In this document: positions 1 through 64,000 of the stretch, piece after piece
Position numbering within the stretch: the first letter of the stretch is position 1
How the letters are laid out: every line of letters begins with the position of its first letter
DNA from: a virus
Taxonomy: Duplodnaviria > Heunggongvirae > Uroviricota > Caudoviricetes
Reading direction: 5' to 3' (one strand)
IMG/VR virus record: IMGVR_UViG_3300031134_000639
DNA: 64,000 nucleotides
Made by a program: the position numbers and the translations under genes
The notes under the pieces: model-generated
The model's database searches: none
The model's input: only the letters and a program-made list of their open reading frames with translations
Told to the model about the DNA's origin: nothing

Positions 1-240
1 GGCCACCATTCAATGCTACGGTTTGGTACGGTGATGAATTTACGATCTTCAGGGTAGTCAAACTCGTCAGGGTAAGCAAGACCATTAGCATTACCAATTC
101 CACCGTCTTTCTCATGCGCTTGAACATTAACTGCCCCGATGTGGAAGTCTGCCCCACGTAACTCCTGGCCCCAGCGATCAAACTGTGGCACTTCTACGTT
201 TAAGACGCCATATTTTGTTGGCACGATAACATAAGTCATT
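1..240 (-). CDS. Family-A paralog (unknown function), 5'-partial in window; N-terminus MTYVIVPTKYGVLNVE...DGGIGNANG...RSIEWW
   Basis: Reverse-strand translation from ATG at 240 matches the N-terminal signature of the downstream paralog family (PTKYG..., DGG..., ...W.Y). ORF runs off the window start. Confidence 0.55.
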
Positions 241-309
241 TAGATTTCCCTAATCAGATAGCGGTTGTAGTATAGCGATTTGTTTCATTTTTTGCTGTTG
301 CAGACCTGT

Positions 310-879
310 TTAATACAGTTTCACTTCAGCAAAAGAGTTATACGACGGTGTATACTTTGTGCGTTGACGTTCAGGATACAGGAAAGAATATTTCTCTGTG
401 AACTCTTTCCCGTAAGCTTCAGAAGCTTTGGTAATTTCTTCTTCAAGTGTTTTGAGGTGCCTTATCTTCCTAATGCGGACCTGTCTCTCTTGGAACGCTT
501 CGGTAACAAGGGAGGCATCATCAGGTACTCCAGCAATTCCACTGAGGTATGCCTCTAAAACAGCTTCATCAAACTCCTGTGCTTCCACAGAATATGTTAA
601 AGACAACACAGCATGACCCTTTTTTCCATCAGTTCTCGTAGTTGCTCTCACAGGGAAGTTGTTAGCTGCCTGAGCATTACGCAGAATTATGCCACGATAA
701 ATCCACCACTCTACTGAGCGACCTTCAGTGGTGATGTATGTTCGGCCATCCGACAAGGATAAACCTCCGTCGCTTTTACGTGCCTGAACCCGCAAGAAAG
801 GTTTAGGTTCATTACCTATCTTCTCATACATCTCTATGTTCAGGATGCCATATTTTGTTGGCACGGCTACATAGGTCAT
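310..879 (-). CDS. Family-A paralog, hypothetical ~190 aa
   Basis: ORF 310..957 trimmed to the internal Met (MTYVAVPTKYGILN) at 879, which is 2 nt from the stop of the upstream paralog (881). Motifs DGGLSLSDGRTYIT and FPVRA. Confidence 0.6.
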   Translation of the reverse strand: MTYVAVPTKYGILNIEMYEKIGNEPKPFLRVQARKSDGGLSLSDGRTYITTEGRSVEWWIYRGIILRNAQAANNFPVRATTRTDGKKGHAVLSLTYSVEAQEFDEAVLEAYLSGIAGVPDDASLVTEAFQERQVRIRKIRHLKTLEEEITKASEAYGKEFTEKYSFLYPERQRTKYTPSYNSFAEVKLY

Positions 880-880
880 A

Positions 881-1498
881 TTAGTGTCCAATCTGAACTG
901 CGATGGGAAAAGCCTGTGAAGAATGGGTGCCGTATTTAGGATATAGCTCCTGCTCACGCTCGCGGTTTTTCTTGGTTAGCTCATTCTGTTCCGCAGCAAT
1001 TTCTGATTCAAGCTGCTTGAGCTTGCGTGCATGGACCATCAGCTTCCGATAAGCGTAATGTGCATCCTGGATAAGCTGGGTGTCTTCCTGATCTACGTTA
1101 AGCTGACCAGTCAAGTAGAGGTCAAGGAAGATATCGCTGAAGAATGATGCAGCCTCAGAGTAGGTTGTCTCATAGTTGCCTAAAGCTTTAGCTGACTTTC
1201 TAGCTTTCACAGGGAAAGTTGTACCCGCCTGCTTCGTAGCCGAAATACCACGGTAAAGCTCCCAAGTGATTTGACGACCGGGAACTGTCACATAAGTTTT
1301 CCCGTCAGGGAGCGTGAGTCCGCCTTCCTCAGCTAGTACCTCAAAGTAGAAAGTAGTCCTGCGCCGCGTTGTCTGAAGCCCGTTCCTGGCAGAGCGCTCT
1401 TTCTCCCTGGCATCTACGGGGTGAGTGTAATCATAATACCGGACAACACCATAGGGGGTAGAGATTGTGGTAGTCAAAGCTTCAACGTCAAGATTCAT
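881..1498 (-). CDS. Family-A paralog, hypothetical 205 aa
   Basis: Motifs TPYGVVRYY, EEGGLTLPDGKTYVT, FPVKARK; alpha-helical C-terminal half. Confidence 0.6.
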   Translation of the reverse strand: MNLDVEALTTTISTPYGVVRYYDYTHPVDAREKERSARNGLQTTRRRTTFYFEVLAEEGGLTLPDGKTYVTVPGRQITWELYRGISATKQAGTTFPVKARKSAKALGNYETTYSEAASFFSDIFLDLYLTGQLNVDQEDTQLIQDAHYAYRKLMVHARKLKQLESEIAAEQNELTKKNREREQELYPKYGTHSSQAFPIAVQIGH

Positions 1499-1538
1499 AT
1501 CATAATTCTACCACAATTTGGCTCTAAAAGCTAGTCCC

Positions 1539-2099
1539 TCACATTTTAGGAAGCTCGAAATTACTCTCCTGATTACGCTTTTTGCCTAGTTTTTCTCCGT
1601 AAGTGTCAATATTAAGTTTCTCGTGTTCAACTTTGGCTTGCAAGGCGTACTCATTAGCGAGGTCCATTGCAGCACAAGCATCACGAACAAGAACACGATG
1701 CTCTGACCTTCTCCTTTGGGAGTCTTTGATTATCTCCAAATCATCTTCAAAGTCCATGGGGAACTCAAGGTTCAGATATGCTTCCAATATAGCGTCATCA
1801 AATAATTGAGCAATTTCAGACCAGAACGAGAGGTATGGGCCATAAGTCTTTGCTGTGGGCTTTTTCCTAGGCTTAAGAGAAAAGTTTTTGATACCTTCAA
1901 TTGGAGTCCAATGGATTTCACTTATGCTGTCACACACTCTACCGTCAGGAAAAGTTAAACCACCATCTTCACGGTCAACGGCAATAACTAACCAATTTTT
2001 AGCTGAGTCATCCCAGTGATCTTTAACAATCCTATACCGGATGACACCGTACCTGGTGACGAGTTTACTCATCTCTAGCTCTTCTTCGTAATATGACAT
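1539..2099 (-). CDS. Family-A paralog, hypothetical 186 aa
   Basis: TRYGVIRYR, EDGGLTFPDGRV; same architecture. Confidence 0.55.
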   Translation of the reverse strand: MSYYEEELEMSKLVTRYGVIRYRIVKDHWDDSAKNWLVIAVDREDGGLTFPDGRVCDSISEIHWTPIEGIKNFSLKPRKKPTAKTYGPYLSFWSEIAQLFDDAILEAYLNLEFPMDFEDDLEIIKDSQRRRSEHRVLVRDACAAMDLANEYALQAKVEHEKLNIDTYGEKLGKKRNQESNFELPKM

Positions 2100-2779
2100 T
2101 AGTATCTAAGCCATTCCCTTCCATAATCAATGTTTGTGTCAAATTGTGAGTCTCTAATGTAAGGGCCTTTTTTACTTCGATGAGGATACAGAACAGAATA
2201 CTCTTCATCTAGCTCAGCATCAGTCTGCTTCTTGCCAGCAAGGACCTCTTTTCGGAGAGCTTCCAGTTGACGGACTTTACGGAAATGCTCCCAAGTTTTC
2301 TCATGGGATTTGATAACCAAGTCCACGTCTTCTCCACCTGAGCCAACTGTTTTGAGGTATGAGTTCAGGAGGATACCATCAAGCTCTTCCGCTTCCTCAG
2401 AGAAGTTGTCCACGAGTCGGCTCAACTTCTTGCTTCCAGGCTCAGCACAGCGAACAGCGAACGAATCACGGTTACCACTACGCTCAAAAGCGTTGTAAAC
2501 AAACCATCTTAAAGGCTTACCTGTGTCAGTGAAAAGTGTTCTACCGTCAGCTAGGGTGATGCCACCATCTGCTTTTGAGAGGTAGATGTACAACATGAGG
2601 TCATGCTGGTTCTGTTCATCTTTTGTTACTACTGTACGTCCAGGCTGGAACTGTTTAGTCTTCTTCCTGTAGTAAGGTTGCTTATCCAAAGGTGGCTCCA
2701 AAGTCAGCCTGAATGTACCGTTAACTGTTGACACAGCCGGGTATTTCGACAAATCAAATTCTACAGTAGCCATAGTCAC
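2099..2779 (-). CDS. Family-A paralog, hypothetical 226 aa
   Basis: ADGGITLADGRTLFT, FAVRCAEPGSKK; start overlaps stop of neighbour. Confidence 0.55.
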   Translation of the reverse strand: MTMATVEFDLSKYPAVSTVNGTFRLTLEPPLDKQPYYRKKTKQFQPGRTVVTKDEQNQHDLMLYIYLSKADGGITLADGRTLFTDTGKPLRWFVYNAFERSGNRDSFAVRCAEPGSKKLSRLVDNFSEEAEELDGILLNSYLKTVGSGGEDVDLVIKSHEKTWEHFRKVRQLEALRKEVLAGKKQTDAELDEEYSVLYPHRSKKGPYIRDSQFDTNIDYGREWLRY

Positions 2780-3378
2780 TGCCCTCCTGAAACTTTCATC
2801 TTAGGTACAACACTGGAGCCGACTTCGACCCCACGAATTTCTTTGAACTTCTGAGCAAAATTCCAGTTTTCCTCTGAAGAGAAATGCTGAATTTTGGTTT
2901 CAATATCTTTGGCCTCTCTGAGGGAAGCACGGAATACCTCGTAGCTGCTGTGTGCCCTAGTGATTAGCTCAGGGTAGGGAACTGTGAAGTCAAAACTCTG
3001 AGTCACAGCAAGGTCTAAAATAAGCTGACTAATGAAAGTAGCCTCCCAAGACCATGTGTGACAGTACTCGCCTTGTATGTCTGCACGGATAGCGAACTGG
3101 TCTTCAAATCCAGGAGAGTACTTAATGCCTCCAAGCATGTCCCAAGCAATGTCCTTCCCCGGAGGGGTAGCATAGGTTCTGCCATTCGGTAAAGTTAACC
3201 CACCATCTTTAGCAGCAGCAACAACATGGACTTTCATGTAAGACTCCTCAGCAAAACTAAGGTAGCTTGGTAGAAAGTCGTCAGGGTGGGTTCCCTGTAG
3301 AAAGAAGCGCAATGTGCCATAGGGAGTTACGATGGTGGGCAGGTCATCAATGTCTACCTTGTTTTTATTATAAGACAT
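2776..3378 (-). CDS. Family-A paralog, hypothetical 200 aa
   Basis: TPYGTLRFF, KDGGLTLPNGRTYAT, FAIRAD; 4-nt overlap with upstream gene. Confidence 0.55.
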   Translation of the reverse strand: MSYNKNKVDIDDLPTIVTPYGTLRFFLQGTHPDDFLPSYLSFAEESYMKVHVVAAAKDGGLTLPNGRTYATPPGKDIAWDMLGGIKYSPGFEDQFAIRADIQGEYCHTWSWEATFISQLILDLAVTQSFDFTVPYPELITRAHSSYEVFRASLREAKDIETKIQHFSSEENWNFAQKFKEIRGVEVGSSVVPKMKVSGGQ

Positions 3379-3380
3379 GT

Positions 3381-3983
3381 TTAACCTAACGAGACTGTTG
3401 GAACGGAGTAGGAAGGCATGAATGGGATATATCTGGCTGCACCAGGGTAGTTAGCTCGGATTTCTTCCAGAAGAGCAAGCCTTTCTTCACTACGGTTAGC
3501 AGCTTTCTGCTCAAGCTCTTTAGCTTCACGGCAAAGGTCACGTGCTGCCTCCACCGACTTGTGGGCTTTTTCTACCAGGTACTGGTCCTCGGGTGTAACC
3601 AACATGTCGCCATTGACGTAAGACTCAAGAAGAACATCAGAGATGATTTGTGCGTTCTCACTCCAACTTACCTCAAAGTTTGCAAGCTTCTTACTAGAAC
3701 CAATACGTGCTTTGACAGGGAAGTCACCTCCGGGGCTGTTCTCAATTGGAATACCACCGTAAACAGCCCATACGATAGAACGCTTAGGCGGGGTGATGTA
3801 AGTTTTACCGTCTGGAAGTGTTAGCCCACCATCATCAGGGCTGATGACAACCTCAAATGACAGAAATGTGTTAATATCTCTTTCGCTGTAGCCAAAAGTT
3901 TTAGGTAGTAGCCTTAGCATACCGTACTTCGTGGGTACAATAGGTAGAGTGCTGTAATCATAGTCTGTATAGTGGTTTCCCAT
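3381..3983 (-). CDS. Family-A paralog, hypothetical 200 aa
   Basis: VPTKYGMLRLL, DDGGLTLPDGKTYIT, FPVKAR. Confidence 0.6.
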   Translation of the reverse strand: MGNHYTDYDYSTLPIVPTKYGMLRLLPKTFGYSERDINTFLSFEVVISPDDGGLTLPDGKTYITPPKRSIVWAVYGGIPIENSPGGDFPVKARIGSSKKLANFEVSWSENAQIISDVLLESYVNGDMLVTPEDQYLVEKAHKSVEAARDLCREAKELEQKAANRSEERLALLEEIRANYPGAARYIPFMPSYSVPTVSLG

Positions 3984-4044
3984 TATTTCCTCGGGTTCTT
4001 CCTAGTAAAATGTATCTATATTATAACATGAAAACAGGCTTAAA

Positions 4045-4089
4045 GCAAGTGAGGCTTCCACCTAATCACTAGGTGGAAGCCTCACTTGC
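4045..4089. terminator. Perfect 20-bp stem hairpin (gcaagtgaggcttccaccta / taggtggaagcctcacttgc)
   Basis: Inverted repeat read directly in the sequence, between convergent or tandem minus-strand genes. Confidence 0.6.
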
Positions 4090-4101
4090 TAATGTTGCAG
4101 A

Positions 4102-4632
4102 TTAGCTCTTGTCAACTGAAATCCAGAAAGCGTTCTTTCCGCCACCAAAACCGGCTAGCCAGCTGCCCTTAGACTCATCACCGGTGAAGTTGATGTTCTT
4201 GCCATCCCACTTACCGTTCTCATCAAGGTTGACAGTGGCTTTCTTGCTACCGAACTGGACCGCTGCCTCATCATACTTCTGATTCTTGGAACGACCAACA
4301 CGGATCTTGTGACCGAACAGCTTAGCAAGTACACGAACCGAGTTGCTAGGCTCGCTGGATGAGGGAACGCTTGTATCACGCTCCTCAAAAGCTTTCTCCG
4401 CAGAGCTTCTAGCTGAAGCGTAGTTCTTCTTAGCTGTAGCAAGGTCATCCCACTTAACTGTGACAGACCAAGTACCACCGTCAGGAAGAGGAGTACTTGA
4501 AACCATTGAAAGCCCATTGCGGGAAATCTCATGGTCCCACTTAGGCGCGAAAGCGCTTGCAGTAGCTTTCTCACCTGCCGTGTTGTTAACAGGCTCAGCT
4601 GTCTCGCCAGTGTTTACGTTATTGTCAGTCAT
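4102..4632 (-). CDS. Family-B paralog, hypothetical 176 aa
   Basis: C-terminal segment LAKLFGHKIRVGRS...NLDENGKWDGKNINF aligns with the next ORF. Confidence 0.5.
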   Translation of the reverse strand: MTDNNVNTGETAEPVNNTAGEKATASAFAPKWDHEISRNGLSMVSSTPLPDGGTWSVTVKWDDLATAKKNYASARSSAEKAFEERDTSVPSSSEPSNSVRVLAKLFGHKIRVGRSKNQKYDEAAVQFGSKKATVNLDENGKWDGKNINFTGDESKGSWLAGFGGGKNAFWISVDKS

Positions 4633-4691
4633 TATTCTCCTAGATAAACTTAGTTACGATTATAGCATTGAAAAAGTAGAAATGCAAATTG

Positions 4692-5180
4692 TTAGTGCTT
4701 CTTATCCTGCTTCTTGCTTTTGGTAACACCCAGCCACAAGCTCTTCTTAGCAGAAGTAGCAAACAAGCTGGTCTTAGAAGTCTCAGGGTCACGCTTAGTG
4801 AAGTTGATGCTCTTACGGTCCCACTTGCCGTCCTCGTTGAGGTTCAGTGATGCTTCACGACCGCCCAGAGCAATCTTAGCTACCTTAGAGTCGGGTCCAC
4901 CGCTGGAGCGGCCCAAGCGAAGCTTGTAGCCGAAAAGCTCTACAACGTCTTTGACAGTAGAGCTTGAGTCCTCTGTCTCATCAAGCTTAGGGCCGATGAT
5001 CAGGTCTGCGCGCTCTTCAACACCGACTTTAGCCTGCTCTACCATCTTGTCAGCTGTTTTGCGGTCAGGCCAGCTCATGCTAACTGAATATTCACGACCT
5101 CCAGTGCTCACAGTTGAGGTAAGGGTCAAACCGTCATCACTGCGAACGTGATTCCACTTGTAGTCTGTGGTATCTGTCAT
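4692..5180 (-). CDS. Family-B paralog, hypothetical 162 aa
   Basis: VELFGYKLRLGRS...NLNEDGKWDRKSINF; paralog of 4102..4632. Confidence 0.5.
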   Translation of the reverse strand: MTDTTDYKWNHVRSDDGLTLTSTVSTGGREYSVSMSWPDRKTADKMVEQAKVGVEERADLIIGPKLDETEDSSSTVKDVVELFGYKLRLGRSSGGPDSKVAKIALGGREASLNLNEDGKWDRKSINFTKRDPETSKTSLFATSAKKSLWLGVTKSKKQDKKH

Positions 5181-5281
5181 CTTTATTCTCCAAAAATATT
5201 ATCGTACCCCTAGTATAGCATAACTAGGGGTAATTTGAAAGCTAAGTTGCAATCCGAAGGCAAAGTAGGTATACTGGTGGT

Positions 5282-5947
5282 ATGAACTCACGCGCAGACA
5301 ATGAGAAGGCTGTCCTGCATCTTTTCCTAAAGATGGATAAGCCTGAGCTTTCTGTGTCTGAATTGTCTTTACCAACAGCGTATCTGAAGGCGATGTATGC
5401 AGAGAGTTTCACTACGGAAAAAGTTTTAGAGTTCTTTGAGGAGGCATTCTCTAAACTAAATGATTCTTGCTTGTCTGAGTTCGGGGCTAAGCTTAGTTCT
5501 AACTTCAATGACGACGAAGTTCTGAAAGTACTGGCAGAGTTTGCTGAGACGGAGGACAAGAGTGAATACCCTCTGAACACCGAAGCATCAGTTTTTCAGG
5601 TAGAAGTTGAAGATGTTTGGCTCAAAGATGAAGGATGGCGTTACGAGCAGGCCTTGTCTACAGTCAATCTTTCTAACGGCTATAAGATCACTGAGACAGC
5701 TAGAAAAATCTATGCTCTACCCTATTTTTATTCTGGTAATGAATATGCACATTTTGCAGACGCTAGTGTCACTTTTGTTAGTATGCAGGCATTAACAGTT
5801 TGTATCCGCTCAGTTCTTTATATGCTGACACAGCAGGTTGATCAGGAGTCTAAACCCGAAAAGCTTCAGCAAATATATCTTGACACGCAACAGCATCACA
5901 TTAGTGCCCTAAGAAAGCTGTTCAGTCTCGCAGCGAAGCTAAGTTAA
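5282..5947 (+). CDS. Hypothetical protein 221 aa
   Basis: Long ORF on the opposite strand to its flanking genes; no recognisable motifs. Confidence 0.45.
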   Translation: MNSRADNEKAVLHLFLKMDKPELSVSELSLPTAYLKAMYAESFTTEKVLEFFEEAFSKLNDSCLSEFGAKLSSNFNDDEVLKVLAEFAETEDKSEYPLNTEASVFQVEVEDVWLKDEGWRYEQALSTVNLSNGYKITETARKIYALPYFYSGNEYAHFADASVTFVSMQALTVCIRSVLYMLTQQVDQESKPEKLQQIYLDTQQHHISALRKLFSLAAKLS

Positions 5948-5953
5948 CATACT

Positions 5954-6565
5954 TCACTCATCAAAAGCGATGCGAGCATAGTTTGCATCAGAATAGTGAA
6001 ACGGTGTGCTGTAATCGTATCCTACGGCATTTTTGTTGACATAGTTGTTAAGGTACTCTTCATCTAAAGCATCAAACTCAGCTTTGGTGGCAGCGCGAAC
6101 TTTCTCGGCTTCAACTTTCAGCTGACGTACTCTTTCAAGGTATGATCGTCTAGCTTCGTGTACTCTGAACTCAAAGTTAACATCGTATGGTGGCACACCC
6201 GGTAAACGGTTTGCAATATACTCACCAAAAATCAGGTCATGTACTTCTTGGGCTTCTATAGAGAAAGTCTCGATATAGGACCCAAAGCCTCTTCCTGATT
6301 CTTTTCTAGGCCTGAGAGGTAAGCTGCTTCCAGTTTTGTTCTCTAAACGAACATTTCTTGCGCTGTGCCAACGCATGCAACGGTTTTTTGTGGTGAAATA
6401 AGTTAGCCCATTGTTTAATGTAATACCACCGTCTTCTTCCAAAGCTACAATCATCAAGTATGCGCTCTCTAAGTTACTCCTGTAGATCTCTTTAAAGCGG
6501 AACATGCCTTTGGGTGTCGGCAGAAGCTTATAGTCTGCGTACTGTGGGTCAATGGTAGCTGTCAT
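5954..6565 (-). CDS. Family-A paralog, hypothetical 203 aa
   Basis: LPTPKGMFRF, EDGGITLNNGLTYFT, LPLRPRK. Confidence 0.55.
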   Translation of the reverse strand: MTATIDPQYADYKLLPTPKGMFRFKEIYRSNLESAYLMIVALEEDGGITLNNGLTYFTTKNRCMRWHSARNVRLENKTGSSLPLRPRKESGRGFGSYIETFSIEAQEVHDLIFGEYIANRLPGVPPYDVNFEFRVHEARRSYLERVRQLKVEAEKVRAATKAEFDALDEEYLNNYVNKNAVGYDYSTPFHYSDANYARIAFDE

Positions 6566-6737
6566 AAGTCTATTATATCACAGAACAGCAGAATCTTGAG
6601 CGTAGTGCCCGCTAGACTAGTCTGAGAAGCCTCAGGACGGCCTAGGAGCGGAGATATCCTGGTTCTTAAGCGCCTAAGTGTGCTAAGCTGTTGAGAGCTT
6701 ACAGAGCCGCACACGGCGTTATATAAGAGAGAAGAGA

Positions 6738-7355
6738 ATGGTCCAGTTCGGAGATACTAAAGTGTTCATGGAGACACTTAAAGTTATTCTCTGGCATGAG
6801 AATGACTATTCTACTTTAGATGCCCTCAAAACGTTACCTTCCGACTATGTATACTCTATGCTCCAGGACAAAGTAACTAATGAGAAAATTGAAGCAGCCA
6901 TTGTCAAACACAATAACAACTTGATTGACCTATATCTCAATACTCCCGCAGATGACCCAACTTTTGTTGAGATAGCTCGTATCCTTGAATCTCCTTTGGA
7001 CGAAAGTAAAGAAACACGTCGACTCTCAATACGAGAGATGGGGAAAACGCTGAGTGAGCAGATAAGAAATTCGTTAAACTTAGGAGGGGTTAATACAAAC
7101 GACTTGGAGTATAATGACCCTGACGGATTTTATCTCATTTCAATCTCTAATAGGAACAGTCAGCGAAGAGACATATCAGATGACATGATGATCCATTTGA
7201 CCAACCAAACGTATGCTTTTCGCCAGGGTCAAAGATACCTAAAAAATCAGGACCCACTTATGCTCTTTGACTTTTCCGACACGGAGCATAAGATGCATTT
7301 AGATAACTTTTTCCTCATACATAATCTAATGGCAGCGGGTACTAAAAATGTATGA
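6738..7355 (+). CDS. Hypothetical protein 205 aa
   Basis: ORF with 8-nt overlap to the next gene; no recognisable domain. Confidence 0.45.
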   Translation: MVQFGDTKVFMETLKVILWHENDYSTLDALKTLPSDYVYSMLQDKVTNEKIEAAIVKHNNNLIDLYLNTPADDPTFVEIARILESPLDESKETRRLSIREMGKTLSEQIRNSLNLGGVNTNDLEYNDPDGFYLISISNRNSQRRDISDDMMIHLTNQTYAFRQGQRYLKNQDPLMLFDFSDTEHKMHLDNFFLIHNLMAAGTKNV

Positions 7356-7950
7356 GCCTCATCAAGACATTCCCCAGCCCTCACACGAGGAGTTCTTCCC
7401 ACGCCTAATCAGCGACTTTGAAACATATGAGAGCATGGGAACCGAGTTATCTGAACAGTACGCTGAGATGGTATCAGCTGGACTACCTATGTCGTTTGTC
7501 CTTAACCTGCTGTTACCTAAGCCAAAACTTGCAGGCATGTTCGTGGAGCAGTTCACATATATGATGGAACAATGCTCAAAAAATCTGAAGGAAGGCACGC
7601 CCCACGATACTCAGAAGAATTTTAAGTTGCACAATTTTATGGAGGTATCTTCTGCCTATATCCCTAGGAACTTTCCCTATGAAGCAGCGTTAAGAAACCG
7701 CATGCCCAGAACAAACTTTGAGGGCCTGTTAGACAGTAGCTCTTTCTTCATGAGAGAAGCTGGCGTGCGTCTACCTAATTACAAAAGGTTTATCCTAGAC
7801 CTATTTTCTCACGTCACCAATATTGTTGAGATGAAGGATCATCCTTTGACAGTAGATGATGCATATGCTTGGAACTTCATGAATAAAGAGTACACACAGT
7901 TTCGGCATTTACATTCATTCCTAAAAAGTCAGCCGCATGTTTCTAAGTAA
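7348..7950 (+). CDS. Hypothetical protein 200 aa
   Basis: ORF; no recognisable domain. Confidence 0.45.
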   Translation: MYEPHQDIPQPSHEEFFPRLISDFETYESMGTELSEQYAEMVSAGLPMSFVLNLLLPKPKLAGMFVEQFTYMMEQCSKNLKEGTPHDTQKNFKLHNFMEVSSAYIPRNFPYEAALRNRMPRTNFEGLLDSSSFFMREAGVRLPNYKRFILDLFSHVTNIVEMKDHPLTVDDAYAWNFMNKEYTQFRHLHSFLKSQPHVSK

Positions 7951-7980
7951 TTGACTCAGCTGTAAGCACTTAACCTAAGT

Positions 7981-8018
7981 AGGTGTGGCTCCCGGCCAAA
8001 AAACCGGGAGCCACACCT
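7981..8018. terminator. Hairpin aggtgtggctcccgg-ccaaaaaa-ccgggagccacacct
   Basis: Perfect 15-bp inverted repeat between convergent genes. Confidence 0.6.
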
Positions 8019-8020
8019 AC

Positions 8021-8605
8021 TTACACCGAATTCGTTCTGATGAAGTCTGAAATCCGGGTTACATCACTTCTGCCTAAGCCAAACTTCTCGCATGGTCTAA
8101 CTACCAGATGCGGGGCCGTCATGGAAGACACATGCTCTTCTGCCCACAAGTTAACTGCTTCATCATCAACCCACACGAAAGCTGTGTCCGGGTTGCTTCT
8201 AGCAAAGTTCAGCACCCACTGGAGCTTCTGGTCAGAACGATACGTTTGAATATCCTCAACAGGCAGGAAAGGAGTTGGGGTCCAACTAATCCAACCGTCT
8301 GAGTTTATCCCAAGGAGTTCATCTACCTTTTCGGTTTCGTTAGTCCAAGTGCTAAGCCAATGCCAGACGTAAGCTGTTTCGTCTTTAAGCTTCATGAGTG
8401 TTTCCACAAGTTCATGAGACCAAGAAATATCTTGCCACTTGTAGTCGTTTTTACCCCAGCCACCTGCCACATTGCTGTTGAGCGGGACAGATGCATGTCG
8501 CAGCTGACCGAAAGAGTCAAAGTTTTTGCTGACTTCATTAGGGGAAGTAGAATACCAATTGATGACTCCATCAAAGTCCATGATAACAAAAACTTGTCTA
8601 ACCAT
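8021..8605 (-). CDS. HAD-like hydrolase/phosphatase (paralog of 20527..21060)
   Basis: N-terminal VIMDFDGVINW (DxDG motif I-like), later WLSTWTNE and VWVDDEA. Start set at the internal Met, which is preceded by AGGAAGGAGAG. Confidence 0.45.
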   Translation of the reverse strand: MVRQVFVIMDFDGVINWYSTSPNEVSKNFDSFGQLRHASVPLNSNVAGGWGKNDYKWQDISWSHELVETLMKLKDETAYVWHWLSTWTNETEKVDELLGINSDGWISWTPTPFLPVEDIQTYRSDQKLQWVLNFARSNPDTAFVWVDDEAVNLWAEEHVSSMTAPHLVVRPCEKFGLGRSDVTRISDFIRTNSV

Positions 8606-8764
8606 AGCTGGTCTCTCCTTCCTGTAAAGTAGCTGTCCATAGAGTATAGCATAGTGCTCTAGACGCTGCAAAAAACTCTCTAAAGCACTAGTTGACCTTA
8701 AACAAATTGTAAGCTACACTAGAAACGTAACTATTTGCGTAACACCATCTTAAAGAGGTAAAAA

Positions 8765-9415
8765 ATGACTAAGGCACCCGCTTTCGAACTGTCCCCTGAG
8801 TTCGTTGCTGTCCAGGCTGAGCTTGACGCGCTTGATGAGCAGCGACGGGCTATTCAGGAGCGCTACAACGTTTTCTTCCAGGAGCGTAAGGACATTAAGG
8901 ACCTCTGGTGGGAGGAGAACATCTCCGAGTTTGACCTTTTCGACTCGGAGGACTTCCGTGAGCTTGGTATTGAAGCTTGGAACGGTGGCTCTGGTGGGTC
9001 ACAGGTGATTCCTCTGTTCATTGATGAGACCCTGAAGAGCGAGGGAGTCAACCGGTTCCTCTACCGTGAAGGTCATGTTGGGCGCTCTGACAAGTCCAAG
9101 GACTATCTTTTCTCTCTGAACTCTTTCACTCTTTCACTTGAAGGCGAGATTTCAGAGGATGAGTACACAAAGCTTGCTAGTGTCCTCACGCGAATCCAGT
9201 CTGCCGCTGGTCAGTGGAAGAACGACTACTCCTTCCGTGTCAACGGTATCATCCGCGAAGACGATGACCACGGTGGTTATGCTCCTTATGTGCTGTACGT
9301 GAACAAGAAGGGTTCGTACGTGCAGTCTGAGGCTTACGGTCGTCCGTATACCTTCATTAAGCAGGGCAACCTTGTGGATGTTCTCAAGGAGATCCGTTCC
9401 TGCTCTGGCGATTAA
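8765..9415 (+). CDS. Hypothetical protein 216 aa
   Basis: ORF with RBS AAAGAGGT upstream; GC3-rich codon usage. Confidence 0.5.
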   Translation: MTKAPAFELSPEFVAVQAELDALDEQRRAIQERYNVFFQERKDIKDLWWEENISEFDLFDSEDFRELGIEAWNGGSGGSQVIPLFIDETLKSEGVNRFLYREGHVGRSDKSKDYLFSLNSFTLSLEGEISEDEYTKLASVLTRIQSAAGQWKNDYSFRVNGIIREDDDHGGYAPYVLYVNKKGSYVQSEAYGRPYTFIKQGNLVDVLKEIRSCSGD

Positions 9416-9423
9416 CATGTAGA

Positions 9424-9470
9424 AACGAGTGTGGGCCAACCAGAACTAATCTGGTTGGCCCACACTCGTT
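9424..9470. terminator. Hairpin aacgagtgtgggccaaccag-aactaat-ctggttggcccacactcgtt followed by tt
   Basis: 20-bp perfect inverted repeat between convergent genes. Confidence 0.65.
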
Positions 9471-9476
9471 TTCAGC

Positions 9477-9887
9477 TTAATTTACGCGTTTCTCTTCTTC
9501 GTCTTCCTCATCGCCGGGAATGTAAATGTCGTCAACGCGAACATTTACTTCAGTGATTTCCATTCCGACAAGTTCAGTGACAGCTTCAATAGCTGCGGAA
9601 CGTACTTTCTCGGACACAACATGAAGCTGTGTAGGGTATTCTGCTACGATAACAATGTCAGCAGCAACCTGACGTTCACCCACCTCAACACTAACACCCT
9701 GGCTCAAGTTTTTCTGGTTGACAGCTGAGCGTATACCACCGATAACACGTGATGCGTTCCCGCCTAGGTCATGTACACCAGGTACCTCACGGACAGCGAT
9801 TCCAATTAGTTTGCTGATAACTGCATCATCAATGACAGTCTTTCCGGATGTAGCAGAGTCTGTAATGTTCTTTGTGTCTGTAGCCAT
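9477..9887 (-). CDS. Asp23/Gls24-family (alkaline-shock-like) protein, ~136 aa
   Basis: Sequence MATDTKN...VIDDAVISKLIGIAVREVPGV...acidic tail resembles the Asp23 family. Start set at the internal Met preceded by AGGAGAAGGAG. Confidence 0.6.
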   Translation of the reverse strand: MATDTKNITDSATSGKTVIDDAVISKLIGIAVREVPGVHDLGGNASRVIGGIRSAVNQKNLSQGVSVEVGERQVAADIVIVAEYPTQLHVVSEKVRSAAIEAVTELVGMEITEVNVRVDDIYIPGDEEDEEEKRVN

Positions 9888-9982
9888 GTTGACCACTCCT
9901 TCTCCTAGAATGATTATTGTTTGTTGGTTATGTGTATTAGACGTAACCAACAAACAAAATGTCACGGTGTTTTTCAAAAAAA

Positions 9983-10011
9983 TTGACAAACCAGTAAGAA
10001 AAGCATATAAT
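9983..10011 (+). promoter_or_regulatory. Consensus sigma70-type promoter TTGACA-N17-TATAAT
   Basis: TTGACA at 9983..9988, 17-nt spacer, TATAAT at 10006..10011, 7 nt before an RBS and the ATG at 10018. Confidence 0.6.
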
Positions 10012-10017
10012 GAGGGC

Positions 10018-10431
10018 ATGAACTTAGACTCCGATGTGCTCGCAGGGTACGACCCGGTTGAACTCAAAGTAGGCGTTGTGCGCAGCGTTACTGTAGTAGA
10101 CAACGTCTTAGGGATAACTGTGCGAGAAGACAACGGAAAGTTCTTCTTGGACTTCAAAACAGATGAAAGCCTGGCTAAACAAAACAGTCTTTACCCAAAA
10201 GAGAACGATAACGAACTTTTCCTTATAACTCTGTATGCTACTGTTTTCTGTGAGAACAAACCTCTCACAGCTGATTCGTGGGCTGAACGAAAACTTCTGA
10301 AGTTCTGGGAGAAAAACTACCCTAGAGGATTTTTCTATTACTTTACTGAACCCGATGAAGCCTTCTTGGTTGACGACAAAGTTTACACTGTAGAAGTCGC
10401 AATGAAAAGAGTTGGAGAATTTGATGGTTAA
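10018..10431 (+). CDS. Hypothetical protein ~137 aa
   Basis: Start moved to the Met directly downstream of the consensus promoter and RBS; the longer ORF version overlaps the opposite-strand Asp23 gene. Confidence 0.5.
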   Translation: MNLDSDVLAGYDPVELKVGVVRSVTVVDNVLGITVREDNGKFFLDFKTDESLAKQNSLYPKENDNELFLITLYATVFCENKPLTADSWAERKLLKFWEKNYPRGFFYYFTEPDEAFLVDDKVYTVEVAMKRVGEFDG

Positions 10432-11041
10432 CATGAGAACCCCAAACGAAGTTCATTACGCCCTTTTTCAGCATACCGCTGATTACATTCAGGATGAGAA
10501 AGCCCTCACAATGCTAAGTGAATTAGATAGCACACCTGCGCTATACCGTGAACTTATGATTAAACCGTTTCTACGGCCTGTTTTTGTTGACAAGATGTTG
10601 GCCCATAAGTTGGATGCTATCATGGACGCATTATACTCTGACAAAGAGAACGTGGAGCTTTCTACGAAGTTTGCTAACTTTCTGGAAGATTTAGGGAACA
10701 TTAGATTCCAAAGCAGCAAACACAACTTCTATAACGGTATCAGAAGAGTCTATGAAGGTGACCTGAATAAAAGGGAACTCAGCAAGAGGATAGTCAACAC
10801 TTTTGTTGGGCACGATCTCATCCAAGATAATGCCTCCCCAGGGTTAGCAAAGCATGGCACAGCAGCTATCTCTACTGGCCTTGAATTTGTTGCAGGGATG
10901 GCAGTGCTTACAGCCTACGATGTGGTGCCGGACTACTATCTTACACCCACCCATCTTATGGACAAAACAGGTGTCCAGCTTCTGTGGGATTTCTATTTCC
11001 GACTACATTCCATGTATCGCAAAGCAACGTTTACGCCTTAA
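10412..11041 (+). CDS. Hypothetical protein 209 aa
   Basis: ORF overlapping the upstream stop; no recognisable domain. Confidence 0.45.
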   Translation: MENLMVNMRTPNEVHYALFQHTADYIQDEKALTMLSELDSTPALYRELMIKPFLRPVFVDKMLAHKLDAIMDALYSDKENVELSTKFANFLEDLGNIRFQSSKHNFYNGIRRVYEGDLNKRELSKRIVNTFVGHDLIQDNASPGLAKHGTAAISTGLEFVAGMAVLTAYDVVPDYYLTPTHLMDKTGVQLLWDFYFRLHSMYRKATFTP

Positions 11042-11088
11042 AATGGCTGTGGCCTTGAACTATTTCAGTTCAAGGCCACAGCCATTTT
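11041..11088. terminator. Perfect 20-bp stem hairpin (aaatggctgtggccttgaac / gttcaaggccacagccattt)
   Basis: Inverted repeat between convergent genes. Confidence 0.65.
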
Positions 11089-11091
11089 AAG

Positions 11092-11751
11092 CTAGAAAGC
11101 TAGTCTTATTCTTTCACCCCAATTAGATGAGATAGGTCTGTGAGGTGAGATTCCATAGTAGCCCCCACCTACAGTTTTCATCATAGCATCAGAATACATC
11201 TGTTCATGCTCAGCTGTAAGAAGACCAGCTTCATCACGGAGAGGAGAAAGAGTGTTCTCTATCTCAGCTTTCAAATCACGGATACTCTGCAACGTTTTAA
11301 GCACCAGGTCATGTACCTTGGTCTCATACTGTACATCGTAAGGCTGGACTACGGTGAAAGCCCCGCTGATGTAAGTATCAAACACAGCCTGCTCAACTTC
11401 GCCTGCGAGTTCACTCCAGGTCTCAAGAGAGGCCTCAAAGCTTTTGGCGTTCTTGCGAGCTTTAACAGGGAAGCTGCGTCCTTTAACGTTCTCTAACTCA
11501 AGTCCTACACTTCTCCAAGAAAAGTATGACTCAGGTGCGGTGAAATAAGTTTTTCCGTCACTGAGCTTAACTCCACCGTCTTCCTTAAGGATGGCTACAT
11601 GGAAGTGTCGCAGGCCATTAGGCGTTGAAAAGTAGTCACGGATACGAAGTACCCCAATGGGGCTAGGAACAATCTGGGCATCTTCCAGGAACTTCTGGAA
11701 CATCTCATTTTTTATTCTAGCAGAAGTGCTGATGTAAGGTGTTTGAGTCAT
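11092..11751 (-). CDS. Family-A paralog, hypothetical 219 aa
   Basis: EDGGVKLSDGKTYFT, FPVKARKNAKSFE. Confidence 0.6.
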   Translation of the reverse strand: MTQTPYISTSARIKNEMFQKFLEDAQIVPSPIGVLRIRDYFSTPNGLRHFHVAILKEDGGVKLSDGKTYFTAPESYFSWRSVGLELENVKGRSFPVKARKNAKSFEASLETWSELAGEVEQAVFDTYISGAFTVVQPYDVQYETKVHDLVLKTLQSIRDLKAEIENTLSPLRDEAGLLTAEHEQMYSDAMMKTVGGGYYGISPHRPISSNWGERIRLAF

Positions 11752-11778
11752 AACTCCTATTTTATCATACTTTTGAGG

Positions 11779-12396
11779 TCAGTGCCAGCTGACTTTCATT
11801 GTAATAGCAGGTTGGAGAGGTCTCGTCCAGTAAGCCCAACCCTGACCGTTATTAACCGGGAACATTCTTTCGTGCTCCTCATACAACTCAGTTGCTTTAA
11901 GCGTTAAAGCCTCAACAGCTTTTGTCATCTCGTTCTTCATCTGAAGGAACTTTTGGTTCTTTTCAACCTGTAGATCATGCACTTTTGTTTCATACACAAC
12001 ATCCCAAGGGAGGATAGAAGACATGCCTCTACTGATGTAAGCTTCAAAGATTGCTTTTTCAACTTCCTGACCCTGTTCAGACCATACTGCAAGAGCAGGT
12101 CCAAGGCTTTTACCAGAGCCTTTTCTTGCTTTCAGAGGAAAAGTATCTCCCTTAGTGTTTTCAATTATGATACCACTGCTTGTCCAACTGAAGAACCTAT
12201 CAGACGTGGTAACATATGTTTTACCATCACTCAGTTTCAATCCGCCGTCTTCAGGCAAGACAGCAACGTAGAACATGATCAAGCCATTTTCCATCATAGA
12301 CGGAATCTTACGGACACGGATGGCTCCAACGGAAGTAGGAACGAGTTCACTGTTTTCCATGAAATCAGTGAAGTATCCAGATGGGGAGTTTGTCAT
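11779..12396 (-). CDS. Family-A paralog, hypothetical ~205 aa
   Basis: EDGGLKLSDGKTYVT, FPLKARKGSGKS; start trimmed to an internal Met. Confidence 0.55.
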   Translation of the reverse strand: MTNSPSGYFTDFMENSELVPTSVGAIRVRKIPSMMENGLIMFYVAVLPEDGGLKLSDGKTYVTTSDRFFSWTSSGIIIENTKGDTFPLKARKGSGKSLGPALAVWSEQGQEVEKAIFEAYISRGMSSILPWDVVYETKVHDLQVEKNQKFLQMKNEMTKAVEALTLKATELYEEHERMFPVNNGQGWAYWTRPLQPAITMKVSWH

Positions 12397-12479
12397 ACTA
12401 GCATTATACCATAGTCGCAGTCCGACTGTCCAGCCCAAATTGTGCACAATGACATATTCAAGTCTCCCGAAACAACTGC

Positions 12480-13127
12480 TTAAAAAGCTAGTCTAATATT
12501 GTTTGCAAAGCCTGAGTGGATTGGGCGTTCAGCTGGCGTGTGGTACTTACCTGGTTGAAGCACAGGATAATTCGCTTCATGCTCCTCTGATAACTGTGAT
12601 GCTTCGTCTGCCAGGCTTTTGACGCTTGCTTCCACCTCAGCTTTGAAATAGCGAAGTGTGTTTACTTTCTTGATCACGAGATCATGAACTTTTGTTTCGT
12701 AGGCTACGTCAAAAGGCTGGCAGAAACTCACGCTGCCGCTGATGTAGCTATCAAAAATGGCTTGCTCCACCTCGCTTGCAAGAGTGCTCCAAGAGTCCAA
12801 AGAAGACTCAAAACCTTTTGTTCCCTTACGCGCTTTCACAGGAAAATTGCGTCCCTTAGCATTGTCCAGGTTGAGTCCGCTGCTCGACCATGAAAACATT
12901 GCTTCCGGCCCAGTAAAGTAAGTTTTTCCGTCACTGAGTTTTAAACCGCCATCTTCAACGAGGATGGCGACACTAAAACTGCGGCAACCATCGGTAGTAG
13001 AGTAATTGTCAGCAACTCGTATAACACCAACTGGGGTTGGGACAATTTCAGCTTCAGTCATGAACCGTCTGAAAGACTCTGACTTCCATGAGCCGAGTGA
13101 ACTAAAGGAAGGAGTATTAGAAGTCAT
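12480..13127 (-). CDS. Family-A paralog, hypothetical ~215 aa
   Basis: EDGGLKLSDGKTYFT, FPVKARKGTKGFE; close paralog of 11092..11751. Confidence 0.6.
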   Translation of the reverse strand: MTSNTPSFSSLGSWKSESFRRFMTEAEIVPTPVGVIRVADNYSTTDGCRSFSVAILVEDGGLKLSDGKTYFTGPEAMFSWSSSGLNLDNAKGRNFPVKARKGTKGFESSLDSWSTLASEVEQAIFDSYISGSVSFCQPFDVAYETKVHDLVIKKVNTLRYFKAEVEASVKSLADEASQLSEEHEANYPVLQPGKYHTPAERPIHSGFANNIRLAF

Positions 13128-13212
13128 AGCTATATGATACCAGAAAAAGGTTACCAAAGCAAGCTAACAACTGTTAGAACACAACACTAAGCAAGCATGC
13201 TACAATAGTCAA

Positions 13213-13806
13213 ATGGATTCCTACAGAGACCAAGAAGTGTACTCAACGCTATATGAGCACATCTATGGCGTGAAGCCTACCAGTGTAGATGACGAAAGTA
13301 TCATAGAACTAAGAAAACAAGAAGTACCTGATACGTACATTCGGGGTCTCACTGAAGTAAAGATTGACGGTCCTAAGCTAACCAGGATGCTTAACTCCAA
13401 AATTCGTACCGTGCTGGAGTACGCATGGAAGAACCCAACCGGTGAGCACTTTGATTCAGTAGTTAGCCTGCTTAAGAAGATAGATGAAACCAGAGATGTA
13501 CAAAGTGTATACTTGTTTGCGTATCTAATGAAGAACCTACAAGCAGAAAACATGAGTTACCATGATGGGATGACACAACAGGAGGTAGCTGACTATCTTA
13601 CCTCCATATTCTGGGAGCATTCAATCATTCGCGGCATGGTGGAGGCTTTGTTGGAGTTCCAGGTAACTATAAGGCTATCAAGGCATTTTCCAGCTTCAGA
13701 GCAGTATGACAAGCTTGGTAAATTAATGCCATCATGGACCAAATCTTGGGCGAACTATTTAGAGCTTCACCAGGTATACGAATCAATCAAACATACCTGC
13801 TCTTAA
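13213..13806 (+). CDS. Hypothetical protein 197 aa
   Basis: ORF only. Confidence 0.45.
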   Translation: MDSYRDQEVYSTLYEHIYGVKPTSVDDESIIELRKQEVPDTYIRGLTEVKIDGPKLTRMLNSKIRTVLEYAWKNPTGEHFDSVVSLLKKIDETRDVQSVYLFAYLMKNLQAENMSYHDGMTQQEVADYLTSIFWEHSIIRGMVEALLEFQVTIRLSRHFPASEQYDKLGKLMPSWTKSWANYLELHQVYESIKHTCS

Positions 13807-13814
13807 GTCTGTAT

Positions 13815-13860
13815 ATGTGGAGGAGGGTGACACACAATTGTGTGCCACCCTCCTCCACAT
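13815..13860. terminator. Hairpin atgtggaggagggtgacacac-aatt-gtgtgccaccctcctccacat
   Basis: ~20-bp inverted repeat between convergent genes. Confidence 0.65.
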
Positions 13861-13866
13861 AGTTGT

Positions 13867-14514
13867 TTAAGGCTTGACGAAAGTGTTCAAAGGGAAATCA
13901 TCCCGACCGCGCCATGCTGCGTTCTGGGTAACATGGTTAGCGCGAACATACTTCAGGACCTTCCAGGGGAAGTCATCATAGGCGATGGAGCCAGCGTCAC
14001 GGATAACGAACCCTTCTGAGGTCTCGCGGTCGTGAGAGCGACCCCAAACCTTAGTGGCCTCAGTGAAGTCTGTACCACGGTAAAGGACTGGCACCATGCT
14101 GAGTCCAAGCAGTTCGCACCACTCGGTTGCTTCATCCCACGGAAGAAGAACATCATCCTGCCAGATTCCGAACACCATGAAAACAGAGGGCATGTCATCG
14201 TAGCTGATTGCCTTGCGGGCGTACATGTTCTCACCAGAAATGCGCATGTTCGCTGGAATGTCCCAGCGAAGTTCTGACCACAGCTTTCGCATGGGAGCGT
14301 CCCACAGATTAGTGGTTGCATCCACAGAACGCCCATAACTGAATTCACGTCCAATTGTGTAGTTTGAGCCGTCCAATTTTTCTGTGACAATGAGTTCAAT
14401 ACCGCTCTGAAGGTAGGCGTGAGCCTCCGGGCTGCCCATCTTGTCATCTGAGGTCATCCCCAGGCTACCCTTCCAGTGACTGGTTCGGGGGTACTTCTTA
14501 CGCTGAGCATCCAT
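13867..14514 (-). CDS. ATP-dependent RNA ligase (minimal Rnl2/Rnl5-like nucleotidyltransferase), ~215 aa
   Basis: KYPRTSHW, motif I EKLDGSN, motif III FMVFGIW, motif IV EGFVIRD, motif V WKVLKYVRANH. Start at the internal Met, preceded by AAGGAGGTGA. Confidence 0.75.
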   Translation of the reverse strand: MDAQRKKYPRTSHWKGSLGMTSDDKMGSPEAHAYLQSGIELIVTEKLDGSNYTIGREFSYGRSVDATTNLWDAPMRKLWSELRWDIPANMRISGENMYARKAISYDDMPSVFMVFGIWQDDVLLPWDEATEWCELLGLSMVPVLYRGTDFTEATKVWGRSHDRETSEGFVIRDAGSIAYDDFPWKVLKYVRANHVTQNAAWRGRDDFPLNTFVKP

Positions 14515-14617
14515 TTGGCTCACCTCCTTAGTTGGCTGAGATTTTAGTTTATCACACAGTAAACGATGAAGCAAGCTCCGCCCTATTAAAACCTGCTGAA
14601 TGTGATACACTTGTCTC

Positions 14618-15109
14618 ATGAACAACTTCAATTTTGATTACCAAGTGTTCGTGGACGGCTCCTCCGGGTTCATAGCCTATTTGCCTATTTTAAGTCTGAT
14701 GATAGGTTTCGTCGCACTGCTATTTGGTGTAATTATGTTCTCAATGATCTCCAAGGCCTTACGTATCTTGTGTTTCTCTGTTTTTGTTGCCGCAGCAATC
14801 ACATCATGTTTTGGTTTCAGCTTTGATGCATCCGAAGAAAAACGGGCTGACGGTATCTATGCTTACAATGTTTCTAGTGTAAGCAATTGGGCTGAAAGCA
14901 ACTACGGTATTAGGATGCCACAAAGTGAAGTTGAGTATATGCTTGGTGTAAATGAGCCAGCTAGGACTCTTCTGAGGCCTCCTTCTCTAGACCCTGCTGA
15001 TGACGATGTTTTCTACTCAGCCTACGGTGTAGACAGTTCAGGTAATACAGTTGAAGTCACTTTAACAGCCATTGATGGAAACTTTAAGCTCGTTACTCTG
15101 AAGGACTAA
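14618..15109 (+). CDS. Membrane protein, family-C paralog, 163 aa
   Basis: Two N-terminal hydrophobic helices; C-terminal region aligns with 15159..15689. Confidence 0.5.
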   Translation: MNNFNFDYQVFVDGSSGFIAYLPILSLMIGFVALLFGVIMFSMISKALRILCFSVFVAAAITSCFGFSFDASEEKRADGIYAYNVSSVSNWAESNYGIRMPQSEVEYMLGVNEPARTLLRPPSLDPADDDVFYSAYGVDSSGNTVEVTLTAIDGNFKLVTLKD

Positions 15110-15158
15110 GCTGCATAAGCCCGAACCCGCTTAACCTGGCTGCCTAAACTAGAAGTTA

Positions 15159-15689
15159 ATGTGCTATACTTCCTATATGCGTAGTTTTAACTTTGAGGTC
15201 GCCCCGTTCCCAGCTGAAATACCATTTTTCTTCACCGGCCCAGGTCCTGCAATTTTTATTGTCCTCAGTCTTGTAGCCGCCTGTCTGAGCTTATGGGCAT
15301 GGACGGACTTTGGTGACTACAAGACTAGGAAAGGCCTTATCATTGCTCTGGGGCTAACATTTGCGGGTGCTGGATTAGTTGTAGGAGCAGTGTGGAACAT
15401 ATACGCTCTCGCTTCCCGCTCTGGCTCAGTAGATGCTGCATATGGGCAAACAGCACTCAACGTTTCTGAGTGGGCTAACGAAAACTATGAGATGCAGATG
15501 GATGGTCAGCAGGCGATGAACCTGGTGTACAACTATGATTTGTCAGCTGAAAGCGCCGGGTTGTTAGAGTACGGTAAGACTAAGACTCTCAACGCTGAGG
15601 GTGACGTTATTGAAGTTCAACTTGTGAAAGTAAACGGAGTCTACAAACTTCTCAGCACGGATGTAGCTGAAATTCCGTTACCTGAGTAG
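15159..15689 (+). CDS. Membrane protein, family-C paralog, 176 aa
   Basis: Hydrophobic N-terminus; ...NVSEWANENYEMQMDG...EVQLVKVNGVYKLLST parallels the neighbouring ORF. Confidence 0.5.
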   Translation: MCYTSYMRSFNFEVAPFPAEIPFFFTGPGPAIFIVLSLVAACLSLWAWTDFGDYKTRKGLIIALGLTFAGAGLVVGAVWNIYALASRSGSVDAAYGQTALNVSEWANENYEMQMDGQQAMNLVYNYDLSAESAGLLEYGKTKTLNAEGDVIEVQLVKVNGVYKLLSTDVAEIPLPE

Positions 15690-15698
15690 ACCGAGTAA

Positions 15699-15742
15699 GC
15701 AGAAGGGGTGTAACCATAATCTTGTGGTTACACCCCTTCTGC
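15699..15742. terminator. Hairpin gcagaaggggtgtaacca-taatcttg-tggttacaccccttctgc followed by ttttg
   Basis: 18-bp perfect inverted repeat plus T-tract. Confidence 0.7.
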
Positions 15743-15758
15743 TTTTGTATGCAAAGTC

Positions 15759-16076
15759 TTAGTTGAACATGGACTTAGGGAGAATAGGCTCCTCTTGTAG
15801 TCTCTTAGATTCGCCACTGGCGAGAGCAACTGGTGCTGGAGTGTTGCCGACTGCTAAGATTTCTTCAGTCTCCTTGTTTTTGAGGGTCAGCATGTTCTTA
15901 CCTAAAAGTAAGATGCTTGCTCCATATAGTGCGGTAACCCCGAAGGTGCTAACGAGAGGAAGCAATATGGGTGACGCTACAGAGATGGCAGTAATGAGAA
16001 CACCACCTAAGATAACCCCTCCAGCTGCTTTCATAGTCTGCTGAGGAGTTATCTTGCTAACATTTTTTGTGCTCAT
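15759..16076 (-). CDS. Small membrane protein 105 aa
   Basis: Two predicted TM helices. Confidence 0.4.
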   Translation of the reverse strand: MSTKNVSKITPQQTMKAAGGVILGGVLITAISVASPILLPLVSTFGVTALYGASILLLGKNMLTLKNKETEEILAVGNTPAPVALASGESKRLQEEPILPKSMFN

Positions 16077-16090
16077 AGTTCTGCCTTGTC

Positions 16091-16675
16091 TTAGTTGAAT
16101 AGGGTGCGGGGAAGAATTGTTGTTGGCGTTTTAGCCATTGCTTTTTGTGCGCGAGTGGCTGTCATCTGCTTTTTCTGAGGTAATGGCACAACTTTTCTAG
16201 TTAGAACGCCTTCACCAGTAGTGTCATACCGCATACTGAGTTTAGTCAGGTTTTGCTTGTCGGAGTAGGCAGTGCAGTTGAGCGTAAGAAGAGTTTCAGC
16301 TTGCTGGTCTGTGAGGTTTATGCCGTAAACTTTTCGGATATGACCTTGGAAGTCTGATACATATGTGTCCAGCTGCTTGTTATACTCAATGTCGCTCTTT
16401 GCTTTCTTGTGAGAAGAAAGTATTTCATAGGTTATAAACCCAGTTGCGAGTACACCAAACCCAGCTGATCCCATAGCTATGACGTTTGGTGCCATGAGGA
16501 GTAAACCAGTCAACCCAGTAGCTGCTGTCGTTGAACCCATGGTCACACTCTGTACCACGTGTGATAGCTTGGTGTTAACAACCTGTCGTGGGAGTAGGCC
16601 CTCTGGCTTTCTGTAAGCTGGTTTACCAAGGTTTCCTTCAACTGGTTTCACAGCTTTGTAGTTCATGTCAGTCAT
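16091..16675 (-). CDS. Membrane protein 194 aa
   Basis: Central hydrophobic helices. Confidence 0.4.
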   Translation of the reverse strand: MTDMNYKAVKPVEGNLGKPAYRKPEGLLPRQVVNTKLSHVVQSVTMGSTTAATGLTGLLLMAPNVIAMGSAGFGVLATGFITYEILSSHKKAKSDIEYNKQLDTYVSDFQGHIRKVYGINLTDQQAETLLTLNCTAYSDKQNLTKLSMRYDTTGEGVLTRKVVPLPQKKQMTATRAQKAMAKTPTTILPRTLFN

Positions 16676-16679
16676 TCTT

Positions 16680-17369
16680 TTACTTTACCATATCCCGGCT
16701 GTGCAGCTTTATAATTTGCTGGAAACTTACCCAGCGGTTCAACGAGTCCAAGGTATTCCGGGTTAGCCAATGAATGCCCGAATAGTCCTCTTTCAGGTTT
16801 ATACAATTGAAATCGTGAGGTAGAGGGCGGAAGATATCACTTGCCACCCTCTGAAACAGTAACTGCGATTCCATCATGAAAACACGCATCGCCTGGTTCA
16901 ACGGTTTATGGTGTGACTCTTGTTTGAAAATTGGGTGGAGCATAATCCGGTCAATGGTCTCGTAAATTTCATCCTGGCTCTTTAACTCAGGGTCATAACG
17001 TAGTTGCAGAATGTCTTTGTGCCATTCTTCATTCCTTTTCATGTTCTTTGTGAAAAAGGGGCGACTTATCACATACGGTTCGCGGAATGCATTTATAACC
17101 GGATCTGAGATAGGTTTTCCATACTCTTTGTCGTATATAATGTGTTTGACCAAGATAGTACGGTAGAAAACGTTCCAGCTAGACAGTCTTTCTTGCAGTA
17201 AGCTTAAACTGTGGTTCACAGCTGTCTCCCACCGGTCTAGCTTTATCACGTCCGGCGACAGGAGCTTCATCTGAAGCTCTTCAGGGAGACCCTGGCACTC
17301 TGTAGGCACCACATATTCTGTGACCTTAGAGACCAGCTGAAAGTAGTGATAGTTAGTGAAGATATGCAT
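16680..17369 (-). CDS. Hypothetical protein 229 aa
   Basis: ORF only. Confidence 0.4.
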   Translation of the reverse strand: MHIFTNYHYFQLVSKVTEYVVPTECQGLPEELQMKLLSPDVIKLDRWETAVNHSLSLLQERLSSWNVFYRTILVKHIIYDKEYGKPISDPVINAFREPYVISRPFFTKNMKRNEEWHKDILQLRYDPELKSQDEIYETIDRIMLHPIFKQESHHKPLNQAMRVFMMESQLLFQRVASDIFRPLPHDFNCINLKEDYSGIHWLTRNTLDSLNRWVSFQQIIKLHSRDMVK

Positions 17370-17372
17370 AGC

Positions 17373-17642
17373 TTAAAGCAGCCCAAGCTCCCAGACTTTA
17401 CGCTTTCTAGGGTCAACTATCTGAATCACTCTACCCGCAGCCTGCTCATCGTCTAGATACTTATAGACTGCTATGACTCTCCTGATAGCTTCTGTGAAAC
17501 TGATACCATGCCTGTCTGCAATATCCTTCAAAGCCATCGCAGTCTCTTCATTTAAGTTTACGCTCAAACGGACAAGGTCAGCCCGCATCTGTGGAGTCCA
17601 TGTTCTTCCACCTGAAACTGCACCTTGCTCTTGTTCGCTCAT
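17373..17642 (-). CDS. Small DNA-binding-like protein (RHH/CopG-like?), 89 aa
   Basis: MALKDIADRHGISFTEAIRRVIAVYKY resembles ribbon-helix-helix or antitoxin-like regulators. Confidence 0.35.
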   Translation of the reverse strand: MSEQEQGAVSGGRTWTPQMRADLVRLSVNLNEETAMALKDIADRHGISFTEAIRRVIAVYKYLDDEQAAGRVIQIVDPRKRKVWELGLL

Positions 17643-17731
17643 AGCTCCATCATATCATGTTTACGGGTTGACACGGTGAAGTGTTTCTGATATCTTTACA
17701 GTATCCGCTTTCCACTACTTTAGGAGACCCT

Positions 17732-18061
17732 ATGGCTGACTCTGTTGCAACTGTTATGAACATCTCCTATGTTCCCGCTCCTGGAACAACGATTTGGTTC
17801 GTCTCCCAGGATGAGTTCACAGAGGGAATGGAGATCAGCGGTGTTGTCACAAGTGTCAGCCTCACACACATCAAGGTTGATGTTACCAACGGTGGTGGCG
17901 TAGAAGGATGGACTATTCCGCTCAATGAGCCTAACAGCCCTTTCTTCTCCAGCCGCGAGGATCTTCTGGATGACCTCTCCTTCAAGCTGCACCAGGAGAA
18001 CCTGCGTCTTACTCGTGAGAACCAGTACTACCGTGCCAGGTACGGTCCTCTCCCTGAGTAA
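17732..18061 (+). CDS. Hypothetical protein ~109 aa
   Basis: Start at the Met preceded by AGGAGA; GC3-rich. Confidence 0.4.
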   Translation: MADSVATVMNISYVPAPGTTIWFVSQDEFTEGMEISGVVTSVSLTHIKVDVTNGGGVEGWTIPLNEPNSPFFSSREDLLDDLSFKLHQENLRLTRENQYYRARYGPLPE

Positions 18062-18103
18062 ATTGGCCTTAGACTAACAGCTTTTATTCTAGACCGTTGA
18101 AGT

Positions 18104-18682
18104 TTACGATGTACGAGTAAACATTTCTTTAGGAAGAACAGGATTAGCTTTCTGTGGAGTAGGAGCTTCAATGCTAGCGGAGGAAGTAGACTTAGAGTAA
18201 TCTTTCTCGGGAGTAGTAAAGTGCTCTACGTAACGCAGAATTCCGTTGCTTGAGCCGTTAACGTAGACCATCTTAAGCTCTGTATCAACACCATTCACTT
18301 CACCACGGTATTCGTTGTAGGCTAGTAGGCTCTCTGAAGCCCACATGGATAGACGCAAACCATAAACGTTATAGATGTGCTCACCGAACTCCTCAATTTG
18401 CTTTCTAGCTTTCTTATTGCGTTTACGTTCCAGGAAAGCCCAGATAGCGAAAGGTGCGGTCAGGATAGCGCCAGCAAGCAGATACACACCTAGTTCGGGA
18501 AGCAGCCCTAAAGCCAGCTGTACACCTTCACCATAAATCTCTTTGGTTTTTTGCGGGGTATTTGTGAGCGTTCCAATATATGCGCAAACAGGAAAAATGA
18601 AAGCTAGAATACCAATCAGGGTTGCTAATGTTGTTCCTGAATAACTCTGTGTAATAATTTTGGGTTTGTTATAAGTCTCCAT
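18104..18682 (-). CDS. Membrane protein 192 aa
   Basis: Multiple hydrophobic helices. Confidence 0.4.
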   Translation of the reverse strand: METYNKPKIITQSYSGTTLATLIGILAFIFPVCAYIGTLTNTPQKTKEIYGEGVQLALGLLPELGVYLLAGAILTAPFAIWAFLERKRNKKARKQIEEFGEHIYNVYGLRLSMWASESLLAYNEYRGEVNGVDTELKMVYVNGSSNGILRYVEHFTTPEKDYSKSTSSASIEAPTPQKANPVLPKEMFTRTS

Positions 18683-18729
18683 TTTTGAAGCTTACCAGAC
18701 TTTTCACTTTTTGCCCCTAAAAAGACACA

Positions 18730-18767
18730 AAAATGTGGCTCAAGCTAAGTTGCTTGAGCCACATTTT
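18730..18767. terminator. Hairpin aaaatgtggctcaagc-taagtt-gcttgagccacatttt
   Basis: 16-bp perfect inverted repeat with flanking A/T tracts on both sides. Confidence 0.65.
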
Positions 18768-18777
18768 TGCTTACAGC

Positions 18778-19686
18778 TTATTCGTCTTCAACCATCTGGA
18801 TGATCGTAATCTTTTTCCTCTTCGGGAATGCTGGGTTGAGGTAGTGAGACCCCTTTGGCCTACCATCAGGGTATGAGGATTTGAAAGTTACCTGACGTTT
18901 GCCGACAACAGTGAACTTGCTATCCCGGTTCAGTAGCACTTCGCGTTCTGCGTGGGTGACTGAACCGGAGAAATCTTCGCTTTTGTGTACAGGTACACCA
19001 TTGCGGGAGATAATTTCGTAGACAACACTTTCTTTGTCGCTGCCGTTGAAGCACAACATGAGGTCAGGGTCTAAGCTAGTGGACATGTACGACTTGTCAG
19101 TGAACGTGTCACCGACTTCAAGTTGTTTGATATCGTCATTAAGCTGTACTGTCCTGTATAGTCTGCGGGCATTATTCTCAGGGCGTTTATATGCAGCGAA
19201 GACAGCATCCATTTCCTCAACACGGTTGATTGCCATTTTTTCGTATCTACGTTTCGCAGCGGGAACATCACCGAACATGCTAACAGGGTCATTAAAGCCA
19301 GTGTCAATATAGTTGCTAATACCTTTTTCGCCATCACGTAGGTACATGTTCAAATACTCATAGTTGTTGGAGTAGAAACGTACTGTGTCAACTAAATCTT
19401 CGCTGTAGTTGTCTTTGAAGTAGTCAGCTTCAGTGTCAAGCTGTTGAAGTTCAGGTGGCTTAACTGCGGGGTCAGCGTTGAAACCAGTGAGGACAGCCTC
19501 TTTGCTTGGGGTTGCATCAGGGAAATGAGATGCAGGTACTTTGGATATAGCTTTCGCTATTGTCCTAGCTTTAGGCTCAACTAGGAGTGGCCCGAACTTT
19601 TTCTGGAGAGAATAGTAGAAGCCATGCTTTTTACATGTGGGGCCTGTGTAACATGTTGAACCGTCAGGCATTTTTGTTGCAGTCAT
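18778..19686 (-). CDS. Mono-ADP-ribosyltransferase (R-S-E/C3-like ART domain), divergent member, 302 aa
   Basis: C-terminal YRTVQL (Arg), SYMSTSL (STS) and AEREVLLNR (ExE), same catalytic signature as the 36-49 kb array. N-terminus has C-x5-C-x2-H (TCYTGPTCKKH), similar to the array leader. Confidence 0.65.
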   Translation of the reverse strand: MTATKMPDGSTCYTGPTCKKHGFYYSLQKKFGPLLVEPKARTIAKAISKVPASHFPDATPSKEAVLTGFNADPAVKPPELQQLDTEADYFKDNYSEDLVDTVRFYSNNYEYLNMYLRDGEKGISNYIDTGFNDPVSMFGDVPAAKRRYEKMAINRVEEMDAVFAAYKRPENNARRLYRTVQLNDDIKQLEVGDTFTDKSYMSTSLDPDLMLCFNGSDKESVVYEIISRNGVPVHKSEDFSGSVTHAEREVLLNRDSKFTVVGKRQVTFKSSYPDGRPKGSHYLNPAFPKRKKITIIQMVEDE

Positions 19687-19695
19687 GCCTAATAA

Positions 19696-20457
19696 CTAAC
19701 GAACTAGAACCCAACGAGTCTTAAGATATCCGTCTTCGTTCAGGCTACCCAGAAGAGGACTTTCACTACGTGTTGTCTCACGCAGATTGTCCATATCTTT
19801 TTTCAGCTGTAACCAAACTTTGAAGTCCCGGTTCTTGTTTTTCCCTTTACCTTGTTCGTCTTTCAAGATAACAGTCGGGGAATCCATCAAACCCTTGAGG
19901 GTAACTTTAACGATGAAGTATCCAAACGCTAAGAAGCGTAGTTGCACTTTCTCTAGCTCCGTCTTCGTTGGGGCAGGTTTACCTTTCTTAGTCTGCTTCT
20001 TCAGGTTTGGAGACACTGCGAAAATACTGTGTCGCAGAAGCTGATTGATCTCACTGCTGTACTTAGCTCCAGCCATATGAGTTAAGTCCCTGATAACTCC
20101 TTTTTCGCTGGCGAATGTGAGGTAGGGAACAGAGGCATACTTTTGGATCACAGAGCGAAGAAGTTTATGAGCAGGGGCAGCCCTGTCAGGTATTGTGTAT
20201 GTTTTATTAATAATGTTCTTGTACAAAACAACTTTCTGTCCCGCGTCAACACGGTCTAGCTCCTCCTGGAAAACGTCAAATAGTTCCAGGAGGGTTGGCA
20301 GAAGAACACGCCCTGGGTCCAAGATATTATCCAAGTCAAAAGCAAGCAGTTTGCTAAGGTACTCAAGTGGGAGGGTTTTGAGTTCATCAGGGTAAACATA
20401 TTCGTTGGACGACAAAACATGCTTTAGCACCTTGGGGTCTTTAAAGCCCTCTGTCAT
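19696..20457 (-). CDS. Hypothetical protein 253 aa
   Basis: ORF only. Confidence 0.4.
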   Translation of the reverse strand: MTEGFKDPKVLKHVLSSNEYVYPDELKTLPLEYLSKLLAFDLDNILDPGRVLLPTLLELFDVFQEELDRVDAGQKVVLYKNIINKTYTIPDRAAPAHKLLRSVIQKYASVPYLTFASEKGVIRDLTHMAGAKYSSEINQLLRHSIFAVSPNLKKQTKKGKPAPTKTELEKVQLRFLAFGYFIVKVTLKGLMDSPTVILKDEQGKGKNKNRDFKVWLQLKKDMDNLRETTRSESPLLGSLNEDGYLKTRWVLVR

Positions 20458-20526
20458 TTTTCCTCCATACGACTAGGTTAACAGGATATCATATGCTTTC
20501 CAAGTAATCAACTCAGCTAACCAATG

Positions 20527-21060
20527 TTATGCCTGTGTCAGTGTCCTAAGGAAGCTCTCCATAGTATCAAGGTCCTCTAGGGTTAGACCTGTGAGACTAT
20601 TTGGGGTGAGGAGGAGTCCTTCAGCGGTAGTATTGTTCTGCACTAGCTCGCCATGGTACCTGTGGGCATTGTCGTCAACCCAGATGAAAGGTAGAGGGTC
20701 CTGTGCTTGGTCTGCGATGATGGCAGCAGCTTTCCATGCTGTCCACTCAGCTTTGTCTTTAGCAGCCTTGTTCAAGGCAGCAGGTAGAACCCTGCCGTTG
20801 TCTAGACCTTCAAGATGAGCAGCAAGTTTGAGTACATGGCTAAACTCGTTCCATGTGCTTCCCCAGACAAGCTCCAGGCCGTACTTTTCTCGGAAGACTT
20901 CAATCATAGTCACAACAGTTGGTGAGTATGTGATGTGGTTCACGGGAGCCAGATGGTCGCTACCTTCGATAGGAATCTGGAAGCTTTTGATGCTCTTGTG
21001 GGTAGGCTCTTTGGCGTTAACTACTCCATCAAAATCAAAATACAGGCGAGCTTTAAACAT
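20527..21060 (-). CDS. HAD-like hydrolase/phosphatase (paralog of 8021..8605)
   Basis: YFDFDGVVNA, WGSTWNE and FIWVDDNA mirror motifs in 8021..8605. Confidence 0.45.
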   Translation of the reverse strand: MFKARLYFDFDGVVNAKEPTHKSIKSFQIPIEGSDHLAPVNHITYSPTVVTMIEVFREKYGLELVWGSTWNEFSHVLKLAAHLEGLDNGRVLPAALNKAAKDKAEWTAWKAAAIIADQAQDPLPFIWVDDNAHRYHGELVQNNTTAEGLLLTPNSLTGLTLEDLDTMESFLRTLTQA

Positions 21061-21113
21061 TGTTCATCTTTCTACTTGCTTTAAGTATAGCAGAAAGATG
21101 AGCTAGATGGTTG

Positions 21114-21575
21114 TCAAAGTCGCATGTATGTAGCCAGGAACGCTTCAGCTTCAATGATGTAGCGCTCTTCGCCTGCCTCATCAAAGTCGTTCTCAATAGC
21201 TGTAGCTATCATGCAGTTGGCTTTACCGCGTTGGATTTCTCCCCAGGGAGCATCAATTTCAATGTCTGTGTTGAAAGGGCTTGGGATAGCTCTGATTAAT
21301 CCGACAGCTTTCCACACTTGGTACTCTTGTGTTGACTCATAACGTTTGTTGAAAACGTCAGGCTTGAGAACATACTTTTCACCTGTGGGATTAGTCACAA
21401 GGTAGTCGCCAGGTTCAGCATCGTTGACAGTCTCAAGGAAGCCATCTGCGACAATGGTTTCAATTCTTGTTTTGCTGTTCATCCGCTCTGCTACCACGGT
21501 CCCAACTTTTGTGTAAACATATGAGTTGTTGAGGGCGTCAGTGATCTCTTGTGTGAGCAGGTCAACTTTGGTCAT
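21114..21575 (-). CDS. Hypothetical protein 153 aa
   Basis: ORF only. Confidence 0.4.
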   Translation of the reverse strand: MTKVDLLTQEITDALNNSYVYTKVGTVVAERMNSKTRIETIVADGFLETVNDAEPGDYLVTNPTGEKYVLKPDVFNKRYESTQEYQVWKAVGLIRAIPSPFNTDIEIDAPWGEIQRGKANCMIATAIENDFDEAGEERYIIEAEAFLATYMRL

Positions 21576-21737
21576 TCTGGGTTAGTTCTTTCTTTGGTTG
21601 TTAGAGTACACAACGTTACCATGAATTGTTCCTTGACCTCACAAAACGCTGTTCCCTAAAATTATCGGTTTCTACATCAGACAAGACTCCTAATCGTTAG
21701 GAACAACATACATTTCATCTACGGCTCGGGAGACGCA

Positions 21738-21974
21738 GTGAGCTTTCTTTTCATAGCAGGTATTGTTCTAGCACTGTACTCTTTGTTAACACTTGTAGCA
21801 ATAATTGTTTCCATCATCTACCTGCGCCAACCCAACTGGCGTTACGGTTTACATCTAGCTTCGCTTATAATTATGTGGATTCTTTACGGTGTCGGAGGGT
21901 TCTTAGCGTTCTTTACATGGGGGCTAGTTGGGACTGTTAACTCAATCTCAGAGACCCTAATGAGAATAGGTTAA
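21738..21974 (+). CDS. Small membrane protein 78 aa
   Basis: Two TM helices. Confidence 0.35.
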   Translation: MSFLFIAGIVLALYSLLTLVAIIVSIIYLRQPNWRYGLHLASLIIMWILYGVGGFLAFFTWGLVGTVNSISETLMRIG

Positions 21975-21986
21975 TGAGGGCTTAAC

Positions 21987-22181
21987 ATGAACTGGTTTAT
22001 TATTCTTGCTGTTGTCTTTTTTGCCTCACTTCTTCTCTCGGTTTGGGGCGCAGTTCTTGTATTCGCTAACCATAAAAGCATTGTATATGCCATCTTATGC
22101 ATAATATCAGCATTCATCTCTGGTTTTCTCGCTCTCGCATGCTACGTATTATCTGTACTGTCGGGCGCATCAAGCGGATAG
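21987..22181 (+). CDS. Small membrane protein 64 aa
   Basis: Two TM helices. Confidence 0.35.
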   Translation: MNWFIILAVVFFASLLLSVWGAVLVFANHKSIVYAILCIISAFISGFLALACYVLSVLSGASSG

Positions 22182-22203
22182 CAGCAATTGTTAGATATCA
22201 CAT

Positions 22204-23043
22204 ATGTCAACAGCTACTGCAACCAAGTGCTCCAAACCTGCCGGTGAGCCATGCCGTCTGCATAATCCGCAGGGAACAGGCACAGTAGGCATCTCTCGTG
22301 AAAGCTTTATTAACGCGGGAGTCAGAGAGTTAGCTACTGCACGTAAAGAGCAGGTTCTGGCTGAGATGGTGCCAGCAGTTGAAGAAAGAAAAGACTTAGG
22401 CATGATGGGCCGCAGCGCTCAAGACAAACTTGTTCTAGCTGTGTTTGACGCTAGAGAAAATATGAACTTGAAAACTGACCCTAAGACAGGCAAGCAGACA
22501 GTGTCTGTTTACAGGTCAGGTGTACCGCAGGCTCCCAAGAAACGTGGTGTTGAAGGATTGTCTTACGCTAACGCTGATGAGCATGCGCCTGAAGGTCATC
22601 AGGACCGTACAACAGCTGTCTTTGCTTCCCCAACGTTATATGGCGTAACTAGATGGGTTGCTGGTAACGAAGGAATCATTGAAGACTTGAATGTTAGAGA
22701 GCTTCGTGTTGACCCTGATGAAGTTCGTGTCTACTCTGTTAACGCTTGGCAGCGGGCTTCAGCGAACTACTTTGATGGTGTTCCAGAGGAAACACATGCA
22801 AAAAACTACTGGGCGACAGGTATGACTTTGCGTGAGTATTACAAGAGGATGCACACTGACACTAAGTTTAACCCAACAGAGTGGGAGCTACTTATCAATG
22901 AGAGTCAACTTCAGGGTGTCAAAAACGTAGTGAACAAGAAAGTTGTTGAGGCAGCAGAAGCTGAGCATGAGTGGATGCCTGAGAGGGTAGCGAATGCTCT
23001 AAAGAAAGCCCGTAAGCACCTATCAAAGAAGGCTGCTGCTTAA
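22204..23043 (+). CDS. Hypothetical protein 279 aa with N-terminal Cys-x7-Cys-x2-His motif
   Basis: N-terminus KCSKPAGEPCRLHNP has the same C...C..H spacing class as the array leader; rest unknown. Confidence 0.45.
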   Translation: MSTATATKCSKPAGEPCRLHNPQGTGTVGISRESFINAGVRELATARKEQVLAEMVPAVEERKDLGMMGRSAQDKLVLAVFDARENMNLKTDPKTGKQTVSVYRSGVPQAPKKRGVEGLSYANADEHAPEGHQDRTTAVFASPTLYGVTRWVAGNEGIIEDLNVRELRVDPDEVRVYSVNAWQRASANYFDGVPEETHAKNYWATGMTLREYYKRMHTDTKFNPTEWELLINESQLQGVKNVVNKKVVEAAEAEHEWMPERVANALKKARKHLSKKAAA

Positions 23044-23084
23044 AGCTTGGTTATTTTGCTCTGTTTTAGTGTATAGTAGATACT

Positions 23085-23954
23085 ATGGACTTTGACAGAA
23101 TAGCTTTAGAGGTGAACGCTTTTGCGAACCTACCCGCTGAGCACATCTACGAAAACTTAGTCGGATCCCCTTTCCCTGAAATTACGGTAGACGGTAGACC
23201 TATGACAGGTTTACGTAAAAACGTAATTGACATTCTTGCCTTCAAATGGCTTATCAAGAACAGGCCAGATTTTAATGGCAAAGACTTTAAGGATGCTTAC
23301 CGGTCAAGTGTTGCAGAGGCTCTTCGTTCTCCTACCAACTTAGGGGAGTTCTCTTTGTACCCTTCCAGACATGACTTAAGGTACCTTTTCCCTAAGAACT
23401 TGTTTGGTGTGAGCGAGACTCCGAATGAGCTTCAAAATCTTTTGGAGGAGTATGGGGTTGAACTGTTTGATATCAACTCGTTCTACTACCTGGCAACCAT
23501 GGAAGAGTTCTTGGGAGCTAAAGTTGATTTGCCTAGAATCATTAACGACGTAACTGAGTTGTTCCGTTCTAACCCACAAATCTATTTCACGTTGGAGGAT
23601 CTTCTTGACTTGATACGTGTAGAAGCATATTCTGTTGCGAAAACAGGCTCATATGTTGAAGATAAAGTGAATCTTCTGACTGTAATCCAGTATTACCATA
23701 GGGCACGTCAAGGCTTACCTCTGCGACCATATAAGTCATCCTCAGAGGATGTACAAAAAATTTTGACAGATAGATGGTTCCAGCCAGATCATGCGGAGAA
23801 CATTTTCTACAGCTACATGCAGTCATTAGGTGAGCCTGAGAAGGTTAAAAAGGTTGTTGTCCTTTATGCTCTAGGGTTCAGCACTGAACACGAACAAAGA
23901 GAACACGACAACACACCAACCGAATGGCTAGCCAAACTTCTTGGAGACAAATAA
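23085..23954 (+). CDS. Hypothetical protein 289 aa
   Basis: ORF only. Confidence 0.45.
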   Translation: MDFDRIALEVNAFANLPAEHIYENLVGSPFPEITVDGRPMTGLRKNVIDILAFKWLIKNRPDFNGKDFKDAYRSSVAEALRSPTNLGEFSLYPSRHDLRYLFPKNLFGVSETPNELQNLLEEYGVELFDINSFYYLATMEEFLGAKVDLPRIINDVTELFRSNPQIYFTLEDLLDLIRVEAYSVAKTGSYVEDKVNLLTVIQYYHRARQGLPLRPYKSSSEDVQKILTDRWFQPDHAENIFYSYMQSLGEPEKVKKVVVLYALGFSTEHEQREHDNTPTEWLAKLLGDK

Positions 23955-24367
23955 TGGATATTCCTATCACAGATGAGTCTTCCATGAGGGAAGATATCAA
24001 AGAGCTTTTTCAGGCTCTGTACATTCTCAACTACGGCCTTCACCCTAGGACAGGGTCAAGCTCGCTATATGATGATGACAAGGATAGGTTTAGTTTCCAA
24101 GCTATCACAGTGCATAACCTGTCACCTTTAAGTAATCATGTGCCTCGTTACCCTGATGAAGCTGCGGCCATTATTTTTGTGCAGAAAACAGTTCTCAAGT
24201 TTACGGAGAAGTACCCTGAATTTCTTCCAGATATGGGTTTCATGACCAACTTTGCTGGTCACAAAGACATTGTGATAGACGGTGACTTACAGCGTGACGC
24301 TACCTGGAAAATTAAGACACTCGAGGATGTAATTCAGAAAAGTGTTAACTCTTCAACTTCAGGGTAA
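23954..24367 (+). CDS. Hypothetical protein ~137 aa
   Basis: Start at ATG overlapping the upstream stop (TAATG). Confidence 0.4.
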   Translation: MDIPITDESSMREDIKELFQALYILNYGLHPRTGSSSLYDDDKDRFSFQAITVHNLSPLSNHVPRYPDEAAAIIFVQKTVLKFTEKYPEFLPDMGFMTNFAGHKDIVIDGDLQRDATWKIKTLEDVIQKSVNSSTSG

Positions 24368-24597
24368 CGCTTTTTGACGTACGAGGAAGGCACCCTCACA
24401 AACTTGGGGTCATCGTTGTTCTCATTCAAGTCTCGTATGGTTTCTGCTGCGAGAGAGTTGTCAGCGTAAATGTTGTCAGGGATAACAGGATAGGATGCGG
24501 GAACGAACCACATGATTCCGTCTGCGGCAGTGTGGTCCCAGAAAATCCACGAGCCTACCAAGCCTTTGATGGCGTACTCGCCAACGTAATCAGTCAT
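24334..24597 (-). CDS. Hypothetical protein ~87 aa
   Basis: Internal Met preceded by AAAGGAGT. Confidence 0.35.
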   Translation of the reverse strand: MTDYVGEYAIKGLVGSWIFWDHTAADGIMWFVPASYPVIPDNIYADNSLAAETIRDLNENNDDPKFVRVPSSYVKKRYPEVEELTLF

Positions 24598-24859
24598 GGT
24601 AACTCCTTTCGGGCAAACAAAAATAGTGGGAGTCAACTTTATCGGGCTGACTCCCACTATTCTACTTGAAAATAAAGGATAAAACAAATGTTCAACTACT
24701 TACTCTTAATCTCTAACAGTCTAATTCAGTAAACCGAACAGTTTTGTATTGTTTTCTTAGAGTAAGCTGTGCATTCTATTTGGTTTACCCCCGAATGGGT
24801 GTTTGACGATAGACTGTTACCGATACATGTTACAACAAAACTTCAGAAAGGGAGTAACC

Positions 24860-25072
24860 ATGTCCGAATCAAACTGGAAAGCAGTGTCAACTTCAGAGGC
24901 AACATTATCTGGAGAGACATACAGTAAGATAGCGGAGCAAATCAAAGAGGTGAACACAGGTGAGATTTGGACTATCCAGTTCCATGACAGCTACGACACC
25001 TGGACTGATTTGGAGAAAATGGAAGTCACTGAGGATGGTAATTTGAAGGCAATTTCAAAAAATGCGGTATAA
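24860..25072 (+). CDS. Hypothetical small protein ~70 aa
   Basis: Met preceded by AAGGGAGT. Confidence 0.4.
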   Translation: MSESNWKAVSTSEATLSGETYSKIAEQIKEVNTGEIWTIQFHDSYDTWTDLEKMEVTEDGNLKAISKNAV

Positions 25073-25089
25073 TTGATATAGAAAGTTCC

Positions 25090-25122
25090 AGCTGCCCCAC
25101 GGAGTTATTCGTGGGGCAGCTT
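25090..25122. terminator. Hairpin cagctgccccacg-gagttattc-gtggggcagcttc
   Basis: Inverted repeat followed by T-rich sequence. Confidence 0.55.
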
Positions 25123-25178
25123 CTATTTATACACCAAATCCGATATGAATACAGACAAACCAACCAAAGGAATCCCTT

Positions 25179-25832
25179 TTGAAAACTAAAATCGTACGCA
25201 CAGCCTCAGCTATGGTATTAGCAGGCGGCTTACTTGTCAGCTTAGCAGCCTGCACCACAGACAACAACTCTGATGCACCCACCTCAGCTGTGTCCGGGTC
25301 AGCAGGAACCTTAGGTAACAAGACTACAGCACCAACTGTCAGTCCAGAAGAGGAAGCAGCAGCAGTTTCCGACACTTACGAAGGATTCCTGAACGCACTG
25401 TTCACAATTGATGGCACAGAAGCCTCAGCAGTGTTCAAAGACCTAGAGAATGTCTCTACAAGTTCATCAGATGCTGACAAGCAGAAGACAATTGATGAAC
25501 TCTATGCTCTTTCACCAGAAGCTTTCGGCAGTTTTGACACTGAAGGCTTAAGTCTTGATGAAAAAGGTGCCATCTACTCTGGCTTCGCATACATTGGAGC
25601 CTACGCAGCTACCAGTGCAGCAGAGTACTCTTTTGAGCTTCCAGATTCAGCTGTTACGGTAACAGATAACACTGCAACTGTTGACCCCCTTCAGCTTGTC
25701 GTGACTGTAGATGGTCAGCCGACTGACACAGGAGCGACTGCTCAGGCTGACTTGACTTCCTTTGTGAAAAAGGATGGCAAGTGGTTGATTGTTGTTCCAG
25801 ATGAAGCACTACAGGAAGCTGGAGTCCAGTAA
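25179..25832 (+). CDS. Secreted lipoprotein, 217 aa
   Basis: Signal peptide MKTKIVRTASAMVLAGGLLVSLAAC with lipobox LAAC; Ser/Thr/Ala-rich mature region. Confidence 0.6.
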   Translation: MKTKIVRTASAMVLAGGLLVSLAACTTDNNSDAPTSAVSGSAGTLGNKTTAPTVSPEEEAAAVSDTYEGFLNALFTIDGTEASAVFKDLENVSTSSSDADKQKTIDELYALSPEAFGSFDTEGLSLDEKGAIYSGFAYIGAYAATSAAEYSFELPDSAVTVTDNTATVDPLQLVVTVDGQPTDTGATAQADLTSFVKKDGKWLIVVPDEALQEAGVQ

Positions 25833-25855
25833 GTCAACAGACAGTAATTAGTTAA

Positions 25856-25891
25856 CTGAGGGGAAGCATTTTGTACAGTGCTTCCCCTCAG
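25856..25891. terminator. Hairpin ctgaggggaagca-ttttgtacag-tgcttcccctcag
   Basis: 13-bp perfect inverted repeat, immediately followed by the CCGATAGTAAT motif. Confidence 0.6.
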
Positions 25892-25896
25892 TTACG

Positions 25897-25908
25897 CCCG
25901 ATAGTAAT
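25897..25908 (+). promoter_or_regulatory. CCCGATAGTAAT conserved intergenic motif (candidate phage promoter), 31 nt upstream of CCA-enzyme ATG
   Basis: Same 11-12-mer recurs upstream of several operon starts (35961, 39736, 45152, 61746). Confidence 0.5.
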
Positions 25909-25938
25909 CATCAAAGACATAGAAAAGAGGGTTCTCCC

Positions 25939-27411
25939 ATGTGCCAACCTCAATCAGAAGGCGGACGCCGTTGCAACGGTCACACACCATACGGTGTTGC
26001 TCGTCGTAATTTGCAAGCCCAAAAGCAATACCATGAGCACCGACTCACTGACAACCAGTTAACCGAGAAGCAGCGAGCTAAAAGTGAGAAAGGCTTAGAA
26101 GAAGCCGTTAACGGTCTCAACGAACTCTCTGAAGAGAAGAAAGCTCTAGGAACAGTCAAGCCGTACGTCATGAACTTGACTCCGAACACAGAGAAAGTAC
26201 TCAACCAGCTGGAAGCAGATGGTTTCACTCCCTACATTGTGGGAGGCTCAGTGCGTGACGTTATCATGGGCTTAGACTCAAAAGATGTTGACATTGAAGT
26301 GTACGGCGGTCAGCCTGAATCCATTGCGAAGTCTCTGAGAAAAATTGGTCACGTTGACGAGGTAGGAAAATCTTTTGGTGTGTTGAAGATTGCCATAGAC
26401 GGTGAAGACTTTGACGTTTCCCTTCCGCGAACTGATTCAAAGATTGGTGACGGGCACAAAGGGTTCTCAGTTGAGGTTAACCCTGACTTGAGTTTAGATG
26501 AAGCCACAGCTCGAAGAGATTACACAATCAACGCTTTGATGTACACTCATAGGCTAGGTTTCATCGTGGATAAGCACGGCGGACTTAAAGACCTTGAGAA
26601 TGGTCAGCTGCGTCACGTCTCGGAAGCTTTTGACGAAGACCCTCTGCGTGTTCTCCGTGGTGTTCAGATGGCATCCCGTTTTGATATGGAAATGCACCCT
26701 GACACGGTTGCTCGTGCACAGAAGCTTAAGTCATCCTTCAACGACTTAGCTACAGAGCGTGTAGCTATTGAGTTTGATAAGCTACATCTCAAAGGCAAGA
26801 ATGCCAGACGTGCATTCAAAGTTCTTCAGGCTACTGGTTGGGATTCTAACTTCCCTGGGTTAGCTGAGATTAATGATGAGAAGCTTCACACTGACTTGTC
26901 CAATGCTCACCATGTTGCTGACCGTGAGAGTCTAGACAACCAGGACAAGACTGTTCTAATCACGTCTATGATTACCTCTAAGATGAATCGCAAGGATCGT
27001 GAGAAGTTCCTAAAGTCAACTGTTATTGGTGAAAAAACACAGGGCATCATTCGTATCCTCAGTGAAACTAACTTACCAGAGAAGCAGGACTCTGCAAGCA
27101 TGCGTTTCTGGGCAGATGACCTAGGTAAAGTAAGTATCCGTAACTACAGTCACATGCTTGAAGCCCAAGGCCGAAAAGATGAAGCAAAAAGCTTGCTAGC
27201 TAAAGCTGAGGCAGTTGGTATTGCTGACCGTGCAGAAGCAGGAATGATTCAAGGTAGAGATGTTATAGCTCGCCATCCTGAAGTTAAAACAGGTCCTTGG
27301 TTAGGGAAAATGCTGAAAGCTGCGTTGCATGATCAGTACAATGAGAAGTTCAGAACACAGAAGCAGGCTGACCAGTGGTTAGCAGATAACATGCCTAAGT
27401 TCTACAACTGA
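25939..27411 (+). CDS. CCA-adding tRNA nucleotidyltransferase / poly(A) polymerase-family enzyme with N-terminal Cys/Arg-rich leader, 490 aa
   Basis: GFTPYIVGGSVRDVIMG...DVDIEVYGG (Pol-beta NT motif), RRDYTINALMY, plus HD-like C-terminal half. N-terminus MCQPQSEGGRRCNGH shares the array leader. Confidence 0.8.
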   Translation: MCQPQSEGGRRCNGHTPYGVARRNLQAQKQYHEHRLTDNQLTEKQRAKSEKGLEEAVNGLNELSEEKKALGTVKPYVMNLTPNTEKVLNQLEADGFTPYIVGGSVRDVIMGLDSKDVDIEVYGGQPESIAKSLRKIGHVDEVGKSFGVLKIAIDGEDFDVSLPRTDSKIGDGHKGFSVEVNPDLSLDEATARRDYTINALMYTHRLGFIVDKHGGLKDLENGQLRHVSEAFDEDPLRVLRGVQMASRFDMEMHPDTVARAQKLKSSFNDLATERVAIEFDKLHLKGKNARRAFKVLQATGWDSNFPGLAEINDEKLHTDLSNAHHVADRESLDNQDKTVLITSMITSKMNRKDREKFLKSTVIGEKTQGIIRILSETNLPEKQDSASMRFWADDLGKVSIRNYSHMLEAQGRKDEAKSLLAKAEAVGIADRAEAGMIQGRDVIARHPEVKTGPWLGKMLKAALHDQYNEKFRTQKQADQWLADNMPKFYN

Positions 27412-27414
27412 CTA

Positions 27415-27460
27415 ACGACTGAGCGCCCCACAGACAAGATTCTGTGGGGCGCTCAGTCGT
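27415..27460. terminator. Hairpin acgactgagcgccccacag-acaagatt-ctgtggggcgctcagtcgt
   Basis: 19-bp perfect inverted repeat. Confidence 0.65.
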
Positions 27461-27876
27461 TGTTGAGGGGCATCTACTGGCCGATACCAGCAGAGACATT
27501 AAAGCTAGGTCCAGACACCTGAATGTCGCTCTGAACAGTGTGATCTACAGGAGCGATTGAGAGTGTGGATGTAGCGATGAGTGTTGCAACACTGGCTTTA
27601 GTGAAGAAAGCAGCAATGATTTCCATGATTGTTTGTTGTCCTTTTCTGTGTTGTTGTTTGTGTTTGTGTGTGTACTCATATTGTACCACATAACACTGTC
27701 AAGAGGAAGAAAAACTTTTCTCAAAAACCTTGATTTTCCGGGGTTTTTGAGGGGATGGAATAAGTTTTTAGGTTTCCTACAACGTAACCTGGAAACTGTT
27801 GTTCAGACTAGTGATAACCACCAAATCTGAAACTAAATTAGAACCTAATCGTATCACATGTGAAAGTAAAAAGGAA

Positions 27877-28809
27877 ATGGCGACCACAAAAACTGCACCT
27901 GCGAACACGCGCAAGCGTAAACCAACTAAACCTCAGGAAGAGGTAACTGAGCTTATCAAAGCTGAGGGCACTGTAGCAGTTGGTTCCGTCATCGCTTTGA
28001 CCATCCTACTTGCATTAGGTTCCTTCACTCTATCGTTTGGCGCTCTAGAACAGTTGGCTGCTGCTTCTGCTGTGACAGCTCAAGTTACATGGATTTGGCC
28101 TGTCATTGTGGACGGCTTCATTGTCTTAGCTACCATCGCTTCATATGTTCTACGCAACCGTGACAATGGAGCCACTAGACGTTACCCCTGGTTTGCTCTG
28201 ATTCTTTTTGCTGTTGTCTCTATTGCTGGTAACGCATATCATGCATACCTTAACCTAACAGAGTTACTTGTTCCCGTCTGGGTTGCTGCTCTCGTGAACT
28301 CTGCACCAGCCATCGCACTTCTTCTCGCATCCCACCTTCTTGTCATAATGCTCCAAACCCCGAGACGCAAGAAAGAGCCTAAACTCGCTCAGGCGGTCGC
28401 TGAGGCCGTTTATCCTCCCCAGGCTCTAGCTGCTCCTCTTGCGGCTCCTGTAGCTGCTGTGCGCCCTTCTGTGGCTCCTGAGACTGCATCCCCGGCTCCT
28501 CTGAACATCGTAGGTGTGAACAATGAACTTACCGCTGATTTAGAGCCTAATGATGAGACTGTCCAACCGGTCAAACGTCCTAAACCTGCCCAGAATGATG
28601 AACTTCTGAACAGCTGGGCCTTAGCTCGTGTGGAGAACAATGAACCTCTCAACAGCACTGAAATTGTTGCATTCCTTGGAGAGGGAACATCATTGAGAAC
28701 AGGTCAAAGGAAAATGAAAACTCTACGAGAGCGTTTCCCTGAGGTGGAAGAGTACGTGAAAGCTTCTGCACCAACCTCCGCTCCAACACCAGCCGCAGTT
28801 GCAGACTAA
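27877..28809 (+). CDS. Integral membrane protein (4 TM) with Pro/Ala-rich linker and C-terminal soluble domain, ~310 aa
   Basis: Four hydrophobic helices, then PQALAAPLAAPVAAVRPSVAPETASPAP, then a charged C-terminus. Start at the Met preceded by AAAAAGGAA. Confidence 0.5.
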   Translation: MATTKTAPANTRKRKPTKPQEEVTELIKAEGTVAVGSVIALTILLALGSFTLSFGALEQLAAASAVTAQVTWIWPVIVDGFIVLATIASYVLRNRDNGATRRYPWFALILFAVVSIAGNAYHAYLNLTELLVPVWVAALVNSAPAIALLLASHLLVIMLQTPRRKKEPKLAQAVAEAVYPPQALAAPLAAPVAAVRPSVAPETASPAPLNIVGVNNELTADLEPNDETVQPVKRPKPAQNDELLNSWALARVENNEPLNSTEIVAFLGEGTSLRTGQRKMKTLRERFPEVEEYVKASAPTSAPTPAAVAD

Positions 28810-29109
28810 CAGAAAGTTTGGTATACTAGCAGGATGCAAAAAATTCTTATTAACCTAATCCGTAGCTCATTCACTATCGCTTTCATTGGATATGTGACAG
28901 TAGAAGCGTTCTTAACGCGCCACTGAGCTAATCTTTTTTGGCAGGCAACTGACAGCTTTCGTTACTTGTTTGTTATATTTGATATGATTTGATATCAGAA
29001 ACCTACACTGAAATCGTCCCCGGTATCATCCTTAAGATGTACACCGATAGATTAACCTGTCGTTCAAAACGGCCATTCCATCCTCTAACCACATTACATC
29101 TTAGAATTT

Positions 29110-29817
29110 ATGACTTCCTTTTCAAAAAAACTCTTCCTTACCTCTGCCTGCATGTTAGCTTTATCAGTGCCACTTGTAAGTGCCTCAAGTGCAACGGCCC
29201 AACCAGAAAGTATTTCCCAATACTTTGACTCTCAATCTGCTTCTTTAACTCCCCCAAAGGGGCTGAACTTAGCAGGACAAACAATTACTGTCTCACCTAC
29301 AGTTGAAGCTCCAGACATGAGCCGAGACAGTTACGGGGCGACAGACCCTGAAGAACTAGCTGCAATCCAAGCTGCTGCCGCTGAGGAAGCAAGAGTAGCT
29401 GCTGAAGCTGCTGCTGCTCAGGCTGCTGAAGCCCAGCGAGTAGCAAACATTGGTAACAAACAAGCCATCGTGAACAAAGCTATGGAGTACAACAATGTTG
29501 TTCCCTACGTGTTCGGTGGGGCAACACCAAGCGGTTGGGACTGCTCCGGTTTCGTCAAGTACGTGTACCAGCAGACTCAGGGAATCACTCTAGGCCACGA
29601 TGTGGGCGCAGAGAAAGCCGCTGGAACAATCATCCCTCAGGAACAAGCTGTACCTGGCGACCTGGTAGTGTTCAACAACGGTAGCTCAAACTACCACATT
29701 GGTATCTACATTGGGAACGACCAAATGATTCATGCTCCACGTCCCGGCAAAAACACACAAACAGTAACAATCTGGCGCACACCAGGTGAATCCGTACAGT
29801 TCGTGTCAATCTTCTAA
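29110..29817 (+). CDS. Secreted NlpC/P60-family cell-wall peptidase, 235 aa
   Basis: Signal peptide, then Ala/Glu-rich linker, then GWDCSGFVKYVYQQ (catalytic Cys)...NYHIGIYIGNDQMIHAP (His). Confidence 0.75.
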   Translation: MTSFSKKLFLTSACMLALSVPLVSASSATAQPESISQYFDSQSASLTPPKGLNLAGQTITVSPTVEAPDMSRDSYGATDPEELAAIQAAAAEEARVAAEAAAAQAAEAQRVANIGNKQAIVNKAMEYNNVVPYVFGGATPSGWDCSGFVKYVYQQTQGITLGHDVGAEKAAGTIIPQEQAVPGDLVVFNNGSSNYHIGIYIGNDQMIHAPRPGKNTQTVTIWRTPGESVQFVSIF

Positions 29818-29835
29818 AAAAGTTTGCCCAAAAAG

Positions 29836-29865
29836 TTGACAAGCCTTTTTAAGGTGTGTTATAGT
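29836..29865 (+). promoter_or_regulatory. Candidate promoter TTGACA-N18-TATAGT
   Basis: TTGACA 29836..29841 and TATAGT 29860..29865, upstream of ~300 nt without a convincing ORF. Confidence 0.4.
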
Positions 29866-30169
29866 TAACTTATCAGCAGGAACTGACAGCGGAAACATCC
29901 TCTCTGCTACAACCACTTGGTTGCAAGGTTCCAGGTTGAGACCCTAAACTAAAGAGAAACCACTGAGCGAACCTCAAACTTATTATCTAGAGATGTAGCA
30001 GGTGACATAGTTTCGTTGACTTAGTTTAGTCTATTATATGATAAGGTCGGGTAGGATGTACTCGGTCTAAACCTTAAATCGAACACCATTAAAGCCTTTC
30101 AAGGGAACAAATTAGTATTCTAGCTCTAAATTGTTGAGCAGATACTAACAAAAGACTTGGAAGGCTTTT

Positions 30170-30511
30170 TTGTACCCTTTTGCCGATAATTGCTTTGAAA
30201 TGGTCACTCTACTTATACTTCAGATTTTTATCACTCTCATAGCTTTCATGCTGGGAGGGTCAATAGCATCATTTTTAGGTGTGGTCATTGAACGCGCAGG
30301 CCGTAAGGAGCCTATCACAGGTAGAAGCCACTGTGCATGCGGACGTAAACTTGAATGGTATGAGAACATACCCGTGTTCGGCTGGCTACGTGTCGGCGGT
30401 AAAACCAAGTGCTGTAACACCAAGCTCCCTGTATGGTACCTCCTGTTTGAAATTGGCCTAGGGCTAGTCTTCGCAGCTGGAGCATGGTTCGGTCTAGCTT
30501 TACTAGGCTAA
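30170..30511 (+). CDS. Stand-alone prepilin-peptidase N-terminal (PilD/A24 N-domain, tetracysteine) membrane protein, 113 aa
   Basis: GGSIASFLGVVIERAGRKEP...SHCACGRKLEWYENIPVFGWLRVGGKTKCCNTKLPVWYLLFE matches the zinc-binding N-domain of type IV prepilin peptidases. No catalytic C-terminal domain. Confidence 0.6.
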   Translation: MYPFADNCFEMVTLLILQIFITLIAFMLGGSIASFLGVVIERAGRKEPITGRSHCACGRKLEWYENIPVFGWLRVGGKTKCCNTKLPVWYLLFEIGLGLVFAAGAWFGLALLG

Positions 30512-30575
30512 CAATTCTGTTCATCTTGCTAAAAAACTGAGATGAAAAACATTTCTGCGCTAAGCTTAAACCAAT

Positions 30576-31157
30576 ATGGAAATGCTAAACAGTTTCACAG
30601 AGGGGTCAGCAACTGCGACCCTGTTCCTCACCGTGGGGATATTAGCCACAATAGTTCTTATCTTCACTTTTGTGTTAGATGGAATTCTTGAAGCGTTCGA
30701 CATTGGTGACGGGCCGCTGAGCATCAGCGTAATGTCATCTTTCGTAGCGCTATTCGGTTTCGTGTCATTTGCCGCAATCACAGCGTATGACACGTCCGTT
30801 CTAACAGCAGTCATAGCCGGTGCTATAGCAGGGCTTCTAGCTGGAGTGTTCGCTTTCATGGTCACCCAGTTCCTGCGAAACTCTGAGCACAGCGACTCCG
30901 CTGGTGTGTCAGAGTTCATCGGACGAAAAGGAAAGCTCACATATGGTATCCGTGCTAAAGACAACGGAACCATGAGCTACGGTGAAGTTTCCTTGTACCT
31001 TAGAGGAAACAAATACGTCTTCTCTGCAACAGCAGAAGAGGAGATACCCAAAGATGCAGAAGTTGAGATAGCAGAACAACGCTCTGATACTTTGATGCTG
31101 GTCAAGCCAGTAGAAACACCAGAAACATCAGAAATAAATAACAACGTAACGAATTAG
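30576..31157 (+). CDS. NfeD-like membrane protein (SPFH-partner), 193 aa
   Basis: N-terminal multi-TM region plus C-terminal beta-rich soluble domain; immediately upstream of the SPFH/flotillin gene. Confidence 0.55.
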   Translation: MEMLNSFTEGSATATLFLTVGILATIVLIFTFVLDGILEAFDIGDGPLSISVMSSFVALFGFVSFAAITAYDTSVLTAVIAGAIAGLLAGVFAFMVTQFLRNSEHSDSAGVSEFIGRKGKLTYGIRAKDNGTMSYGEVSLYLRGNKYVFSATAEEEIPKDAEVEIAEQRSDTLMLVKPVETPETSEINNNVTN

Positions 31158-31180
31158 ACCAAGGAAAGGTAAACCTACGC

Positions 31181-32863
31181 ATGTTAGAATCCGTAACACC
31201 GGTTATCGTAGTAGTAATTGTAGCGATAATCGTACTAGCCGTCTTGGGTGGTCTCGCAAGAAACCGCTACAAGATTAGCGCACCTGATGAGGTAATCATC
31301 ATCACAGGTCGTAAGAACAAGGTCACACGCGATGCAGACGGAAACGTTCTATCAGATGTGTCCGGACAGAAAGTTGTCAAAGGTGGTGTGTTCGTCCTAC
31401 CGTTCGTACAGCAGGCCTACAAGCTTCAGCTACGTTCACGTAAACTGAACTTCCGCTCCGGTGGCGCTGTCACAAAGAACGGTATCACCATCAACGCTGA
31501 GGCTGTTGCAACAATCAAGATTGGTGACACAGATGACACTATCCGTGCCGCTGCTCAGCGATTCTTGAACCAGCAGAACGAGATTGAGCCATTCACACAG
31601 GATGTTCTCTCAGGTTCACTCCGTGCCATCATCGGTACCAAAACAGTTGAAGAGCTTCTAAGCGACCGTGAGGGTCTAGCTGCTGCTGTACGTGAAGCAG
31701 CCGAGGACGCTCTAACCAAGCAGGGTCTTCTGCTAGACAACTTCTTGATTCAGTCCATCGAATCAGAAGACGACTACATCACCAACCTTGGTCGCCCACA
31801 GCAGGCTGCTATCCTTCGTCAGGCTAAGATCGCGGAAGCCCAGGCTAACCGTGAGTCTGAGGAAGCACGCATCACAGCTGAGCAGGCTGTTGCCAACGCA
31901 CAGCGTGAGCTTTCACTTCGTCAGGCTGCTATCCAGGCTGAGACTGACCGTGCTGCCGCTGAAGCTGCTGCCGCTCGTCCTCTAGCTGAGGCAACACAGC
32001 AGCAGGGTATCGTTAAGCAGCAGGAGATCACCGCTGTTGCCAACGCAACTCTTCGTGAGCGCCAGCTTGACGCTGAAGTTCGTAAGACAGCTGATGCTGA
32101 CGCTTACCGTGTCCGCCAGCAGTCCGAAGCTGAAGCATACCGTGTCCGCCAGGCCGCTGAGGCTGACCGTGACCGTCGTATCGCAGAGGCAGACGCTCTT
32201 AAGGCTGTTGGTTTGGCTGAGGCTGAAGCCATCCGCGCTAAAGGTAACGCTGAAGCTGAAGCTACCAAAGCTAAAGCTGAGGCTCTTGCTAACCAGGCTG
32301 ATGGTGTACTCCAGCAGATGGCTATTGAGATCCTACCTCAGGTTGCACGCGAGATGGCTGCTCCCATGGGCAACATCTCCAACCTAACTGTTGTATCCTC
32401 TGACGGTGCCAGCGCTTTAAGCAAGAACGTTGCATCAGGTGTCTTGGAGACAAGCACACTCGTTAAAGGCGCAACCGGAATTGACCTGTCAGCAATGTTC
32501 AACAGTGTCATCGGTGGAGCAGCTGCGGGAGCGGCAGCGGGAAAAGCAGCCAGGAGTAACGCGGCGGCTACCAGCCCAACCGTTACTCCATCAGCCGAAC
32601 ACCACACTGAAGCTCACGAAACCCCGGTAGTTCCAGTGGTACTTCCAGGTGTTGACACCAGCAGAGTAACACAATCTGTTGATGCTAATGCAGACTGGGC
32701 TTACAGTAAAGCTGAAGAGTTCATCAGAAGAGGTGTTGACCTGAGCGATAGCTCACAGGCGGAAGTCCGTGAGTGGCAGGGGATAGCACAGGATGTTCTC
32801 AACAACGGTTCACCCGCAGCTATTGAAAAAGTAGCAAAGATTCAAAACCTTCTGCGAAAGTAG
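31181..32863 (+). CDS. Flotillin-like SPFH/band-7 protein (YqiK-like), 560 aa
   Basis: N-terminal TM, SPFH core, then long Ala/Glu-rich coiled-coil flotillin repeats (AEAYRVRQQSEAEAYRVRQAAEA). Confidence 0.75.
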   Translation: MLESVTPVIVVVIVAIIVLAVLGGLARNRYKISAPDEVIIITGRKNKVTRDADGNVLSDVSGQKVVKGGVFVLPFVQQAYKLQLRSRKLNFRSGGAVTKNGITINAEAVATIKIGDTDDTIRAAAQRFLNQQNEIEPFTQDVLSGSLRAIIGTKTVEELLSDREGLAAAVREAAEDALTKQGLLLDNFLIQSIESEDDYITNLGRPQQAAILRQAKIAEAQANRESEEARITAEQAVANAQRELSLRQAAIQAETDRAAAEAAAARPLAEATQQQGIVKQQEITAVANATLRERQLDAEVRKTADADAYRVRQQSEAEAYRVRQAAEADRDRRIAEADALKAVGLAEAEAIRAKGNAEAEATKAKAEALANQADGVLQQMAIEILPQVAREMAAPMGNISNLTVVSSDGASALSKNVASGVLETSTLVKGATGIDLSAMFNSVIGGAAAGAAAGKAARSNAAATSPTVTPSAEHHTEAHETPVVPVVLPGVDTSRVTQSVDANADWAYSKAEEFIRRGVDLSDSSQAEVREWQGIAQDVLNNGSPAAIEKVAKIQNLLRK

Positions 32864-32873
32864 AAGACAGCTA

Positions 32874-32922
32874 AATGGCTTGGTTGCCACAGGTTCAACA
32901 TCTGTGGCAACCAAGCCATTTT
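32874..32922. terminator. Perfect 20-bp stem hairpin (aaatggcttggttgccacag / ctgtggcaaccaagccattt) followed by tt
   Basis: Inverted repeat after the flotillin stop. Confidence 0.7.
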
Positions 32923-33004
32923 TGCGTTCATTTGACAATTGCAGAAAACATGTGTATTCTAAGTGTAACAACTTATTAATGTTCCACAACTTTTAGGAGA
33001 CACT

Positions 33005-33652
33005 ATGCGTAGCATGATTATTGGTGGCGACCTTGACAACACGATGCTGGCCTACACTGAGGGCCTTTCAGACTTCATCGCTAAGGACCTCGGGGTGACC
33101 GACCGTGAGGCGCACGCTCTCGCTTATGGTCCTCCTGCTGACTACGCCATGTCCAACTGGCCTGGCTTCCCTGAGGCGTTCACCGACTTCCACACCCGTG
33201 GTGTTGTAGATGGCCTCTACACCCGCCTGAAGCCTTTCGCTGACGTGAGCAAGTACCTCTGGAAGCTCTCCAACGAGGGTTGCCACATCCGCATCATCAC
33301 CTCGCGTTTCGTGAAGAACGGTCAGAACTCCATCGTCGTCCGCGACACGGGTATTTCCCTTGACGCTAACGATATCCCCTACCGTGACATTGTGTTCACG
33401 GATATCAAGGCGGATATCTTTGCAGACGTGTACCTGGATGACTCGCCCTCCAACATCGTAAAGCTCCGTGCGGCTGGCCGTAAGGTCATCATCTTTGATG
33501 CTCCCTACAACCAGGAGTTCGATGGTCTCCGTGTCCACAACTGGGAGGAAGCATACACGATGCTCCACGACATGGCGGTGAAGTTCAACCGTCGTCAGAA
33601 GCAGCTGGACACTCTCAAGCGCTTCAACCCGCTGAAGCTCATTCGCAAGTAA
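33005..33652 (+). CDS. HAD-superfamily 5'(3')-deoxyribonucleotidase-like phosphatase, 215 aa
   Basis: MIIGGDLDNTML (DxDxT motif I), later DD motif in VYLDDSPSNI; markedly GC3-rich codon usage compared with neighbours. Confidence 0.55.
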   Translation: MRSMIIGGDLDNTMLAYTEGLSDFIAKDLGVTDREAHALAYGPPADYAMSNWPGFPEAFTDFHTRGVVDGLYTRLKPFADVSKYLWKLSNEGCHIRIITSRFVKNGQNSIVVRDTGISLDANDIPYRDIVFTDIKADIFADVYLDDSPSNIVKLRAAGRKVIIFDAPYNQEFDGLRVHNWEEAYTMLHDMAVKFNRRQKQLDTLKRFNPLKLIRK

Positions 33653-33661
33653 CACAGCGGT

Positions 33662-33710
33662 AAACACTTTTGGCCTACAACTTGTTCACGGTTGTAGGCC
33701 AAAAGTGTTT
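33662..33710. terminator. Perfect 20-bp stem hairpin (aaacacttttggcctacaac / gttgtaggccaaaagtgttt)
   Basis: Inverted repeat. Confidence 0.7.
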
Positions 33711-33760
33711 CTACAACCGATTACATAGGTAAGGTTGCTAATCAAGCGAAGGAGCGAACC

Positions 33761-33991
33761 ATGTTGAATGAGTCACTGGAAGAAGAAGTAGACACTTTGA
33801 ACCCGCAAGACCTCGCAGATTTAGCTATCCGTATACTTGAAAAACTAGGGCATGAGTACGCTCCACTACAGCAAGTCCTTGGATTATCACACGGTCAAGC
33901 TCTGACCCCCAAAGAGGGTAATGGTTGCTCTGTCACAGCGCTCCCTGACTTAGACTGGAACCTCATAACGCTAGACCTGGACAACAACTAA
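33761..33991 (+). CDS. Small acidic hypothetical protein 76 aa
   Basis: ORF preceded by GAAGGAG. Confidence 0.4.
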   Translation: MLNESLEEEVDTLNPQDLADLAIRILEKLGHEYAPLQQVLGLSHGQALTPKEGNGCSVTALPDLDWNLITLDLDNN

Positions 33992-34008
33992 AACGTTAGA
34001 CATATACC

Positions 34009-34752
34009 ATGTGTAGAAATAGACCCGGCCCACGCTGTACTGACCATTCCCTTCAGAGCATGAACCGTGCCAGTAGCAAACTTGCGCGCATAAAAGAAGA
34101 AGCAATGAAGCTCATTGAGCGTTTTAACACAGCAAAGCCTGGCTCAAAGACAGCAGAGAACCTGAAAGCTCGTATTGAAGCTAAACAGGATGAGCGCAGA
34201 CAGGCAGCACGAAAGTTTGAAGAAGAGAAGCTTGACTACCAGGCAACACCAGGTGGGCAGGAAGAGCTACGCGCAAAAATTAGTGATGAAGAAACAGACC
34301 CTGAAGAAGCTGAACGTCTGAAAGTTGATTTAGCCGCAGCTGAAGCACGTAGACAATGGCAGAATGACATGAACAAGAAAATTTGTCGTGCCATCCAAGA
34401 AGGCGGTGTCATTAGTGCTGTGCTCATGGTTGAAACAGAACGCCACCTACAGCATGAGCGTCTAGCTGAGATACAAGCTAAACTAATTGAAGCTCAGAAA
34501 GAGAAAGAGCACAACGAAAAAGAGTATAAGACTCCGTTGGGACGCCAGCCTTCAAACGCTATGAGACTGCGACGTAATATTAACCGTGCTCAAAAAACCA
34601 TATACTTCTTCCGTAAGCAGGAGCTACTTATCTCTCTGATGCGTGGAGACTTAGACAGTTACCTTAAACGCCAGATGAAGAGAAAGACTACTAACATGAG
34701 CCGAAAAGCGTTCATGGGTGGAGTCAATGTAGCTACTAAGCTCATCCGCTAA
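34009..34752 (+). CDS. Coiled-coil protein with the N-terminal Cys/Arg leader (MCRNRPGPRCTDH), 247 aa
   Basis: Leader motif plus long K/E/R-rich helical region; no ART domain. Confidence 0.5.
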   Translation: MCRNRPGPRCTDHSLQSMNRASSKLARIKEEAMKLIERFNTAKPGSKTAENLKARIEAKQDERRQAARKFEEEKLDYQATPGGQEELRAKISDEETDPEEAERLKVDLAAAEARRQWQNDMNKKICRAIQEGGVISAVLMVETERHLQHERLAEIQAKLIEAQKEKEHNEKEYKTPLGRQPSNAMRLRRNINRAQKTIYFFRKQELLISLMRGDLDSYLKRQMKRKTTNMSRKAFMGGVNVATKLIR

Positions 34753-34765
34753 CTATCCGATATAG

Positions 34766-35902
34766 TTGCTAAACCAGAAGCCATTATCAGCTGGGCAAGC
34801 TCGTGTTGACACAATAGAACACGTATGCTATTATTGTGATATTAGGTTTTATTATGAAAGTAGGCACAATTTGAGTGAAAAAGATTTAGCTGCTAAGCAG
34901 CGCGGAACCATCCTTGGTCTTGCCTACGGTGACGCCTGGGGATGGATTACTGAGTTCGCTAACTACAAGGAAACTCAGCGCGTTCGACCTGCCTTCCCAG
35001 CTGAAGCTATCGTCACTGACGACACTCAAATGTCCCTCTACGCGATGAACGCCATCCTTAATGATGTGTACCTGCGTAGCTCCAAGATTAAAGCTTTCGA
35101 CGCTGACCGCAGCGAAGCAAATGGTAACGCTGTGCGAATTGAGTTCGCTGAAGCGTTTATCAACTGGTACTACGACGAGGACAACACTCGCGCTCCTGGA
35201 GTGACCTGCATGGAGGCTCTGAAGAAGATTACGCTTCTTGACCTTGAGACTGGCCTTGAGGGAACCAACGAGTGGTCTAAGGGCTGCGGTGCTAACATGC
35301 GTAACCCATGGTTCGGCCTGCTTCCCTACGATGTTGACATGATTGCTGAGTTGAGCGTTATTCAGTCTTCAGTCACCCACAATAACCCTCTGGCTCTTTC
35401 TTCCTCAGCTATCACAGCGTTGGTCGTTCGCGGCCTTGTCAGCGGTGAGGTTACTCCCGGAGACAACAACGTTATGAACTACGCTATTGATATGACTGAG
35501 TACCTGATTCAGAATCCTTTTGATACACTCAACCTTGGTTACATGGATGGTCTGCTTCAGCTTAAAGAGTTCCTTATCGTCCAGAGGGATCTGACTCACG
35601 TACTTGATGACCTCGATGAGTCAACTGATATCTGTCACCTGTTCGGTGAAGGCAAGATTGCTGAGGAAGCACTCGCCCTCGCTATTGTTGCTGTTGACCG
35701 CTACCAGGATGATGTTATGAGCGGATACCGTCGTCTGGTTCACTCCTCAGGAGACACTGACAGTATCGCAGCTATCGCAGGTTCCTTCTTTGGCGCAGCG
35801 TACGGAGATAGTGTGTTCCCCACCGAATGGTTTGACCGTCTAGAGCCTCGCTACCAGAAAGAGCTATCCCTCGTTATCGGGGATGTGCAGGACCTGATCT
35901 AG
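34766..35902 (+). CDS. ADP-ribosylglycohydrolase (ARH/DraG-family); start uncertain (TTG at 34766 or TTG near 34873 preceded by GAAAGTAGG)
   Basis: ILGLAYGDAWGWITEF near the N-terminus, TDDTQMSLY, and C-terminal SGDTDSIAAIAGSFFGAAYG, all typical ARH metal-binding motifs. Confidence 0.7.
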   Translation: MLNQKPLSAGQARVDTIEHVCYYCDIRFYYESRHNLSEKDLAAKQRGTILGLAYGDAWGWITEFANYKETQRVRPAFPAEAIVTDDTQMSLYAMNAILNDVYLRSSKIKAFDADRSEANGNAVRIEFAEAFINWYYDEDNTRAPGVTCMEALKKITLLDLETGLEGTNEWSKGCGANMRNPWFGLLPYDVDMIAELSVIQSSVTHNNPLALSSSAITALVVRGLVSGEVTPGDNNVMNYAIDMTEYLIQNPFDTLNLGYMDGLLQLKEFLIVQRDLTHVLDDLDESTDICHLFGEGKIAEEALALAIVAVDRYQDDVMSGYRRLVHSSGDTDSIAAIAGSFFGAAYGDSVFPTEWFDRLEPRYQKELSLVIGDVQDLI

Positions 35903-35910
35903 TAGATACG

Positions 35911-35958
35911 TGCAAGTAGGGAGGCCACAACAGTAGTGTTGTGGCCTCCCTACTTGCA
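35911..35958. terminator. Perfect 21-bp stem hairpin (tgcaagtagggaggccacaac / gttgtggcctccctacttgca)
   Basis: Inverted repeat directly upstream of the CCGATAGTAAT motif. Confidence 0.7.
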
Positions 35959-35960
35959 TA

Positions 35961-35974
35961 AAACCGATAGTAAT
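35961..35974 (+). promoter_or_regulatory. AAACCGATAGTAAT motif, 33 nt upstream of the first ART gene
   Basis: Recurring motif; see 25897, 39736, 45152, 61746. Confidence 0.5.
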
Positions 35975-36003
35975 TTACTGTAAGTAAAAGTTAGGGTTCC
36001 TTA

Positions 36004-36969
36004 ATGTGTCGTACTAAGAAGTCGGGTGGGCGTAGATGCCCTCAACACACGGATCCTGTAAAACATGCCGCATATAATGCTCGTAGGCGAGAACTGTACG
36101 CCGAAAAGAAAGACTCTACAAAAGTTGAGTCTGAAGAATCAATAGTTATAGTAGACCATGATGATTCCGTAGACTATGGCTTCCTCCCATTAGACAAACC
36201 TCGTAAACCGTATAAGTTCTCCTCCAAGCTCGGTAAAACCTTTGCCAAAGATGCTAATGAGTTTGCTAAAGCAATTCAACCTGACTTTGATGTCGAACGT
36301 TGGAGACTCAGAAACATCTACCACGAAAACATTGCAACAGATGACCCAATCTACAATGAAGGTAGATTCGCTTTCCTTGAGTACACAGCGTCCAATTACG
36401 CTCTCATTGGTGTACGTTTGAACGGTAGAAACTTGAGTTCAAAAAGACATGACAATTTCAAGTTGACTAAAGACCAAGAAAATGAGCTTGACCGTAAGAT
36501 TGAGACACTTGATGAGCTTTTTACTAGAATAAGGCAGCCTTCGGAACCACGAACGCTGTATCGTGGCATGCAAGTGCCTGACACCGTAGAGCAAGAGAAC
36601 GTTGACAGCTGGCTAGAGAGTAAGTTCCCTGTAGGTGGTATTGTCTCGCAGAAGAATTATATGTCAACAAGTTTGAACCCTAAGATAGCAGCAGGTTTTT
36701 CCTACAGTGACCATAGTGACCCAAGAAAAGTAGCTCGTGCAGTCATTTTTGAGATAAGAACAACTGAGGGTGCTCCTCTGGGCCATGGAACATCCTCCTA
36801 CAAAGATATTGAAGCGGAAGTCCTCCTTCCACGCGACTTAAAACTGAAAGTTGTCAAACGAGAGACAAGAGCCTCACACACCATTGGATCTTTTTTGAAC
36901 CGAAAAAACCAAGTCAGCATCTCTACAGTAATTCAGTTAGTTGACGTAACAAATGAAGGAAAAATTTAA
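36004..36969 (+). CDS. ADP-ribosyltransferase paralog 1 (leader + variable region + R-S-E ART domain), 321 aa
   Basis: MCRTKKSGGRRCPQHTDPVKHAAYNARRRELYA; LYRGMQVP; YMSTSL; EAEVLLPRD; C-terminal VIQLVDVTNEG. Confidence 0.75.
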   Translation: MCRTKKSGGRRCPQHTDPVKHAAYNARRRELYAEKKDSTKVESEESIVIVDHDDSVDYGFLPLDKPRKPYKFSSKLGKTFAKDANEFAKAIQPDFDVERWRLRNIYHENIATDDPIYNEGRFAFLEYTASNYALIGVRLNGRNLSSKRHDNFKLTKDQENELDRKIETLDELFTRIRQPSEPRTLYRGMQVPDTVEQENVDSWLESKFPVGGIVSQKNYMSTSLNPKIAAGFSYSDHSDPRKVARAVIFEIRTTEGAPLGHGTSSYKDIEAEVLLPRDLKLKVVKRETRASHTIGSFLNRKNQVSISTVIQLVDVTNEGKI

Positions 36970-37856
36970 TGTGCCGCAGCAAAGAATTAGGCGGCAGGCG
37001 CTGTCCATCTCATACAGACCCAGCAAAACAGTCAGTCTATAATGCTCGCCGCCGCGAACTATATGCACAGCGTAAGCAGGCCCACAACATATCGTTTTTG
37101 AATTACAACACCGCCAAGCCATGGCTAAACGAAGACGATGATGCATACAAAACGTTTGTAGAAGAGGCTGATGCGTTTGCACGCAAGGTGAATCCCAACA
37201 TTAATACAACTCAATGGGATGATGATGAAATGATTTATATGGAACCAGTAACTGACGAGCAGGATGCTCTTATTCAATACAGCGGCGATGGCTATGAAAA
37301 TATCAATCAGTACCTTCGTGCCGGACAACCTAAAACTGATGTAGAACAAACTTTCAAGGTCAAGTTTGACGAATATCGCTCTGCGGCAGAAAACGCCAAT
37401 TTAGTAAAAAATATTGATTCAGCGTTGCTCAAAGCAATACCATCAGAAAAACCACGAGTACTTTATCGCTCTATTCGTGTGCCTCGCGGTGTACCATCTA
37501 GCCAGGCCTCACAATGGCTTAGAGAAAACTTCTCAGTAGGATCTGTCGTCAGCAACCCTGGTTACATGTCAGTTTCTTTGAACGCAGGGCTAGCCAACAG
37601 TATCTTTGGTGAAAGTAGTACGCAACAAACGGCAATCACCATGGAAATCTTAAGTAAAAAAGGCGCTCCGCTTGGAGCAGGCATGTCCAAAACAGCTTAC
37701 AGCGAAACTGAACTTCTTTTACCGCGTGACGTTAAACTAAAAGTGGTCTCTTTAGAAGAAGACGTAGATTACACAGTGATGTTCCGAAACAAAGAGAAAA
37801 CAACCAAACGCACTGTTATACGTCTCATAGACGAAAATGATGAAGGAGAAAACTGA
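36969..37856 (+). CDS. ADP-ribosyltransferase paralog 2, 295 aa
   Basis: MCRSKELGGRRCPSHTDP...; LYRSIRVP; YMSVSL; ETELLLPRD; start overlaps upstream stop (TAATG). Confidence 0.7.
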   Translation: MCRSKELGGRRCPSHTDPAKQSVYNARRRELYAQRKQAHNISFLNYNTAKPWLNEDDDAYKTFVEEADAFARKVNPNINTTQWDDDEMIYMEPVTDEQDALIQYSGDGYENINQYLRAGQPKTDVEQTFKVKFDEYRSAAENANLVKNIDSALLKAIPSEKPRVLYRSIRVPRGVPSSQASQWLRENFSVGSVVSNPGYMSVSLNAGLANSIFGESSTQQTAITMEILSKKGAPLGAGMSKTAYSETELLLPRDVKLKVVSLEEDVDYTVMFRNKEKTTKRTVIRLIDENDEGEN

Positions 37857-38731
37857 TGTGCAGACCCAAAGAGAATGGTGGGAGACGCTGTCCTCAACAC
37901 ACTGACCCTGTAAAACACGCCGCATATAACGCACGTCGTAGAGAACTGTACGCTGCTTCCAAAAAAGCGGACTCATCTTCTGCTCTGACTAGTCTTTTCC
38001 CTGAGATGGGTGTTCCCATACAACCACTAAATGAAAACGTACGTCTTGCGTTCATTGCTGATGCTCGTAAGCTGACTAAAGCGCTCCTGCCGGATTTTGA
38101 TGAAAACACCTGGGCGCTTACAGAGAGTGTTATAACCTCAGACCATCCTAAATATGCTAACCCTGCTAGCCATGAAAGCTTGCGTTACTATACAGATATT
38201 GGCTACACTCATCTTAGAGCTAATCTAGAAGGCAGAGGTTATGCTGCTCCTGAAACACTTGAATGGGAACATCGTGTCATAGACTCTATTGACAAAGCTT
38301 TCGAACAGGCATCCCCACCTGATGAGCCTCGCCTACTATATCGTGGTATGAGAATTCCTAGTGAACATGAGCCTGACCAGTTCATTAATGAGAACTTCCC
38401 TGTTGGAGGTGTTGTCAGCCAGAAGTCTTATATGTCAACAAGTCTGCTACCTTCGGTATCTAAGTCATTCGGGGATGGATTTGGGCACGGTGAAGAGCGA
38501 ATTGCTAGGTCAGTAGTTTTCCAGATTGTTAGCAAACAGGGTATAGCTCTGGGAAAAGGAACCTCCGAAATGTCGGACAGGGAAAAGGAAGTTCTGATGC
38601 CTCGTAATGCGAGATTCAAAGTAGTTAGCGTAGATAAAGGCGTTGACTTCAGCTATACTCCGTTTGGTTACCCTAATGAGAAACTGAAGCGCACGTTAAT
38701 TCGTTTGGTTGATGCGTCAGACGAAGAATAG
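37856..38731 (+). CDS. ADP-ribosyltransferase paralog 3, 291 aa
   Basis: MCRPKENGGRRCPQHTDP...; LYRGMRIP; YMSTSL; EKEVLMPRN; TGATG overlap. Confidence 0.75.
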   Translation: MCRPKENGGRRCPQHTDPVKHAAYNARRRELYAASKKADSSSALTSLFPEMGVPIQPLNENVRLAFIADARKLTKALLPDFDENTWALTESVITSDHPKYANPASHESLRYYTDIGYTHLRANLEGRGYAAPETLEWEHRVIDSIDKAFEQASPPDEPRLLYRGMRIPSEHEPDQFINENFPVGGVVSQKSYMSTSLLPSVSKSFGDGFGHGEERIARSVVFQIVSKQGIALGKGTSEMSDREKEVLMPRNARFKVVSVDKGVDFSYTPFGYPNEKLKRTLIRLVDASDEE

Positions 38732-38760
38732 ACTAAGTTCACTCCTATCAGGTTTAAGAC

Positions 38761-38782
38761 AAAACCGATAGATATGAGTAAT
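38761..38782 (+). promoter_or_regulatory. Variant motif AAAACCGATAGATATGAGTAAT (CCGATAG...TAAT with 7-nt insertion)
   Basis: Upstream of ART paralog 4. Confidence 0.35.
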
Positions 38783-38807
38783 ACGTTGTGTGACAAGAAA
38801 GAACTTC

Positions 38808-39698
38808 ATGTGTAGACCTAAAGAGTTGGGCGGCAGACGCTGTCCTCAGCATACCGACCCAGTAAAACACGAAGCTTACAACGCCCGTCGCCGCGAACTA
38901 TACGCAGAATCCAAAAAAGTAAGCTCTTCATCTAACCCACTTGACCTCTTCCCTAAAATGGGTGCTGTCATAGGAGCCTTAGACGAAAGTGTGCGTCTAA
39001 CTTTTTTATCTGATGCCCGTAAGTTGACCAAATCACTGATGCCAGATTTTGATGAAGAGCAGTGGAAGGACACAGAAGACGTTATTAGTCCAAGTAACCC
39101 AAAATATATCAACCCCACAAATCATGACGCTCTAAGATACTACACAGAACTAGGCTTCATCACTCTCAGAAATCATTTAGAGCAAAATGATGAGGCTCCT
39201 ACTGAAAATAAAGACTGGCATGACCGCGTTGTATCAGCAATAGACAGCGCTTTTGAACAAGCGGACCCACCAGAAGAACCTCGCCTGCTTTATCGTGGTA
39301 TGAGAATCAGACAAAACCATGCAGACAAGGATAGCATCAGCAAATACGTTGCTGACAACTTCCCTGTGGGAGGAGTAATCAGTCAGAAAAACTACATGTC
39401 AACAAGTTTAAGCCCTTCAGTTTCAACTTCATTTGGTGATGGTTTTGGTGGCACTCCAGAAGAGCGTGACTCCAGGTCTGTACTCTTTCAGATTGTCAGC
39501 AAGCAGGGTATTGCTTTAGGTAAAGGAACCTCTGACATGGGCGACAGAGAGAAAGAAGTCCTGATGCCGCGCAACGCTCGTTTTAAAGTTGTTAGTGTAG
39601 ATGAAGGAGCAGATTTCAACTACAATATTTACGGTGACACACCTGTTGAGCTTAAGCGTACTATAATTCGTTTGGTTGATGTGTCGGACGAAGACTGA
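38808..39698 (+). CDS. ADP-ribosyltransferase paralog 4, ~296 aa
   Basis: Start chosen at MCRPKELGGRRCPQHTDP to match paralogs (the ORF track begins 6 codons earlier). LYRGMRIR; YMSTSL; EKEVLMPRN; close paralog of gene 3. Confidence 0.75.
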   Translation: MCRPKELGGRRCPQHTDPVKHEAYNARRRELYAESKKVSSSSNPLDLFPKMGAVIGALDESVRLTFLSDARKLTKSLMPDFDEEQWKDTEDVISPSNPKYINPTNHDALRYYTELGFITLRNHLEQNDEAPTENKDWHDRVVSAIDSAFEQADPPEEPRLLYRGMRIRQNHADKDSISKYVADNFPVGGVISQKNYMSTSLSPSVSTSFGDGFGGTPEERDSRSVLFQIVSKQGIALGKGTSDMGDREKEVLMPRNARFKVVSVDEGADFNYNIYGDTPVELKRTIIRLVDVSDED

Positions 39699-39735
39699 TA
39701 ATAGGTCCAGATAAACCGGTGTCCCCTTAAGATAG

Positions 39736-39750
39736 AAAACCGATAGTAAT
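39736..39750 (+). promoter_or_regulatory. AAAACCGATAGTAAT motif, 34 nt upstream of ART paralog 5
   Basis: Recurring motif. Confidence 0.5.
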
Positions 39751-39779
39751 AATTGGAGTAAACATCTTTTGGAGATAGC

Positions 39780-40634
39780 ATGTGCCGTAGCAAGGAGTTG
39801 GGTGGGCGTCGTTGCCCTCAATACACCGACCCTGCAAAGCGTGCCGCATATAATGCTCGTCGTAGAGAACTATACGCTAACCGGAAAAAAGGTCAGCAAG
39901 TAGACTATATCCCTCTAGACCAGCCTAGACACAAGTTCCATGAAAGCGACTCACCTGAGTGGCAGCGTTATAAGAAGGAAGCTAAAGCCTTCAAAGAAAA
40001 ACTTTCTGCTTTAGAGGGCTGGAAGACCTATAAGAAGAGGTTGCACGATTACACAGACTTTGAGTACATCAACATACGTATCTTCCTAAATGGCTATGAC
40101 GCCACCGACATTAAAGCTAGCCCTATGTCATATGACCAAAAAGAGCAGAAAACGATTGCTAAGAGCATCAAGGTTTTAGATGAGGTTCTAACTCTTGCTG
40201 ATAAACCAGATGAGCCTAGACTTCTCTACCGTGCGATGATGGTTCCTTTTAGCATCAAAGACAAGCAGATGGAAGGTTGGATGAGAGAGAACTTCCCAGT
40301 CGGTGGTGTTGTAAGTCAACTGTCTTATATGTCCACCTCTCATGACCCACACAGGCTAATCAATAACTTCGGTGGAGTACGTAACCAGCATAGAGCTATC
40401 ATGTTTGAGATAATTAGCAAACAAGGAGCCGTATTAGGCAACGGAACATCCGAGTATGGTTCTTTAGAATCAGAAGTGCTTATGCCTAGGGAGGCTAAGT
40501 TCAAAATAGTTTCAGTTGATGAAAACGTAGACTATCAAGTATTTGCTCAAGACGAGAACAACGGTGAAGGATCCATGAGTAGTGTCAAAAGAACAGTCAT
40601 CCGCCTAATGGACGTAGACGGGGAGGATAGCTAA
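39780..40634 (+). CDS. ADP-ribosyltransferase paralog 5, 284 aa
   Basis: MCRSKELGGRRCPQYTDP; LYRAMMVP; YMSTSH; ESEVLMPRE. Confidence 0.7.
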   Translation: MCRSKELGGRRCPQYTDPAKRAAYNARRRELYANRKKGQQVDYIPLDQPRHKFHESDSPEWQRYKKEAKAFKEKLSALEGWKTYKKRLHDYTDFEYINIRIFLNGYDATDIKASPMSYDQKEQKTIAKSIKVLDEVLTLADKPDEPRLLYRAMMVPFSIKDKQMEGWMRENFPVGGVVSQLSYMSTSHDPHRLINNFGGVRNQHRAIMFEIISKQGAVLGNGTSEYGSLESEVLMPREAKFKIVSVDENVDYQVFAQDENNGEGSMSSVKRTVIRLMDVDGEDS

Positions 40635-41584
40635 TGTGTCGTACTAAAGAATTGGGTGGGCGTCGTTGCCCTCAGCACACTGACCCTGTGAAACATGCTG
40701 CGTACAATGCACGTCGTAGAGAGCTATATGCAGCTCAAAAAAGCATTATCAAAAATGATGACCAAGCTTCTTTAGAGTCTCGTTTCCTTGGGCCTGACCA
40801 GAGAAGAAAACCGGCTGGTGAGCAAGAACATCTTAGCTTTGTAAAAGATACAGAAACGTACCGCGATAGTTTGGCAGAGTACGAGAAGACCACCTACTCC
40901 AACGACTATGCTGAGTGGAGAGCCAGCCCAAAGAAAACTGACCAGTGGGGTGGCTCACCTCGTGCTGCCCTCAGACACTATACGGAGATGGGCTACAGTG
41001 ATGTACGCAACTACCTGAACGGTTTCAGCATGGAAGTGTACCGTGACGAAGACGAAGCGCAGAAAGCTGGTGTGGAAGTGAAACCGCAGGACAACGCTGA
41101 CATGGCAGGCTTTGTTCGCATGATGGACAAAGTAATTTCTCTTGCCCCCAAACCTGCGGAACCACGCATGCTGTACCGTGGAATTGACCCACCTTCTACC
41201 GCTATGGGTAAAGAGGCTGAATGGCTTAAAGAGAAGTTCCCCATTGGAGGAATAGTAAGCCAGAAATCCTACATGTCTACAAGCTTAGAACCCTCTATAG
41301 CTGCTGGAAGCTTTAGCCTCACAGAGAACTCTGTTGTTATGGAAATTCTTTCTAAAGAAGGTGCAGCCCTTGGTGTAGGCCAGTCAACATGGGGTCTTCA
41401 GGAAAGTGAGGTCGTCTTACCACGCGATGCCAAACTTAAAGTTGTCGCAGTGTACCAGGACGTAAAATACGGTTACACTAAAGTCACAAGAGAAATGGAC
41501 GGCGAAGTTCTAGCAGAAAAAGATGCTGAAGACAAAAGAACAATCATCCAGGTAATCCATGTTACAGATGAGGATGAAAGCTAA
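40634..41584 (+). CDS. ADP-ribosyltransferase paralog 6, 316 aa
   Basis: MCRTKELGGRRCPQHTDP; LYRGIDPP; YMSTSL; ESEVVLPRD; TAATG overlap. Confidence 0.75.
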   Translation: MCRTKELGGRRCPQHTDPVKHAAYNARRRELYAAQKSIIKNDDQASLESRFLGPDQRRKPAGEQEHLSFVKDTETYRDSLAEYEKTTYSNDYAEWRASPKKTDQWGGSPRAALRHYTEMGYSDVRNYLNGFSMEVYRDEDEAQKAGVEVKPQDNADMAGFVRMMDKVISLAPKPAEPRMLYRGIDPPSTAMGKEAEWLKEKFPIGGIVSQKSYMSTSLEPSIAAGSFSLTENSVVMEILSKEGAALGVGQSTWGLQESEVVLPRDAKLKVVAVYQDVKYGYTKVTREMDGEVLAEKDAEDKRTIIQVIHVTDEDES

Positions 41585-42450
41585 TGTGCCGCCCTAAAGA
41601 ATTGGGCGGGCGTCGTTGCCCTCGACACACTGACCCTGTAAAGCATGCTGCATATAACGCCCGCCGCAGAGAGCTATATGCAGCATCCAAAAATACAAGT
41701 TCTCTGCCTAGCCCGGTTGAGCTTTCTTCTGCCACACAGTATGAACATTTGTTTGTACTTGAGGATAAAAACACGGTTGAAACAATTGAAAAAACGTTCA
41801 AAGGAAGACTTGGATACATAGCGGAAGGTAACGCTCTATATGATGCTCTACAGGAGCAGGATGACTCTGAGAAACTAAGAAAATCTTTGCTTTACTACAC
41901 ATCTCACGGTTATACAGACTTGCGTAAATACTTGAATGCTTCCTCTGAAGACAAAGAAGACTTTGACGATGAAGCTATGGACGACTTAGTTAATGATTTA
42001 GACAAATCAATCAGCTTAGCTGAGACCAAAAGAGAATATAGAGCAGTCTATCGTGGAATCAGAGTCGACGAAACAGTAACTGGCGAGAAAAGCTTTGACG
42101 TGTGGCTGCATGAGGCATTCCCTATTGACGGTGTAGTATCGCAGAAAAGCTATATGTCAACAAGTTTGTCTCCTGCTAAAGCAATAAACATATTCGGCTT
42201 TGGTTCTGTCACAGAGTCACTACTTTTTGAGATAGTCACAAAAAGAGGGGCCGCTTTAAATGAGAAGACCTCTGTTATGGGTACAAAAGAGTATGAGATT
42301 TTGCTACCAAGGGAAGCTAAATTTAGGGTCGTGAATGTTCAAAAAGATATTACTCTAAAACTGCATTCTTCTCCTGGCGATAACGCTTTAGTTCACCCAA
42401 TTCAAAAGACTGTTGTCCAGCTAATTGATGTAACTGATGAGGAAAGCTGA
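41584..42450 (+). CDS. ADP-ribosyltransferase paralog 7, 288 aa
   Basis: MCRPKELGGRRCPRHTDP; VYRGIRVD; YMSTSL; EYEILLPRE. Confidence 0.75.
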   Translation: MCRPKELGGRRCPRHTDPVKHAAYNARRRELYAASKNTSSLPSPVELSSATQYEHLFVLEDKNTVETIEKTFKGRLGYIAEGNALYDALQEQDDSEKLRKSLLYYTSHGYTDLRKYLNASSEDKEDFDDEAMDDLVNDLDKSISLAETKREYRAVYRGIRVDETVTGEKSFDVWLHEAFPIDGVVSQKSYMSTSLSPAKAINIFGFGSVTESLLFEIVTKRGAALNEKTSVMGTKEYEILLPREAKFRVVNVQKDITLKLHSSPGDNALVHPIQKTVVQLIDVTDEES

Positions 42451-43283
42451 TGTGTCGCACTAAAGAACTTGGTGGGCGTCGTTGCCCGTCACACAGCAAC
42501 CCTCAGCTTGTCGCTGCTCGTAATGCCCAGAGACGACAGAAGTATGCAGCCAGTAAGAAATCAGCTGTTGCGCCTGCCCAACAGTATTCGTTTCAAGTGG
42601 ACGAAGACGAACTAGTTACTTCTGTAGACATGTCAGGAGATGTGTGGGACTCATACATCTCTGATGGCGAAAAGTTTCTTACCAAAATCCAGGAGAGTGA
42701 ACAAAAAGTTGAGATGATAGATGCTCTGCTTGAATACACTCACAAAGGCTACCGCCCTCTTAGGGATCATCTAAATAGGTCTGAAGAAGAGCAGGCAGGT
42801 AACGAGTACATGGTTGGGTTAACAAAAAACTTGGATGACGCTTTACATTTAGCTGAGCCACCAAGTGAGCCAAGGACGTTGTTCAGGGGGATGGAAATAC
42901 CAACAGATGAGGTGACTGATGATGAAATAGATGGCTGGTTGGACTCGCATTTTCCTGTAGACGGAGTCTTCTCCCAGAAGAGCTTCATGTCAACAACCTT
43001 GTCAATGTACAAAGCCGCTTACGTTTTTGGTAACGCTCGGGGTCCTAAAAGATCAGTCATCTTTGAGATCATTAGTAAGCAAGGTGCACCACTTGGAACA
43101 GGAACATCCGATTTAGATACAAAAGAGTTAGAGATTCTGATGCCACGTGAAGCCCGCTTCAAAGTGGTTGGCATAAAGAAGAACATTACTTTTGACCTTG
43201 CTGCTTCCTCTCACCCTGATGCATTTCCTGATGAAATAACTAGAACTATCATCCAAATTGTCGACGCTGAAGAAAAGAGCTAA
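42450..43283 (+). CDS. ADP-ribosyltransferase paralog 8, 277 aa
   Basis: MCRTKELGGRRCPSHSNP; LFRGMEIP; FMSTTL; ELEILMPRE. Confidence 0.7.
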   Translation: MCRTKELGGRRCPSHSNPQLVAARNAQRRQKYAASKKSAVAPAQQYSFQVDEDELVTSVDMSGDVWDSYISDGEKFLTKIQESEQKVEMIDALLEYTHKGYRPLRDHLNRSEEEQAGNEYMVGLTKNLDDALHLAEPPSEPRTLFRGMEIPTDEVTDDEIDGWLDSHFPVDGVFSQKSFMSTTLSMYKAAYVFGNARGPKRSVIFEIISKQGAPLGTGTSDLDTKELEILMPREARFKVVGIKKNITFDLAASSHPDAFPDEITRTIIQIVDAEEKS

Positions 43284-43285
43284 CC

Positions 43286-44203
43286 ATGTGTAGAACCGGT
43301 GGAAGACGATGCCCATCCCACAGCGACCCCACAATGGTTGCAGCACGTAATGCCCGCAGGCGAGAGCAGTACTCAAACAGAAATCAAGGGTACAGCACCA
43401 TGGTCGATGAAGAGAACCCTGTAGCTGGTATGTTGAACCATGCCAGTATGGGTTTGTACGGCAAAAAGTCAGCTGGTTTTACACCTTTAGATGAAGGATA
43501 CGAACCCTTTGATGAGTACAGTGAAGACTGGGAAGAATACAAGGAAGACGCTAAACTGTTCCTTAGGACACTACGAGGAGAGTACGGCAAAAAGTTTTAT
43601 GACCTGCAAACGTCTTTGTACAGTTACACTGCCGGTGACTACAACGACGTGCGTGACTACTTAAATGGCTACAGAATAAGAGCCACCTCTAAAGAAGAGA
43701 TGGAAAAACCTTTTGAGAAGAGAACCATAAAGATGGTTAAACGTATCATCTCTGACTTAGACGGTGCTCTCAAGCTAACTACCCCACCAGCATCACCTCG
43801 CAAAGTCTATCGTGGAATGCAGGTGCCTGTACGAGTTCCAGCTGAAGACGCTGCCACCTGGGTTGCAGAGAATTTCACTCCAGGGAAAGTTGTCTCCCAG
43901 AAGTCCTACATGTCAACAACTTTGAACCCTGCTAAAGCAAACTTCTTCTCAGGAACAAAAAATGGAGTCATTTTTGAAATCCTAACTAAAGAAGGCGCTG
44001 TTTTAGGTCAGGGAACATCACAGTACAACGAGATGGAAACAGAAGTCCTGATGCCTCGTGAAGCTAAATTCAAAGTAGTCAGTGTAACAGTTGATGCAGA
44101 AGTCAAACTGAAGCCATCTAAAGGCTATAACAGTCTAAATGGAGTGCAAACAACTAAGAAAACAATCATCCGTATGGTGGATGCAGGAGAGGAAAACAAC
44201 TGA
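43286..44203 (+). CDS. ADP-ribosyltransferase paralog 9 (short-leader subtype MCRTGGRRCPSH), 305 aa
   Basis: VYRGMQVP; YMSTTL; ETEVLMPRE. Confidence 0.75.
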   Translation: MCRTGGRRCPSHSDPTMVAARNARRREQYSNRNQGYSTMVDEENPVAGMLNHASMGLYGKKSAGFTPLDEGYEPFDEYSEDWEEYKEDAKLFLRTLRGEYGKKFYDLQTSLYSYTAGDYNDVRDYLNGYRIRATSKEEMEKPFEKRTIKMVKRIISDLDGALKLTTPPASPRKVYRGMQVPVRVPAEDAATWVAENFTPGKVVSQKSYMSTTLNPAKANFFSGTKNGVIFEILTKEGAVLGQGTSQYNEMETEVLMPREAKFKVVSVTVDAEVKLKPSKGYNSLNGVQTTKKTIIRMVDAGEENN

Positions 44204-45135
44204 TGTGTAGAACAGGTGGAAGACGGTGCCCGTCACACAGCAACCCGGAGGCTGTAAGTGCCCGTAACGCCCGTCGTAGGGCTGCCTACGGCTCCAAGAA
44301 AGCTTCAAGCTCCACGGAGACGCCAACTGGCTCTGAGGGCGTTAGAATCGCTTCTGAGCTTCTGAAGAAGAACGCTTGGATGTTTGATGACTACTCACAG
44401 GTAAAGTATCGCTTCGATGACAGCCACGATAACTGGAGTCAATACCTTGAAGATGCAGATGAGTTCTATGAGATCTTGAAATCTAAGGCACCTGAAGGCG
44501 AATCCTCACCACACATTAGAGTGCTCAAAAACTACTACACTGGTGAAGGCTACCGTGGTATTCGTGATTACTTAAACGATTATGACGTTGCGAACGGCAA
44601 GCCGCGAGAGTTTGACCCTAAGTATGAGGAAGAAGACCGAGCAGCTGAGAAAGAAGAGATGGATGAGATTATACCGCTTCTAGATGAAGCAATTAGTCTA
44701 GCTCCAAAAAGTGAGTTCCGTCGTCAACTGTACCGTGGCATGAATTTGCCTTCAAACATAAAAAGTGAAGATGTTAGCAGTTGGATTCATGAGAACTTCC
44801 CTGTTGGTGGTGTTGTAAGTCAGAAATCGTACATGTCAACATCATTGAGTGCTGACAGGGCTGTGCTTAACTTCACTAACCGCTGGCCGCGTATGCATGA
44901 CCGGACAGTTGTCTTTGAGATCATCTCCAACGAAGGTGCAGTCTTGGGAGATGAAACTGCTTTACATGGTTCAAAGGAAGCAGAGGTGCTTATGCCTCGC
45001 AACAAGAAGTTCAGGGTCCTGTCAATTGATGAGAACGTGACATACACAACATCTGGCTTTTCTGAAGGTTTCTCCGATGCTCCAGAGGACACAAGCCCAA
45101 CACAAAAAACTGTTATCCGAATGATTGATGCTTAA
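44203..45135 (+). CDS. ADP-ribosyltransferase paralog 10 (short-leader subtype), 310 aa
   Basis: MCRTGGRRCPSHSNP; LYRGMNLP; YMSTSL; EAEVLMPRN; TGATG overlap. Confidence 0.75.
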   Translation: MCRTGGRRCPSHSNPEAVSARNARRRAAYGSKKASSSTETPTGSEGVRIASELLKKNAWMFDDYSQVKYRFDDSHDNWSQYLEDADEFYEILKSKAPEGESSPHIRVLKNYYTGEGYRGIRDYLNDYDVANGKPREFDPKYEEEDRAAEKEEMDEIIPLLDEAISLAPKSEFRRQLYRGMNLPSNIKSEDVSSWIHENFPVGGVVSQKSYMSTSLSADRAVLNFTNRWPRMHDRTVVFEIISNEGAVLGDETALHGSKEAEVLMPRNKKFRVLSIDENVTYTTSGFSEGFSDAPEDTSPTQKTVIRMIDA

Positions 45136-45151
45136 TTTGGATGGGCAGTAG

Positions 45152-45164
45152 CCCCGATAGTAAT
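45152..45164 (+). promoter_or_regulatory. CCCCGATAGTAAT motif, 31 nt upstream of ART paralog 11
   Basis: Recurring motif. Confidence 0.5.
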
Positions 45165-45190
45165 AACTGGAATTAGACTTTGGAGTTAAC

Positions 45191-46054
45191 ATGTGCCGTA
45201 CTGCTGGAAGACGCTGCCCGTCTTATACCGACCCTAAGCTTATAGCAGAACGCAATGCTCGTCGCAGGGCCGCATACAAAGTATCGCACAAAACCAAAGC
45301 TGAACCTAAAAGGCTTGACCCGACAACGTTGTTTAAACCTTTTGACGTTTACCGTGAAGAAATAATTCCGGAAACACCCGAATACAGAGAGTACATTCAA
45401 GCCGGAAAGGACTTCTCAAACAGCATCACTCCGCAGGAGTCAGACGCTGTATACGGCTATACTGACATGGACTACAGCATAATCCGAGACTACCTTAATG
45501 GGTACGAAATGGAGTCATCAACAGTCGTGCCTTTAACTCTTCAGGAATCACGTCAACAGGAAGTTGACAACACTATCGAAACAATAGACTCAGCCTTGAA
45601 GAAAGCCGATCCACCAGCGTCTCCTAGGACTCTTTACAGAGGCATGATGATACCCATGAAAGTAAAACCAGCAGACATGAAAGCATGGGTTGAAGATAAT
45701 TTCCCTATTGGCGGTGTGATAAGCCAAAAAAGTTATATGTCAACAAGTTTAAGCACGCAGAAAGCACTTGGCTTCGCTGGTTCATATGATGCTTCCCCTA
45801 GAAGTGTTCTACTAGAAATTGTTTCTTCTTCCGGCGCTGTACTCAACAGCCAGACTTCTTCATACGGCGAGATGGAGAGAGAGGTCTTGCTTCCCAGAGG
45901 TAAACGATTCCAGGTTGTGTCAGTAACCACTGATGCAGAGATTAACTATAAGATGTATGCGCACAAAAAGCACTACGAACGAACAACAACTGGAATAAAA
46001 ATTATTCAGCTGATTGATTTGGATGAACTAGAGGGAGATTCTGCTGAAGCATAA
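45191..46054 (+). CDS. ADP-ribosyltransferase paralog 11 (short-leader subtype), 287 aa
   Basis: MCRTAGRRCPSYTDP; LYRGMMIP; YMSTSL; EREVLLPRG. Confidence 0.75.
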   Translation: MCRTAGRRCPSYTDPKLIAERNARRRAAYKVSHKTKAEPKRLDPTTLFKPFDVYREEIIPETPEYREYIQAGKDFSNSITPQESDAVYGYTDMDYSIIRDYLNGYEMESSTVVPLTLQESRQQEVDNTIETIDSALKKADPPASPRTLYRGMMIPMKVKPADMKAWVEDNFPIGGVISQKSYMSTSLSTQKALGFAGSYDASPRSVLLEIVSSSGAVLNSQTSSYGEMEREVLLPRGKRFQVVSVTTDAEINYKMYAHKKHYERTTTGIKIIQLIDLDELEGDSAEA

Positions 46055-46083
46055 GTTCCGTAGAAAATAGTCTTGCAGATGCA

Positions 46084-46137
46084 GAATAAGTTATAGGCCC
46101 CAACTAAAAAATTCTAGTTGGGGCCTATAACTTATTC
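46084..46137. terminator. Perfect 23-bp stem hairpin (gaataagttataggccccaacta / tagttggggcctataacttattc)
   Basis: Longest palindrome in the window; separates the ART operon from the convergent minus-strand small gene. Confidence 0.75.
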
Positions 46138-46344
46138 TTTCAAGCTTTTAAGATACTTGTCTCCAAGCACCCAAGGACAGTTTGTGCTGTGGCAGTCGTA
46201 ACTTTCGTCACAGTAGCCATACCGGCCTTCTTTGCCGCTTCCGCCGCAAAAAACGCAACCGCCCATTTCATCCTGGTTGATTACTTCACCGACTAAGCCG
46301 TTAAGCAGGTCAATGAGTTCCTTCTTTTCTTTCTTGTTTAACAT
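46132..46344 (-). CDS. Small Cys-rich protein (putative zinc-binding), 70 aa
   Basis: GGCVFCGGSGKEGRYGYCDESYDCHSTNCPW, 7 Cys plus His in 30 residues. Confidence 0.4.
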   Translation of the reverse strand: MLNKKEKKELIDLLNGLVGEVINQDEMGGCVFCGGSGKEGRYGYCDESYDCHSTNCPWVLGDKYLKSLKE

Positions 46345-46457
46345 ATGTTCTCCTTTTTCTCTATTAATTCGTACAAGAGTTTATCTAGAGTGAGTCTCAT
46401 ATGTTGTGTTGCTTGACATCAGTTTAGCACACATAGAACATTGTTGCAACCACAAAT

Positions 46458-46498
46458 AAATGAGGCCCCAACATTCTCTGTCAGGGCCTCATTTATTC
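46458..46498. terminator. Hairpin aaataaatgaggccc-...-gggcctcatttatt
   Basis: Inverted repeat. Confidence 0.55.
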
Positions 46499-46505
46499 GC
46501 TTAGT

Positions 46506-46787
46506 CTATGTGACTGAGCTTTCGTCTTCTTCATCAATTGTTTTCAAACCTGGTTCTGGATCTACTTTGTCTTCATGTGGGGCAGGTTGTTCTAAGGTGA
46601 ACTCATCACCGTCACTAACAAAGTAGTCGCTTCGGTCGTTTTCCTTTTCGGTGGCTGCACCAAGGTCAACTTCGTTTGCGCTGTCTGCTGTTGTGTCTGT
46701 TTCTAGTACTGTGTTTGTCATAATATTTTCCTCCAAAAATGTTGACGTACTCTCCTTATATCTGCAAAACACCCAACTGTGGTACAA
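46506..46787 (-). CDS. Small highly acidic hypothetical protein 93 aa
   Basis: ORF; D/E-rich. Confidence 0.35.
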   Translation of the reverse strand: MYHSWVFCRYKESTSTFLEENIMTNTVLETDTTADSANEVDLGAATEKENDRSDYFVSDGDEFTLEQPAPHEDKVDPEPGLKTIDEEDESSVT

Positions 46788-46895
46788 AAGTTTACTGATA
46801 TAGCTGGGAAACAGTCCCCTCAGACTGGCGCTATAAGCCTAGAAAAACCTGGTCAAACCGATATACATGGTACAATAAACAGACACAAATAACCT

Positions 46896-48311
46896 GTGTA
46901 CAAGAACTTACATGAAGGACAAAAGTTGGCTAAGAGAGCGTTTCGTTGCAGTAACTGTAATAACATCACCACAAAGTGGATGGGTATCTGCGATGAGTGT
47001 GGAGCATCCGGAACAATCGATGAGGACGCATCAGCACTAGTTACACTCAACGCTCCCAAGCCTGGTGTGGCATCAGCTGCAACCCCAGGAATTCGCGCCG
47101 CACGGGCAGCTAGCGGTAAAGCTCCTCAGCGCGTCGGAGATGTGAAAGCAGACTCCTTCAAACGTTTCAGCACAGGGTTGAAAGAGTTTGACCGTGTGCT
47201 CGGTGGAGGTCTAGTACCAGGAGGTGTTCTGCTTCTAGCAGGTGTGCCAGGTGTTGGTAAGTCAAGTATCCTTCTGTCAACAGCGAAAGCTTTAGCTGAC
47301 CAAGGCAAAAAAGTACTTATCGTCTCTGGTGAGGAAACCGAAGCTCAGATTGCTTCTCGTGCCCACAGAACAAATGCTTTATCTGAAAACCTGTATCTTC
47401 TCTCCGAGTCAAGCCTGCCAAACGCAGTTGCCCACATTTACGACATGCAACCTGATATTGTTATTGTTGACTCCATCCAGACTATGGTTTCAGAAAACAG
47501 TGAAGGACGCCATGGTAGCCCAACGCAGATGAACGAAGTGGCAAGCGAACTAACTAACCTTGCTAAGAGCATGAGCATCCCAATGCTCCTCATCGGACAC
47601 GTTACCAAAGACGGTGCCATCGCTGGTCCGAGGACAGTTGAGCACCTTGTGGACGTTGTACTCTACTTTGAGGGCACAAGCGACTCTCCTCTACGTCTTC
47701 TTCGTGGAGTTAAAAACCGTTACGGTGCGGTAGATGAAATTGGGTGTTTTGAGCACACAGAAGATGGGCTTATTGAAGTCTCTGACCCCTCAGGCTTCTT
47801 CCTCAACGAACACGATGACAACGTAGCTGGTTACGCTACTTCAATCCTTGTTGAAGGTAACCGTGCGCTCCCCATTGAAATTCAGGCTTTGGTAACAACA
47901 ACTAACCTTCCGAACCCAAGAAAAATCAGCAACGGTCTAGATCATGGGCGTGTGATGATGGTGCAGGCTATTCTTGAGAAGCACGGGCACCTACGCCTAC
48001 AGGATAAAGATGTTTATGTGTCAACCTCAGGTGGTTTGCTCACTAAGGACTCCTCCATTGACCTTGCTATTGCAGCTGCCATCATCTCCTCACACGACAG
48101 CATCGCAACTCCCGACCATTCAGTATTCCTAGGTGAGACCTCTCTTACAGGTGAGATTCGCCAGCCGAGGTCCTACAACAAGCGAGTAAACGAAGCTAAG
48201 CGACTAGGGTTCAACAATATTTTTGCTCCTTCCAAAGAAGATGCTGACAGCGTAAAAAACATTGTGGCTCTGGTCAAAGCTTTGCGTCCAAGTGTTCGTG
48301 ACCGCCGCTGA
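46896..48311 (+). CDS. radA: DNA repair protein RadA/Sms
   Basis: N-terminal C4 zinc finger CSNCNNITTKWMGICDECG, Walker A GVPGVGKSSILL, KNRYG motif VKNRYGAVDEIGCFE, C-terminal Lon-like domain. Confidence 0.9.
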   Translation: MYKNLHEGQKLAKRAFRCSNCNNITTKWMGICDECGASGTIDEDASALVTLNAPKPGVASAATPGIRAARAASGKAPQRVGDVKADSFKRFSTGLKEFDRVLGGGLVPGGVLLLAGVPGVGKSSILLSTAKALADQGKKVLIVSGEETEAQIASRAHRTNALSENLYLLSESSLPNAVAHIYDMQPDIVIVDSIQTMVSENSEGRHGSPTQMNEVASELTNLAKSMSIPMLLIGHVTKDGAIAGPRTVEHLVDVVLYFEGTSDSPLRLLRGVKNRYGAVDEIGCFEHTEDGLIEVSDPSGFFLNEHDDNVAGYATSILVEGNRALPIEIQALVTTTNLPNPRKISNGLDHGRVMMVQAILEKHGHLRLQDKDVYVSTSGGLLTKDSSIDLAIAAAIISSHDSIATPDHSVFLGETSLTGEIRQPRSYNKRVNEAKRLGFNNIFAPSKEDADSVKNIVALVKALRPSVRDRR

Positions 48312-48323
48312 TAGACATATTCT

Positions 48324-49181
48324 ATGTGTAGAACCGGTGGTAGACGTTGTCCAGCTTACAGTGACCCTCAGGCTATAGCCGACCGTAATGCAAGACGCAG
48401 AAAAGCTTATGCTGCTAAGAAAAGTGTTGTTCAGCCTCCACTGGAGATGGCCTTTCCTAGCCTAAGTGAAGTACGTAAAGTTGTTGGTTCTGAAGACCGC
48501 GAGTTGCGTGGTAAGAAGCTTGAAGAAGAACTTACTAGCTCTGAAGTAGAAGCAGTCGGGTACTACACAGAATCAGGTTACATAACTGTGCGAAATGAGT
48601 TAGTGGACTGGGAGTTAATCCAGGATTTGCAAGATAATGAAGACGTAGAAGAGCCTGATGAGGACATAAACGTTATCATAGACCATCTAGATAATGTGAT
48701 AGCTAAAGCCATCCCACCCCAAAATCCTGTGCCATTATATCGTGGAATTAATGTACCTATCTCAGTGCATTTAGACGAAGTTGATAATTGGGTTGATGCG
48801 AAATTCCCTATTGGTGGAATAATTCAGCAGGATAACTTCATGTCAACTTCATCAGCGCCGCAAACTGCGGTAGGCTTCAGTCAGCCAATAGATTCTATGT
48901 TTGGCAACTACGAAGATGAAAACGAAATGCGAGACATAATGTCTCAAGAACGCAGCATTGTTATGGAAATTTTAAGTAAAAAAGGTGCTGTTATCCTACC
49001 TTCTTTAGCTGGTGGAAGTTACGATGAGCAGGAAACCTTGCTGCCAAGAAATGCACGACTCAAAATTGTTGGTGTGCACAAGAAACAATCTTATTCATAT
49101 ATGACAAGATTCAGGCCCATCGACCCAGAAATAGCCATGGTTGTAAACCGTACTGTAATACAGGTAGTTGACGCAGACTAG
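48324..49181 (+). CDS. ADP-ribosyltransferase paralog 12 (short-leader subtype), 285 aa
   Basis: MCRTGGRRCPAYSDP; LYRGINVP; FMSTSS; EQETLLPRN; RTVIQVVDAD. Confidence 0.7.
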   Translation: MCRTGGRRCPAYSDPQAIADRNARRRKAYAAKKSVVQPPLEMAFPSLSEVRKVVGSEDRELRGKKLEEELTSSEVEAVGYYTESGYITVRNELVDWELIQDLQDNEDVEEPDEDINVIIDHLDNVIAKAIPPQNPVPLYRGINVPISVHLDEVDNWVDAKFPIGGIIQQDNFMSTSSAPQTAVGFSQPIDSMFGNYEDENEMRDIMSQERSIVMEILSKKGAVILPSLAGGSYDEQETLLPRNARLKIVGVHKKQSYSYMTRFRPIDPEIAMVVNRTVIQVVDAD

Positions 49182-49234
49182 TGAGCAGTTTCTGTGGTAT
49201 CATAAGAGTATGAGTCCATCAGGAAGAAGATACG

Positions 49235-49879
49235 TTGGATAGCGAACGACGCTTGTACACGAACAGCGAAATAGCTGCTTTCAGGGAAGAGCACCCACGA
49301 ATTTACGGTGAGCCAGCATCCTACGCTGAGAACCTTACCTCCAAAGACCTCAGTAATATGAAGGGCAACTTTGGAGAGATGGTAATAGGGAACATACTCA
49401 ACCTGATAGCCTGTGAGACAGAGGAATTCTATGTGTTCCATTCTGTTGGCCTACCACTTACCTTAGCTGGTGAGACAGACCATGTTGTTGTGTACCGTGA
49501 CAAGATAATTCTTATTGAAACCAAAGCTTTCAGTGGATACAGTAGCCTTCGCACTTCTAAGGCAGGTACGCTATGGGGAACAAAGCGTGGCTCAAATAGA
49601 GTTGTCACGATTGAAGACAACCACCTAAACCAGAAGATAAGTTTGTTTCAGCAAAGGTTTGACAACAGGAATGTCACTGGTGTACTCGCAGCTGTCCGAG
49701 ATGGAATAGATACAACCTCTGCGTCAAGTGTCTACAAGGTAGCCTCTTTAGACAACTTCTTCAGCTTCATCAAGAACGAAATAGAGACAGCTAAGCCCAT
49801 TAAAGAAAGCTCATGGCCTGCCATTAAGTTTTTCGCTATGCTCTGCATTGGTAAAAGAGAGTACCCTCAAGCAAAGTAG
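49235..49879 (+). CDS. NERD-domain (nuclease-related) protein, 214 aa
   Basis: KGNFGEMVIGNIL...ETDHVVVYRDKIILIETKAFSG matches the NERD GE...DHvvi...E.K arrangement. Confidence 0.55.
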   Translation: MDSERRLYTNSEIAAFREEHPRIYGEPASYAENLTSKDLSNMKGNFGEMVIGNILNLIACETEEFYVFHSVGLPLTLAGETDHVVVYRDKIILIETKAFSGYSSLRTSKAGTLWGTKRGSNRVVTIEDNHLNQKISLFQQRFDNRNVTGVLAAVRDGIDTTSASSVYKVASLDNFFSFIKNEIETAKPIKESSWPAIKFFAMLCIGKREYPQAK

Positions 49880-49903
49880 TCTGCCCTCACCGATATCACT
49901 AGC

Positions 49904-50710
49904 ATGATTATTAAAGGCTACCTCAACGGCGTAAGTCAAGACCTGAATTTGTCGGTTACGTCAGACAAAGATTTGTATACAGCTGAGCTTGTCATCCCAT
50001 CAAAGATAATGCCCATTCGTGGTTCCGGTGCTAACCATTTTGAGGCTCTACTCCAAATTAGAAACCAGATTGAAAGTGAAGGATGGCTTCTAGGAGTCAA
50101 CGCCTCCCGTGTTGACGCTTCAGCGCCTGACTACAGTAAAGACTTCAATGATGACCAGGTTATTATTCTCACCAGTAAAGGAGACAAACATTCAATTAAC
50201 GCTACCCAGCCTGCATCCATTGAAACGCTCTCCTCAATTCGTGGGCAGAGAGAACGCTACAACCAAGTCCGAGAACTCATCGCTGAGAATCAAAAAGTTC
50301 AATCCAAAGAAGACAAGAAAAGTCAGGTAGTTGAAACGCGAGTCAACATGCCTAGAGCAACTTGGGGTATAGCTTATGCCTTTGCGTCGTACTTCTTCAT
50401 ATCTGTACTGATTTTCCTTTTTATCCCAGTTGGCGACCCGTATCTGATTGGTATAGCTACCGTTGGAAACTTTATCTTCTGGTCATTTAGCATAGTCAAG
50501 TGTATAACTGACATAGCATATAATCTGACTAATGCATCCCAGTGGGGATTACTTCTACTGCTGATACAACCTGTTATATTCGGTTTCTTAATTGTCATAA
50601 TGGTGTCACTGAGCATCTACGACTCTGGGTTAGATATCCCTAGCCTACTTCCCACTGGGATACCAACTCCAAGTGAAACTCCTTTGCCTGCTGATGTTCA
50701 GGTACCTTAA
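49904..50710 (+). CDS. Membrane protein, 268 aa
   Basis: Soluble N-terminal half, C-terminal 4 hydrophobic helices. Confidence 0.45.
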   Translation: MIIKGYLNGVSQDLNLSVTSDKDLYTAELVIPSKIMPIRGSGANHFEALLQIRNQIESEGWLLGVNASRVDASAPDYSKDFNDDQVIILTSKGDKHSINATQPASIETLSSIRGQRERYNQVRELIAENQKVQSKEDKKSQVVETRVNMPRATWGIAYAFASYFFISVLIFLFIPVGDPYLIGIATVGNFIFWSFSIVKCITDIAYNLTNASQWGLLLLLIQPVIFGFLIVIMVSLSIYDSGLDIPSLLPTGIPTPSETPLPADVQVP

Positions 50711-50759
50711 GGCATAAAGAAACCCTCCCATAGAGTTCATGGGAGGGTTTCTTTATGCC
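50711..50759. terminator. Perfect long palindrome ggcataaagaaaccctcccat-agagttc-atgggagggtttctttatgcc
   Basis: 21-bp stems between convergent genes. Confidence 0.75.
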
Positions 50760-50764
50760 TTAAA

Positions 50765-51532
50765 TCAGACGTTACGACCGTACTTGTTGAATGCCTCGTA
50801 GACGAGCGGGGTTGTCTTAGCGAAGTGTGCTTCCATCTGGTCCGCTAGGAGAGCAATCTCGTGCTGAGGGTATGACTTAACCTGAGCGTCCTCGTGGATG
50901 GTACGAAGCGACAGGAAGTGCATTAGGTTACGCATGTTCAATGTCATGTATGTCTGAGAGAACAAGTTAACGGGAAGTACTCCACGGGCAACCTCACGGG
51001 CGATACCGGCGTTGAGCATACGCTGGTACTTTGCGTAAGCAAACTCTGAAGCCTCAACGGTTGACTCGCGTACAATCTCGTACTGCTCATCTGTACCAGG
51101 TTCAAAGGTATAGTGACCTGTCTTACCAACCTGGATTAGGTTACGCTCACGGTTGGGAACGTAGAACACAGGCTCAAGCTCTTTGTAACGTCCACTGGTC
51201 TCATTGAATGAGGAAGTACGGTGACGCATAAGCTCACGCATAACAAAGATTGGTACGTTGATGTAGAAGGTGAAGGATGAGTGCTCAAAAGGTGACATGT
51301 GGCGCTCACGAAGAAGGTAGTTAATTAGCCCCTTGTCTTTCTTAGCCTGCTCAAGAGGGTCAACCTCATCTTCATTCAAACGGTCAAGGCTACGCTCACC
51401 CTGAGTTGAAACACGAGCAGCCCAGATAACGTCACTGTCTAGAGCGTTTGTTTTCACAAGCTCAACGTCAACGTCACTCTTGAACACTGCTGGTTTGATT
51501 TCTTTTTCTGTAGTATTTGTAGTGTCTGTCAT
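50765..51532 (-). CDS. thyX: Flavin-dependent thymidylate synthase ThyX
   Basis: ThyX signature RHRTSSFNETSGRY (RHRxxSxxxxSxR) and overall similarity. Confidence 0.85.
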   Translation of the reverse strand: MTDTTNTTEKEIKPAVFKSDVDVELVKTNALDSDVIWAARVSTQGERSLDRLNEDEVDPLEQAKKDKGLINYLLRERHMSPFEHSSFTFYINVPIFVMRELMRHRTSSFNETSGRYKELEPVFYVPNRERNLIQVGKTGHYTFEPGTDEQYEIVRESTVEASEFAYAKYQRMLNAGIAREVARGVLPVNLFSQTYMTLNMRNLMHFLSLRTIHEDAQVKSYPQHEIALLADQMEAHFAKTTPLVYEAFNKYGRNV

Positions 51533-51715
51533 TATATTTTTATCCTATCACTGATCGTATTTTTGTCTCATCTTTTTAGCAAACTATCAACTGGCGAGGC
51601 TGCATCGTCCTCACCTAAAATAAAGGCCAAGAAAACTATCGTCTGGTCACATCTTGTACGCAAAAAAGTATGTGCCCTAAGCCAGATAGCTTAGGACACA
51701 TACTAGTAGTTGATT

Positions 51716-52636
51716 TTAGTCTTCTTCAGGAACGCTTTCCATGAACCTATCTAAAGCACGTTCAGCCGCGTGAGAGTAAACAACCCTGTCACAGGATGCC
51801 TGAATGTTGTTCATATGATCATTAATCCTACGAGTTGTCTCTTCTTTGTCGCTACCTTTGTTAATGTCGTACCGGTCTTCAATGTATGCAAGTTCAAACT
51901 TAGCTTTCTTAGCTTCTTCTATCCCAGACTCTCTTGAAGCATGAATTTCACTTCTGATTGCTTCAGCTTCTTCTTTCAGATTATCAGCATGCTTCAGCCT
52001 TGACTTGTACTCATCCATGGTCAGTTGATACATCTGTGTTGAAGTTGACCTCGTTGAGATAAGAGCGATTCTGGAAACCTCAAAGTGAGGTTTGGCTTCG
52101 TCAGGTCTATCCCCATAACGGCGGTATGGGTCTCCTTGGTCTTCATTTTTTCCAGAAGGCCAATACTCGTAGTATCTGTCAGCTAAAGCATCACGCAAAT
52201 CAATTCTGGCATCGTAGTCGCTACTGCTATTGGACAAAGCCACATAAGTGTCAAGTACACTATCAGGGAACTTGTAATCTAGGTTTTCGTTGCCAAGTTC
52301 GTAAGGGTCAGCATCCAACATGCCGCGTGGACTGTGCTCACCAATTCTCCAGTCCATTGTCTCTCCCATGCGGCTTACCATATCTGATGACTGCTCAAAG
52401 TTACTCATGTCACGACTTTTGCGAGCGGATCCAATGTTGCCAAATGCTTGAGTGTAATCCTGTTTGTCTTGCGCAGCTAAACGGTCTAACTCAATTTCGC
52501 GTTCGATGTCTTCAAGGTTAGAGCGTTCACGGATGTAAGTACTCATATCACCGTCTTTGTAGGCCTGATCAACAAGACCTTTCAGTTCATCACGAGACGC
52601 GAAACGTCCCTGAGAGTCATGGTATGGATTAGGCAT
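51716..52636 (-). CDS. Family-D paralog, hypothetical 306 aa
   Basis: N-terminus MPNPYHDSQGRFASRDELKGLVDQAYKDGDMSTYIRER identical over 38 aa to 52753..53640. Confidence 0.5.
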   Translation of the reverse strand: MPNPYHDSQGRFASRDELKGLVDQAYKDGDMSTYIRERSNLEDIEREIELDRLAAQDKQDYTQAFGNIGSARKSRDMSNFEQSSDMVSRMGETMDWRIGEHSPRGMLDADPYELGNENLDYKFPDSVLDTYVALSNSSSDYDARIDLRDALADRYYEYWPSGKNEDQGDPYRRYGDRPDEAKPHFEVSRIALISTRSTSTQMYQLTMDEYKSRLKHADNLKEEAEAIRSEIHASRESGIEEAKKAKFELAYIEDRYDINKGSDKEETTRRINDHMNNIQASCDRVVYSHAAERALDRFMESVPEED

Positions 52637-52696
52637 AAGTTGTCCTTTTCTGTAAAGCAGGTTGCCTTATGTCTAACGGAAAAGGAGTTAATACAA

Positions 52697-52740
52697 AAAT
52701 GGGCTTTTGCCAGTAAGTTATTACTGGCAAAAGCCCATTT
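52697..52740. terminator. Perfect hairpin aaatgggcttttgccagtaa-gttat-tactggcaaaagcccattt
   Basis: Inverted repeat between the two family-D genes. Confidence 0.65.
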
Positions 52741-52752
52741 GATAGTCTTTTA

Positions 52753-53640
52753 CTATTCTTGGGAAGACATATAACGGTCAATAGCTCGCTCAGCTGCGTG
52801 AGAGTAGATAACAGAATCATGGGCAGTTTGGATATTGCACATCTGAGAATTAATTCGTGCCTCTGTTCCTCCAGCTGGGTCATCGTTAGCTAAAGTAAAC
52901 TGGTCTTCAAGATATGCAAGCTCAAATTTGGATTTCTTTAAGGTTTCCAAATTCTCAGTTCTTGAAGCACGCACTTCTTCACGAATTGCTTCTGCCTCTG
53001 TCTCAAGATTGTCAGCATGTTTTAGACGTGCTCTATACTCGCTCATTTGGTTGGCGTAATCTACTGTTGCTTCACGGCGGGCAACTACAAGACTGTTTGG
53101 GTTTATCTCAAAGCTAGGAGAATCATCCTCGGAGAAGCCAGCCTCTACCTTATCTTTTTCAATAGGCCAATACTGCAAACTGTTGTTCATAACAGAGTTA
53201 AAATCAATTGTTCGGTCGTAGTGGCTAGTGCTGTTAGACAAAGCTACGTAAGAGTCAAGTATTTCATCAGAGAATGCATATTTCTCTTCAGAGTCACCCG
53301 CACGGTAAGGATCAGCGTCTTCCATTTCATAAGGGCTTAGCTCACCTATACTCCAGTCCATTGTTGTGCCAACGCGAGAATCAGCTTCGGAGGCCCTTTC
53401 AAAAGTACTCATGTCTCTATTTTTAGGAGTAGATGCACTTGCTTTAGAGAAAATGCCAGAAGATTCTGTAGAACCAGCCGCTAGGCGCTCTCGTTCAATC
53501 TCTCGTTCAATCTCTTCAAGATTGGCGCGCTCACGGATGTAAGTGCTCATATCACCGTCTTTGTAGGCCTGATCAACAAGACCTTTCAGTTCGTCACGAG
53601 ACGCAAAACGTCCCTGAGAGTCATGGTATGGATTAGGCAT
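52753..53640 (-). CDS. Family-D paralog, hypothetical 295 aa
   Basis: See 51716..52636. Confidence 0.5.
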   Translation of the reverse strand: MPNPYHDSQGRFASRDELKGLVDQAYKDGDMSTYIRERANLEEIEREIERERLAAGSTESSGIFSKASASTPKNRDMSTFERASEADSRVGTTMDWSIGELSPYEMEDADPYRAGDSEEKYAFSDEILDSYVALSNSTSHYDRTIDFNSVMNNSLQYWPIEKDKVEAGFSEDDSPSFEINPNSLVVARREATVDYANQMSEYRARLKHADNLETEAEAIREEVRASRTENLETLKKSKFELAYLEDQFTLANDDPAGGTEARINSQMCNIQTAHDSVIYSHAAERAIDRYMSSQE

Positions 53641-53687
53641 AAGTTGTCCTTTTCTTGAAGGTAAGTTAGTTTATGTCTAACGGAGAA

Positions 53688-53915
53688 TCAGTTGATGCTT
53701 CGGATGATGATAACGTCAGTGATAGGTCCAAATGTGGGTCGGTCATGGTCCCAATTTTTGACTTCATCATAATCATATAGAGGCTGGTTGTCTTCAGTGT
53801 AACCAGCTGGCTGCGGAAAACCAGGCTGTTTGATGTTGAAGAATGTTCCGTTGAAACCCCAGTTGGTTTTGAAACCAATCTCCTCAATCGTATAAAGTTT
53901 CGGTGTAGTACTCAT
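53688..53915 (-). CDS. Small hypothetical protein ~75 aa
   Basis: Internal Met chosen as start; weak RBS. Confidence 0.3.
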   Translation of the reverse strand: MSTTPKLYTIEEIGFKTNWGFNGTFFNIKQPGFPQPAGYTEDNQPLYDYDEVKNWDHDRPTFGPITDVIIIRSIN

Positions 53916-54051
53916 ATTGCTTTCTTGTAGGGTTGAAGTAATAACTATACTACAGATATCGGAAAGACATAGAACAGTTGGTAAGGCAAAGCCAAGCTGC
54001 ACAGCAACTTCGCAGCTGGCATAACGAACACCACCGCCGATATCAAATTCT

Positions 54052-54621
54052 ATGACTGAATACACTAACTTTGACCAGATAATGCGCGATGAGAACCTTG
54101 ACGATGCTGCACGTATCGCATACACCAACGAATGGCTCCAAGGGCGCTATGGGTTGGAGATTCCCACACCTCTGGTTGCAGAGTTGACACGTGTTCACGA
54201 CCATGACAACCTAGCCAAACACTTTGGTCAGCTTAAGCTTGCTACAGCTTTCCAGAACGCCTGGTTGCAGGTAGAAAAAACATCACCAGGCACATGGTCA
54301 TTAACTTACAGTTACGCTGGCCCCGAAGCTCAGCCGTCAATTCTTCCACACAAGAATGACAAGAAGCAGGACCAAAGCAACACAGAGAAAATTCAGAAAC
54401 TCATCAACGCAATTGGAGTCATTGAATCCCAGAACACAACTGTATCCCAGCAGGTAACAATGGAGCAGAAGATTCTTCAGAGTATTGACTCCCAGATAAC
54501 TAACCCTGTGCTTGATGAGCCAGATGAGCAGGAGCAGTTCTCCACTCACAGGATGCCTTTAGCTACATACCTTGGTGACCCTAGTGCTCCGTCAATTCCT
54601 GTACCCGATTTCAAAGCTTAA
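54052..54621 (+). CDS. Hypothetical protein 189 aa
   Basis: ORF only. Confidence 0.4.
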   Translation: MTEYTNFDQIMRDENLDDAARIAYTNEWLQGRYGLEIPTPLVAELTRVHDHDNLAKHFGQLKLATAFQNAWLQVEKTSPGTWSLTYSYAGPEAQPSILPHKNDKKQDQSNTEKIQKLINAIGVIESQNTTVSQQVTMEQKILQSIDSQITNPVLDEPDEQEQFSTHRMPLATYLGDPSAPSIPVPDFKA

Positions 54622-54714
54622 ACCTGCTGAAATACAAAATATCTTAGCCCAAAAGTTGCATTAAAAGGGAAAGCATGGTAGAATTGTCTTACACGAGAAC
54701 GAAGGACAAACACT

Positions 54715-56745
54715 ATGATTGTAACCCGCGAAGATTACCTCCAGGCTGTTAACCAGGCAACCATTGCCCGTGACGTTTACTACAAGACTGGCGAGGACTC
54801 AGGCCTCACAGACACTGAGTACGACTCCCTTCTTGACGAGATTCAGCTTGTCGGTGACACCAACGGTTGGACTGAAGGTAACGCTCTCATCGGTGAGGTC
54901 GCCGGTGGTATTGAAGTGTCCGGTGACGTTCAGCACACCGTGCGAATGCTCTCCCTCGGGAAGGTCCAGAGCCTCAATGACGTTGACTCCTTCGTAGCAA
55001 CCGTCCCCGGTGGTGTTGTGCTGGAGCCTAAGCTTGATGGTATTGCCCTCAGTGTCAAGTACGTCAACGGCAAGATTGCTCAGGTCGCTACACGAGGTGA
55101 CTCCCGCTCCGGCGAGAACCTGACCGAGAAGGCCCTCATCACCAAGTTCCGTGGACTCCCCCACACTCTTCCCACCAATGAGACCATTGAGGTTCGTGGT
55201 GAGGCTTTCATCAGCGCCAGCGACTTCGTTGCCACCCAGGCTGGCCGTTTCGCCGCCACGGGTGAGAAGTTCTCCAACTCTCGTAATGCTGTCTCTGGAA
55301 TCCTCCGCACCAGCAAAGACACCAGTTACGCCACCATCACTTTCGGAGCATACGAGGTCATCGGCTACGACAATGACAGCTACTCACAGCGCATGAAGCA
55401 CCTCGCAACGCTTGGTTTCGCTCCTGCAATGACTTTCATGCCCGCTGACATTCTGACAGCCAAGATTCCTCTCAGCGAGAAGATTGAGCGTTTCGGTAAC
55501 ATCCGCGAGAAGAACGACGCACCCACTGATGGTGTTGTGGTCAAGGCTGACAGCGAGAAGACCCGTAAGAGCATGGGTGAGGGAAGCCGTCACCCCAAGT
55601 GGGCTGTTGCATTCAAGTTTGAGGCTGAGCAGGCTGCTACCGTACTCAACGGTGTCCAGCGTGAGGTTGGTAAGACCGGAAACGTTTCTTACGTTGCCCA
55701 GCTTACACCTGTTGAAGTTGACGGGTCAGTTGTCTCCAAGGCGACTCTGAACAACGCAACCTTCATCAACAAGCTTGACCTGCACATTGGTGACACTGTC
55801 ATCATCCGCAAGGCCAACGATATCATCCCCGAGATTGTTTCCGTTGACCTTGCCCTGCGACCTGAGAGCGCTGTGAAGTACGATGCTCCCACAACCTGTC
55901 CCAAGTGCGGCAACGACCTTGACACTGCCTCCTCTGTTATCTGGAAGTGCCACAACCCTGACTGTGCTGCCCTCAACAAGGTCGTCTACGCTGTGTCACG
56001 AGACATTCTTGACGTTGACAACCTCTCAACAGCCATCATTGAGCGTCTGTTCGCTGGGAACCTAATTCAGGACACAGGTGACCTTTTCATGCTCACAGAG
56101 AAGCAGCTTGCGGGCCTAGTCATGTCCTACAGCAAAGACAAGACTGGCAAGACCATCATTCCTCTGAAGGCCCAGTACCTTGGTGAAAAGATGGCCGCGA
56201 AAATTTATGGAAACCTCCAGACTTCCAAGAATCAGGATCTTAACCGAATCATCAGTGCCCTCGGTATCCGCATGACAGGCCGCACGTTCGGTCGTCGTCT
56301 TGCGAAGCACTTCGGTTCCATGCAGAAGCTTCAGGCTGCAACCATCAACGATCTACTTGAAGTTGAAGGTATCGCCATTGGCCGTGCAGAGGTAATCCAC
56401 GCTGGCATCCAGAACGCCCGACCGCTCATTACCAAGCTCTACAACGCTGGCTTCACCGCGCTCGACGAGAAGAACTCCCAGGAAACTCTAAAGAAGGCAG
56501 AAGCTTCATCCACCGATAAACTAAAGGGACTGAACGTTGTCGTCACCGGAACTGTTGAAGGTTACAGCCGTAACCAGCTGACAGAGCTAGTGGAGTCAAA
56601 CGGTGGTCACGCTTCATCCTCTGTCAGCAGCAAGACAGACCTTGTTGTTCTAGGTGAGAAAGCAGGGTCCAAGAAAGCCAAAGCTGAGTCCCTGGGAGTG
56701 AAGACCATGCCCGCAGATGCGTTCATCACATGGATTACAAAATAG
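54715..56745 (+). CDS. ligA: NAD-dependent DNA ligase LigA
   Basis: Adenylation motif EPKLDGIALSVKY, OB/Zn-finger/HhH region and C-terminal BRCT; 676 aa. Confidence 0.9.
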   Translation: MIVTREDYLQAVNQATIARDVYYKTGEDSGLTDTEYDSLLDEIQLVGDTNGWTEGNALIGEVAGGIEVSGDVQHTVRMLSLGKVQSLNDVDSFVATVPGGVVLEPKLDGIALSVKYVNGKIAQVATRGDSRSGENLTEKALITKFRGLPHTLPTNETIEVRGEAFISASDFVATQAGRFAATGEKFSNSRNAVSGILRTSKDTSYATITFGAYEVIGYDNDSYSQRMKHLATLGFAPAMTFMPADILTAKIPLSEKIERFGNIREKNDAPTDGVVVKADSEKTRKSMGEGSRHPKWAVAFKFEAEQAATVLNGVQREVGKTGNVSYVAQLTPVEVDGSVVSKATLNNATFINKLDLHIGDTVIIRKANDIIPEIVSVDLALRPESAVKYDAPTTCPKCGNDLDTASSVIWKCHNPDCAALNKVVYAVSRDILDVDNLSTAIIERLFAGNLIQDTGDLFMLTEKQLAGLVMSYSKDKTGKTIIPLKAQYLGEKMAAKIYGNLQTSKNQDLNRIISALGIRMTGRTFGRRLAKHFGSMQKLQAATINDLLEVEGIAIGRAEVIHAGIQNARPLITKLYNAGFTALDEKNSQETLKKAEASSTDKLKGLNVVVTGTVEGYSRNQLTELVESNGGHASSSVSSKTDLVVLGEKAGSKKAKAESLGVKTMPADAFITWITK

Positions 56746-56775
56746 CACCACACAAGCATTAGGAGTACCAACCGC

Positions 56776-57492
56776 ATGTCAGAAATACTAAGCAACAGCA
56801 ACTACTCACCTGATGTTGAGACCAGCTGGAACAGAATCCCAGTTGGTCTCGACGTCACCGGCGAAACACTACTGTGGGATATCCAAAGAAAAGCTGATGC
56901 GCTTATCAGCGGTAGAAACGGGGCAGGGAAGACAACGTTTCTGCTCATGCTGGAGGAACACTTCAGGAAACACCCTAACATGTGGAAATCAGAGTTAGTC
57001 ACAATTGCCCCACAGGATATCCCTGACACCTACACAGGTTCCATCACATCAGATATTGCTCAGATAGCGGAGAAGATAGAAGAAATTCGCAACCTAGTTG
57101 ACGACCGTTTAACCTCCAGTGCAAGCGGTGACGAAGGCCACCTAGCATTGATGGTAGATGAAGCCTACTACCTGTTGACAGCAACAAACTTTGTCAAAGG
57201 AAATAAGACAGTAGACAACATTACAAGGAACCTGGAAACCATCGCAGTACATGGTGATACAGTAGGGGTGCATCTTATCCTGACAACACAGAAACCAGAC
57301 GTTAACGTGTTCACGCACAAGCTACGAGATAACCTCTCGCTACGAATTGGCTTCGCTAAAATGGACAGGAAATCTTCTCTCCTTAGTATCAACAGTGCAT
57401 CTGGAACAACAACACCAGATACACCCGGAGTTGGACTCATCCTACTAAACAACAGCACCACGCTGTTCAAAGCATTCAAGCCCAAAGAATAA
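56776..57492 (+). CDS. FtsK/SpoIIIE-family P-loop ATPase (minimal motor domain), 238 aa
   Basis: Walker A ISGRNGAGKTT, Walker B LMVDEAYYL, FtsK-like GVHLILTTQKPDVNVFT. Confidence 0.6.
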   Translation: MSEILSNSNYSPDVETSWNRIPVGLDVTGETLLWDIQRKADALISGRNGAGKTTFLLMLEEHFRKHPNMWKSELVTIAPQDIPDTYTGSITSDIAQIAEKIEEIRNLVDDRLTSSASGDEGHLALMVDEAYYLLTATNFVKGNKTVDNITRNLETIAVHGDTVGVHLILTTQKPDVNVFTHKLRDNLSLRIGFAKMDRKSSLLSINSASGTTTPDTPGVGLILLNNSTTLFKAFKPKE

Positions 57493-57555
57493 AATAGAAC
57501 ACCAAACATGAACAATTCAACCTAGAACAATAAACCACTACAGAAAGCAGCAAAA

Positions 57556-57912
57556 ATGTCAACGTCAACACGATTTGATGAACTACGGAAACTTGATGGC
57601 GACTGGTCACAGTTCGTAAAGGATGCAGGCAAACTAGACCCAGCAGCTATTGATCTTGCTGAGGACGTATACAACAAAATTGTTGCACTGCGAATGCCTA
57701 ACCCTGGCGTGTTCCCTGACTCCGAAACAAAAGGTGTCCGACTGGAGTGGCTAACTGAGAACTCTCACCTTGTTCTTGCCTTTGACGGTGAAACCCCGGA
57801 GGACTCGTTCTTCTCCTACTACGATGAGGGAACCCAAGACCGCAAGTTCGTTGACCTGGTAGACACCAGAACAACTCTTGACCTTCTCATGGACAAATTC
57901 AAACGGAGTTGA
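57556..57912 (+). CDS. Hypothetical protein 118 aa
   Basis: ORF only. Confidence 0.4.
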   Translation: MSTSTRFDELRKLDGDWSQFVKDAGKLDPAAIDLAEDVYNKIVALRMPNPGVFPDSETKGVRLEWLTENSHLVLAFDGETPEDSFFSYYDEGTQDRKFVDLVDTRTTLDLLMDKFKRS

Positions 57913-57924
57913 CAATAATTTCAA

Positions 57925-57978
57925 ACTAAGATAAGCTTTACAGGTAGCGCAACAGCTGCCCGTAAAGCTTATCTTAGT
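57925..57978. terminator. Perfect 19-bp stem hairpin (aaactaagataagctttac / gtaaagcttatcttagttt) with 16-nt loop
   Basis: Inverted repeat upstream of the family-E triplet. Confidence 0.55.
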
Positions 57979-57990
57979 TTAGGAGACAAA

Positions 57991-58890
57991 ATGGCTGACC
58001 AGACTGACCACCCTGACCTCTATGAGACAGAGCACTACAGCGTACCCTTCATCAAGAAGAACGTCAGGAACATCAGGAACAAGGTCATCAGCAAGGAACC
58101 TTACACAGCTGAGGAGCTTGCCTCGGCGCATGATGGCTTCGTCCAGATCCAAGGCCTGTTTGCTGAGTTCGGTTGGGCCGACCAGGTTAGCTTTGCTCAG
58201 CCTGACACATACTCCCGCGTTGCCAACATCACCTTCAAGCCGTTCACCGAGTTCACAAACTCCCTCGCACCGCTCATCATTGAGTTCGGTCGCGCTGACG
58301 AGAAGAAGCATGACCAGAGTCAGGTATTTTCGTGGATGCGTAATGATATTGAGTACTACCGTACTATGGAAGCTGCGCGAGTCCGCAAATCTCACCTGGC
58401 TTTTGCTACCTTCCACCTTCAGCAGGGTATCATGACGGCTTTGCCCATCAAAGACCTTCCCCTGCTCAACAGTGCAATTGAAGCAGCCATCAAAGAGGAC
58501 TCAGCCCATAAGCTTGCTGGCGGTCGCACTACAGTCGACACTTTCGTGTCCATCATGCATGAGACCCACAGGTTCCTTATTAGGGAGCTTCAGGAGGGTG
58601 GCTTTGAGGTAACACCCCACAACACTCTCGCACTCATGCTGGGCCATATTGCCAACTCCAAGAACCTTCAGACGCGCGCTCAGCAGGGTGACGTAACTAT
58701 CACTCGCGCTGAGTACATGGAATTTATCACCAACGGTGTAAATATCAGCAAAGCGCTTCTCTACGTTTCACCTCTGCTATCCGCTGCTGCTCTTCCTAGT
58801 GCACAGATGGTCAAAGAAGCCGGTGACATGCCCTTCGCTTGGTTCATGAAAATCAACCAGGGATTTGACACCCCCGCAGAAATCAAGTAA
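57991..58890 (+). CDS. Family-E paralog, hypothetical 299 aa
   Basis: ETEHYSVPFIKK...EYMEFITNGVNISKALLYVSPL...MPFAWFMK shared with the next two genes. Confidence 0.5.
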   Translation: MADQTDHPDLYETEHYSVPFIKKNVRNIRNKVISKEPYTAEELASAHDGFVQIQGLFAEFGWADQVSFAQPDTYSRVANITFKPFTEFTNSLAPLIIEFGRADEKKHDQSQVFSWMRNDIEYYRTMEAARVRKSHLAFATFHLQQGIMTALPIKDLPLLNSAIEAAIKEDSAHKLAGGRTTVDTFVSIMHETHRFLIRELQEGGFEVTPHNTLALMLGHIANSKNLQTRAQQGDVTITRAEYMEFITNGVNISKALLYVSPLLSAAALPSAQMVKEAGDMPFAWFMKINQGFDTPAEIK

Positions 58891-58920
58891 GCTTACTTAA
58901 GACAAGAAAGGAACCCCGTA

Positions 58921-59784
58921 ATGTATACAGAAAATGCTATCCAGTACTTCACCACCGAACATTACAGTGTTCCCTACCTCACTAAAGCTGGGCAAGGTAG
59001 AAACGTGAACGATAGAAAAGCCAGCTACTCTGACGCTGAGCTTGAGGCAGCCCACAAAGAGTACGTCAGGCTTCTTGATGCTCTTAAGGAAATTGGGTGG
59101 AGTAACACTGTAAAGCTTGTGCAGCCTGAGCAGAAGCAGCATGCTCGTATCGCAGAGTTCCAGTTCTCTGAGTACAAGCAGTTCCTTACGGAGCTAGCTC
59201 AGGCTGCGCTGACATACGGTTTCCCTGATAAAAGAGCACAGACTGAGAATCGGGCTTACCACTACTACACGAACAGTAACTCACGGTACCAGGTAGAAGT
59301 AGCAAGTAACATTGCCCCATTCAATTTCCACCTTCAGTCAGGTCGTGTAAGCAACATGGCATTCACTATTCCTGCGGTTGGAGCAGCCTGGAGTCCCGCC
59401 GCCAGGACAAAGGCTGACAATCCTAAGCCCGCCAGTGACTGCACTGTAGACGAGTTCATTGAAGGTATCCCCACTTTCAACAAAACCCTCAGCCAGCAGC
59501 TAGAACAGCAGGGGTACGAACCCACGACCTACAACATCCTTGCCCTCTTCCTCGGACTTTTCGCCGCGAAAAGAGACCTAGCAAACGTGGGGCACACTGA
59601 CCTTGTTCCTCAGGAGAAGACTGCACCAAAAGAATACATGGAGTTCATCACCAACGGAATCCCAATCAGCAAAGCCCTCCTCTATGTTTCACCTTTGTTC
59701 CCCAAAAAAAACATGCCCACACTGGAGACCGTCCAGGGTACAGAAGGTATGCCATTTGAATGGTTCATGAAGCTTCACTACTGA
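58921..59784 (+). CDS. Family-E paralog, hypothetical 287 aa
   Basis: TTEHYSVPYLTK...EYMEFITNGIPISKALLYVSPL...MPFEWFMK. Confidence 0.5.
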   Translation: MYTENAIQYFTTEHYSVPYLTKAGQGRNVNDRKASYSDAELEAAHKEYVRLLDALKEIGWSNTVKLVQPEQKQHARIAEFQFSEYKQFLTELAQAALTYGFPDKRAQTENRAYHYYTNSNSRYQVEVASNIAPFNFHLQSGRVSNMAFTIPAVGAAWSPAARTKADNPKPASDCTVDEFIEGIPTFNKTLSQQLEQQGYEPTTYNILALFLGLFAAKRDLANVGHTDLVPQEKTAPKEYMEFITNGIPISKALLYVSPLFPKKNMPTLETVQGTEGMPFEWFMKLHY

Positions 59785-59806
59785 TACTAGACCAAAGGAA
59801 ACTAAA

Positions 59807-60667
59807 ATGGGACACGACTACACCCTAGAAAGCATGCACACAACACCGGCATACACGGTGCCGCATGCTCGCACCCTAAAGCCGGAGGAGCTAACCCAGA
59901 ATCCACTGCCGAAAGAGTTTTTCTACTCCGCTAAGCAGCTGGACACTGTATACAGCCAGTATCTGGAGCTTGTGAAAATGCTGGAAGCATCAGAGTGGGC
60001 AGGCTACGTTAAGCTTGAACAAAAAGGTAGAATGATGAACATTGTGTTCCCCGCCTATCAGAAGCTAGCTGAAGAGTTGAACAAGTCACAGCCGACCCTG
60101 GAAAGTAAAACTGTATTCGGTTACACTGCGAAGAAGAACTACCAAATTTCAAGCAGCATTCTGGGAAGCTTCCACCTGCAAAAAGGTCACCTTGTGAACA
60201 TTGCTCTCCAGGCAAACCCTTTCATTGCAGAGCACATGGATGAGAATGCAACCCGAAAAGGGATCACGACACTAGAGGGCTACAAGAAGTTCATTACCAA
60301 GTCAACACGCACCATCAAGAAGGAACTCCTTCACCGACACATCCCCGTTAATGGATACACAATCACAACACTGCTTCAAGCTAAGCTTGGATACAGCATA
60401 GGAACCATCCAGGGACGGCTTGAAGAAGGCAGAAGCCCGATTGGAAGATTGATTATCGTGAAGAACAGAAAAGACAAGGTCACTGAAAAAGTCTACGATC
60501 ATCTGAAAGCTCAGACGCCAACAGAGAAAGTCCTCAGATACTGTTCAGTCTTGTACTCCCACACTCATGCGGTAGGCCCCGAGTACATAGACATTGTAGA
60601 CGATGTGCCGCTAGATTGGTACCTTAAAATGGCTAAGCCAGAAGGCGATGCCATAGCAATGTACTAA
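59807..60667 (+). CDS. Family-E paralog (divergent), hypothetical 286 aa
   Basis: TPAYTVPHART...VLRYCSVLYS...VPLDWYLK; same length and layout. Confidence 0.45.
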   Translation: MGHDYTLESMHTTPAYTVPHARTLKPEELTQNPLPKEFFYSAKQLDTVYSQYLELVKMLEASEWAGYVKLEQKGRMMNIVFPAYQKLAEELNKSQPTLESKTVFGYTAKKNYQISSSILGSFHLQKGHLVNIALQANPFIAEHMDENATRKGITTLEGYKKFITKSTRTIKKELLHRHIPVNGYTITTLLQAKLGYSIGTIQGRLEEGRSPIGRLIIVKNRKDKVTEKVYDHLKAQTPTEKVLRYCSVLYSHTHAVGPEYIDIVDDVPLDWYLKMAKPEGDAIAMY

Positions 60668-61453
60668 TCAGCCAATAACACGTTGTTTAGCGGCAGCAAG
60701 CTCAGCTTCAGTAAGAATACCGCTTTTAAACAAACGGTCTAACCTTTCAAGCTGACCTGCAATATCATCAGACGCCCCACCAGTATTAGCTGACTGGGGT
60801 TTCTGTGTTTGTGGGACAGAGAAAAGAGGACCCTGAGAGGCAGGTTCCTTAGGAAGAGTCTCGCTAGCAGGTTGAGGCTGAGCCGGGAAGCTACCAGTCT
60901 GAGGAAAACGAGGTGGAACGAACCCTGAACTACCAGGAGCGTTACCGAACTGGTTCTGCTGCTGAGGAGCGAACCCAGAGAACCCCTGAGAAGCCGCAGG
61001 TGGCTGCTGGAAGCCCTGAGATGGCTGTGGACCTCCACCGTTACCACCCCACCCTGTACCACGCTTACCGGCGCGCTCACGGATTAAGCCAACAAGTCTT
61101 TTACCTGTGTTAGCAGGCACCTTAGTGATAGTAGCCTGGCTGCCATCGCTGAACAGCACAATGTCTCCAAACAGAATGCGAGATTGCCATTCAACACTGG
61201 AGATACTATAGAAGGGGAAATCCTGAGTGGTCTTCTTAAACCAACCGTCTTTCAGGAAGAACACGCGCTCATTAGTCAAAACGATGACGCCCCGTCCGTT
61301 GCTGTACTTGCCAGAGCAGATAGCTTCAACTTGCTCCCCACCGTGCAGGTAAGTAACCAGAAGCCTAAGCTCGCGGTTGCTACCAAAAGTAATCATCATG
61401 CGCTTCTTCGCAGCAGCGATATCTTCTCTCAGAGGAGCCATAACAACAATCAT
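60668..61453 (-). CDS. Bacterial PH-like domain + Gly/Pro/Gln-rich linker + C-terminal SHOCT-domain protein, 261 aa
   Basis: N-terminal ...GRGVIVLTNERVFFLKDGWFK... (bPH-like); linker GTGWGGNGGGPQPSQGFQQPP; C-terminal LDRLFKSGILTEAELAAAKQRVIG (SHOCT-like). Confidence 0.45.
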   Translation of the reverse strand: MIVVMAPLREDIAAAKKRMMITFGSNRELRLLVTYLHGGEQVEAICSGKYSNGRGVIVLTNERVFFLKDGWFKKTTQDFPFYSISSVEWQSRILFGDIVLFSDGSQATITKVPANTGKRLVGLIRERAGKRGTGWGGNGGGPQPSQGFQQPPAASQGFSGFAPQQQNQFGNAPGSSGFVPPRFPQTGSFPAQPQPASETLPKEPASQGPLFSVPQTQKPQSANTGGASDDIAGQLERLDRLFKSGILTEAELAAAKQRVIG

Positions 61454-61639
61454 CTTTCAACTAGAAATTATTCTTATACTCTATCGGAGAACACTGAGAA
61501 CATGAAAAACCCAGGTCAGCAAGCAACCTGAGTTCACTCAAGTCTGCCGCCGAAAAAAAGATCAAACTTTTTTGGAAAAAATTTCCACCGAAACCCAGCA
61601 ACAGCGTGTACCCCGAAAACCAAAAACACTACTAAACGC

Positions 61640-61710
61640 CCCAAAAACCGTAAAAAACACACCAAAATGCCTCCAAAATGCAATAAAATAGCAAAAACTG
61701 CTCTATACAC
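61640..61710. repeat. Phased A-tract array (6-7 A4-6 tracts at ~10-11 bp spacing) within a ~320-nt AC-rich non-coding region
   Basis: ccccaaaaaccg-taaaaaac-acaccaaaatg-cctccaaaatg-caataaaata-gcaaaaactg; A-tract centres ~61645, 61655, 61666, 61677, 61687, 61695. Confidence 0.55.
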
Positions 61711-61745
61711 GCAATAAAACGCTATACCCAATAAACTAAAACGCT

Positions 61746-61757
61746 GCCGATAGTAAT
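61746..61757 (+). promoter_or_regulatory. GCCGATAGTAAT motif upstream of nrdHIE
   Basis: Recurring motif; ~125 nt upstream of the nrdH ATG. Confidence 0.4.
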
Positions 61758-61881
61758 GATTCACGGCAACAAAAACATGTTCAACCGACGCAGACCACAA
61801 AAATGGTTATGCGTTTTTTTTGCCCCAAAACCGCCTCAGAGGCCCAAAAATTTAACCAAAACCAAGAAAAGGAACCCAAAA

Positions 61882-62121
61882 ATGACCGTAGAACTATACA
61901 CCAAGTCAAACTGCCGCCAGTGCGTACAGACAGTGAAGAACTTGGACAAAAAAGGTGTAACATACGAGTCCAAGTCCTTAGAGAACCCAGAGAACCTAGA
62001 GTTCGTCAAGTCAATCAACATGATGTCAGCACCAGTCGTAATCGTACGTGATGCTGAAGGCAACATCACCGAGTCATGGGGTGGATTCAACCCAGACATG
62101 CTCAACAAAATCGGCAACTAA
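61882..62121 (+). CDS. nrdH: Glutaredoxin-like protein NrdH, 79 aa
   Basis: MTVELYTKSNCRQCVQTVKNLDKKGVTYE: CxxC redox motif, size, position upstream of nrdI-nrdE. Start chosen at the Met preceded by AAAAGGAA. Confidence 0.7.
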   Translation: MTVELYTKSNCRQCVQTVKNLDKKGVTYESKSLENPENLEFVKSINMMSAPVVIVRDAEGNITESWGGFNPDMLNKIGN

Positions 62122-62217
62122 ACAAAATTTATACAAGGGAAGGAAGGAAACCAAAAAGTTTCCTTCCTTCCCTTAACTATCCCCGGTAAAAAGAAAAACA
62201 ATGCTACACTAACAACG

Positions 62218-62643
62218 ATGAACCACATGCCCCACATAGTCTACTTCTCAAACATAACCAACACAACCCACAGGCTTGTGCAGAAAATTGGTCTGCCAGC
62301 AACACGCATCCCAATCAAAGAAGAACTCAGCACACCCCCAACAGAAGACTACGTGCTCATCATCCCAACCTATGGTGACCACAACAAACAAGGCATGATA
62401 CCAATAGCAGTCAAAAGGTTCCTCAGCAGAAAAGAAAACAGGGAACACTGCACAGCAGTAATAGCAACCGGAAACAGCAACTTCGGAAAACAATACTGCA
62501 AAGCCGGAGACCTCATCAGCGAGAAGCTAGGCGTCCCGCTCCTCTACAAACTAGAGCTAGCAGGAGACACCGACGACATAGCAATCATACAAAACAAAAT
62601 AGCTGACCACTACCAGGAATCAAACACCACCCCAAACAGTTAA
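62218..62643 (+). CDS. nrdI: Flavodoxin-like ribonucleotide reductase stimulatory protein NrdI
   Basis: IVYFSNITNTTHRLVQKIG...IPTYGD flavodoxin-like FMN-binding fold; operon context. Confidence 0.7.
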   Translation: MNHMPHIVYFSNITNTTHRLVQKIGLPATRIPIKEELSTPPTEDYVLIIPTYGDHNKQGMIPIAVKRFLSRKENREHCTAVIATGNSNFGKQYCKAGDLISEKLGVPLLYKLELAGDTDDIAIIQNKIADHYQESNTTPNS

Positions 62644-62700
62644 CACCAAAACGAAGTTAACTCCACAAATTTTAAACCCCACAAGAAGAGAAAGAAAACA

Positions 62701-64000
62701 ATGACAGACACAAACACAGCCATAGGTGATGTTGTCTCCGCAACATTCCAAGGCAACAAAAAGCAAGGTGACTACCTTGCCCTCAACAGCCTCCTCAACA
62801 TCTGGGGACCAGACGGCAAAATCCAGTTCGACAAAGACAAAGAAGCTGTACGCGCCTACTTCTTAGAGCACGTCAACCCCTCCACAGTCTTCTTCCATGA
62901 CCTAGAAGAGAAACTGAACTTCCTCGTAGAAAACGACTACTACGAAAAAGAGTTCCTAGAGAAATACGAATTCGCATTCGTCAAAAAGCTGTTCAAAACA
63001 GTCTACGACAAGAAATTCCGCTTCCCCACCTTCGTAGGAGCCTACAAATACTACACAAGCTACACCCTCAAGACATTTGACGGGAAACGCTACCTAGAGC
63101 GCTTCGAAGACCGCGTAACCATCGCGGCCCTCTACCTCGCAGACGGTGACAAGAAGCTAGCTGAGAACATCGCAGAGGAAATCATCAGCGGACGCTTCCA
63201 GCCAGCAACACCAACCTTCCTCAACGCCGGAAAAGCACAGCGAGGCGAACTCGTATCCTGCTTCCTCCTCAACGTAGACGACGACCTCAACAGCATCCTC
63301 CGCAGCGTTAACAGCAGCGGACAGCTAAGCAAACGAGGAGGAGGAGTAGCACTAGCACTCACCAACCTCCGTGCAAAAGGCGACCCAATCAAGAAGATTG
63401 AAAACCAGGCCAGCGGTGTAGTCCCCGTCATGAAACTCCTAGAAGACACCTTCAGCTACGCAAACCAGCTAGGTGCCCGCCAGGGAGCCGGAGCAGTGTA
63501 CCTAAACGCACACCACCCCGACATTATGGAGTTCCTCGACACCAAACGAGAGAACGCCGACGAGAAAATCCGTATCAAGACACTATCCCTAGGTGTAGTC
63601 ATTCCTGATATCACCTTCGAGCTAGCCAAAAACAACGAAGACATGTACCTCTTCTCACCCTACGACGTTGAACGCGTCTACGGCAAGCAGATGGCATACG
63701 TCAACATCAGCGAGAACTACCGTGCAATGGTAGACAACCCAGACATTCGCAAGAAAAAGATCAGCCCCCGTGAATTCCTGTCAACCCTCGCAGAAATCCA
63801 GATGGAATCCGGCTACCCTTACATCATGTTCGAAGACGCCGCAAACCGTGCAAACCCAATTGACGGTAAAATCATCATGAGCAACCTCTGCTCCGAGATC
63901 CTTCAGGTGCAGGAACCATCCCACATTGAAGACGACCAGACCTACAGCACCCTAGGAAAAGATATCAGCTGTAACCTTGGTTCACTCAACGTACGTAAAG
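62701..64000 (+). CDS. nrdE: Class Ib ribonucleotide reductase alpha subunit NrdE (3'-partial, continues past the window)
   Basis: Translation [21 protein letters not shown]...[48 protein letters not shown]...NLCSEILQ is unmistakably RNR class I alpha. Open to the window end. Confidence 0.9.

Follow-up and report, generated by a model that had tools for sequence, protein, structure and literature searches.

A stand-alone RNA-ligase domain of the SAK clade in a probable dispersed RNA-repair set of a very large phage-like element

Phage RNA-repair systems and the present locus

Jumbo phages carry Rnl1- and Rnl2-family RNA ligases, stand-alone SAK HADs, polynucleotide kinases and CCA-adding enzymes (Iyer et al. 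2021, Viruses 13:63, PMC7824862), and in XacN1 there are three Rnl2-family paralogues (PMC7824862). The SAK RNA-repair proteins were defined computationally by Burroughs & Aravind (2016, NAR 44:8525), a definition that we take in the form in which PMC7824862 cites it; their domains lie together in one polypeptide. In the T4-type healing-and-sealing pathway, Pnkp and an RNA ligase act against anticodon nucleases, and operons of Rnl1-like ligase, Pnkp and ligase in Micromonosporaceae hold relatives of the ligase described here. In our search of the literature we found no biochemical study of stand-alone members of this ligase clade, no characterised minimal RNA ligase and no experiments on SAK proteins.

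Here we analyse a 64,000-nt stretch of DNA (the window) from a phage-like genome of at least 885 kb. It encodes a stand-alone, 215-aa RNA-ligase nucleotidyltransferase domain of the SAK clade, with an Rnl2-like fold, at 13867..14514 on the minus strand; XacN1 ORF260 is a 216-aa homologue. The sequence evidence makes it reasonably probable, in our view, that this ligase belongs to a dispersed, non-operonic RNA break-repair set of a very large phage-like element. Its combination of genes matches the jumbo-phage kit of Iyer, Anantharaman, Krishnan, Burroughs & Aravind (2021; PMC7824862), although the genome is far larger. Because of this match the finding is solid but not surprising: it mainly confirms a pattern already predicted by comparative genomics, and adds an element of at least 885 kb to those for which the jumbo-phage RNA-repair counter-defence kit is predicted.

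The locus differs from both described arrangements. Unlike the SAK proteins, it has separate genes spread over about 20 kb; the kinase, 2H and PTP modules of those proteins are missing from the window, which instead encodes stand-alone HAD_SAK_2 proteins. Compared with the T4-type pathway, a ligase and candidate 3'-phosphatases are encoded, but no 5'-kinase is present in the window, and in place of the Pnkp HAD there are stand-alone phosphatases of the SAK HAD type, which have no match to a Pnkp profile.

The ligase gene and its catalytic domain

Translation of the minus strand of 13867..14514 gives a 215-aa ORF, MDAQRKKYPRTSHWKG...NTFVKP-stop, and the plus strand of the same interval has many stops. 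All five peptides that an earlier note on this DNA had picked out in a 215-aa ORF (KYPRTSHW, EKLDGSN, FGIW, EGFVIRD and WKVLK) are present in this translation. A Shine-Dalgarno site, read from the sequence as AAGGAGGTG, lies at 14521..14529 on the minus strand, 6 nt 5' of the ATG at 14514-14512. A longer in-frame version of the ORF reaches 14619/14631 and overlaps a divergent gene starting at 14618; its N-terminal extension is unmatched by the homologues, which start at most 7 residues from M1, and gene calls made independently arrive at the same 215 aa. The Shine-Dalgarno site, the homologues and the gene calls thus fix the start at 14514. At the other end of the gene, a 22-bp terminator-like hairpin (13814..13861; RNA fold -44.1 kcal/mol, z = -10.2 versus shuffles) separates it from the convergent ORF 13213-13806(+), from which we conclude that the ligase gene is a monocistronic unit. 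A sigma-70 promoter scan gave a result no better than shuffles, and the terminator scan run with it reported no site next to this gene and so overlooked the 13814-13861 hairpin.

The protein matches Pfam PF09414 RNA_ligase (E 2.2e-22, 80.4 bits, cut-off 27) over residues 40-189, which cover profile positions 2-170 of 171, and matches phrog_34045 with E 1e-46; its homologues number 489 at E at most 1e-5. Judged by sequence, this family match is far beyond chance. The motifs are complete: motif I is E45-K46-L-D48-G49-S-N51, motif Ia R62-S63, motif III G94-E95, motif IIIa F115-G-I-W118, motif IV E167-G168-F-V170-I-R172 and motif V K188-Y-V190-R191. In an alignment of 32 homologues 37 positions are invariant, K46, D48, G49, R62, E95, E167, G168, K188 and R191 among them, and F115 is nearly so (at least 90%). 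Motif V had earlier been given as WKVLK; the peptide is there, but only its final Lys (K188) is invariant, followed by V190-R191, and K185 varies across the family. Outside the standard motifs the family conserves a clade-specific N-terminal K7-Y-P-R-T-x-H13 and a C-terminal tail, R191..H194-V..W201-R-x-R204-D-D206. The evidence supports the conclusion that the ORF is an intact protein of the covalent-nucleotidyltransferase RNA-ligase family, with K46 in KxDG.

Searches of PDB sequences, whether with the protein itself or with its family profile, returned no solved relative, only noise matches to PRORP and F420 oxidoreductase. A megablast of positions 12000-18000 against phage records gave no match, the genome was not found in the searched phage and IMG/VR collections, and among the ligases of deposited phage records none exceeds 41% identity to the window ligase. 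The modelled protein has the fold of the ligase-type nucleotidyltransferases, and its structure alignments (168-177 residues) are with catalytic domains only, which supports the view, at the level of the model, that it consists of the catalytic domain alone. RNA ligases ranked above DNA ligases in both structure searches. This bears on the idea that the protein works as a minimal DNA ligase, or seals nicks in RNA-DNA hybrids, when the giant genome is replicated or repaired. We regard this as very improbable: the protein has no OB domain, the fusion partners of its relatives (below) are RNA-end-healing domains, and a full-length NAD+-dependent DNA ligase, LigA, is encoded 40 kb away (54715-56745), so that a role in DNA replication for the small ligase is unnecessary.

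The description of the protein as Rnl2/Rnl5-type in the earlier note holds at the level of the fold but does not extend to family membership. The ligase scores 13.3 bits against TIGR02307, the Rnl2 equivalog (cut-off 197), and 15.1 bits against TIGR02306, the DRB0094 equivalog representing Rnl5 (cut-off 151), and the accessory domains of both families are missing. An hhalign comparison of the ligase family profile with T4 Rnl2 residues 1-231 was not significant (probability 1.7%), so the placement near Rnl2 is a structural one. T4 Rnl2 (catalytic domain 1-249; PDB 1s68, 2hvq) has a C-terminal alpha-helical domain, whereas the window ligase ends at residue 215 without one, and its motif V is K-x-V-R where that of T4 Rnl2 is K-x-K. 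Rnl5 enzymes (Deinococcus DraRnl, Naegleria NgrRnl; PDB 5cot) have an N-terminal OB-like module of about 125 aa, which the window ligase also lacks, its K46 being only 45 residues from the N terminus.

The accessory domains matter in the characterised enzymes, whose catalytic domains, when isolated, are incomplete. DraRnl without its N domain keeps 8% of nick sealing and 4% of adenylylation but still seals pre-adenylylated nicks, thus losing overall ligation while retaining step 3 (PMC1807946), and the step profile of T4 Rnl2 is altered when its C domain is removed (noted in PMC1807946). The window protein, which has the catalytic domain alone in its model, could therefore be limited to self-adenylylation, to 5'-adenylylation of RNA or to sealing pre-adenylylated ends, or a separate specificity subunit could replace the accessory domains of Rnl1-5. 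About one quarter of the viral ligase homologues do have an extra N-terminal domain of about 130-150 aa (the CcrSC and ME3 proteins are of 359 aa), for which we found no Pfam match, and its presence suggests that such a module matters. The occurrence of both a small and an Rnl1-like ligase in the Actinoplanes operon likewise hints at a non-redundant, specialised step. We nevertheless think an incomplete ligase improbable: the stand-alone form is the commonest architecture of the clade and is highly conserved (63% mean column identity), the clade-specific basic C-terminal tail could supply RNA contacts, and in phages there is no conserved adjacent partner gene.

Relatives of the ligase, their fusions and their operons

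The ligase clade comprises 587 cluster representatives at E at most 1e-30, about half of them stand-alone. We surveyed fusions in 44 multidomain close relatives, with E at most 1e-46 to the clade profile. In 12 of the 44 the partner is an AAA_33 P-loop domain of the polynucleotide-kinase-like type; 2H-SAK occurs in three, PTP-SAK in two and HAD_SAK_1 in one, and there are single cases of a PolyA_pol head and of tRNA_lig_kinase. Most of the invariant motif residues of the window ligase are unchanged in these 44 proteins too. The SAK and AAA_33 fusion proteins match the clade profile with E 1e-46 to 1e-66 and have the same invariant residues, KYPRTxH, KxDG, EG.V.R and K.VR..HV being kept in the multidomain SAK ligase modules, and phmmer with the window ligase finds these fusion proteins with E 4e-45 to 4e-62. 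The window ligase thus lies close to ligase modules fused with SAK healing domains; we base its assignment to the SAK clade on the Pfam domain names (HAD_SAK_1/2, 2H-SAK, PTP-SAK) together with the 2021 review (PMC7824862).

Operons of the relatives show the same association. In all of 80 Micromonosporaceae genomes a T4-type Pnkp gene (kinase plus HAD_PNKP) lies directly 5' of the ligase homologue, and in 57 of the 80 loci an Rnl1-like ligase precedes the kinase-HAD_PNKP gene; these 80 operons, being from one bacterial family, represent roughly one evolutionary event. Adjacency of Pnkp and ligase is also seen in two phage contigs (L128 and L162). Viral ligase homologues otherwise have no conserved neighbour: among 121 flanking proteins from 62 non-redundant loci, no Pfam family was found more than twice. 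A tblastn search of the 8 kb to either side of 80 loci found a CCA enzyme in four, Pnkp in two and an Rnl1-like ligase in three, a co-occurrence which, the L128 and L162 adjacencies aside, is not clearly above chance for large genomes.

End-healing enzymes, CCA-adding enzyme and genome context

Three HAD proteins of the window had been put forward as possible helpers of the ligase, and the suggestion survives for two of them. The first is a stand-alone HAD_SAK_2 phosphatase of 177 aa (20527..21060, minus strand; PF18143 E 1.5e-9, 38.8 bits, cut-off 27.5) with HAD motifs I (DFDGV) and IV (WVDD), which makes it a candidate RNA 3'-phosphate end-healing enzyme. The second, of 194 aa (8021..8605, minus strand), is a borderline member of the same family (PF18143 E 5e-6, 27.4 bits, cut-off 27.5; precomputed label 'HAD_SAK_2 (weak)'); it has the same motif I (DFDGV) and motif IV (WVDD), has weak similarity to the first HAD around motif IV, and is a possible second RNA-end phosphatase. 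The third (33005..33652, plus strand, 215 aa) drops out of the set, as it is an NT5C-type 5'(3')-deoxyribonucleotidase (PF06941 NT5C, E 2.2e-22), most likely serving nucleotide metabolism rather than RNA repair.

The statement in the earlier note that no polynucleotide kinase P-loop was to be seen is borne out throughout the 64-kb window by motif, tblastn, phmmer, profile and Pfam searches. A scan for Walker A motifs found only RadA-like and FtsK-like proteins and two chance sites; tblastn of the window with Actinoplanes Pnkp found no kinase; phmmer of the window against 48 multidomain and Pnkp proteins matched the ligase only; a Pnkp profile HMM gave nothing below E 0.3; and precomputed Pfam annotation of matching contigs included no kinase. 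The 64-kb window of this genome of at least 885 kb has no kinase, 2H, RtcB or Pnkp, and within these 64 of at least 885 kb no 5'-OH polynucleotide kinase is encoded with the ligase. With the usual kinase partner of the clade missing from the window, either its gene lies in another part of the genome, or the host provides the activity, or the breaks that are repaired do not require it. This raises the question of where the kinase is, or of which host nucleases make breaks that need none.

The remaining partner is encoded at 25939..27411 on the plus strand, where a CCA-adding enzyme had been reported; it is indeed a class II tRNA nucleotidyltransferase by its PolyA_pol head, its motifs and its phrog_2244 match, CCA addition being its predicted specificity. 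The 490-aa ORF has its catalytic region at residues ~99-477 and matches Pfam PolyA_pol (2.9e-22), PolyA_pol_RNAbd and tRNA_NucTran2_2, as well as phrog_2244 'tRNA nucleotidyltransferase' (E 2e-59). The best CCA-enzyme model, NF009814 'CCA tRNA nucleotidyltransferase', gives E 1.4e-52 and 179 bits against a cut-off of 290, and the PcnB poly(A) polymerase model also matches (124 bits). The class II head, body and tail are present, with the motifs GGSVRD, DVD (DVDIEV), RRDYTINA and DEDPLRVLR (EDxxR-type).

We propose that a break would be repaired as follows. Ends carrying a 3'-phosphate would be turned into 3'-OH ends by one or both of the stand-alone HAD_SAK_2 proteins. As in all Rnl-type ligases, to which the window ligase is homologous, K46 would attack ATP to form ligase-(lysyl)-AMP; the AMP would then be transferred to the RNA 5'-phosphate, and attack of the 3'-OH on AppRNA would reseal the break, the window ligase thus joining 3'-OH and 5'-PO4 ends. 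The class II CCA-adding enzyme could restore trimmed tRNA 3' ends. An RNA-repair role for the ligase is well supported by inference; its use of ATP, its RNA (especially tRNA) substrate, the cooperation of the four proteins and their counter-defence purpose are points that we infer.

The grouping of ligase, CCA enzyme and HADs into one kit, as the earlier note had it, draws strength from the fusions in relatives and from the Pnkp-ligase operons of 80 genomes, but the window genes themselves are unlinked, 5-12 kb apart: the distances from the ligase gene to the HAD genes and the CCA-enzyme gene are 5.3, 6.0 and 11.4 kb, and some lie on other strands, in separate transcription units. An alternative is that they are accessory genes of a giant genome with no functional connection. 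In that case the CCA enzyme would serve tRNA maturation or maintenance, acting on phage-encoded tRNAs without CCA or in normal 3'-end turnover; the HADs would act on nucleotides or metabolites; and the ligase would be used for another kind of reaction on RNA, for instance closing 5'-P/3'-OH nicks, processing RNA or circularising it, independently of any healing pathway and of host anticodon nucleases. The absence of operonic linkage and of a kinase in the window, the heterogeneous neighbours of the ligase across phages and the clear nucleotidase character of the 33005 HAD are in keeping with this, as is the far greater frequency of CCA enzymes, found in 488 phage records compared with 25 for this ligase. 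We consider it unlikely all the same, although with a real chance of being right, given that fusions or operons repeatedly join the ligase clade to end-healing domains, SAK HADs and a PolyA_pol nucleotidyltransferase among them, and that two of the window HADs belong to the SAK-specific HAD family and not to nucleotidase families. No tRNA or tmRNA genes and no Rfam families were found in the window, so that nothing local points to phage tRNAs or to Y-RNA-like partners.

The CCA-type enzyme has an extra N-terminal extension of about 80-98 aa, opening with an MC-x6-GGRRC-x2-H leader which it has in common with at least 14 ADP-ribosyltransferase paralogues; when the 44-aa leader of the ADP-ribosyltransferases was used as a query, no candidates were found. 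A bolder version of the proposal, which we hold to be rather unlikely, is that the 215 residues suffice for complete RNA ligation, which would make this the smallest polynucleotide-ligase architecture known, that the enzyme works in a kinase-less kit of a near-megabase phage-like element, and that the leader may mark proteins for a common fate. On this proposal the KYPRTxH peptide and the basic C-terminal tail would replace the accessory domains that characterised Rnl1-5 enzymes need, and the shared Cys/His leader might direct packaging and co-injection, allowing tRNA repair from the moment of infection. Were the single-domain ligase complete, it would set the minimum that RNA sealing requires, could make a compact tool enzyme, and would be the first biochemical anchor for some 600 to 2,700 sequence clusters annotated by inference.

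Returning to the dispersed RNA-repair set that we favour, the order CCA enzyme, HAD, ligase is kept in four independent assemblies. In a related element, a ligase homologue (P0030) and a homologue of the 20527 HAD (P0280) probably share one contig of 907,852 nt, as judged by length, the contig of P0280 being as long as the longest contig recorded for P0030.

A stand-alone ligase with an intact active site

All of the peptides quoted in the earlier note are present in a 215-aa ORF at 13867-14514, read from the minus strand; the plus strand of this interval is crowded with stops. The element AAGGAGGTG lies 6 nt upstream of the ATG at 14514, and the length of 215 aa is given independently by metagenome gene callers. 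A longer in-frame ORF (to 14619/14631) was rejected: it would enter a divergent gene starting at 14618, and the extension is not shared by homologues. Seven bases beyond the stop, the ligase gene and the convergent gene 13213-13806 share a hairpin of 22 bp (13814-13861; -44.1 kcal/mol, z = -10.2), so the ligase forms its own transcription unit.

The protein matches Pfam RNA_ligase PF09414 (E 2.2e-22) and phrog_34045 (E 1e-46) and has 489 homologues at E<=1e-5, far beyond chance. In an alignment of 32 sequences 37 positions are invariant, including K46, D48 and G49 (motif I), R62 and S63 (Ia), E95 (III), E167, G168, V170 and R172 (IV) and K188, V190 and R191 (V), with F115 (IIIa) nearly so; the active site is thus intact, on a bare catalytic domain. 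Where motif V had been read as WKVLK, the last lysine holds but K185 varies across the family. Clade-specific conservation is seen in an N-terminal block (K-Y-P-R-T-x-H) and a C-terminal tail (R-x-x-H-V...W-R-x-R-D-D).

The description of the protein as ‘Rnl2/Rnl5-type’ is right for the fold but not for family membership: it scores 13.3 bits against the Rnl2 model (cut-off 197) and 15.1 bits against the Rnl5 model (cut-off 151), and has neither the domain that Rnl2 carries at its C-terminus nor the module found at the N-terminus of Rnl5. Alignment of the ligase family with T4 Rnl2 by hhalign gave a probability of 1.7%, and no relative of solved structure was detectable by sequence. A rival reading, in which the protein seals nicks in DNA or in hybrids, is disfavoured: a full-length LigA is encoded at 54715-56745, the protein has no OB domain, and the structure ranking also speaks against it.

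A clade profile searched against 1.84 billion cluster representatives recovered 2,742 members at E<=1e-3, of which 587 reach E<=1e-30. Among the top 150, around half stand alone and are 200-230 aa long; many of the rest (310-370 aa) have an additional N-terminal region of ~130 aa with no Pfam match, and some are multidomain proteins of 450-2,800 aa. When 44 of the longer members were scanned with Pfam for extra domains, the ligase was found fused to an AAA_33 P-loop kinase in 12, to 2H-SAK in 3, to PTP-SAK in 2, and once each to HAD_SAK_1, a PolyA_pol head, tRNA_lig_kinase and a 2H domain of the 2'-5' RNA ligase superfamily. Pfam describes these fused domain families as named after the ‘Swiss Army Knife’ (SAK) RNA-repair proteins; thus, judged by the architectures of its relatives, the window protein is the SAK ligase module in the form of a separate protein.

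Whether one domain would suffice for ligation is the main biochemical doubt. When DraRnl lacked its N-terminal module, nick sealing fell to 8% and adenylylation to 4%, yet pre-adenylylated nicks were still sealed well (PMC1807946). The window protein may catalyse only part of the reaction, or may depend on a further partner; this doubt is countered by the stand-alone architecture being the one most often found in the clade and the best conserved.

The homologues of cultured jumbo phages, Caulobacter phage CcrSC gp219 (locus L090, 3548-4627) and Acinetobacter phage ME3 gp200 (locus L092, 3545-4624), are proteins of 359 aa in which an additional N-terminal domain of ~150 aa, with no Pfam match, gives a layout resembling that of Rnl5. 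In CcrSC an HNH endonuclease gene comes next after the ligase homologue.

End-healing partners in relatives and candidate partners in the window

The best 80 genomic loci of ligase homologues are all from Micromonosporaceae, mostly Actinoplanes (45-51% identity). In every one, a 298-aa kinase and HAD_PNKP protein of the T4 Pnkp type ends at the start of the ligase gene, and in 57 of them an Rnl1-like ligase precedes Pnkp. The partners of the clade, in fusions and operons alike, are RNA end-healing enzymes, and the gene order of these bacterial operons is independent support for a link between the ligase and end healing, although the loci, being of one lineage, have about the weight of a single evolutionary event. 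Pnkp is again the direct neighbour in two viral contigs that are unrelated (L128 and L162); otherwise no dominant neighbour was found across 62 non-redundant IMG/VR loci, and in phages the ligase gene mostly stands by itself, as in the window.

The Rnl1-like ligase, Pnkp and small SAK-type ligase form a conserved, translationally coupled operon (~4030-6630 in each of the chromosomal loci L002-L081), which usually adjoins a nitric-oxide-synthase oxygenase gene, with rho and prfA near. A bacterial repair operon that combines two distinct RNA ligases in this way is apparently unstudied.

The earlier note had joined the ligase to a CCA-adding enzyme and to three HAD phosphatases. The first of these, a 490-aa protein at 25939-27411(+), has Pfam PolyA_pol head, PolyA_pol_RNAbd and tRNA_NucTran2_2 domains and the motifs GGSVRD, DVD, RRDYTINA and EDPLRVLR; it matches phrog_2244 (E 2e-59) and nearly the whole of the NF009814 ‘CCA tRNA nucleotidyltransferase’ model (E 1.4e-52; 179 bits, cut-off 290). 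Its domains and motifs place it among class II tRNA nucleotidyltransferases, with putative CCA specificity. As for the HADs, 20527-21060(-) is a HAD_SAK_2 protein (38.8 bits, cut-off 27.5) and 8021-8605(-) a borderline one (27.4 bits), both having DFDGV and WVDD motifs, but 33005-33652(+) is an NT5C deoxynucleotidase (Pfam E 2.2e-22) which most likely belongs with the nearby ThyX and NrdH/I/E nucleotide-metabolism genes rather than with RNA repair. Directly upstream of the HAD gene at 20527, and co-oriented with it, is a gene for a PGDYG-domain protein (PF14083, function unknown; 21114-21575(-)), after which come an unknown ORF of 253 aa and an ADP-ribosyltransferase (ART), an order kept in four assemblies.

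The reported lack of a polynucleotide kinase was confirmed for the 64 kb of the window, the genome itself being much larger. Apart from two chance sites, the Walker A motifs all belong to RadA-like and FtsK-like proteins; a Pnkp profile HMM gave no match below E 0.3 in the window; the ligase was the only match when all 213 window ORFs were compared by phmmer with SAK multidomain proteins and Pnkps; and no kinase was found in the precomputed Pfam annotation of contigs matching the window. This suggests that either: a kinase is encoded elsewhere in the genome; or a host kinase is used; or the breaks already have 5'-phosphates.

The ligase shares a region of conserved synteny with candidate SAK-type 3'-phosphatases and a tRNA 3'-end nucleotidyltransferase. 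We infer, with good support, an RNA-repair role for it: K46 would be adenylylated by ATP and the AMP moved to an RNA 5'-phosphate, after which attack by the 3'-OH would seal the break; the HAD_SAK_2 proteins may remove 3'-phosphates and the CCA enzyme may rebuild 3' ends, the presumed purpose being to undo the damage that host nucleases do to tRNA or other RNAs of translation; tRNA cut by anticodon nucleases, as proposed in the earlier note, is a possible target. The genes may instead serve unrelated auxiliary functions, with the CCA enzyme in tRNA maturation, the HADs acting on metabolites and the ligase in another RNA task; the absence of local linkage among them would agree with this, but the recurrent fusions with end-healing domains do not fit.

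The genome that carries the ligase

The HAD at 20527 (100% identical), together with a ligase of the window protein's 90%-identity cluster, is found on contigs of up to 885,359 nt, among them ENA ERZ27247443 k141_624373 and JGI 3300031088 Ga0308157_10000032, and the CCA-HAD-ligase arrangement was assembled independently on contigs of 163, 512, 625 and 663 kb; the window is part of this large element. The nearest ligase relatives (55-59% identity) lie on other contigs of 0.2-1.0 Mb, consisting mostly of ORFs with no Pfam match along with ADP-ribosyltransferase, PARP and DNA-methylase genes. A HAD homologue is on a 907,852-nt contig and the longest ligase-homologue contig is also of 907,852 nt, which suggests that a single related contig carries both.

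The element was not found in the IMG/VR collection searched (best ligase match 51% identical) or in GenBank phage records, and we saw no virion or viral hallmark genes in the window, so that its identity as a phage is no more than plausible; if it is a phage, it would be among the largest known. In deposited phage records ligase homologues (31-41% identity) are confined to jumbo phages and contigs of huge phages, such as Atu_ph07, Caulobacter CcrSC-like phages, XacN1, SCTP-2, RsoM2USA, ME3 and LR7565xx contigs.

RNA-repair sets of jumbo phages, comprising Rnl1/Rnl2-family ligases, stand-alone ‘Swiss-army-knife’ HAD phosphatases, polynucleotide kinases and CCA-adding enzymes, have already been described, with three Rnl2-family paralogues in XacN1 (Iyer et al. 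2021; PMC7824862); ORF260 of XacN1 (216 aa) is a homologue of the window ligase. The window ligase therefore falls within an already predicted kind, and is a divergent new case of this computationally predicted set, in an unusually large genome. The remaining interest lies in the stand-alone clade members, for which we found no experimental study in the literature.

The window also holds a DNA and nucleotide-metabolism cluster (50765-51532(-), 54715-56745(+), 61756-64000(+), 46980-48311(+) and 49358-49879(+)) with ThyX, an NAD+-dependent LigA with BRCT, NrdH-NrdI-NrdE (running beyond the window end), a RadA/Sms-like ATPase with a zinc ribbon and a NERD nuclease. Envelope-associated or actinobacterial-flavoured genes (27877-32863(+) and 60668-61453(-)) encode DUF2637, NlpC/P60, a prepilin-peptidase N-terminal domain, a 560-aa SPFH/flotillin protein and bPH with SHOCT; these, and the affinity of the ligase to Micromonosporaceae, hint at an actinobacterial host despite the G+C content of 45%.

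Paralogue arrays and a shared leader

At least 14 ART paralogue genes (products of ~280-320 aa) lie at 36004-46054(+), 48324-49181(+) and 18778-19686(-), twelve of them in a nearly uninterrupted tandem array; ADPrib_exo_Tox (Pfam) was matched directly for 36004 and 18778 and in precomputed matches for three more. An ADP-ribosylglycohydrolase gene (35030-35902) is immediately upstream of the array. To our knowledge, such an expansion in one element is unusual.

The ART paralogues, ORF 34009 and the tRNA nucleotidyltransferase (N-terminus, 25939-26230) begin with a leader, MC-x(2-7)-G(G)RRC-x2-[H/Y], then NARRRxxY, which the ligase and HADs lack; an ART on a related 880-kb contig (L082) begins MCYPKPGPRCSAH. 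The leader may form a zinc knuckle or serve as a targeting/packaging signal; when it was searched against a database, no match was obtained.

Several tandem families of ~200-aa paralogues are found at 310-3983(-), 5954-6565(-), 11092-13127(-) and 6738-7950 / 10424-11041 (+). They have no Pfam or PHROG match, and many share an N-terminal ‘P-[TS]-x-[YV]-G-x-[LIF]-R’ motif; similar arrays flank the ligase homologue on another contig (L093).

Follow-up and report, generated by a model that had tools for sequence, protein, structure and literature searches.

A predicted ADP-ribosyltransferase with a short Cys-His leader, encoded apart from an array of divergent relatives

The locus

The window, that is, the whole 64,000-nucleotide stretch of DNA that was analysed, contains 13 genes for predicted ADP-ribosyltransferases (ARTs). 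Twelve of these lie on the plus strand, eleven of them in a tandem array whose genes follow each other directly, without others between them. The thirteenth, which is the focal gene of this report, is found on the minus strand as the last of a four-gene unit, between genes for a 253-residue protein of unknown function and a 192-residue membrane protein. The features of the focal gene and its unit, all on the minus strand, are as follows.

18727-18770, minus: intrinsic terminator with a 19-bp stem, a 6-nt loop and a T-run, directly after the stop codon (terminator scan and sequence)
18778-19686, minus: focal gene, predicted 302-residue R-S-E (ExE) mono-ADP-ribosyltransferase (ORF with ATG start)
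18781-18819, minus: C-terminal strand and acidic tail, RKKITIIQMVEDE (alignments, BLASTP, model)
18904-19425, minus: predicted ART catalytic domain, residues 88-261, helical lobe and beta core (Pfam span)
19456-19593, minus: linker, residues 32-77, about 45 residues, variable in length (AF2 model and ortholog alignment)
19618-19671, minus: N-terminal leader, residues 6-23, MPDGSTCYTGPTCKKHGF, with C12, C18 and H21 (ortholog alignment, AF2)
19696-21575, minus: upstream genes of the same unit (ORFs and family matches), comprising the next three entries
19696-20457, minus: 253-residue protein of unknown function, its stop 9 nt before the ART start
20527-21060, minus: HAD_SAK_2 protein
21114-21575, minus: PGDYG protein

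On the plus strand, three features relate directly to ADP-ribosylation.

34766-35902, plus: predicted ADP-ribosylglycohydrolase (ARH) of the DraG/ARH1/Tri1 family, directly upstream of the array (PF03747, E 3.7e-43)
36004-46054, plus: tandem array of 11 ARTs of another clade, all starting MCR..GGRRCPx(H/Y) (ORFs, alignment, BLASTP, tree)
48324-49181, plus: twelfth array-type ART, downstream of a RadA-like gene (ORF, alignment, BLASTP)

An earlier, sequence-only reading of this DNA had proposed that the focal gene may be independently regulated. The anatomy agrees with this: the gene and the array lie on opposite strands, and the gene closes its unit and is followed by a strong terminator, so it would be transcribed separately from the array. 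None of its neighbours in the unit is conserved beside the orthologs in two related loci (L005 or L006). The neighbours of the focal gene gave no PADLOC match, no informative PHROG match and no Pfam or NCBIfam function; PADLOC also gave no match for the focal ART, the ARH or the one array member submitted.

The ARH, with PDB matches to DraG, ARH1 and Tri1, is the only one in the window. It lies beside the array, 15 kb from the focal gene, and it could be an eraser or self-protection enzyme. No cognate immunity gene adjoins the focal gene.

Catalytic domain and fold

The 302-residue minus-strand ORF and every motif string quoted in the earlier reading are present. The motifs had been placed at the C-terminus; they occupy instead the C-terminal half, between residues 177 and 254. 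These are YRTV (residues 177-180, nt 19147-19158), SYMSTSL (residues 199-205, nt 19072-19092) and AEREVLLNR (residues 246-254, nt 18925-18951). The match of residues 88-261 to Pfam PF03496 (ADPrib_exo_Tox) scores 41.8 bits (E 9.7e-11), above the gathering cut-off of 23.4 bits, and is no chance resemblance. In a profile-versus-PDB alignment, the catalytic YRG, FMSTS and GEAE motifs of SpvB fall in register with focal R178, S202-T-S and E247-x-E249. The claim that the catalytic arrangement is that of the array also stands, as R178, S202, E247 and E249 are invariant columns in all 13 ARTs of the window.

AF2 predicts the fold of the focal protein at high confidence, and Foldseek places the model with Vis, Certhrax, C3, Vip2 and Ia, each at probability 1.0; the outcome that the earlier reading had named as refuting it, a predicted structure that does not superimpose on the ART fold, did not occur. 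The ORF probably encodes an NAD+-dependent R-S-E mono-ADP-ribosyltransferase of the C2/C3/VIP2/Certhrax fold. Its catalytic loop, A-E-R-E-V at residues 246-250, is of the ExE and not the QxE form. The ExE loop is the form established for arginine-specific enzymes, and by analogy arginine specificity is predicted here; ARTs with an ExE or QxE loop include some whose targets are nucleic acids or other residues.

The architecture has four parts: a leader of about 18 residues, a flexible linker of about 45 residues, the ART domain, and a C-terminal β-strand with an acidic tail. In the model, pLDDT falls to about 50 at residues 31-50, and residues 32-77 lack regular secondary structure except for a three-residue strand. 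Orthologs differ by gaps and insertions in this linker. The C-terminal strand spans residues 290-301 in the model. The tail is common to the array, where it reads TVIQLVD...E, and BLASTP matches to array members extend to residues 300-302. The model of an array member (pLDDT 80.4) has the same architecture as the focal ART.

Compared with strain variants, the focal gene carries 14 synonymous and four conservative changes, with none in the motifs. The gene is under purifying selection.

Relationship to the array

An older duplication was one of the two origins that the earlier reading offered for the focal gene, beside an independently regulated effector. Homology is clear: the focal ART is 19-26% identical to the 12 array-type ARTs, and BLASTP matches 11 of the 12 (E 1.6e-12 to 6e-7). 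Paralogy therefore stands, as do the invariant catalytic columns. Descent from this particular array does not. In a neighbour-joining tree of the catalytic domains, a distance tree without support values that is indicative only, the focal protein falls outside the array clade, the 12 array members cluster with other proteins bearing the array-type leader, and the clades track leader type. The alignment and phylogeny suggested as a check thus bear out homology and not a grouping with the array members.

The focal family is widespread in metagenomes. A search of 1.84 billion representatives gave 23 clusters at E<=1e-30, 109 at E<=1e-10 and 846 at E<=1e-3. Among the top matches, about 25 are full-length, and most of these carry the focal-type leader. 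Orthologs in other contigs share 33-46% identity over 91-99% of the protein. The focal ART itself carries the signature of this clade, namely PDG(T/S)xC-x2-G-x2-C-(K/R)(K/R)-H followed by an ART of about 300 residues that ends in a (V/I)(V/I)Q(M/L/V)(V/E)E-like strand. Judged by these sequences, it is part of a sister clade that other genomes of this uncultivated group have also kept, and its relation to the array appears to be an ancient paralogy of two clades, each with its own leader and each present in many metagenomic genomes.

No relatives of the focal family were found in GTDB species representatives, and no meaningful ones among PLSDB plasmids. In one related locus (L007), twelve tandem ORFs of about 215 residues lie beside a focal-family ART. 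Their equation with a family of paralogs of about 200 residues in the window was rejected, as an HMM of the window family matches no L007 ORF.

A short leader on unrelated enzymes

The leader had been described as a variant of the one found in the array. In the focal protein, TCYTGPTCKKH spans C12, C18 and H21, which gives C-x5-C-x2-H, and the clade as a whole carries PDG(T/S)xC-x2-G-x2-C-(K/R)(K/R)-H. The array-type leader reads MCRxKxxGGRRCPx(H/Y)(T/S)(D/N)P...NARRRxxY; it is absent from the focal protein, which has MPDGSTCYTGPTCKKHGF in its place. The skeleton C...G-x-x-C-x-x-H is common to both, and to that extent the description holds; compared on their own, the two profiles match weakly (P 1.6e-3, probability 16%). 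When an intermediate class, MCYAKPGPRCTxH, is added, the match improves to P 2.9e-5 and a probability of 74%, with P 0.056 for a reversed control. A relation between the focal-type and array-type leaders is thus suggestive, and then only with the intermediate class included.

The focal leader is under constraint. It is invariant among orthologs that are just 41-50% identical overall, and all of 39 distinct leader sequences keep its C, G, C and H. AF2 models it, with low confidence, as a short hairpin followed by a helix from residue 16. The histidine is replaced by tyrosine in three of the 12 array-member leaders and is missing from another leader class. As there are only three obvious metal ligands and the histidine is not universal, a canonical zinc site is uncertain.

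Database comparisons place the leader in no described family. Pfam has no match N-terminal of residue 88 in the focal protein, profiles of leader classes B, D, E and F have none in Pfam, and the array-type profile has none in the PDB. The leader contains no hydrophobic stretch and no known secretion signal. A search with a 42-residue array-leader profile gave just 13 candidates; as the window's own proteins were not among them, it was uninformative. The literature searched holds no description of the leader, nor of ART expansions in Patescibacteria.

Within the window, the leader heads the 13 ARTs and three further proteins.

22204-23043, plus: 279-residue non-ART protein with leader CSKPAGEPCRLH; the same leader is found on an ART in L005
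25939-27411, plus: CCA-type tRNA nucleotidyltransferase with an N-terminal extension of about 80 residues that starts with leader MCQPQSEGGRRCNGH
34009-34752, plus: 247-residue helical non-ART protein with leader MCRNRPGPRCTDH

The window and related loci together hold 38 leader-bearing ORFs, 23 ART and 15 non-ART. The non-ART cargo comprises the CCA-nucleotidyltransferase, HD-like, GNAT-like and other uncharacterised domains; the HD (E 6.5e-4) and GNAT (E 0.06) assignments lie below Pfam thresholds. In all, the leader was found on at least eight unrelated cargo types, and a metagenome scan also located the focal-type leader on non-ART proteins. Two non-array leader classes, the focal (A) type and the B type, head cargo that is homologous (39% identity over 250 residues, E 1e-64). 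The leader classes are therefore interchangeable, which bears out the description as a leader variant better than the profile comparison does. Sequence comparison thus shows the leader to be a swappable N-terminal module on many unrelated enzyme domains. As the enzyme is recognisable as an ART, there is nothing new in its catalytic part. What is new is a very short Cys-His module at the N-terminus that is exchanged between cargos and is invariant where the protein has diverged by half.

With the array alignment as query, the sole match among GTDB species representatives was in Gordonia otitidis, and it covered the leader only. There, a protein with an array-type leader matches, in its C-terminal region, the C-terminal extension found in MuF-like capsid proteins of actinophages. 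This extension is a known position for delivered effector domains.

Source of the DNA

The window had tacitly been assumed to be phage DNA. Contigs of 511, 663 and 885 kb encode a protein identical to the focal ART, and contigs of 625 and 884 kb encode other proteins of the window. The related loci carry GyrB/GyrA, RecN, DnaB, TrxB, a fatty-acid desaturase, MFS and ABC transporters, PnuC/NadR, type IV pilins and tmRNA. Genes for capsid, portal, terminase or tail proteins were found neither in the 64 kb and its flanks nor in any related locus. The source replicon, at least 885 kb in size and cellular-looking in content, is probably not a phage. This correction changes the reading of the whole 13-ART expansion. 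It also makes doubtful the suggestion that the focal gene has a different 'expression class' in the phage sense.

The phage reading nevertheless has arguments in its favour. The replicon would then be a record-size megaphage. The focal ART would modify the RNA polymerase or the translation machinery of the host, as Alt, ModA and ModB do, at a time different from the array, and the leader would target it to the capsid or signal co-injection. Many of the window's genes match no family, paralog families are numerous, and there are genes for nucleotide metabolism and RNA repair typical of huge phages (ThyX, NT5C, NrdHI, NAD ligase, RNA ligase, CCA enzyme, HAD_SAK_2). PHROG matches include phage ART toxin, MuF-ART and Alt-like families, and BFVD matches include phage ARTs. 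The Gordonia leader protein shares a domain with MuF-like C-termini. Jumbo phages carry many ARTs, some of them packaged (PMC9503650). Against this stand the unequal contig sizes, which exceed the reported phage maximum of 735 kb (PMC13282480), the lack of the structural genes named above and the cellular genes of the related loci. Moreover, a protein-pattern scan and two degenerate DNA scans of IMG/VR gave chance matches only, one of them within a portal gene and one outside any real ORF, and 50,697 GenBank phage records contain no close relatives, with three tblastn matches only (E 4e-5 to 5e-4, about 26-27% identity). On balance, a phage that takes over its host is a somewhat unlikely source.

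The top BFVD matches also raised a eukaryotic giant virus as a candidate. This was rejected in view of tmRNA, type IV pilins, DnaB, GyrAB, overlapping start and stop codons and T-run terminators.

Proposed role

The focal protein is probably an arginine-type mono-ART and one member of a leader-tagged, polymorphic effector set. The leader would direct the enzyme, either for export from the producer or to its substrate. The ART domain might then ADP-ribosylate arginine on a protein of another cell. If the producer is a small-genome bacterium, that cell may be its partner or host; if it is a giant mobile element, the cell would be the element's host. In the producer, such marks could be reversed by the DraG/ARH1-like hydrolase (34766-35902).

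A fuller version of this reading is put forward more tentatively. The Cys-x(5-9)-Cys-x2-His leader may be an undescribed trafficking or substrate-addressing module on a recombining effector repertoire (ARTs, nucleotidyltransferase, HD-like, GNAT-like and others) of an uncultivated lineage whose genomes measure about 0.9 Mb, most likely an ultra-small and possibly epibiotic bacterium. This repertoire would include the focal ART and the array as two of its branches, with the single ARH as a general eraser. If the leader is a delivery or addressing signal, searching for this motif alone would reveal every effector of an uncultivated lineage with small genomes, and how such organisms manipulate their partners would become directly testable.

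Alternatively, the leader may not be a delivery tag and could work as a small zinc knuckle on nucleic acid, which brings ART, CCA-adding, GNAT-like and HD-like enzymes to RNA or DNA; the focal ART would then modify RNA, DNA or a protein bound to nucleic acid. In the model, the Cys/Cys/His spacing falls at the hairpin-helix junction, and the surroundings are strongly basic (CKKH, CRRH, GGRRCP...NARRRELYA). A CCA-adding enzyme would be an odd exported effector, and the tRNA nucleotidyltransferase among the cargos is a better fit to a leader that targets nucleic acid. ART-fold toxins that modify RNA or DNA exist, among them RhsP2, DarT and pierisin/Scabin, and at least some published accounts describe ART toxins acting on 23S rRNA and tRNA. 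Set against this are the three ligands, a histidine that is not kept in all leader classes, and the lack of a match to any known zinc-finger family; this role is judged unlikely.

It is far less probable that the ARTs and the hydrolase form an endogenous pair that reversibly regulates the cell's own proteins, in the way that DraT and DraG regulate nitrogenase. A DraG/ARH1-family ARH does lie in the same region; however, it does not adjoin the focal gene, and both the 13 fast-diverging paralogs in 64 kb and a leader that recombines among many unrelated enzymes point to conflict rather than housekeeping. That the focal gene is a decaying paralog or pseudogene, a non-functional relic of the ART expansion, is scarcely credible: its identity to the array is low, but the ORF is full-length with all catalytic residues intact, orthologs are conserved with an invariant leader, synonymous changes outnumber non-synonymous ones and the fold is confidently predicted.

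Comparison with known systems

The closest known enzymes are C2/C3/VIP2-type R-S-E ARTs (PF03496: Certhrax, Vis, C3bot/C3stau, Vip2, iota Ia, CDTa, SpvB), to which the focal ART is 12-22% identical. Unlike these, it has neither a signal peptide nor a binding-component adaptor domain. In their place are the Cys-x5-Cys-x2-His leader and flexible linker, and the extra C-terminal strand with its acidic tail is common only to metagenomic relatives and the array.

In ART-ARH pairs, such as Serratia Tre1-Tri1 (PDB 6drh/6dre) and Listeria Lmo0066 (PDB 8za7), toxin and hydrolase come one-to-one. Here, there is one hydrolase for 13 ARTs; it precedes the 11-gene array, and none is adjacent to the focal gene. 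The focal ART also lacks a PAAR, Rhs or LXG delivery domain.

Like T4 with Alt, ModA and ModB, this genome has several ART paralogs in separate transcription units, though the replicon is probably not a phage. Matches of the ART domain to phage families are detectable but weak (PHROG 26651, E 3.8e-5; PHROG 802, E 4.7e-4; PHROG 595 MuF-ART, E 2.2e-8). The leader cargo domains overlap those fused to MuF, as in MuF-ART and polyvalent phage proteins, whereas the focal ART has no MuF or Alt N-terminal packaging region.

Polymorphic toxin systems combine a conserved N-terminal trafficking module with a variable C-terminal toxin (Zhang et al. 2012, PMC3482391). The present proteins differ in that the leader is just 18-35 residues or so in length and matches no described trafficking domain, that no immunity gene follows each ART (array genes abut, and a terminator follows the focal gene), and that no associated secretion system was found. 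They resemble these toxins in that a short conserved N-terminal module is joined to unrelated C-terminal enzymes, and in that leaders and cargos recombine.

An intact ADP-ribosyltransferase domain

The focal ORF (18778-19686, minus strand, ATG start, 302 aa) encodes an ADP-ribosyltransferase (ART). All strings quoted for it in the sequence-only reading are present: YRTV at residues 177-180, SYMSTSL at 199-205, AEREVLLNR at 246-254, and the leader string TCYTGPTCKKH, which contains C12, C18 and H21. Pfam ADPrib_exo_Tox matches residues 88-261 (E 9.7e-11; 41.8 bits, gathering score 23.4), and the PHROGs matches are phage ART-toxin, MuF-ART and Alt-like families. The AlphaFold2 model (20 sequences; mean pLDDT 83.2, pTM 0.77) is of low confidence only in residues 1-50; in a Foldseek search of the PDB it matches Vis, Certhrax, VahC, Plx2A, CDTa, Vip2, C3 and iota Ia, each at probability 1.0. 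When the focal-family profile is compared with PDB sequences, its Arg, Ser-Thr-Ser and Glu-x-Glu columns align with YRG, FMSTS and GEAE of SpvB. The sequence-only reading had made the ART assignment depend on superposition with the ART fold; since Pfam, PHROGs, Foldseek and the SpvB-aligned catalytic columns all agree, the assignment survives this test and is solid. The Glu-x-Glu form is that of arginine-specific members of the R-S-E ART class.

The gene is maintained. Compared with four strain variants (~98% DNA identity), it has 14 synonymous and 4 non-synonymous codon differences, the latter (T85I, N107S, N132S, T194S) all outside the leader and catalytic motifs.

Relation to the tandem ART array

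The other ARTs of the window are:

36004-46054, plus strand: tandem array of 11 head-to-tail ORFs, 277-321 aa
48324-49181, plus strand: twelfth array-type copy, after a RadA-like gene

The 841 bp at 46055-46895, which separate the final ORF of the tandem array from the RadA-like gene, contain neither a convincing ORF nor anything that matches Rfam.

All twelve array proteins start with MCR(T/P/S)..GGRRCPx(H/Y). The focal and array proteins are homologous. BLASTP with the focal protein matches 11 of the 12 members (E 1.6e-12 to 6e-7), with some alignments reaching the C-terminal strand; R178, S202, E247 and E249 are invariant in all 13 proteins, in keeping with the common catalytic residues proposed earlier. 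A separate model of one array member (pLDDT 80.4) runs through leader, linker, helical lobe, beta core and C-terminal hairpin, in the order seen in the focal protein.

The focal gene is not derived from the array. Word-index searches find its orthologs on other contigs, with 33-46% identity across 91-99% of the protein. When 1.84 billion representatives are searched exhaustively with a profile, the relatives number 846 with an E cut-off of 1e-3, 109 with 1e-10 and 23 with 1e-30; about 25 of the best hits are full-length, at roughly 300 aa, and most of these have a focal-type N-terminus. In a neighbour-joining distance tree of catalytic domains, which has no support values and is indicative only, all 12 array members cluster with other MCR..GGRRCPxH proteins, and the focal protein falls in a separate large clade of PDGTxC...CKKH proteins. 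Because of these orthologs, profile relatives and tree positions, the split reads as an old paralogy between two clades, each kept in several genomes. The description of the protein as divergent is thus apt (19-26% identity to the twelve array proteins, and its own clade in the tree). As for an older duplication, the homology holds, but the gene is no duplicate of this array and seems instead to belong to a distinct, independently conserved clade.

The giant metagenomic proteins P0030, P0031, P0039, P0040 and P0046 (1,200-4,350 aa) each string together 5-10 ART domains; STS and ExE motifs recur along them, Cys leaders are absent, and they look like fused equivalents of a tandem ART array.

The Cys/His leader and its cargos

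In the low-confidence part of the model, the leader forms a short hairpin followed by a helix from residue 16, with C12 at the hairpin end; C18 and H21 belong to the first turn of that helix. MPDG(S/T)TCY(T/S)G(P/A)TCKKHGF is invariant among orthologs of just 41-50% overall identity; the Cys, Gly, Cys and His positions never vary across 39 distinct leader sequences, and the preceding Asp-Gly is nearly invariant. Of the other leader classes tested, none has a Pfam model, and in the focal protein Pfam matches nothing N-terminal of residue 88; the array-type leader profile has no match among PDB sequences.

The leader had been described as a variant of that of the array. The skeleton C...G-x-x-C-x-x-H is indeed common to both types; by hhalign, the match between the two kinds of N-terminus by themselves is weak (P 1.6e-3, probability 16%), and P 2.9e-5 and 74% are reached only with an intermediate MCYAKPGPRCTxH class added (reversed-sequence control, P 0.056), the shortness of the motifs limiting the weight of the comparison. 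Kinship of the two types is suggested by these data, and the resemblance is plausible and gains weight from the swapping of leaders between cargos.

The main addition to the original observation is that the leader is modular and swappable. Inside the window it heads three non-ART proteins besides ARTs:

22204-23043, plus strand: 279-aa non-ART protein
25939-27411, plus strand: CCA-type tRNA nucleotidyltransferase (NCBIfam E 1e-52), leader on an ~80-aa N-terminal extension
34009-34752, plus strand: 247-aa helical non-ART protein

Scanning JGI metagenome contigs with the focal-type motif in degenerate DNA form gave 119 stretches, mostly chance matches; 11 are true N-terminal leaders, four on ARTs and seven on non-ART proteins, none of the seven matching the ART core. 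The seven comprise two homologous ~300-aa proteins ending LVDGYHR, two homologous ~140-aa proteins, an HD-like and a GNAT-like protein (Pfam scores below threshold, E 6.5e-4 and 0.06, respectively) and one partial ORF. Across the window and related loci, 38 leader-bearing ORFs, scored with an ART HMM stripped of its leader columns, divide into 23 ART and 15 non-ART. One cargo stands behind two leader classes, at 2227-3117 of locus L034 (CRAKDPTHCWKH) and 3148-4086 of locus L040 (CYSGPTCRKH), with 39% identity across 250 aa (E 1e-64). A 339-aa protein of Gordonia otitidis (L012 7092-8111, NZ_BAFB01000050.1), likewise no ART, begins MCRLKEEGGRRCPSHSDP, an array-type leader. Phages of Streptomyces, Arthrobacter and Microbacterium have MuF-like minor capsid proteins whose C-terminal extension matches the C-terminal region of this Gordonia protein; the extension is a known site of delivered effector domains, ARTs included (PMC9503650).

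The Gordonia gene lies near a DnaG-type primase gene. In L040, two leader-tagged non-ART genes are located between a tmRNA (tag ANKSDLALAA) and tRNA-Ser (801-1364, 1506-1863, 3148-5062, 5160-5247); the ORF just upstream of the tmRNA has what we take, by eye from the sequence, to be an isochorismatase/PncA-like N-terminus.

Transcription unit and neighbours

The minus-strand run that ends with the focal ART comprises, upstream of it:

21114-21575, minus strand: PGDYG protein, first in the run
20527-21060, minus strand: HAD_SAK_2 protein
19696-20457, minus strand: 253-aa protein of no known function, directly upstream of the focal ART

The focal ATG lies 9 nt past the upstream stop, and its own stop is directly followed by a terminator-like hairpin (19-bp stem and T-run, 18770-18727). 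The array is on the opposite strand, inside a long plus-strand block. This anatomy (strand, run end and terminator) supports transcription separate from the array, as the suggestion of independent regulation had anticipated.

The focal ART behaves as a stand-alone gene. None of its neighbours recurs next to the orthologs in loci L005 and L006, where the ART is preceded by an unrelated 364-aa ORF (L005) or by a gene for a WGR-PARP protein (L006); searched against defence-system and phage families, the neighbours gave no defence match and no informative phage-family match. At L006 8644-9951, the focal-family ART lies 49 nt downstream of the WGR-PARP gene, with gyrB/gyrA following it.

Paralogous membrane proteins without a family match (16091-16675 and 18104-18682) flank the focal unit. 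Relative to window 18072-18081, the strain variant L002 has a ~480-bp insertion (11605-12096), which adds a 173-aa ORF after the gene of the 192-aa membrane protein and before the one that comes next. Another terminator-like hairpin, likewise very strong (15698-15743; 20-bp stem and T-run), follows a plus-strand gene ending at 15689.

Other repeated families are also found. A ~200-aa family lacking any known domain counts 10 or more members at 310-13157 (minus strand), and at least two more just upstream of the window (L010 10602-13084):

310-957, 881-1498, 1539-2099, 2099-2779, 2776-3378, minus strand: ~200-aa family
3381-3983, 5954-6565, 11092-11751, 11779-12447, 12480-13157, minus strand: ~200-aa family, remaining copies

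Twelve tandem ~215-aa ORFs after a focal-family ART (L007 11075-19456) have no detectable relation to this family. Three tandem ~290-aa paralogous ORFs (57991-60667) and paralog pairs at 51716-53640 and 4102-5180 have no family match.

Nature of the replicon

The focal protein recurs, identical, on contigs of 663 and 885 kb, and near-identical or identical on one of 511 kb; other window proteins occur on contigs of 625 and 884 kb. Because proteins identical to those of the window sit on contigs of up to 885,359 bp (the others being 511,644, 624,949, 663,129 and 884,011 bp), the replicon is at least 885 kb. It is probably the chromosome of an ultra-small bacterium. Patescibacteria/Saccharibacteria would presumably fit the size, the GC near 45%, the pilins, the Gram-positive-type domains and the actinobacterial link. 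The window also encodes LigA, RadA, ThyX, flotillin and the CCA enzyme, and ends with an NrdH-NrdI pair and an ORF running off the end; a full NrdE is found in related locus L109. Over this region (60000-64000) the base composition is strongly skewed, with an AT skew of 0.25-0.35 and a GC skew that falls to -0.21.

A giant phage or other mobile element is the less probable origin. The 885-kb contig exceeds the largest phage genome reported as of 2026 (735 kb; PMC13282480), and the contig sizes are unequal. Neither the window with its flanks nor any related locus shows a capsid, portal, terminase or tail gene, and no relatives were found in IMG/VR, GenBank phages or PLSDB. The related leader-gene loci carry GyrB/GyrA, RecN, DnaB, thioredoxin reductase, fatty-acid desaturase, MFS and MacB/FtsX transporters, PnuC/NadR, type IV pilins, a PilB-like ATPase, a full tmRNA and a tRNA, which also speaks against a phage.

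Possible function and comparison with known systems

The focal protein combines an intact, conserved R-S-E ART domain with a constrained, swappable Cys/His leader and a flexible linker, in a separate transcription unit. Directly upstream of the array lies a candidate antagonist:

34766-35902, plus strand: DraG/ARH1/Tri1-family ADP-ribosylglycohydrolase (Pfam E 3.7e-43)

Its ~46-aa N-terminal extension, with HVCYYC, is outside the Pfam span (residues 47-353).

The focal protein would transfer ADP-ribose from NAD+ onto an arginine of a target protein. It may be one of a polymorphic effector set, the leader serving for delivery or addressing, and the hydrolase would protect the producer by erasing arginine-ADP-ribose. 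Against this reading, the leader does not resemble known secretion signals and offers three candidate metal ligands only, of which the His is Tyr in three array members and missing in one further class. The CCA-adding enzyme would be an unexpected 'effector', which counts against the effector reading and keeps alive the alternative that the basic leader is a nucleic-acid-binding knuckle.

The proposed role of the hydrolase compares with that in Tre1-Tri1, where Tri1 protects against Tre1 by erasure. The focal gene is not followed by an immunity gene, a further point against the effector reading. The focal enzyme joins a family that is already known; what is new, and worth pursuing, is the leader-tagged, recombining architecture, a variant on the polymorphic-effector theme.

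Follow-up and report, generated by a model that had tools for sequence, protein, structure and literature searches.

The capsid-targeting sequence of phage T4 is a non-basic stretch of about 10–19 residues that lacks a Cys pair and is cut off by the prohead protease, and packaged T4 Alt is a precedent for a virion-borne ART. Arginine-rich or basic helices that bind nucleic acids include the ARM of lambda N and HIV Rev and the basic region of bZIP proteins. The T4 internal proteins and packaged Alt have been treated elsewhere (PMC9503650, PMC9026906). MuF-fused and "polyvalent" effectors have been described in phages and conjugative elements (Iyer et al., 2017, PMC5512222; Jamet et al., 2017, PMC5576092), and MuF-VIP2 fusions in Microbacterium phages (PMC7302621).

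The window, i.e., the whole 64,000-nucleotide stretch of DNA that was analysed, encodes 14 proteins (12 ARTs, a CCA-adding enzyme and a coiled-coil protein) with a common tag of ~30–36 residues at the extreme N-terminus. The sharing of this leader is confirmed and far beyond chance, the back-translated pattern ATGTGYMRN-N(3-15)-GGNMGNMGNTGY having 13 matches in the window against 0.01 expected from 100 shuffles. Judged by sequence, these residues form an autonomous module. No structural genes (capsid, portal, terminase) were found among the 62 window proteins, the window DNA had no match in the phage collection, and the only distant protein homologs there are those of the CCA enzyme (28–41% identity, tag excluded) and a DUF2637 protein. 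The replicon is at most a putative phage.

Tagged genes of the window

Eleven tagged ARTs are arranged in tandem on the plus strand at 36004–46054, and a twelfth is located at 48324–49181. The long tag form M-C-R-x4-G-G-R-R-C-P-x-[HY]-[TS]-[DN]-P...N-A-[RQ]-R-R-x2-Y is found on eight of them, namely ART 1 (36004..36969, 321 aa, tag nt 36004–36099, PF03496), ART 2 (36969..37856, 295 aa, tag nt 36969–37064, PF03496), ART 3 (37856..38731, 291 aa, tag nt 37856–37951), ART 4 (38808..39698, 296 aa, tag nt 38808–38903), ART 5 (39780..40634, 284 aa, tag nt 39780–39875, with Tyr instead of His), ART 6 (40634..41584, 316 aa, tag nt 40634–40729, modelled with AF2), ART 7 (41584..42450, 288 aa, tag nt 41584–41679) and ART 8 (42450..43283, 277 aa, tag nt 42450–42545). 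The short form M-C-R-x-[GA]-G-R-R-C-P... is found on the other four, ART 9 (43286..44203, 305 aa, MCRTGGRRCP, tag nt 43286–43372, PF03496 and PF01129), ART 10 (44203..45135, 310 aa, tag nt 44203–44289), ART 11 (45191..46054, 287 aa, MCRTAGRRCPSY, tag nt 45191–45277) and the plus-strand ART 12 (48324..49181, 285 aa, tag nt 48324–48410, PF03496), which is separated from the array by RadA. A sequence-only reading of this DNA had placed the leader on all 12 ARTs, which holds, and had given its spacing as x(3-6), which is really x4 or x1. The ART bodies match PF03496 at E-values of 1e-11 to 1e-15 by profile, with an invariant R, S-T-S and E-x-E. The ART genes adjoin directly or share 1 nt, with no immunity gene after each of them.

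The CCA-adding tRNA nucleotidyltransferase (25939..27411, plus strand, 490 aa; Pfam PF01743/PF12627, NCBIfam PRK13299) carries the tag MCQPQSEGGRRCNGHTPYGVARRNLQAQKQY at residues 1–31 (nt 25939–26031, plus strand). The leaders of this enzyme (MCQPQSEGGRRCNGH...RNLQAQKQY, from 25939) and of the coiled-coil protein (MCRNRPGPRCTDH, from 34009) are as described earlier. About 109 of the 120 best CCA-enzyme homologues have the tag, down to 37% identity, and in a few orthologs (P0223, P0229, P0233, P0270) comparable non-homologous Cys N-termini stand in its place.

The coiled-coil protein (34009..34752, plus strand, 247 aa, tag nt 34009–34107) had no match in Pfam, PHROG or NCBIfam, and its divergent tag scores just 13.6 bits with the family HMM. 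It can be joined to the tag family through a bridging ortholog, L025 19088, which starts with MCRTAGRRCSDHP and lies directly 5' of an ARH gene; another ortholog is L010 2847 (MCRNRPGVRCSDH). The gene of an ADP-ribosylglycohydrolase (ARH; 34766..35902, plus strand; Pfam PF03747, E=3.7e-43), which is untagged and immediately 5' of the ART array, always comes next after the coiled-coil gene, and the pair is kept even without a downstream array. The ARH is a candidate antidote or regulator. In L025, RadA directly follows ARH, which makes the ART array an insertion or expansion at the ARH-RadA point.

Two further genes fit the pattern only. A 279-aa protein (22204..23043, plus strand), which had no match in Pfam, NCBIfam or PHROG, starts with CSKPAGEPCRLH (K-C-x7-C-R-L-H-N-P), and a divergent 302-aa ART (18778..19686, minus strand; PF03496, E=9.7e-11) has the N-terminus ...GSTCYTGPTCKKH (CYTGPTCKKH). 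Both had been read as related forms of the leader; their C-x(5-7)-C-x2-H pattern is indeed there, but homology to the tag is not supported, as neither scores with the tag HMM. A promoter-like motif, GTTAGACATATACC, abuts the ATG of the coiled-coil gene (33995..34008, plus strand) in a leaderless-mRNA-like arrangement without Shine-Dalgarno, and recurs at 22190–22203, 35990–36003 and 48310–48323 (plus strand) and at 19687–19700 (minus strand). These five gene starts all belong to tag or tag-like genes heading transcription units; one more match within the window is internal.

Form and selection of the tag

The tag consists of a free Met-Cys start, a Gly/Arg-rich loop closing with the second Cys, a [ST]-[DN]-P helix cap and a strongly basic helix of the form N-x2-R-R-x2-Y, or R-N-L-Q-A-x-K-Q-Y in CCA enzymes. 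Its mean net charge is +6 to +7 across 36 residues, and N25, R28/R29 and Y32 are invariant at i, i+3/4 and i+7, which places them on one helical face. About 96% of members have the Cys precisely at position 2. In the AF2 model of the CCA enzyme, residues 1–16 are of low confidence and helices 17–36 and 43–70 reach pLDDT 96–98, and in that of ART 6 (pLDDT 89.4) a loop at residues 1–17 (pLDDT 61–71) precedes a helix at 18–48. In both models the Cys loop has pLDDT 52–75, and the confident basic helix belongs to a helical N-terminal extension adjoining the catalytic domain. The fold of ART 6 matches Vis, C3, C2-I and SpvB (Foldseek E about 1e-10).

Were the starts wrongly called, or were the conservation at the DNA level (gene conversion, an RNA or DNA element), the tag would be no protein module. 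In-frame stops lie 2–16 codons 5' of the ATG in the ART and coiled-coil genes and 30 codons 5' of it in the CCA gene, array-internal genes have GGAG/GAGG Shine-Dalgarno sites at -9 to -13 or stop/start overlaps, and no other part of the tagged proteins is as conserved as the tag. The starts are therefore genuine, and the suspicion of mis-called starts falls away. No sign in its favour was found; ORF 38790 is listed from an upstream GTG, and this gene (ART 4) most likely starts at ATG 38808. Identity is 69% in the tag and 33% in the enzyme bodies, with synonymous codon differences of 59% and 60%, respectively, so that selection on the peptide keeps the tag; across ART paralogs with 33%-identical bodies it is nearly identical (about 30 of 32 residues). 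As synonymous sites diverge in the tag as much as in the body and the tag is kept across more than 250 protein clusters, an artefact of either kind is scarcely credible.

A classical Cys2-His zinc knuckle is likewise very doubtful. Most ART-type tags do contain C-x(6-9)-C-P-x-H, and the loop is poorly ordered in the AF2 models, as expected of a metal-dependent motif. However, only the N-terminal Met-Cys and the second Cys are invariant. The His at +3 is present in 76% of ART-type tags, the other 24% having Y, S, Q, E or L there, and 50% of CCA-type tags have no His within 6 residues of the second Cys. The earlier proposal of a zinc knuckle, read as C-x-C-x2-H, is thus weakened by a His that is constant in neither type. 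Moreover, the Cys-Cys spacing ranges from 5 to 13 residues, a fourth ligand is lacking (247 of 257 tags have no further Cys), and no zinc-finger profile matches.

Cargoes and hosts beyond the window

The sequence-only reading had proposed a portable, uncatalogued module and a search for such leaders on diverse cargo. An exhaustive search with the tag profile against 1.84 billion proteins bore this out, with 173 clusters in several cargo classes, almost all with the tag at residues 1–36; no relatives were found in Pfam, NCBIfam, PHROGs or PDB sequences. The cargoes comprise C3/Vis-like ARTs, ART-PolyVal, Zeta-toxin kinases, the CCA enzyme, YqaJ exonuclease, coiled-coil proteins and a MuF-linked domain. 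The latter is fused to the MuF head protein in ordinary actinophages. The plasmid proteins have as cargo a domain that forms the C-terminal part of MuF-like/capsid-maturation-protease proteins of Arthrobacter, Streptomyces and Microbacterium phages and is also C-terminal in Atuin gp71 (3113 aa). None of the tagged proteins carries MuF, tag and MuF being mutually exclusive.

The hosts are uncultivated replicons of 0.2–1.0 Mb and plasmids of Streptomyces, Arthrobacter, Rhodococcus, Dietzia and Gordonia, both ordinary and giant, including one Streptomyces linear plasmid. The plasmid versions have neither ART nor ARH among their neighbours. The tag is portable and strictly N-terminal, is under selection at the peptide level and spans the cargoes and hosts given above. 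As far as sequence comparison can tell, it has been shuffled onto unrelated enzymes of Actinomycetota-associated mobile replicons, each copy being kept by purifying selection on the peptide.

Possible roles and comparison with known systems

Our tentative best guess is that the tag is a basic tether for nucleic acid or another polyanion. The basic helix would bind the polyanionic partner, most plausibly nucleic acid (tRNA/RNA, or DNA of the element or host), possibly organised by the Cys pair via a metal or a partner, and would keep the fused enzyme in place on nucleic-acid or nucleoprotein substrates; were the element's own DNA bound, tagged proteins could travel along. Nucleic-acid binding, any metal and any co-transfer are what we infer. 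The charge and single-faced conserved residues of the helix, modelled with confidence beside the catalytic domain next to a low-confidence Cys loop, are consistent with this. The only cargoes with known substrates act on nucleic acids, the CCA enzyme on tRNA 3' ends and YqaJ on DNA, and neither is a typical injected effector. Tagged P-loop kinases match AAA_33, as does a phosphatase-linked protein (PF25109 HAD_PNKP) of a related locus. Capsid-less plasmids and giant replicons both carry the tag, and binding avoids invoking two transport machines. Against the tether, profile and sequence searches revealed no resemblance to known nucleic-acid-binding domains, most cargoes (C3-like ARTs, ART-PolyVal, Zeta toxin, the MuF-C-like domain) are classic protein-targeting or toxin effectors, and the nucleic-acid enzymes LigA, RadA and NERD of the window are untagged. 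Generic polyanion binding also fails to explain the near-identical tags on diverged bodies and the fixed Cys at residue 2.

Ranked nearly as likely, though itself rather unlikely, is a delivery or packaging signal read by a transport or assembly machine (the inside of a capsid, a portal or a coupling ATPase of the FtsK/SpoIIIE type). The element DNA would then be accompanied, in a particle or during transfer, by tagged effectors that act in the newly entered cell, and the untagged ARH would stay and shield the producer. Such a signal would do a job like that of the capsid-targeting sequence of T4 and of MuF or polyvalent carriers. A constant N-terminus joined to rapidly diverging C-termini marks trafficked polymorphic effectors, the tag is strictly N-terminal, and in L015, L020 and L023 FtsK/SpoIIIE genes lie at a distance of 0.4–6 kb from the tagged gene, although FtsK genes are common on actinobacterial plasmids and this proximity counts for little. 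Polyvalent proteins have ARTs, ART-PolyVal and Zeta toxin as their effector classes (PMC5512222, PMC9503650), MuF-VIP2 ART fusions are known from actinophages (PMC7302621), and the cargo domain shared with actinophage MuF-like proteins and Atuin gp71, like the mutual exclusion of tag and MuF, points the same way. The earlier packaging idea thus stays viable, as every identifiable cargo class matches phage MuF/polyvalent fusions, but is strained by the recombination exonuclease YqaJ and the near-universal CCA fusion, both odd injection cargo, and by the plasmids, one of them a Streptomyces linear plasmid. Furthermore, no gene for a capsid, portal or terminase was seen in the window to speak for a virion, and the modelled tag helix sits in a folded extension, not in a free peptide. 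The other half of the earlier alternative, a basic nucleic-acid-binding module, is slightly preferred. An improbable third reading makes the tag a handle by which its carriers bind a single conserved protein of the host or element, or a regulatory site in its own right: its invariant G-R-R-C arginines would be ADP-ribosylated by the ARTs, with the neighbouring ARH removing the modification, or the Cys pair would be a redox or metal switch or a degron limiting effector lifetime. Near-identical tags on diverged paralogs suggest a single specific partner, a pair of invariant Cys that lacks the remaining metal ligands fits a redox or intermolecular site, the coiled-coil–ARH pair outlives the array, and the common promoter-like motif suggests a regulon; but there is no candidate partner, and the plasmid versions have no ART and ARH neighbours.

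Compared with MuF and polyvalent effectors, the tag likewise joins a conserved N-terminal carrier to a variable C-terminal enzyme in phages and plasmids, with R-S-E ART, ART-PolyVal, Zeta toxin and the actinophage MuF C-terminal domain as cargo. In contrast, tag proteins lack MuF or any other known carrier, their carrier measures only about 35 residues, each bears one cargo instead of 2–15 domains, and the CCA-adding enzyme and YqaJ exonuclease are tagged too, delivery by the tag being a proposal. The T4 capsid-targeting sequence resembles the tag as a short N-terminal peptide common to otherwise unrelated proteins, with an ART as virion cargo, whereas the tag has a Cys pair, is basic and occurs on plasmids, and no protease site, capsid genes or cleavage are known for it. 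Like polymorphic toxins, the tagged proteins have a conserved N-terminus (69%), a diversified C-terminus (33%), tandem arrays and toxin-class domains, and the ARH could serve as antidote; unlike in those systems, the ART genes have no individual immunity genes, no known secretion-linked N-terminal domain is present, and some cargo is not toxin. The ART bodies resemble C3/Vis/C2-I/SpvB-type R-S-E ARTs (PF03496) by profile and fold, a likeness of cargo and not of tag, since none of the matched solved relatives has a tag-like N-terminus. Although no sequence or profile similarity to ARM and bZIP helices was detected, and the Cys loop and strict Met-Cys start have no counterpart there, the tag resembles them in its predicted short N-capped helix, which has clustered Arg/Lys, shows Asn and Tyr conserved on a single face and leads into a long helix or coiled coil.

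Members of the tag and their conservation

The Cys/Arg-rich module at the N-terminus (hereafter the tag) is carried in the window by 12 ADP-ribosyltransferases (ARTs), a CCA-adding enzyme and a coiled-coil protein. This had been proposed in the sequence-only reading and holds at the DNA level, where the degenerate pattern M-C-x-(1-5 aa)-G-R-R-C has 13 matches in the window versus 0.01 expected from dinucleotide-preserving shuffles. Eleven tagged ART ORFs run head-to-tail at 36004-46054 and the twelfth lies apart at 48324-49181, all assigned by PF03496 matches and full-length alignment. PF03496 was matched in all five ART ORFs scanned (four of the tagged 12 plus the divergent ART at 18778), with scores of 41.8-57 bits against a gathering score of 23.4. 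All 12 tagged ARTs align over their full length with ART homologs and keep the catalytic residues, R182, S215, E257 and E259 being invariant in 37 aligned sequences that include them all. By profile, by the catalytic R, S-T-S and E-x-E motifs and by predicted fold, the ART bodies belong to the R-S-E ADP-ribosyltransferases. The tag has a long form in eight of the ARTs, MCR-x4-GGRRCP-x-[HY]-[TS]-[DN]-P-x6-N-A-[RQ]-R-R-x2-Y, and a short form in the other four, MCR-x-[GA]GRRCP.... The CCA-adding enzyme gene (25939-27411; N-terminus MCQPQSEGGRRCNGHTPYGVARRNLQAQKQY) matches PF01743 (79.8 bits), PF12627 and NCBIfam PRK13299 (179 bits, under the equivalog cut-off of 290), scores that fit CCA-adding, A-adding or poly(A) activity alike. 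The coiled-coil ORF (34009-34752, 247 aa) begins with MCRNRPGPRCTDH.

In-frame stops lie 2-16 codons before the ATGs of the ARTs and the coiled-coil gene and 30 codons before that of the CCA gene, and the internal genes of the array have GGAG or GAGG at -9 to -13 or share one base with the stop codon before them. Mis-called starts, a danger that had been named along with the tag, are ruled out by these upstream stops together with the Shine-Dalgarno-type sites or overlaps. The ORF listed from GTG 38790 almost certainly begins at ATG 38808. The chance that the tag is an artefact is negligible. Two further ORFs, 22204 and 18778, had been counted as related forms; their Cys-containing N-termini fit C-x(5-7)-C-x2-H loosely, obtain no score with the tag HMM and are treated as look-alikes.

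Pairwise identity among the 12 window ARTs is 69% in the first 36 alignment columns and 33% in the remainder. In paralog pairs, codons differ at 59% of shared amino acids in the tag versus 60% in the body, and because synonymous divergence is the same in both parts, conservation acts on the peptide and not on the DNA, which excludes gene conversion or a conserved DNA or RNA element. The tag is as well conserved as the invariant catalytic R, S-T-S and E-x-E motifs. It is a portable, strictly N-terminal module under strong purifying selection.

The near- or fully invariant positions are M1, C2, G9, R10/R11, C12, the helix cap [DN]17-P18, N25, R28/R29 and Y32; read from the sequences, P-x-H-T-D-P and a charged helix come after GGRRC, and over 36 residues the net charge averages +6 to +7. 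AlphaFold2 models of one array ART (the sixth, 40634..41584) and of the CCA enzyme were built with family alignments as input. In the ART, a loop of low confidence (residues 1-17, pLDDT 61-71) precedes a helix at 18-48 and then a confident C3-like fold, for which Foldseek matched Vis, C3, C2-I and SpvB. In the CCA enzyme, residues 1-16 have pLDDT 52-75 and are followed by a helical hairpin (17-36 and 43-70, pLDDT 96-98) ahead of the head domain. As modelled, the Cys loop has no structure of its own and the basic helix sits within a folded extension at the N-terminus. Clustered basic residues on this predicted helix, from residue 17 or 18 onward, agree with a basic or arginine-rich peptide of the nucleic-acid-binding type.

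A Cys2-His zinc knuckle, the other small module suggested from the sequence, would need three or four invariant ligands. The invariant cysteines are C2 and the second Cys only, spaced by 5-11 residues in tags of the ART type and by 8-13 in those of the CCA type; 247 of 257 tags contain no other Cys. The third ligand, His, is poorly kept: it stands at +3 from the second Cys in 112 of 148 ART-type tags (76%) and within six residues past it in 55 of 109 CCA-type tags (about half). With such variable ligands and a Cys-Cys spacing of 5-13, the tag fails as a CCHC or Cys2-His knuckle, and a classical one is highly improbable. Pro directly follows the second Cys in 140 of the 148 ART-type tags and in no CCA-type tag; the latter carry N, S, D or T in this position, so a heme-regulatory Cys-Pro motif was rejected. 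A Tat or Sec/lipoprotein signal peptide was rejected as well, no hydrophobic stretch being present in the first 45 residues of any member.

Distribution and cargoes of the tag

Leaving aside a 97%-identical ortholog (P0001), the bodies of full-length ART homologs are only 33-40% identical, yet their tags are virtually unchanged; the genes stand in arrays of 11-13, and the contigs measure 163 to 885 kb. With only the tag as query, a word-indexed protein search gave nothing. An exhaustive search of 1.84 billion representative proteins with a tag-only profile gave 173 matches at E<=1e-3 and 67 at E<=1e-10, and the match spans residues 1-36 in nearly all of the 173; the few tagged proteins with N-terminal extensions look like start-call errors. 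Homologs of the window CCA enzyme range from 100% down to 37% identity, and MC-x(8-13)-C followed by RNLQA[QK]KQY stands at the N-terminus in 109 of the best 120. The tag-CCA fusion is old and widespread and not a local accident. Altogether the tag extends over at least 173 clusters reached with the ART-based profile and more than 100 clusters of CCA-type enzymes. Neither the tag nor tag-only cargo matched a family in Pfam, NCBIfam or PHROGs, and a sequence-profile search of the PDB gave one chance match (E=2.2). As a sequence family the tag is uncatalogued, in agreement with its earlier description as an undescribed modular system.

A search of other phage genomes had been proposed along with the tag. 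The strict DNA pattern has 0 matches in IMG/VR, tblastn of the consensus tag against phages gave a chance match only, megablast of the array and tblastn of one ART found no relatives in the phage collection, and the CCA enzyme has only distant homologs there, all without the tag. On the positive side stand the 173 profile matches, ten metagenome loci with the exact DNA pattern, two bacterial genomes with the same pattern (Gordonia otitidis and Arthrobacter castelli) and plasmids. Tblastn of the consensus tag against plasmids matched actinobacterial replicons only, save one Halomonas plasmid that is probably a chance match. The 559-kb linear plasmid of Streptomyces sp. NBC_00637 carries three tandem ARTs adjoining ligA, with N-termini MCRSQTKGGRRCASSHP, and one tagged protein each is found on Paenarthrobacter, Rhodococcus and Dietzia plasmids. 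On Rhodococcus pyridinivorans plasmid pB (NZ_CP113800.1; locus L022, 8001-9041) the RefSeq protein WP_064257667.1 starts 31 codons downstream of the tag ATG, and the tag is therefore missing from the annotated protein. The tag thus exposes annotation errors such as this NCBI start call. It is notable for being small, broadly distributed and carried by cultivable hosts, and experiments are possible in the cultivated genera with tag-bearing plasmids (Streptomyces, Rhodococcus, Arthrobacter, Dietzia and Gordonia).

The cargo parts were clustered and then scanned with Pfam and PHROGs. C3/Vis-like ARTs make up about 140 of the 161 sequences in hand. The other cargoes are ART-PolyVal (PF18760), Zeta-toxin/AAA_33 kinases (PF06414), the CCA enzyme, a YqaJ recombinase exonuclease (PF09588; 12084-13097 of the related locus L025), coiled-coil proteins, and an unannotated family of eight clusters plus several singletons. 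An Amidoligase_2 protein (L027, 16338) has a tag-like start. A plasmid family (L005, L014, L015, L020, L022, L023, P0129 and P0152) has a C-terminal domain homologous to the C-termini of MuF-like minor capsid or capsid maturation protease proteins of Arthrobacter, Streptomyces and Microbacterium phages. In gp85 of phage Ottawa, MuF occupies residues 159-266 and this domain the C-terminus, the gene directly following the portal gene; in phage Atuin the domain ends gp71 (3113 aa). The carriers of the tag are chemically unrelated enzymes in mobile replicons of one phylum.

A small RMF/CrpP-family gene (PF04957; L020 9785-9997, L023 9028-9279, L017 1404-1673 and L014 about 2157-2400 on the minus strand) invariably comes after the tagged MuF-C-like gene of actinobacterial plasmids, in many cases overlapping it, and mihF, dnaG and an FtsK/SpoIIIE gene lie nearby. 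The tagged gene and its RMF/CrpP-family partner look like a conserved plasmid module. A few CCA orthologs (P0223, P0229, P0233 and P0270) carry other Cys-containing N-termini instead of the tag, for example MARFHINPKTGNPGQCRAQQACPFGGAEDHY, which resemble those of the window ORFs at 22204 and 18778. Their sequences suggest that this type B N-terminus may be a functionally equivalent, non-homologous module; it has no Pfam family, and P0270 found no match in the phage collection by tblastn.

The replicon and its gene order

Contigs whose proteins are identical to those of the window repeatedly measure 884-885 kb. Taken with contigs of related proteins (P0014, P0162, P0183 and P0165), the recurring length is about 880-885 kb and the maximum 1.0 Mb, which exceeds the largest huge-phage genome, 841 kb according to a 2025 preprint at that time. 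Related replicons of 0.2-1.0 Mb consist mostly of ORFans. The sequence-only reading had taken the replicon for a phage, which it may or may not be; the PHROG scan of 62 window proteins (64 kb of about 885 kb) detected none of the families for head, portal, terminase and tail, the 'tail' matches being an NlpC/P60 domain. Most neighbouring genes have no Pfam match and many are tiny. At some loci with CCA homologs the neighbours are phage- or plasmid-like (cREC, Imm_superinfect, DUF5131, YqaJ, a PARP-WGR protein and tiny ORFans), and DnaG and a tRNA synthetase occur in related replicons; more distant CCA homologs have cellular-looking neighbours, namely a ClpC-like ATPase, an alpha-amylase and an MFS transporter. 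The window DUF2637 protein has distant actinophage homologs, and its relatives are found only in Actinomycetota phages and plasmids. The replicon is very large and Actinomycetota-associated; it is a megaphage or a giant plasmid, or perhaps a tiny cell.

The DUF2637 membrane protein adjoins a secreted NlpC/P60 hydrolase (27799-29817 and 30170-32863), a neighbourhood also seen on actinobacterial conjugative plasmids. Beyond the pair lie ORFs resembling prepilin peptidase and NfeD, along with a flotillin (SPFH) gene. An FtsK-like ATPase is encoded at 56776-57492. In two related loci (L001 and L002) the ART arrays have pilin-like N_methyl proteins on their flanks. L025 encodes at 5268-6581 a protein of 437 aa with WGR and PARP catalytic domains, a eukaryote-like NAD+-using enzyme.

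The array genes are separated by -1, 2 or 55-81 nt with no ORF between them, and a single ADP-ribosylglycohydrolase (ARH) gene lies upstream. In L025 (19901-21461) radA directly follows the ARH gene, and in the window 11 ART genes stand between the two (34766-35902 and 46896-48311); this argues that the array is a lineage-specific insertion or expansion at the junction.

A promoter-like motif, G[TA]TAG-N3-T, is placed 5-6 nt from the ATG with no Shine-Dalgarno sequence, resembling the arrangement of leaderless mRNAs. It occurs at exactly five gene starts, those of 22204, 34009, 36004, 48324 and 18778 (motif positions 22190-22203, 33995-34008, 35990-36003 and 48310-48323 on the plus strand and 19687-19700 on the minus strand), all of them tag or tag-like genes heading transcription units; the sole other match in the window, 43140, is internal. 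The shared motif suggests one regulon or temporal class. The tag marks effector genes, probably co-regulated, in very large uncultivated replicons linked to Actinobacteria.

Other paralogs are arrayed in the window. Two adjacent minus-strand genes (51716-52636 and 52753-53640) share another conserved N-terminus, MPNPYHDSQGRFASRDELKG, perhaps the second such motif in the replicon; 51716-52636, the one scanned, has no Pfam or PHROG match. Arrays of paralogous ORFans of roughly 200-300 aa lie at 1539-6565 (minus), 11092-13157 (minus) and 57991-60667 (plus), with no PHROG matches; one family among them, of at least nine copies, has the motif P-T-x-YG-x-LR close to the N-terminus, and another, at 57991-60667, has three copies.

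Possible roles and comparison with known systems

Two readings account for most of the data, a tether and a delivery address. The tag may, we suggest tentatively, be a tether with affinity for nucleic acid or another polyanion that would hold the attached enzyme there. The cargoes with known substrates act solely on tRNA (the CCA enzyme) or DNA (YqaJ), the tag is strongly basic, its conserved N, R and Y lying on one helical face, and it is found on replicons both with and without any possible capsid. Its near-identity across paralogs, its strict Met-Cys N-terminus and the mostly toxin-like cargo speak against such a tether. If it is one, the arrays of C3-like ARTs would be expected to act on nucleic-acid-bound targets. 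That the tag is a handle for a protein hub or for regulation, for instance through ADP-ribosylation of the G-R-R-C arginines and their resetting by ARH, appears quite improbable; the ARH gene always follows the tagged coiled-coil gene.

An address for delivery or packaging, one of the two roles proposed from the sequence, is only slightly less likely than the tether. A conserved head on a diversifying warhead, an untagged ARH, the mutual exclusion of tag and MuF, and a cargo list duplicating that of phage MuF fusions and polyvalent proteins (PMC5512222, PMC9503650, PMC7302621) all argue for it; yet no capsid or transfer machine is linked to the tag, which is also found on plasmids, includes an exonuclease and the CCA enzyme among its cargoes, and has a helix predicted to lie within a folded domain. 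With an address of this kind, a handle of 35 residues could serve to load proteins into particles or recipients. In a stronger form, held to be unlikely, it would be a dedicated export or packaging address read by one machine in the replicons of ~0.9 Mb, through which a cocktail is sent ahead with the element's DNA. Candidate machines would be an ATPase of the FtsK/SpoIIIE type, a portal or the inside of a capsid; the pre-made cocktail would combine a dozen diversified ARTs with kinases, a nuclease and an enzyme that repairs tRNA 3' ends, and the untagged ARH would protect the producer. Such a minimal, transplantable protein-delivery signal would be new for Actinomycetota.

Among known systems, the T4-type capsid-targeting sequence belongs to a phage with a capsid, a portal and a prohead protease; in the window, 64 kb of about 885 kb, the scan showed no head or tail family. 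The effector repertoire of MuF-fusion and polyvalent proteins is shared by the tag cargo (PF03496, PF18760, PF06414 and the MuF C-terminal-like domain), but those proteins have MuF or another known carrier in the polypeptide and the tagged proteins have neither, PF04233 (MuF) being absent from all those scanned. Polymorphic toxins likewise join a conserved N-terminus to a variable C-terminal toxin, as is the case here (69% versus 33%); they have an immunity gene after each toxin, however, whereas the ART array has none of these and one upstream ARH. By analogy, the tag would work most like the carrier part of MuF-fusion and polyvalent effectors or the N-terminal domains of polymorphic toxins. 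It is of the kind in which a conserved N-terminal module is set on variable effectors, and it belongs neither to the MuF/polyvalent proteins nor to the polymorphic toxins.
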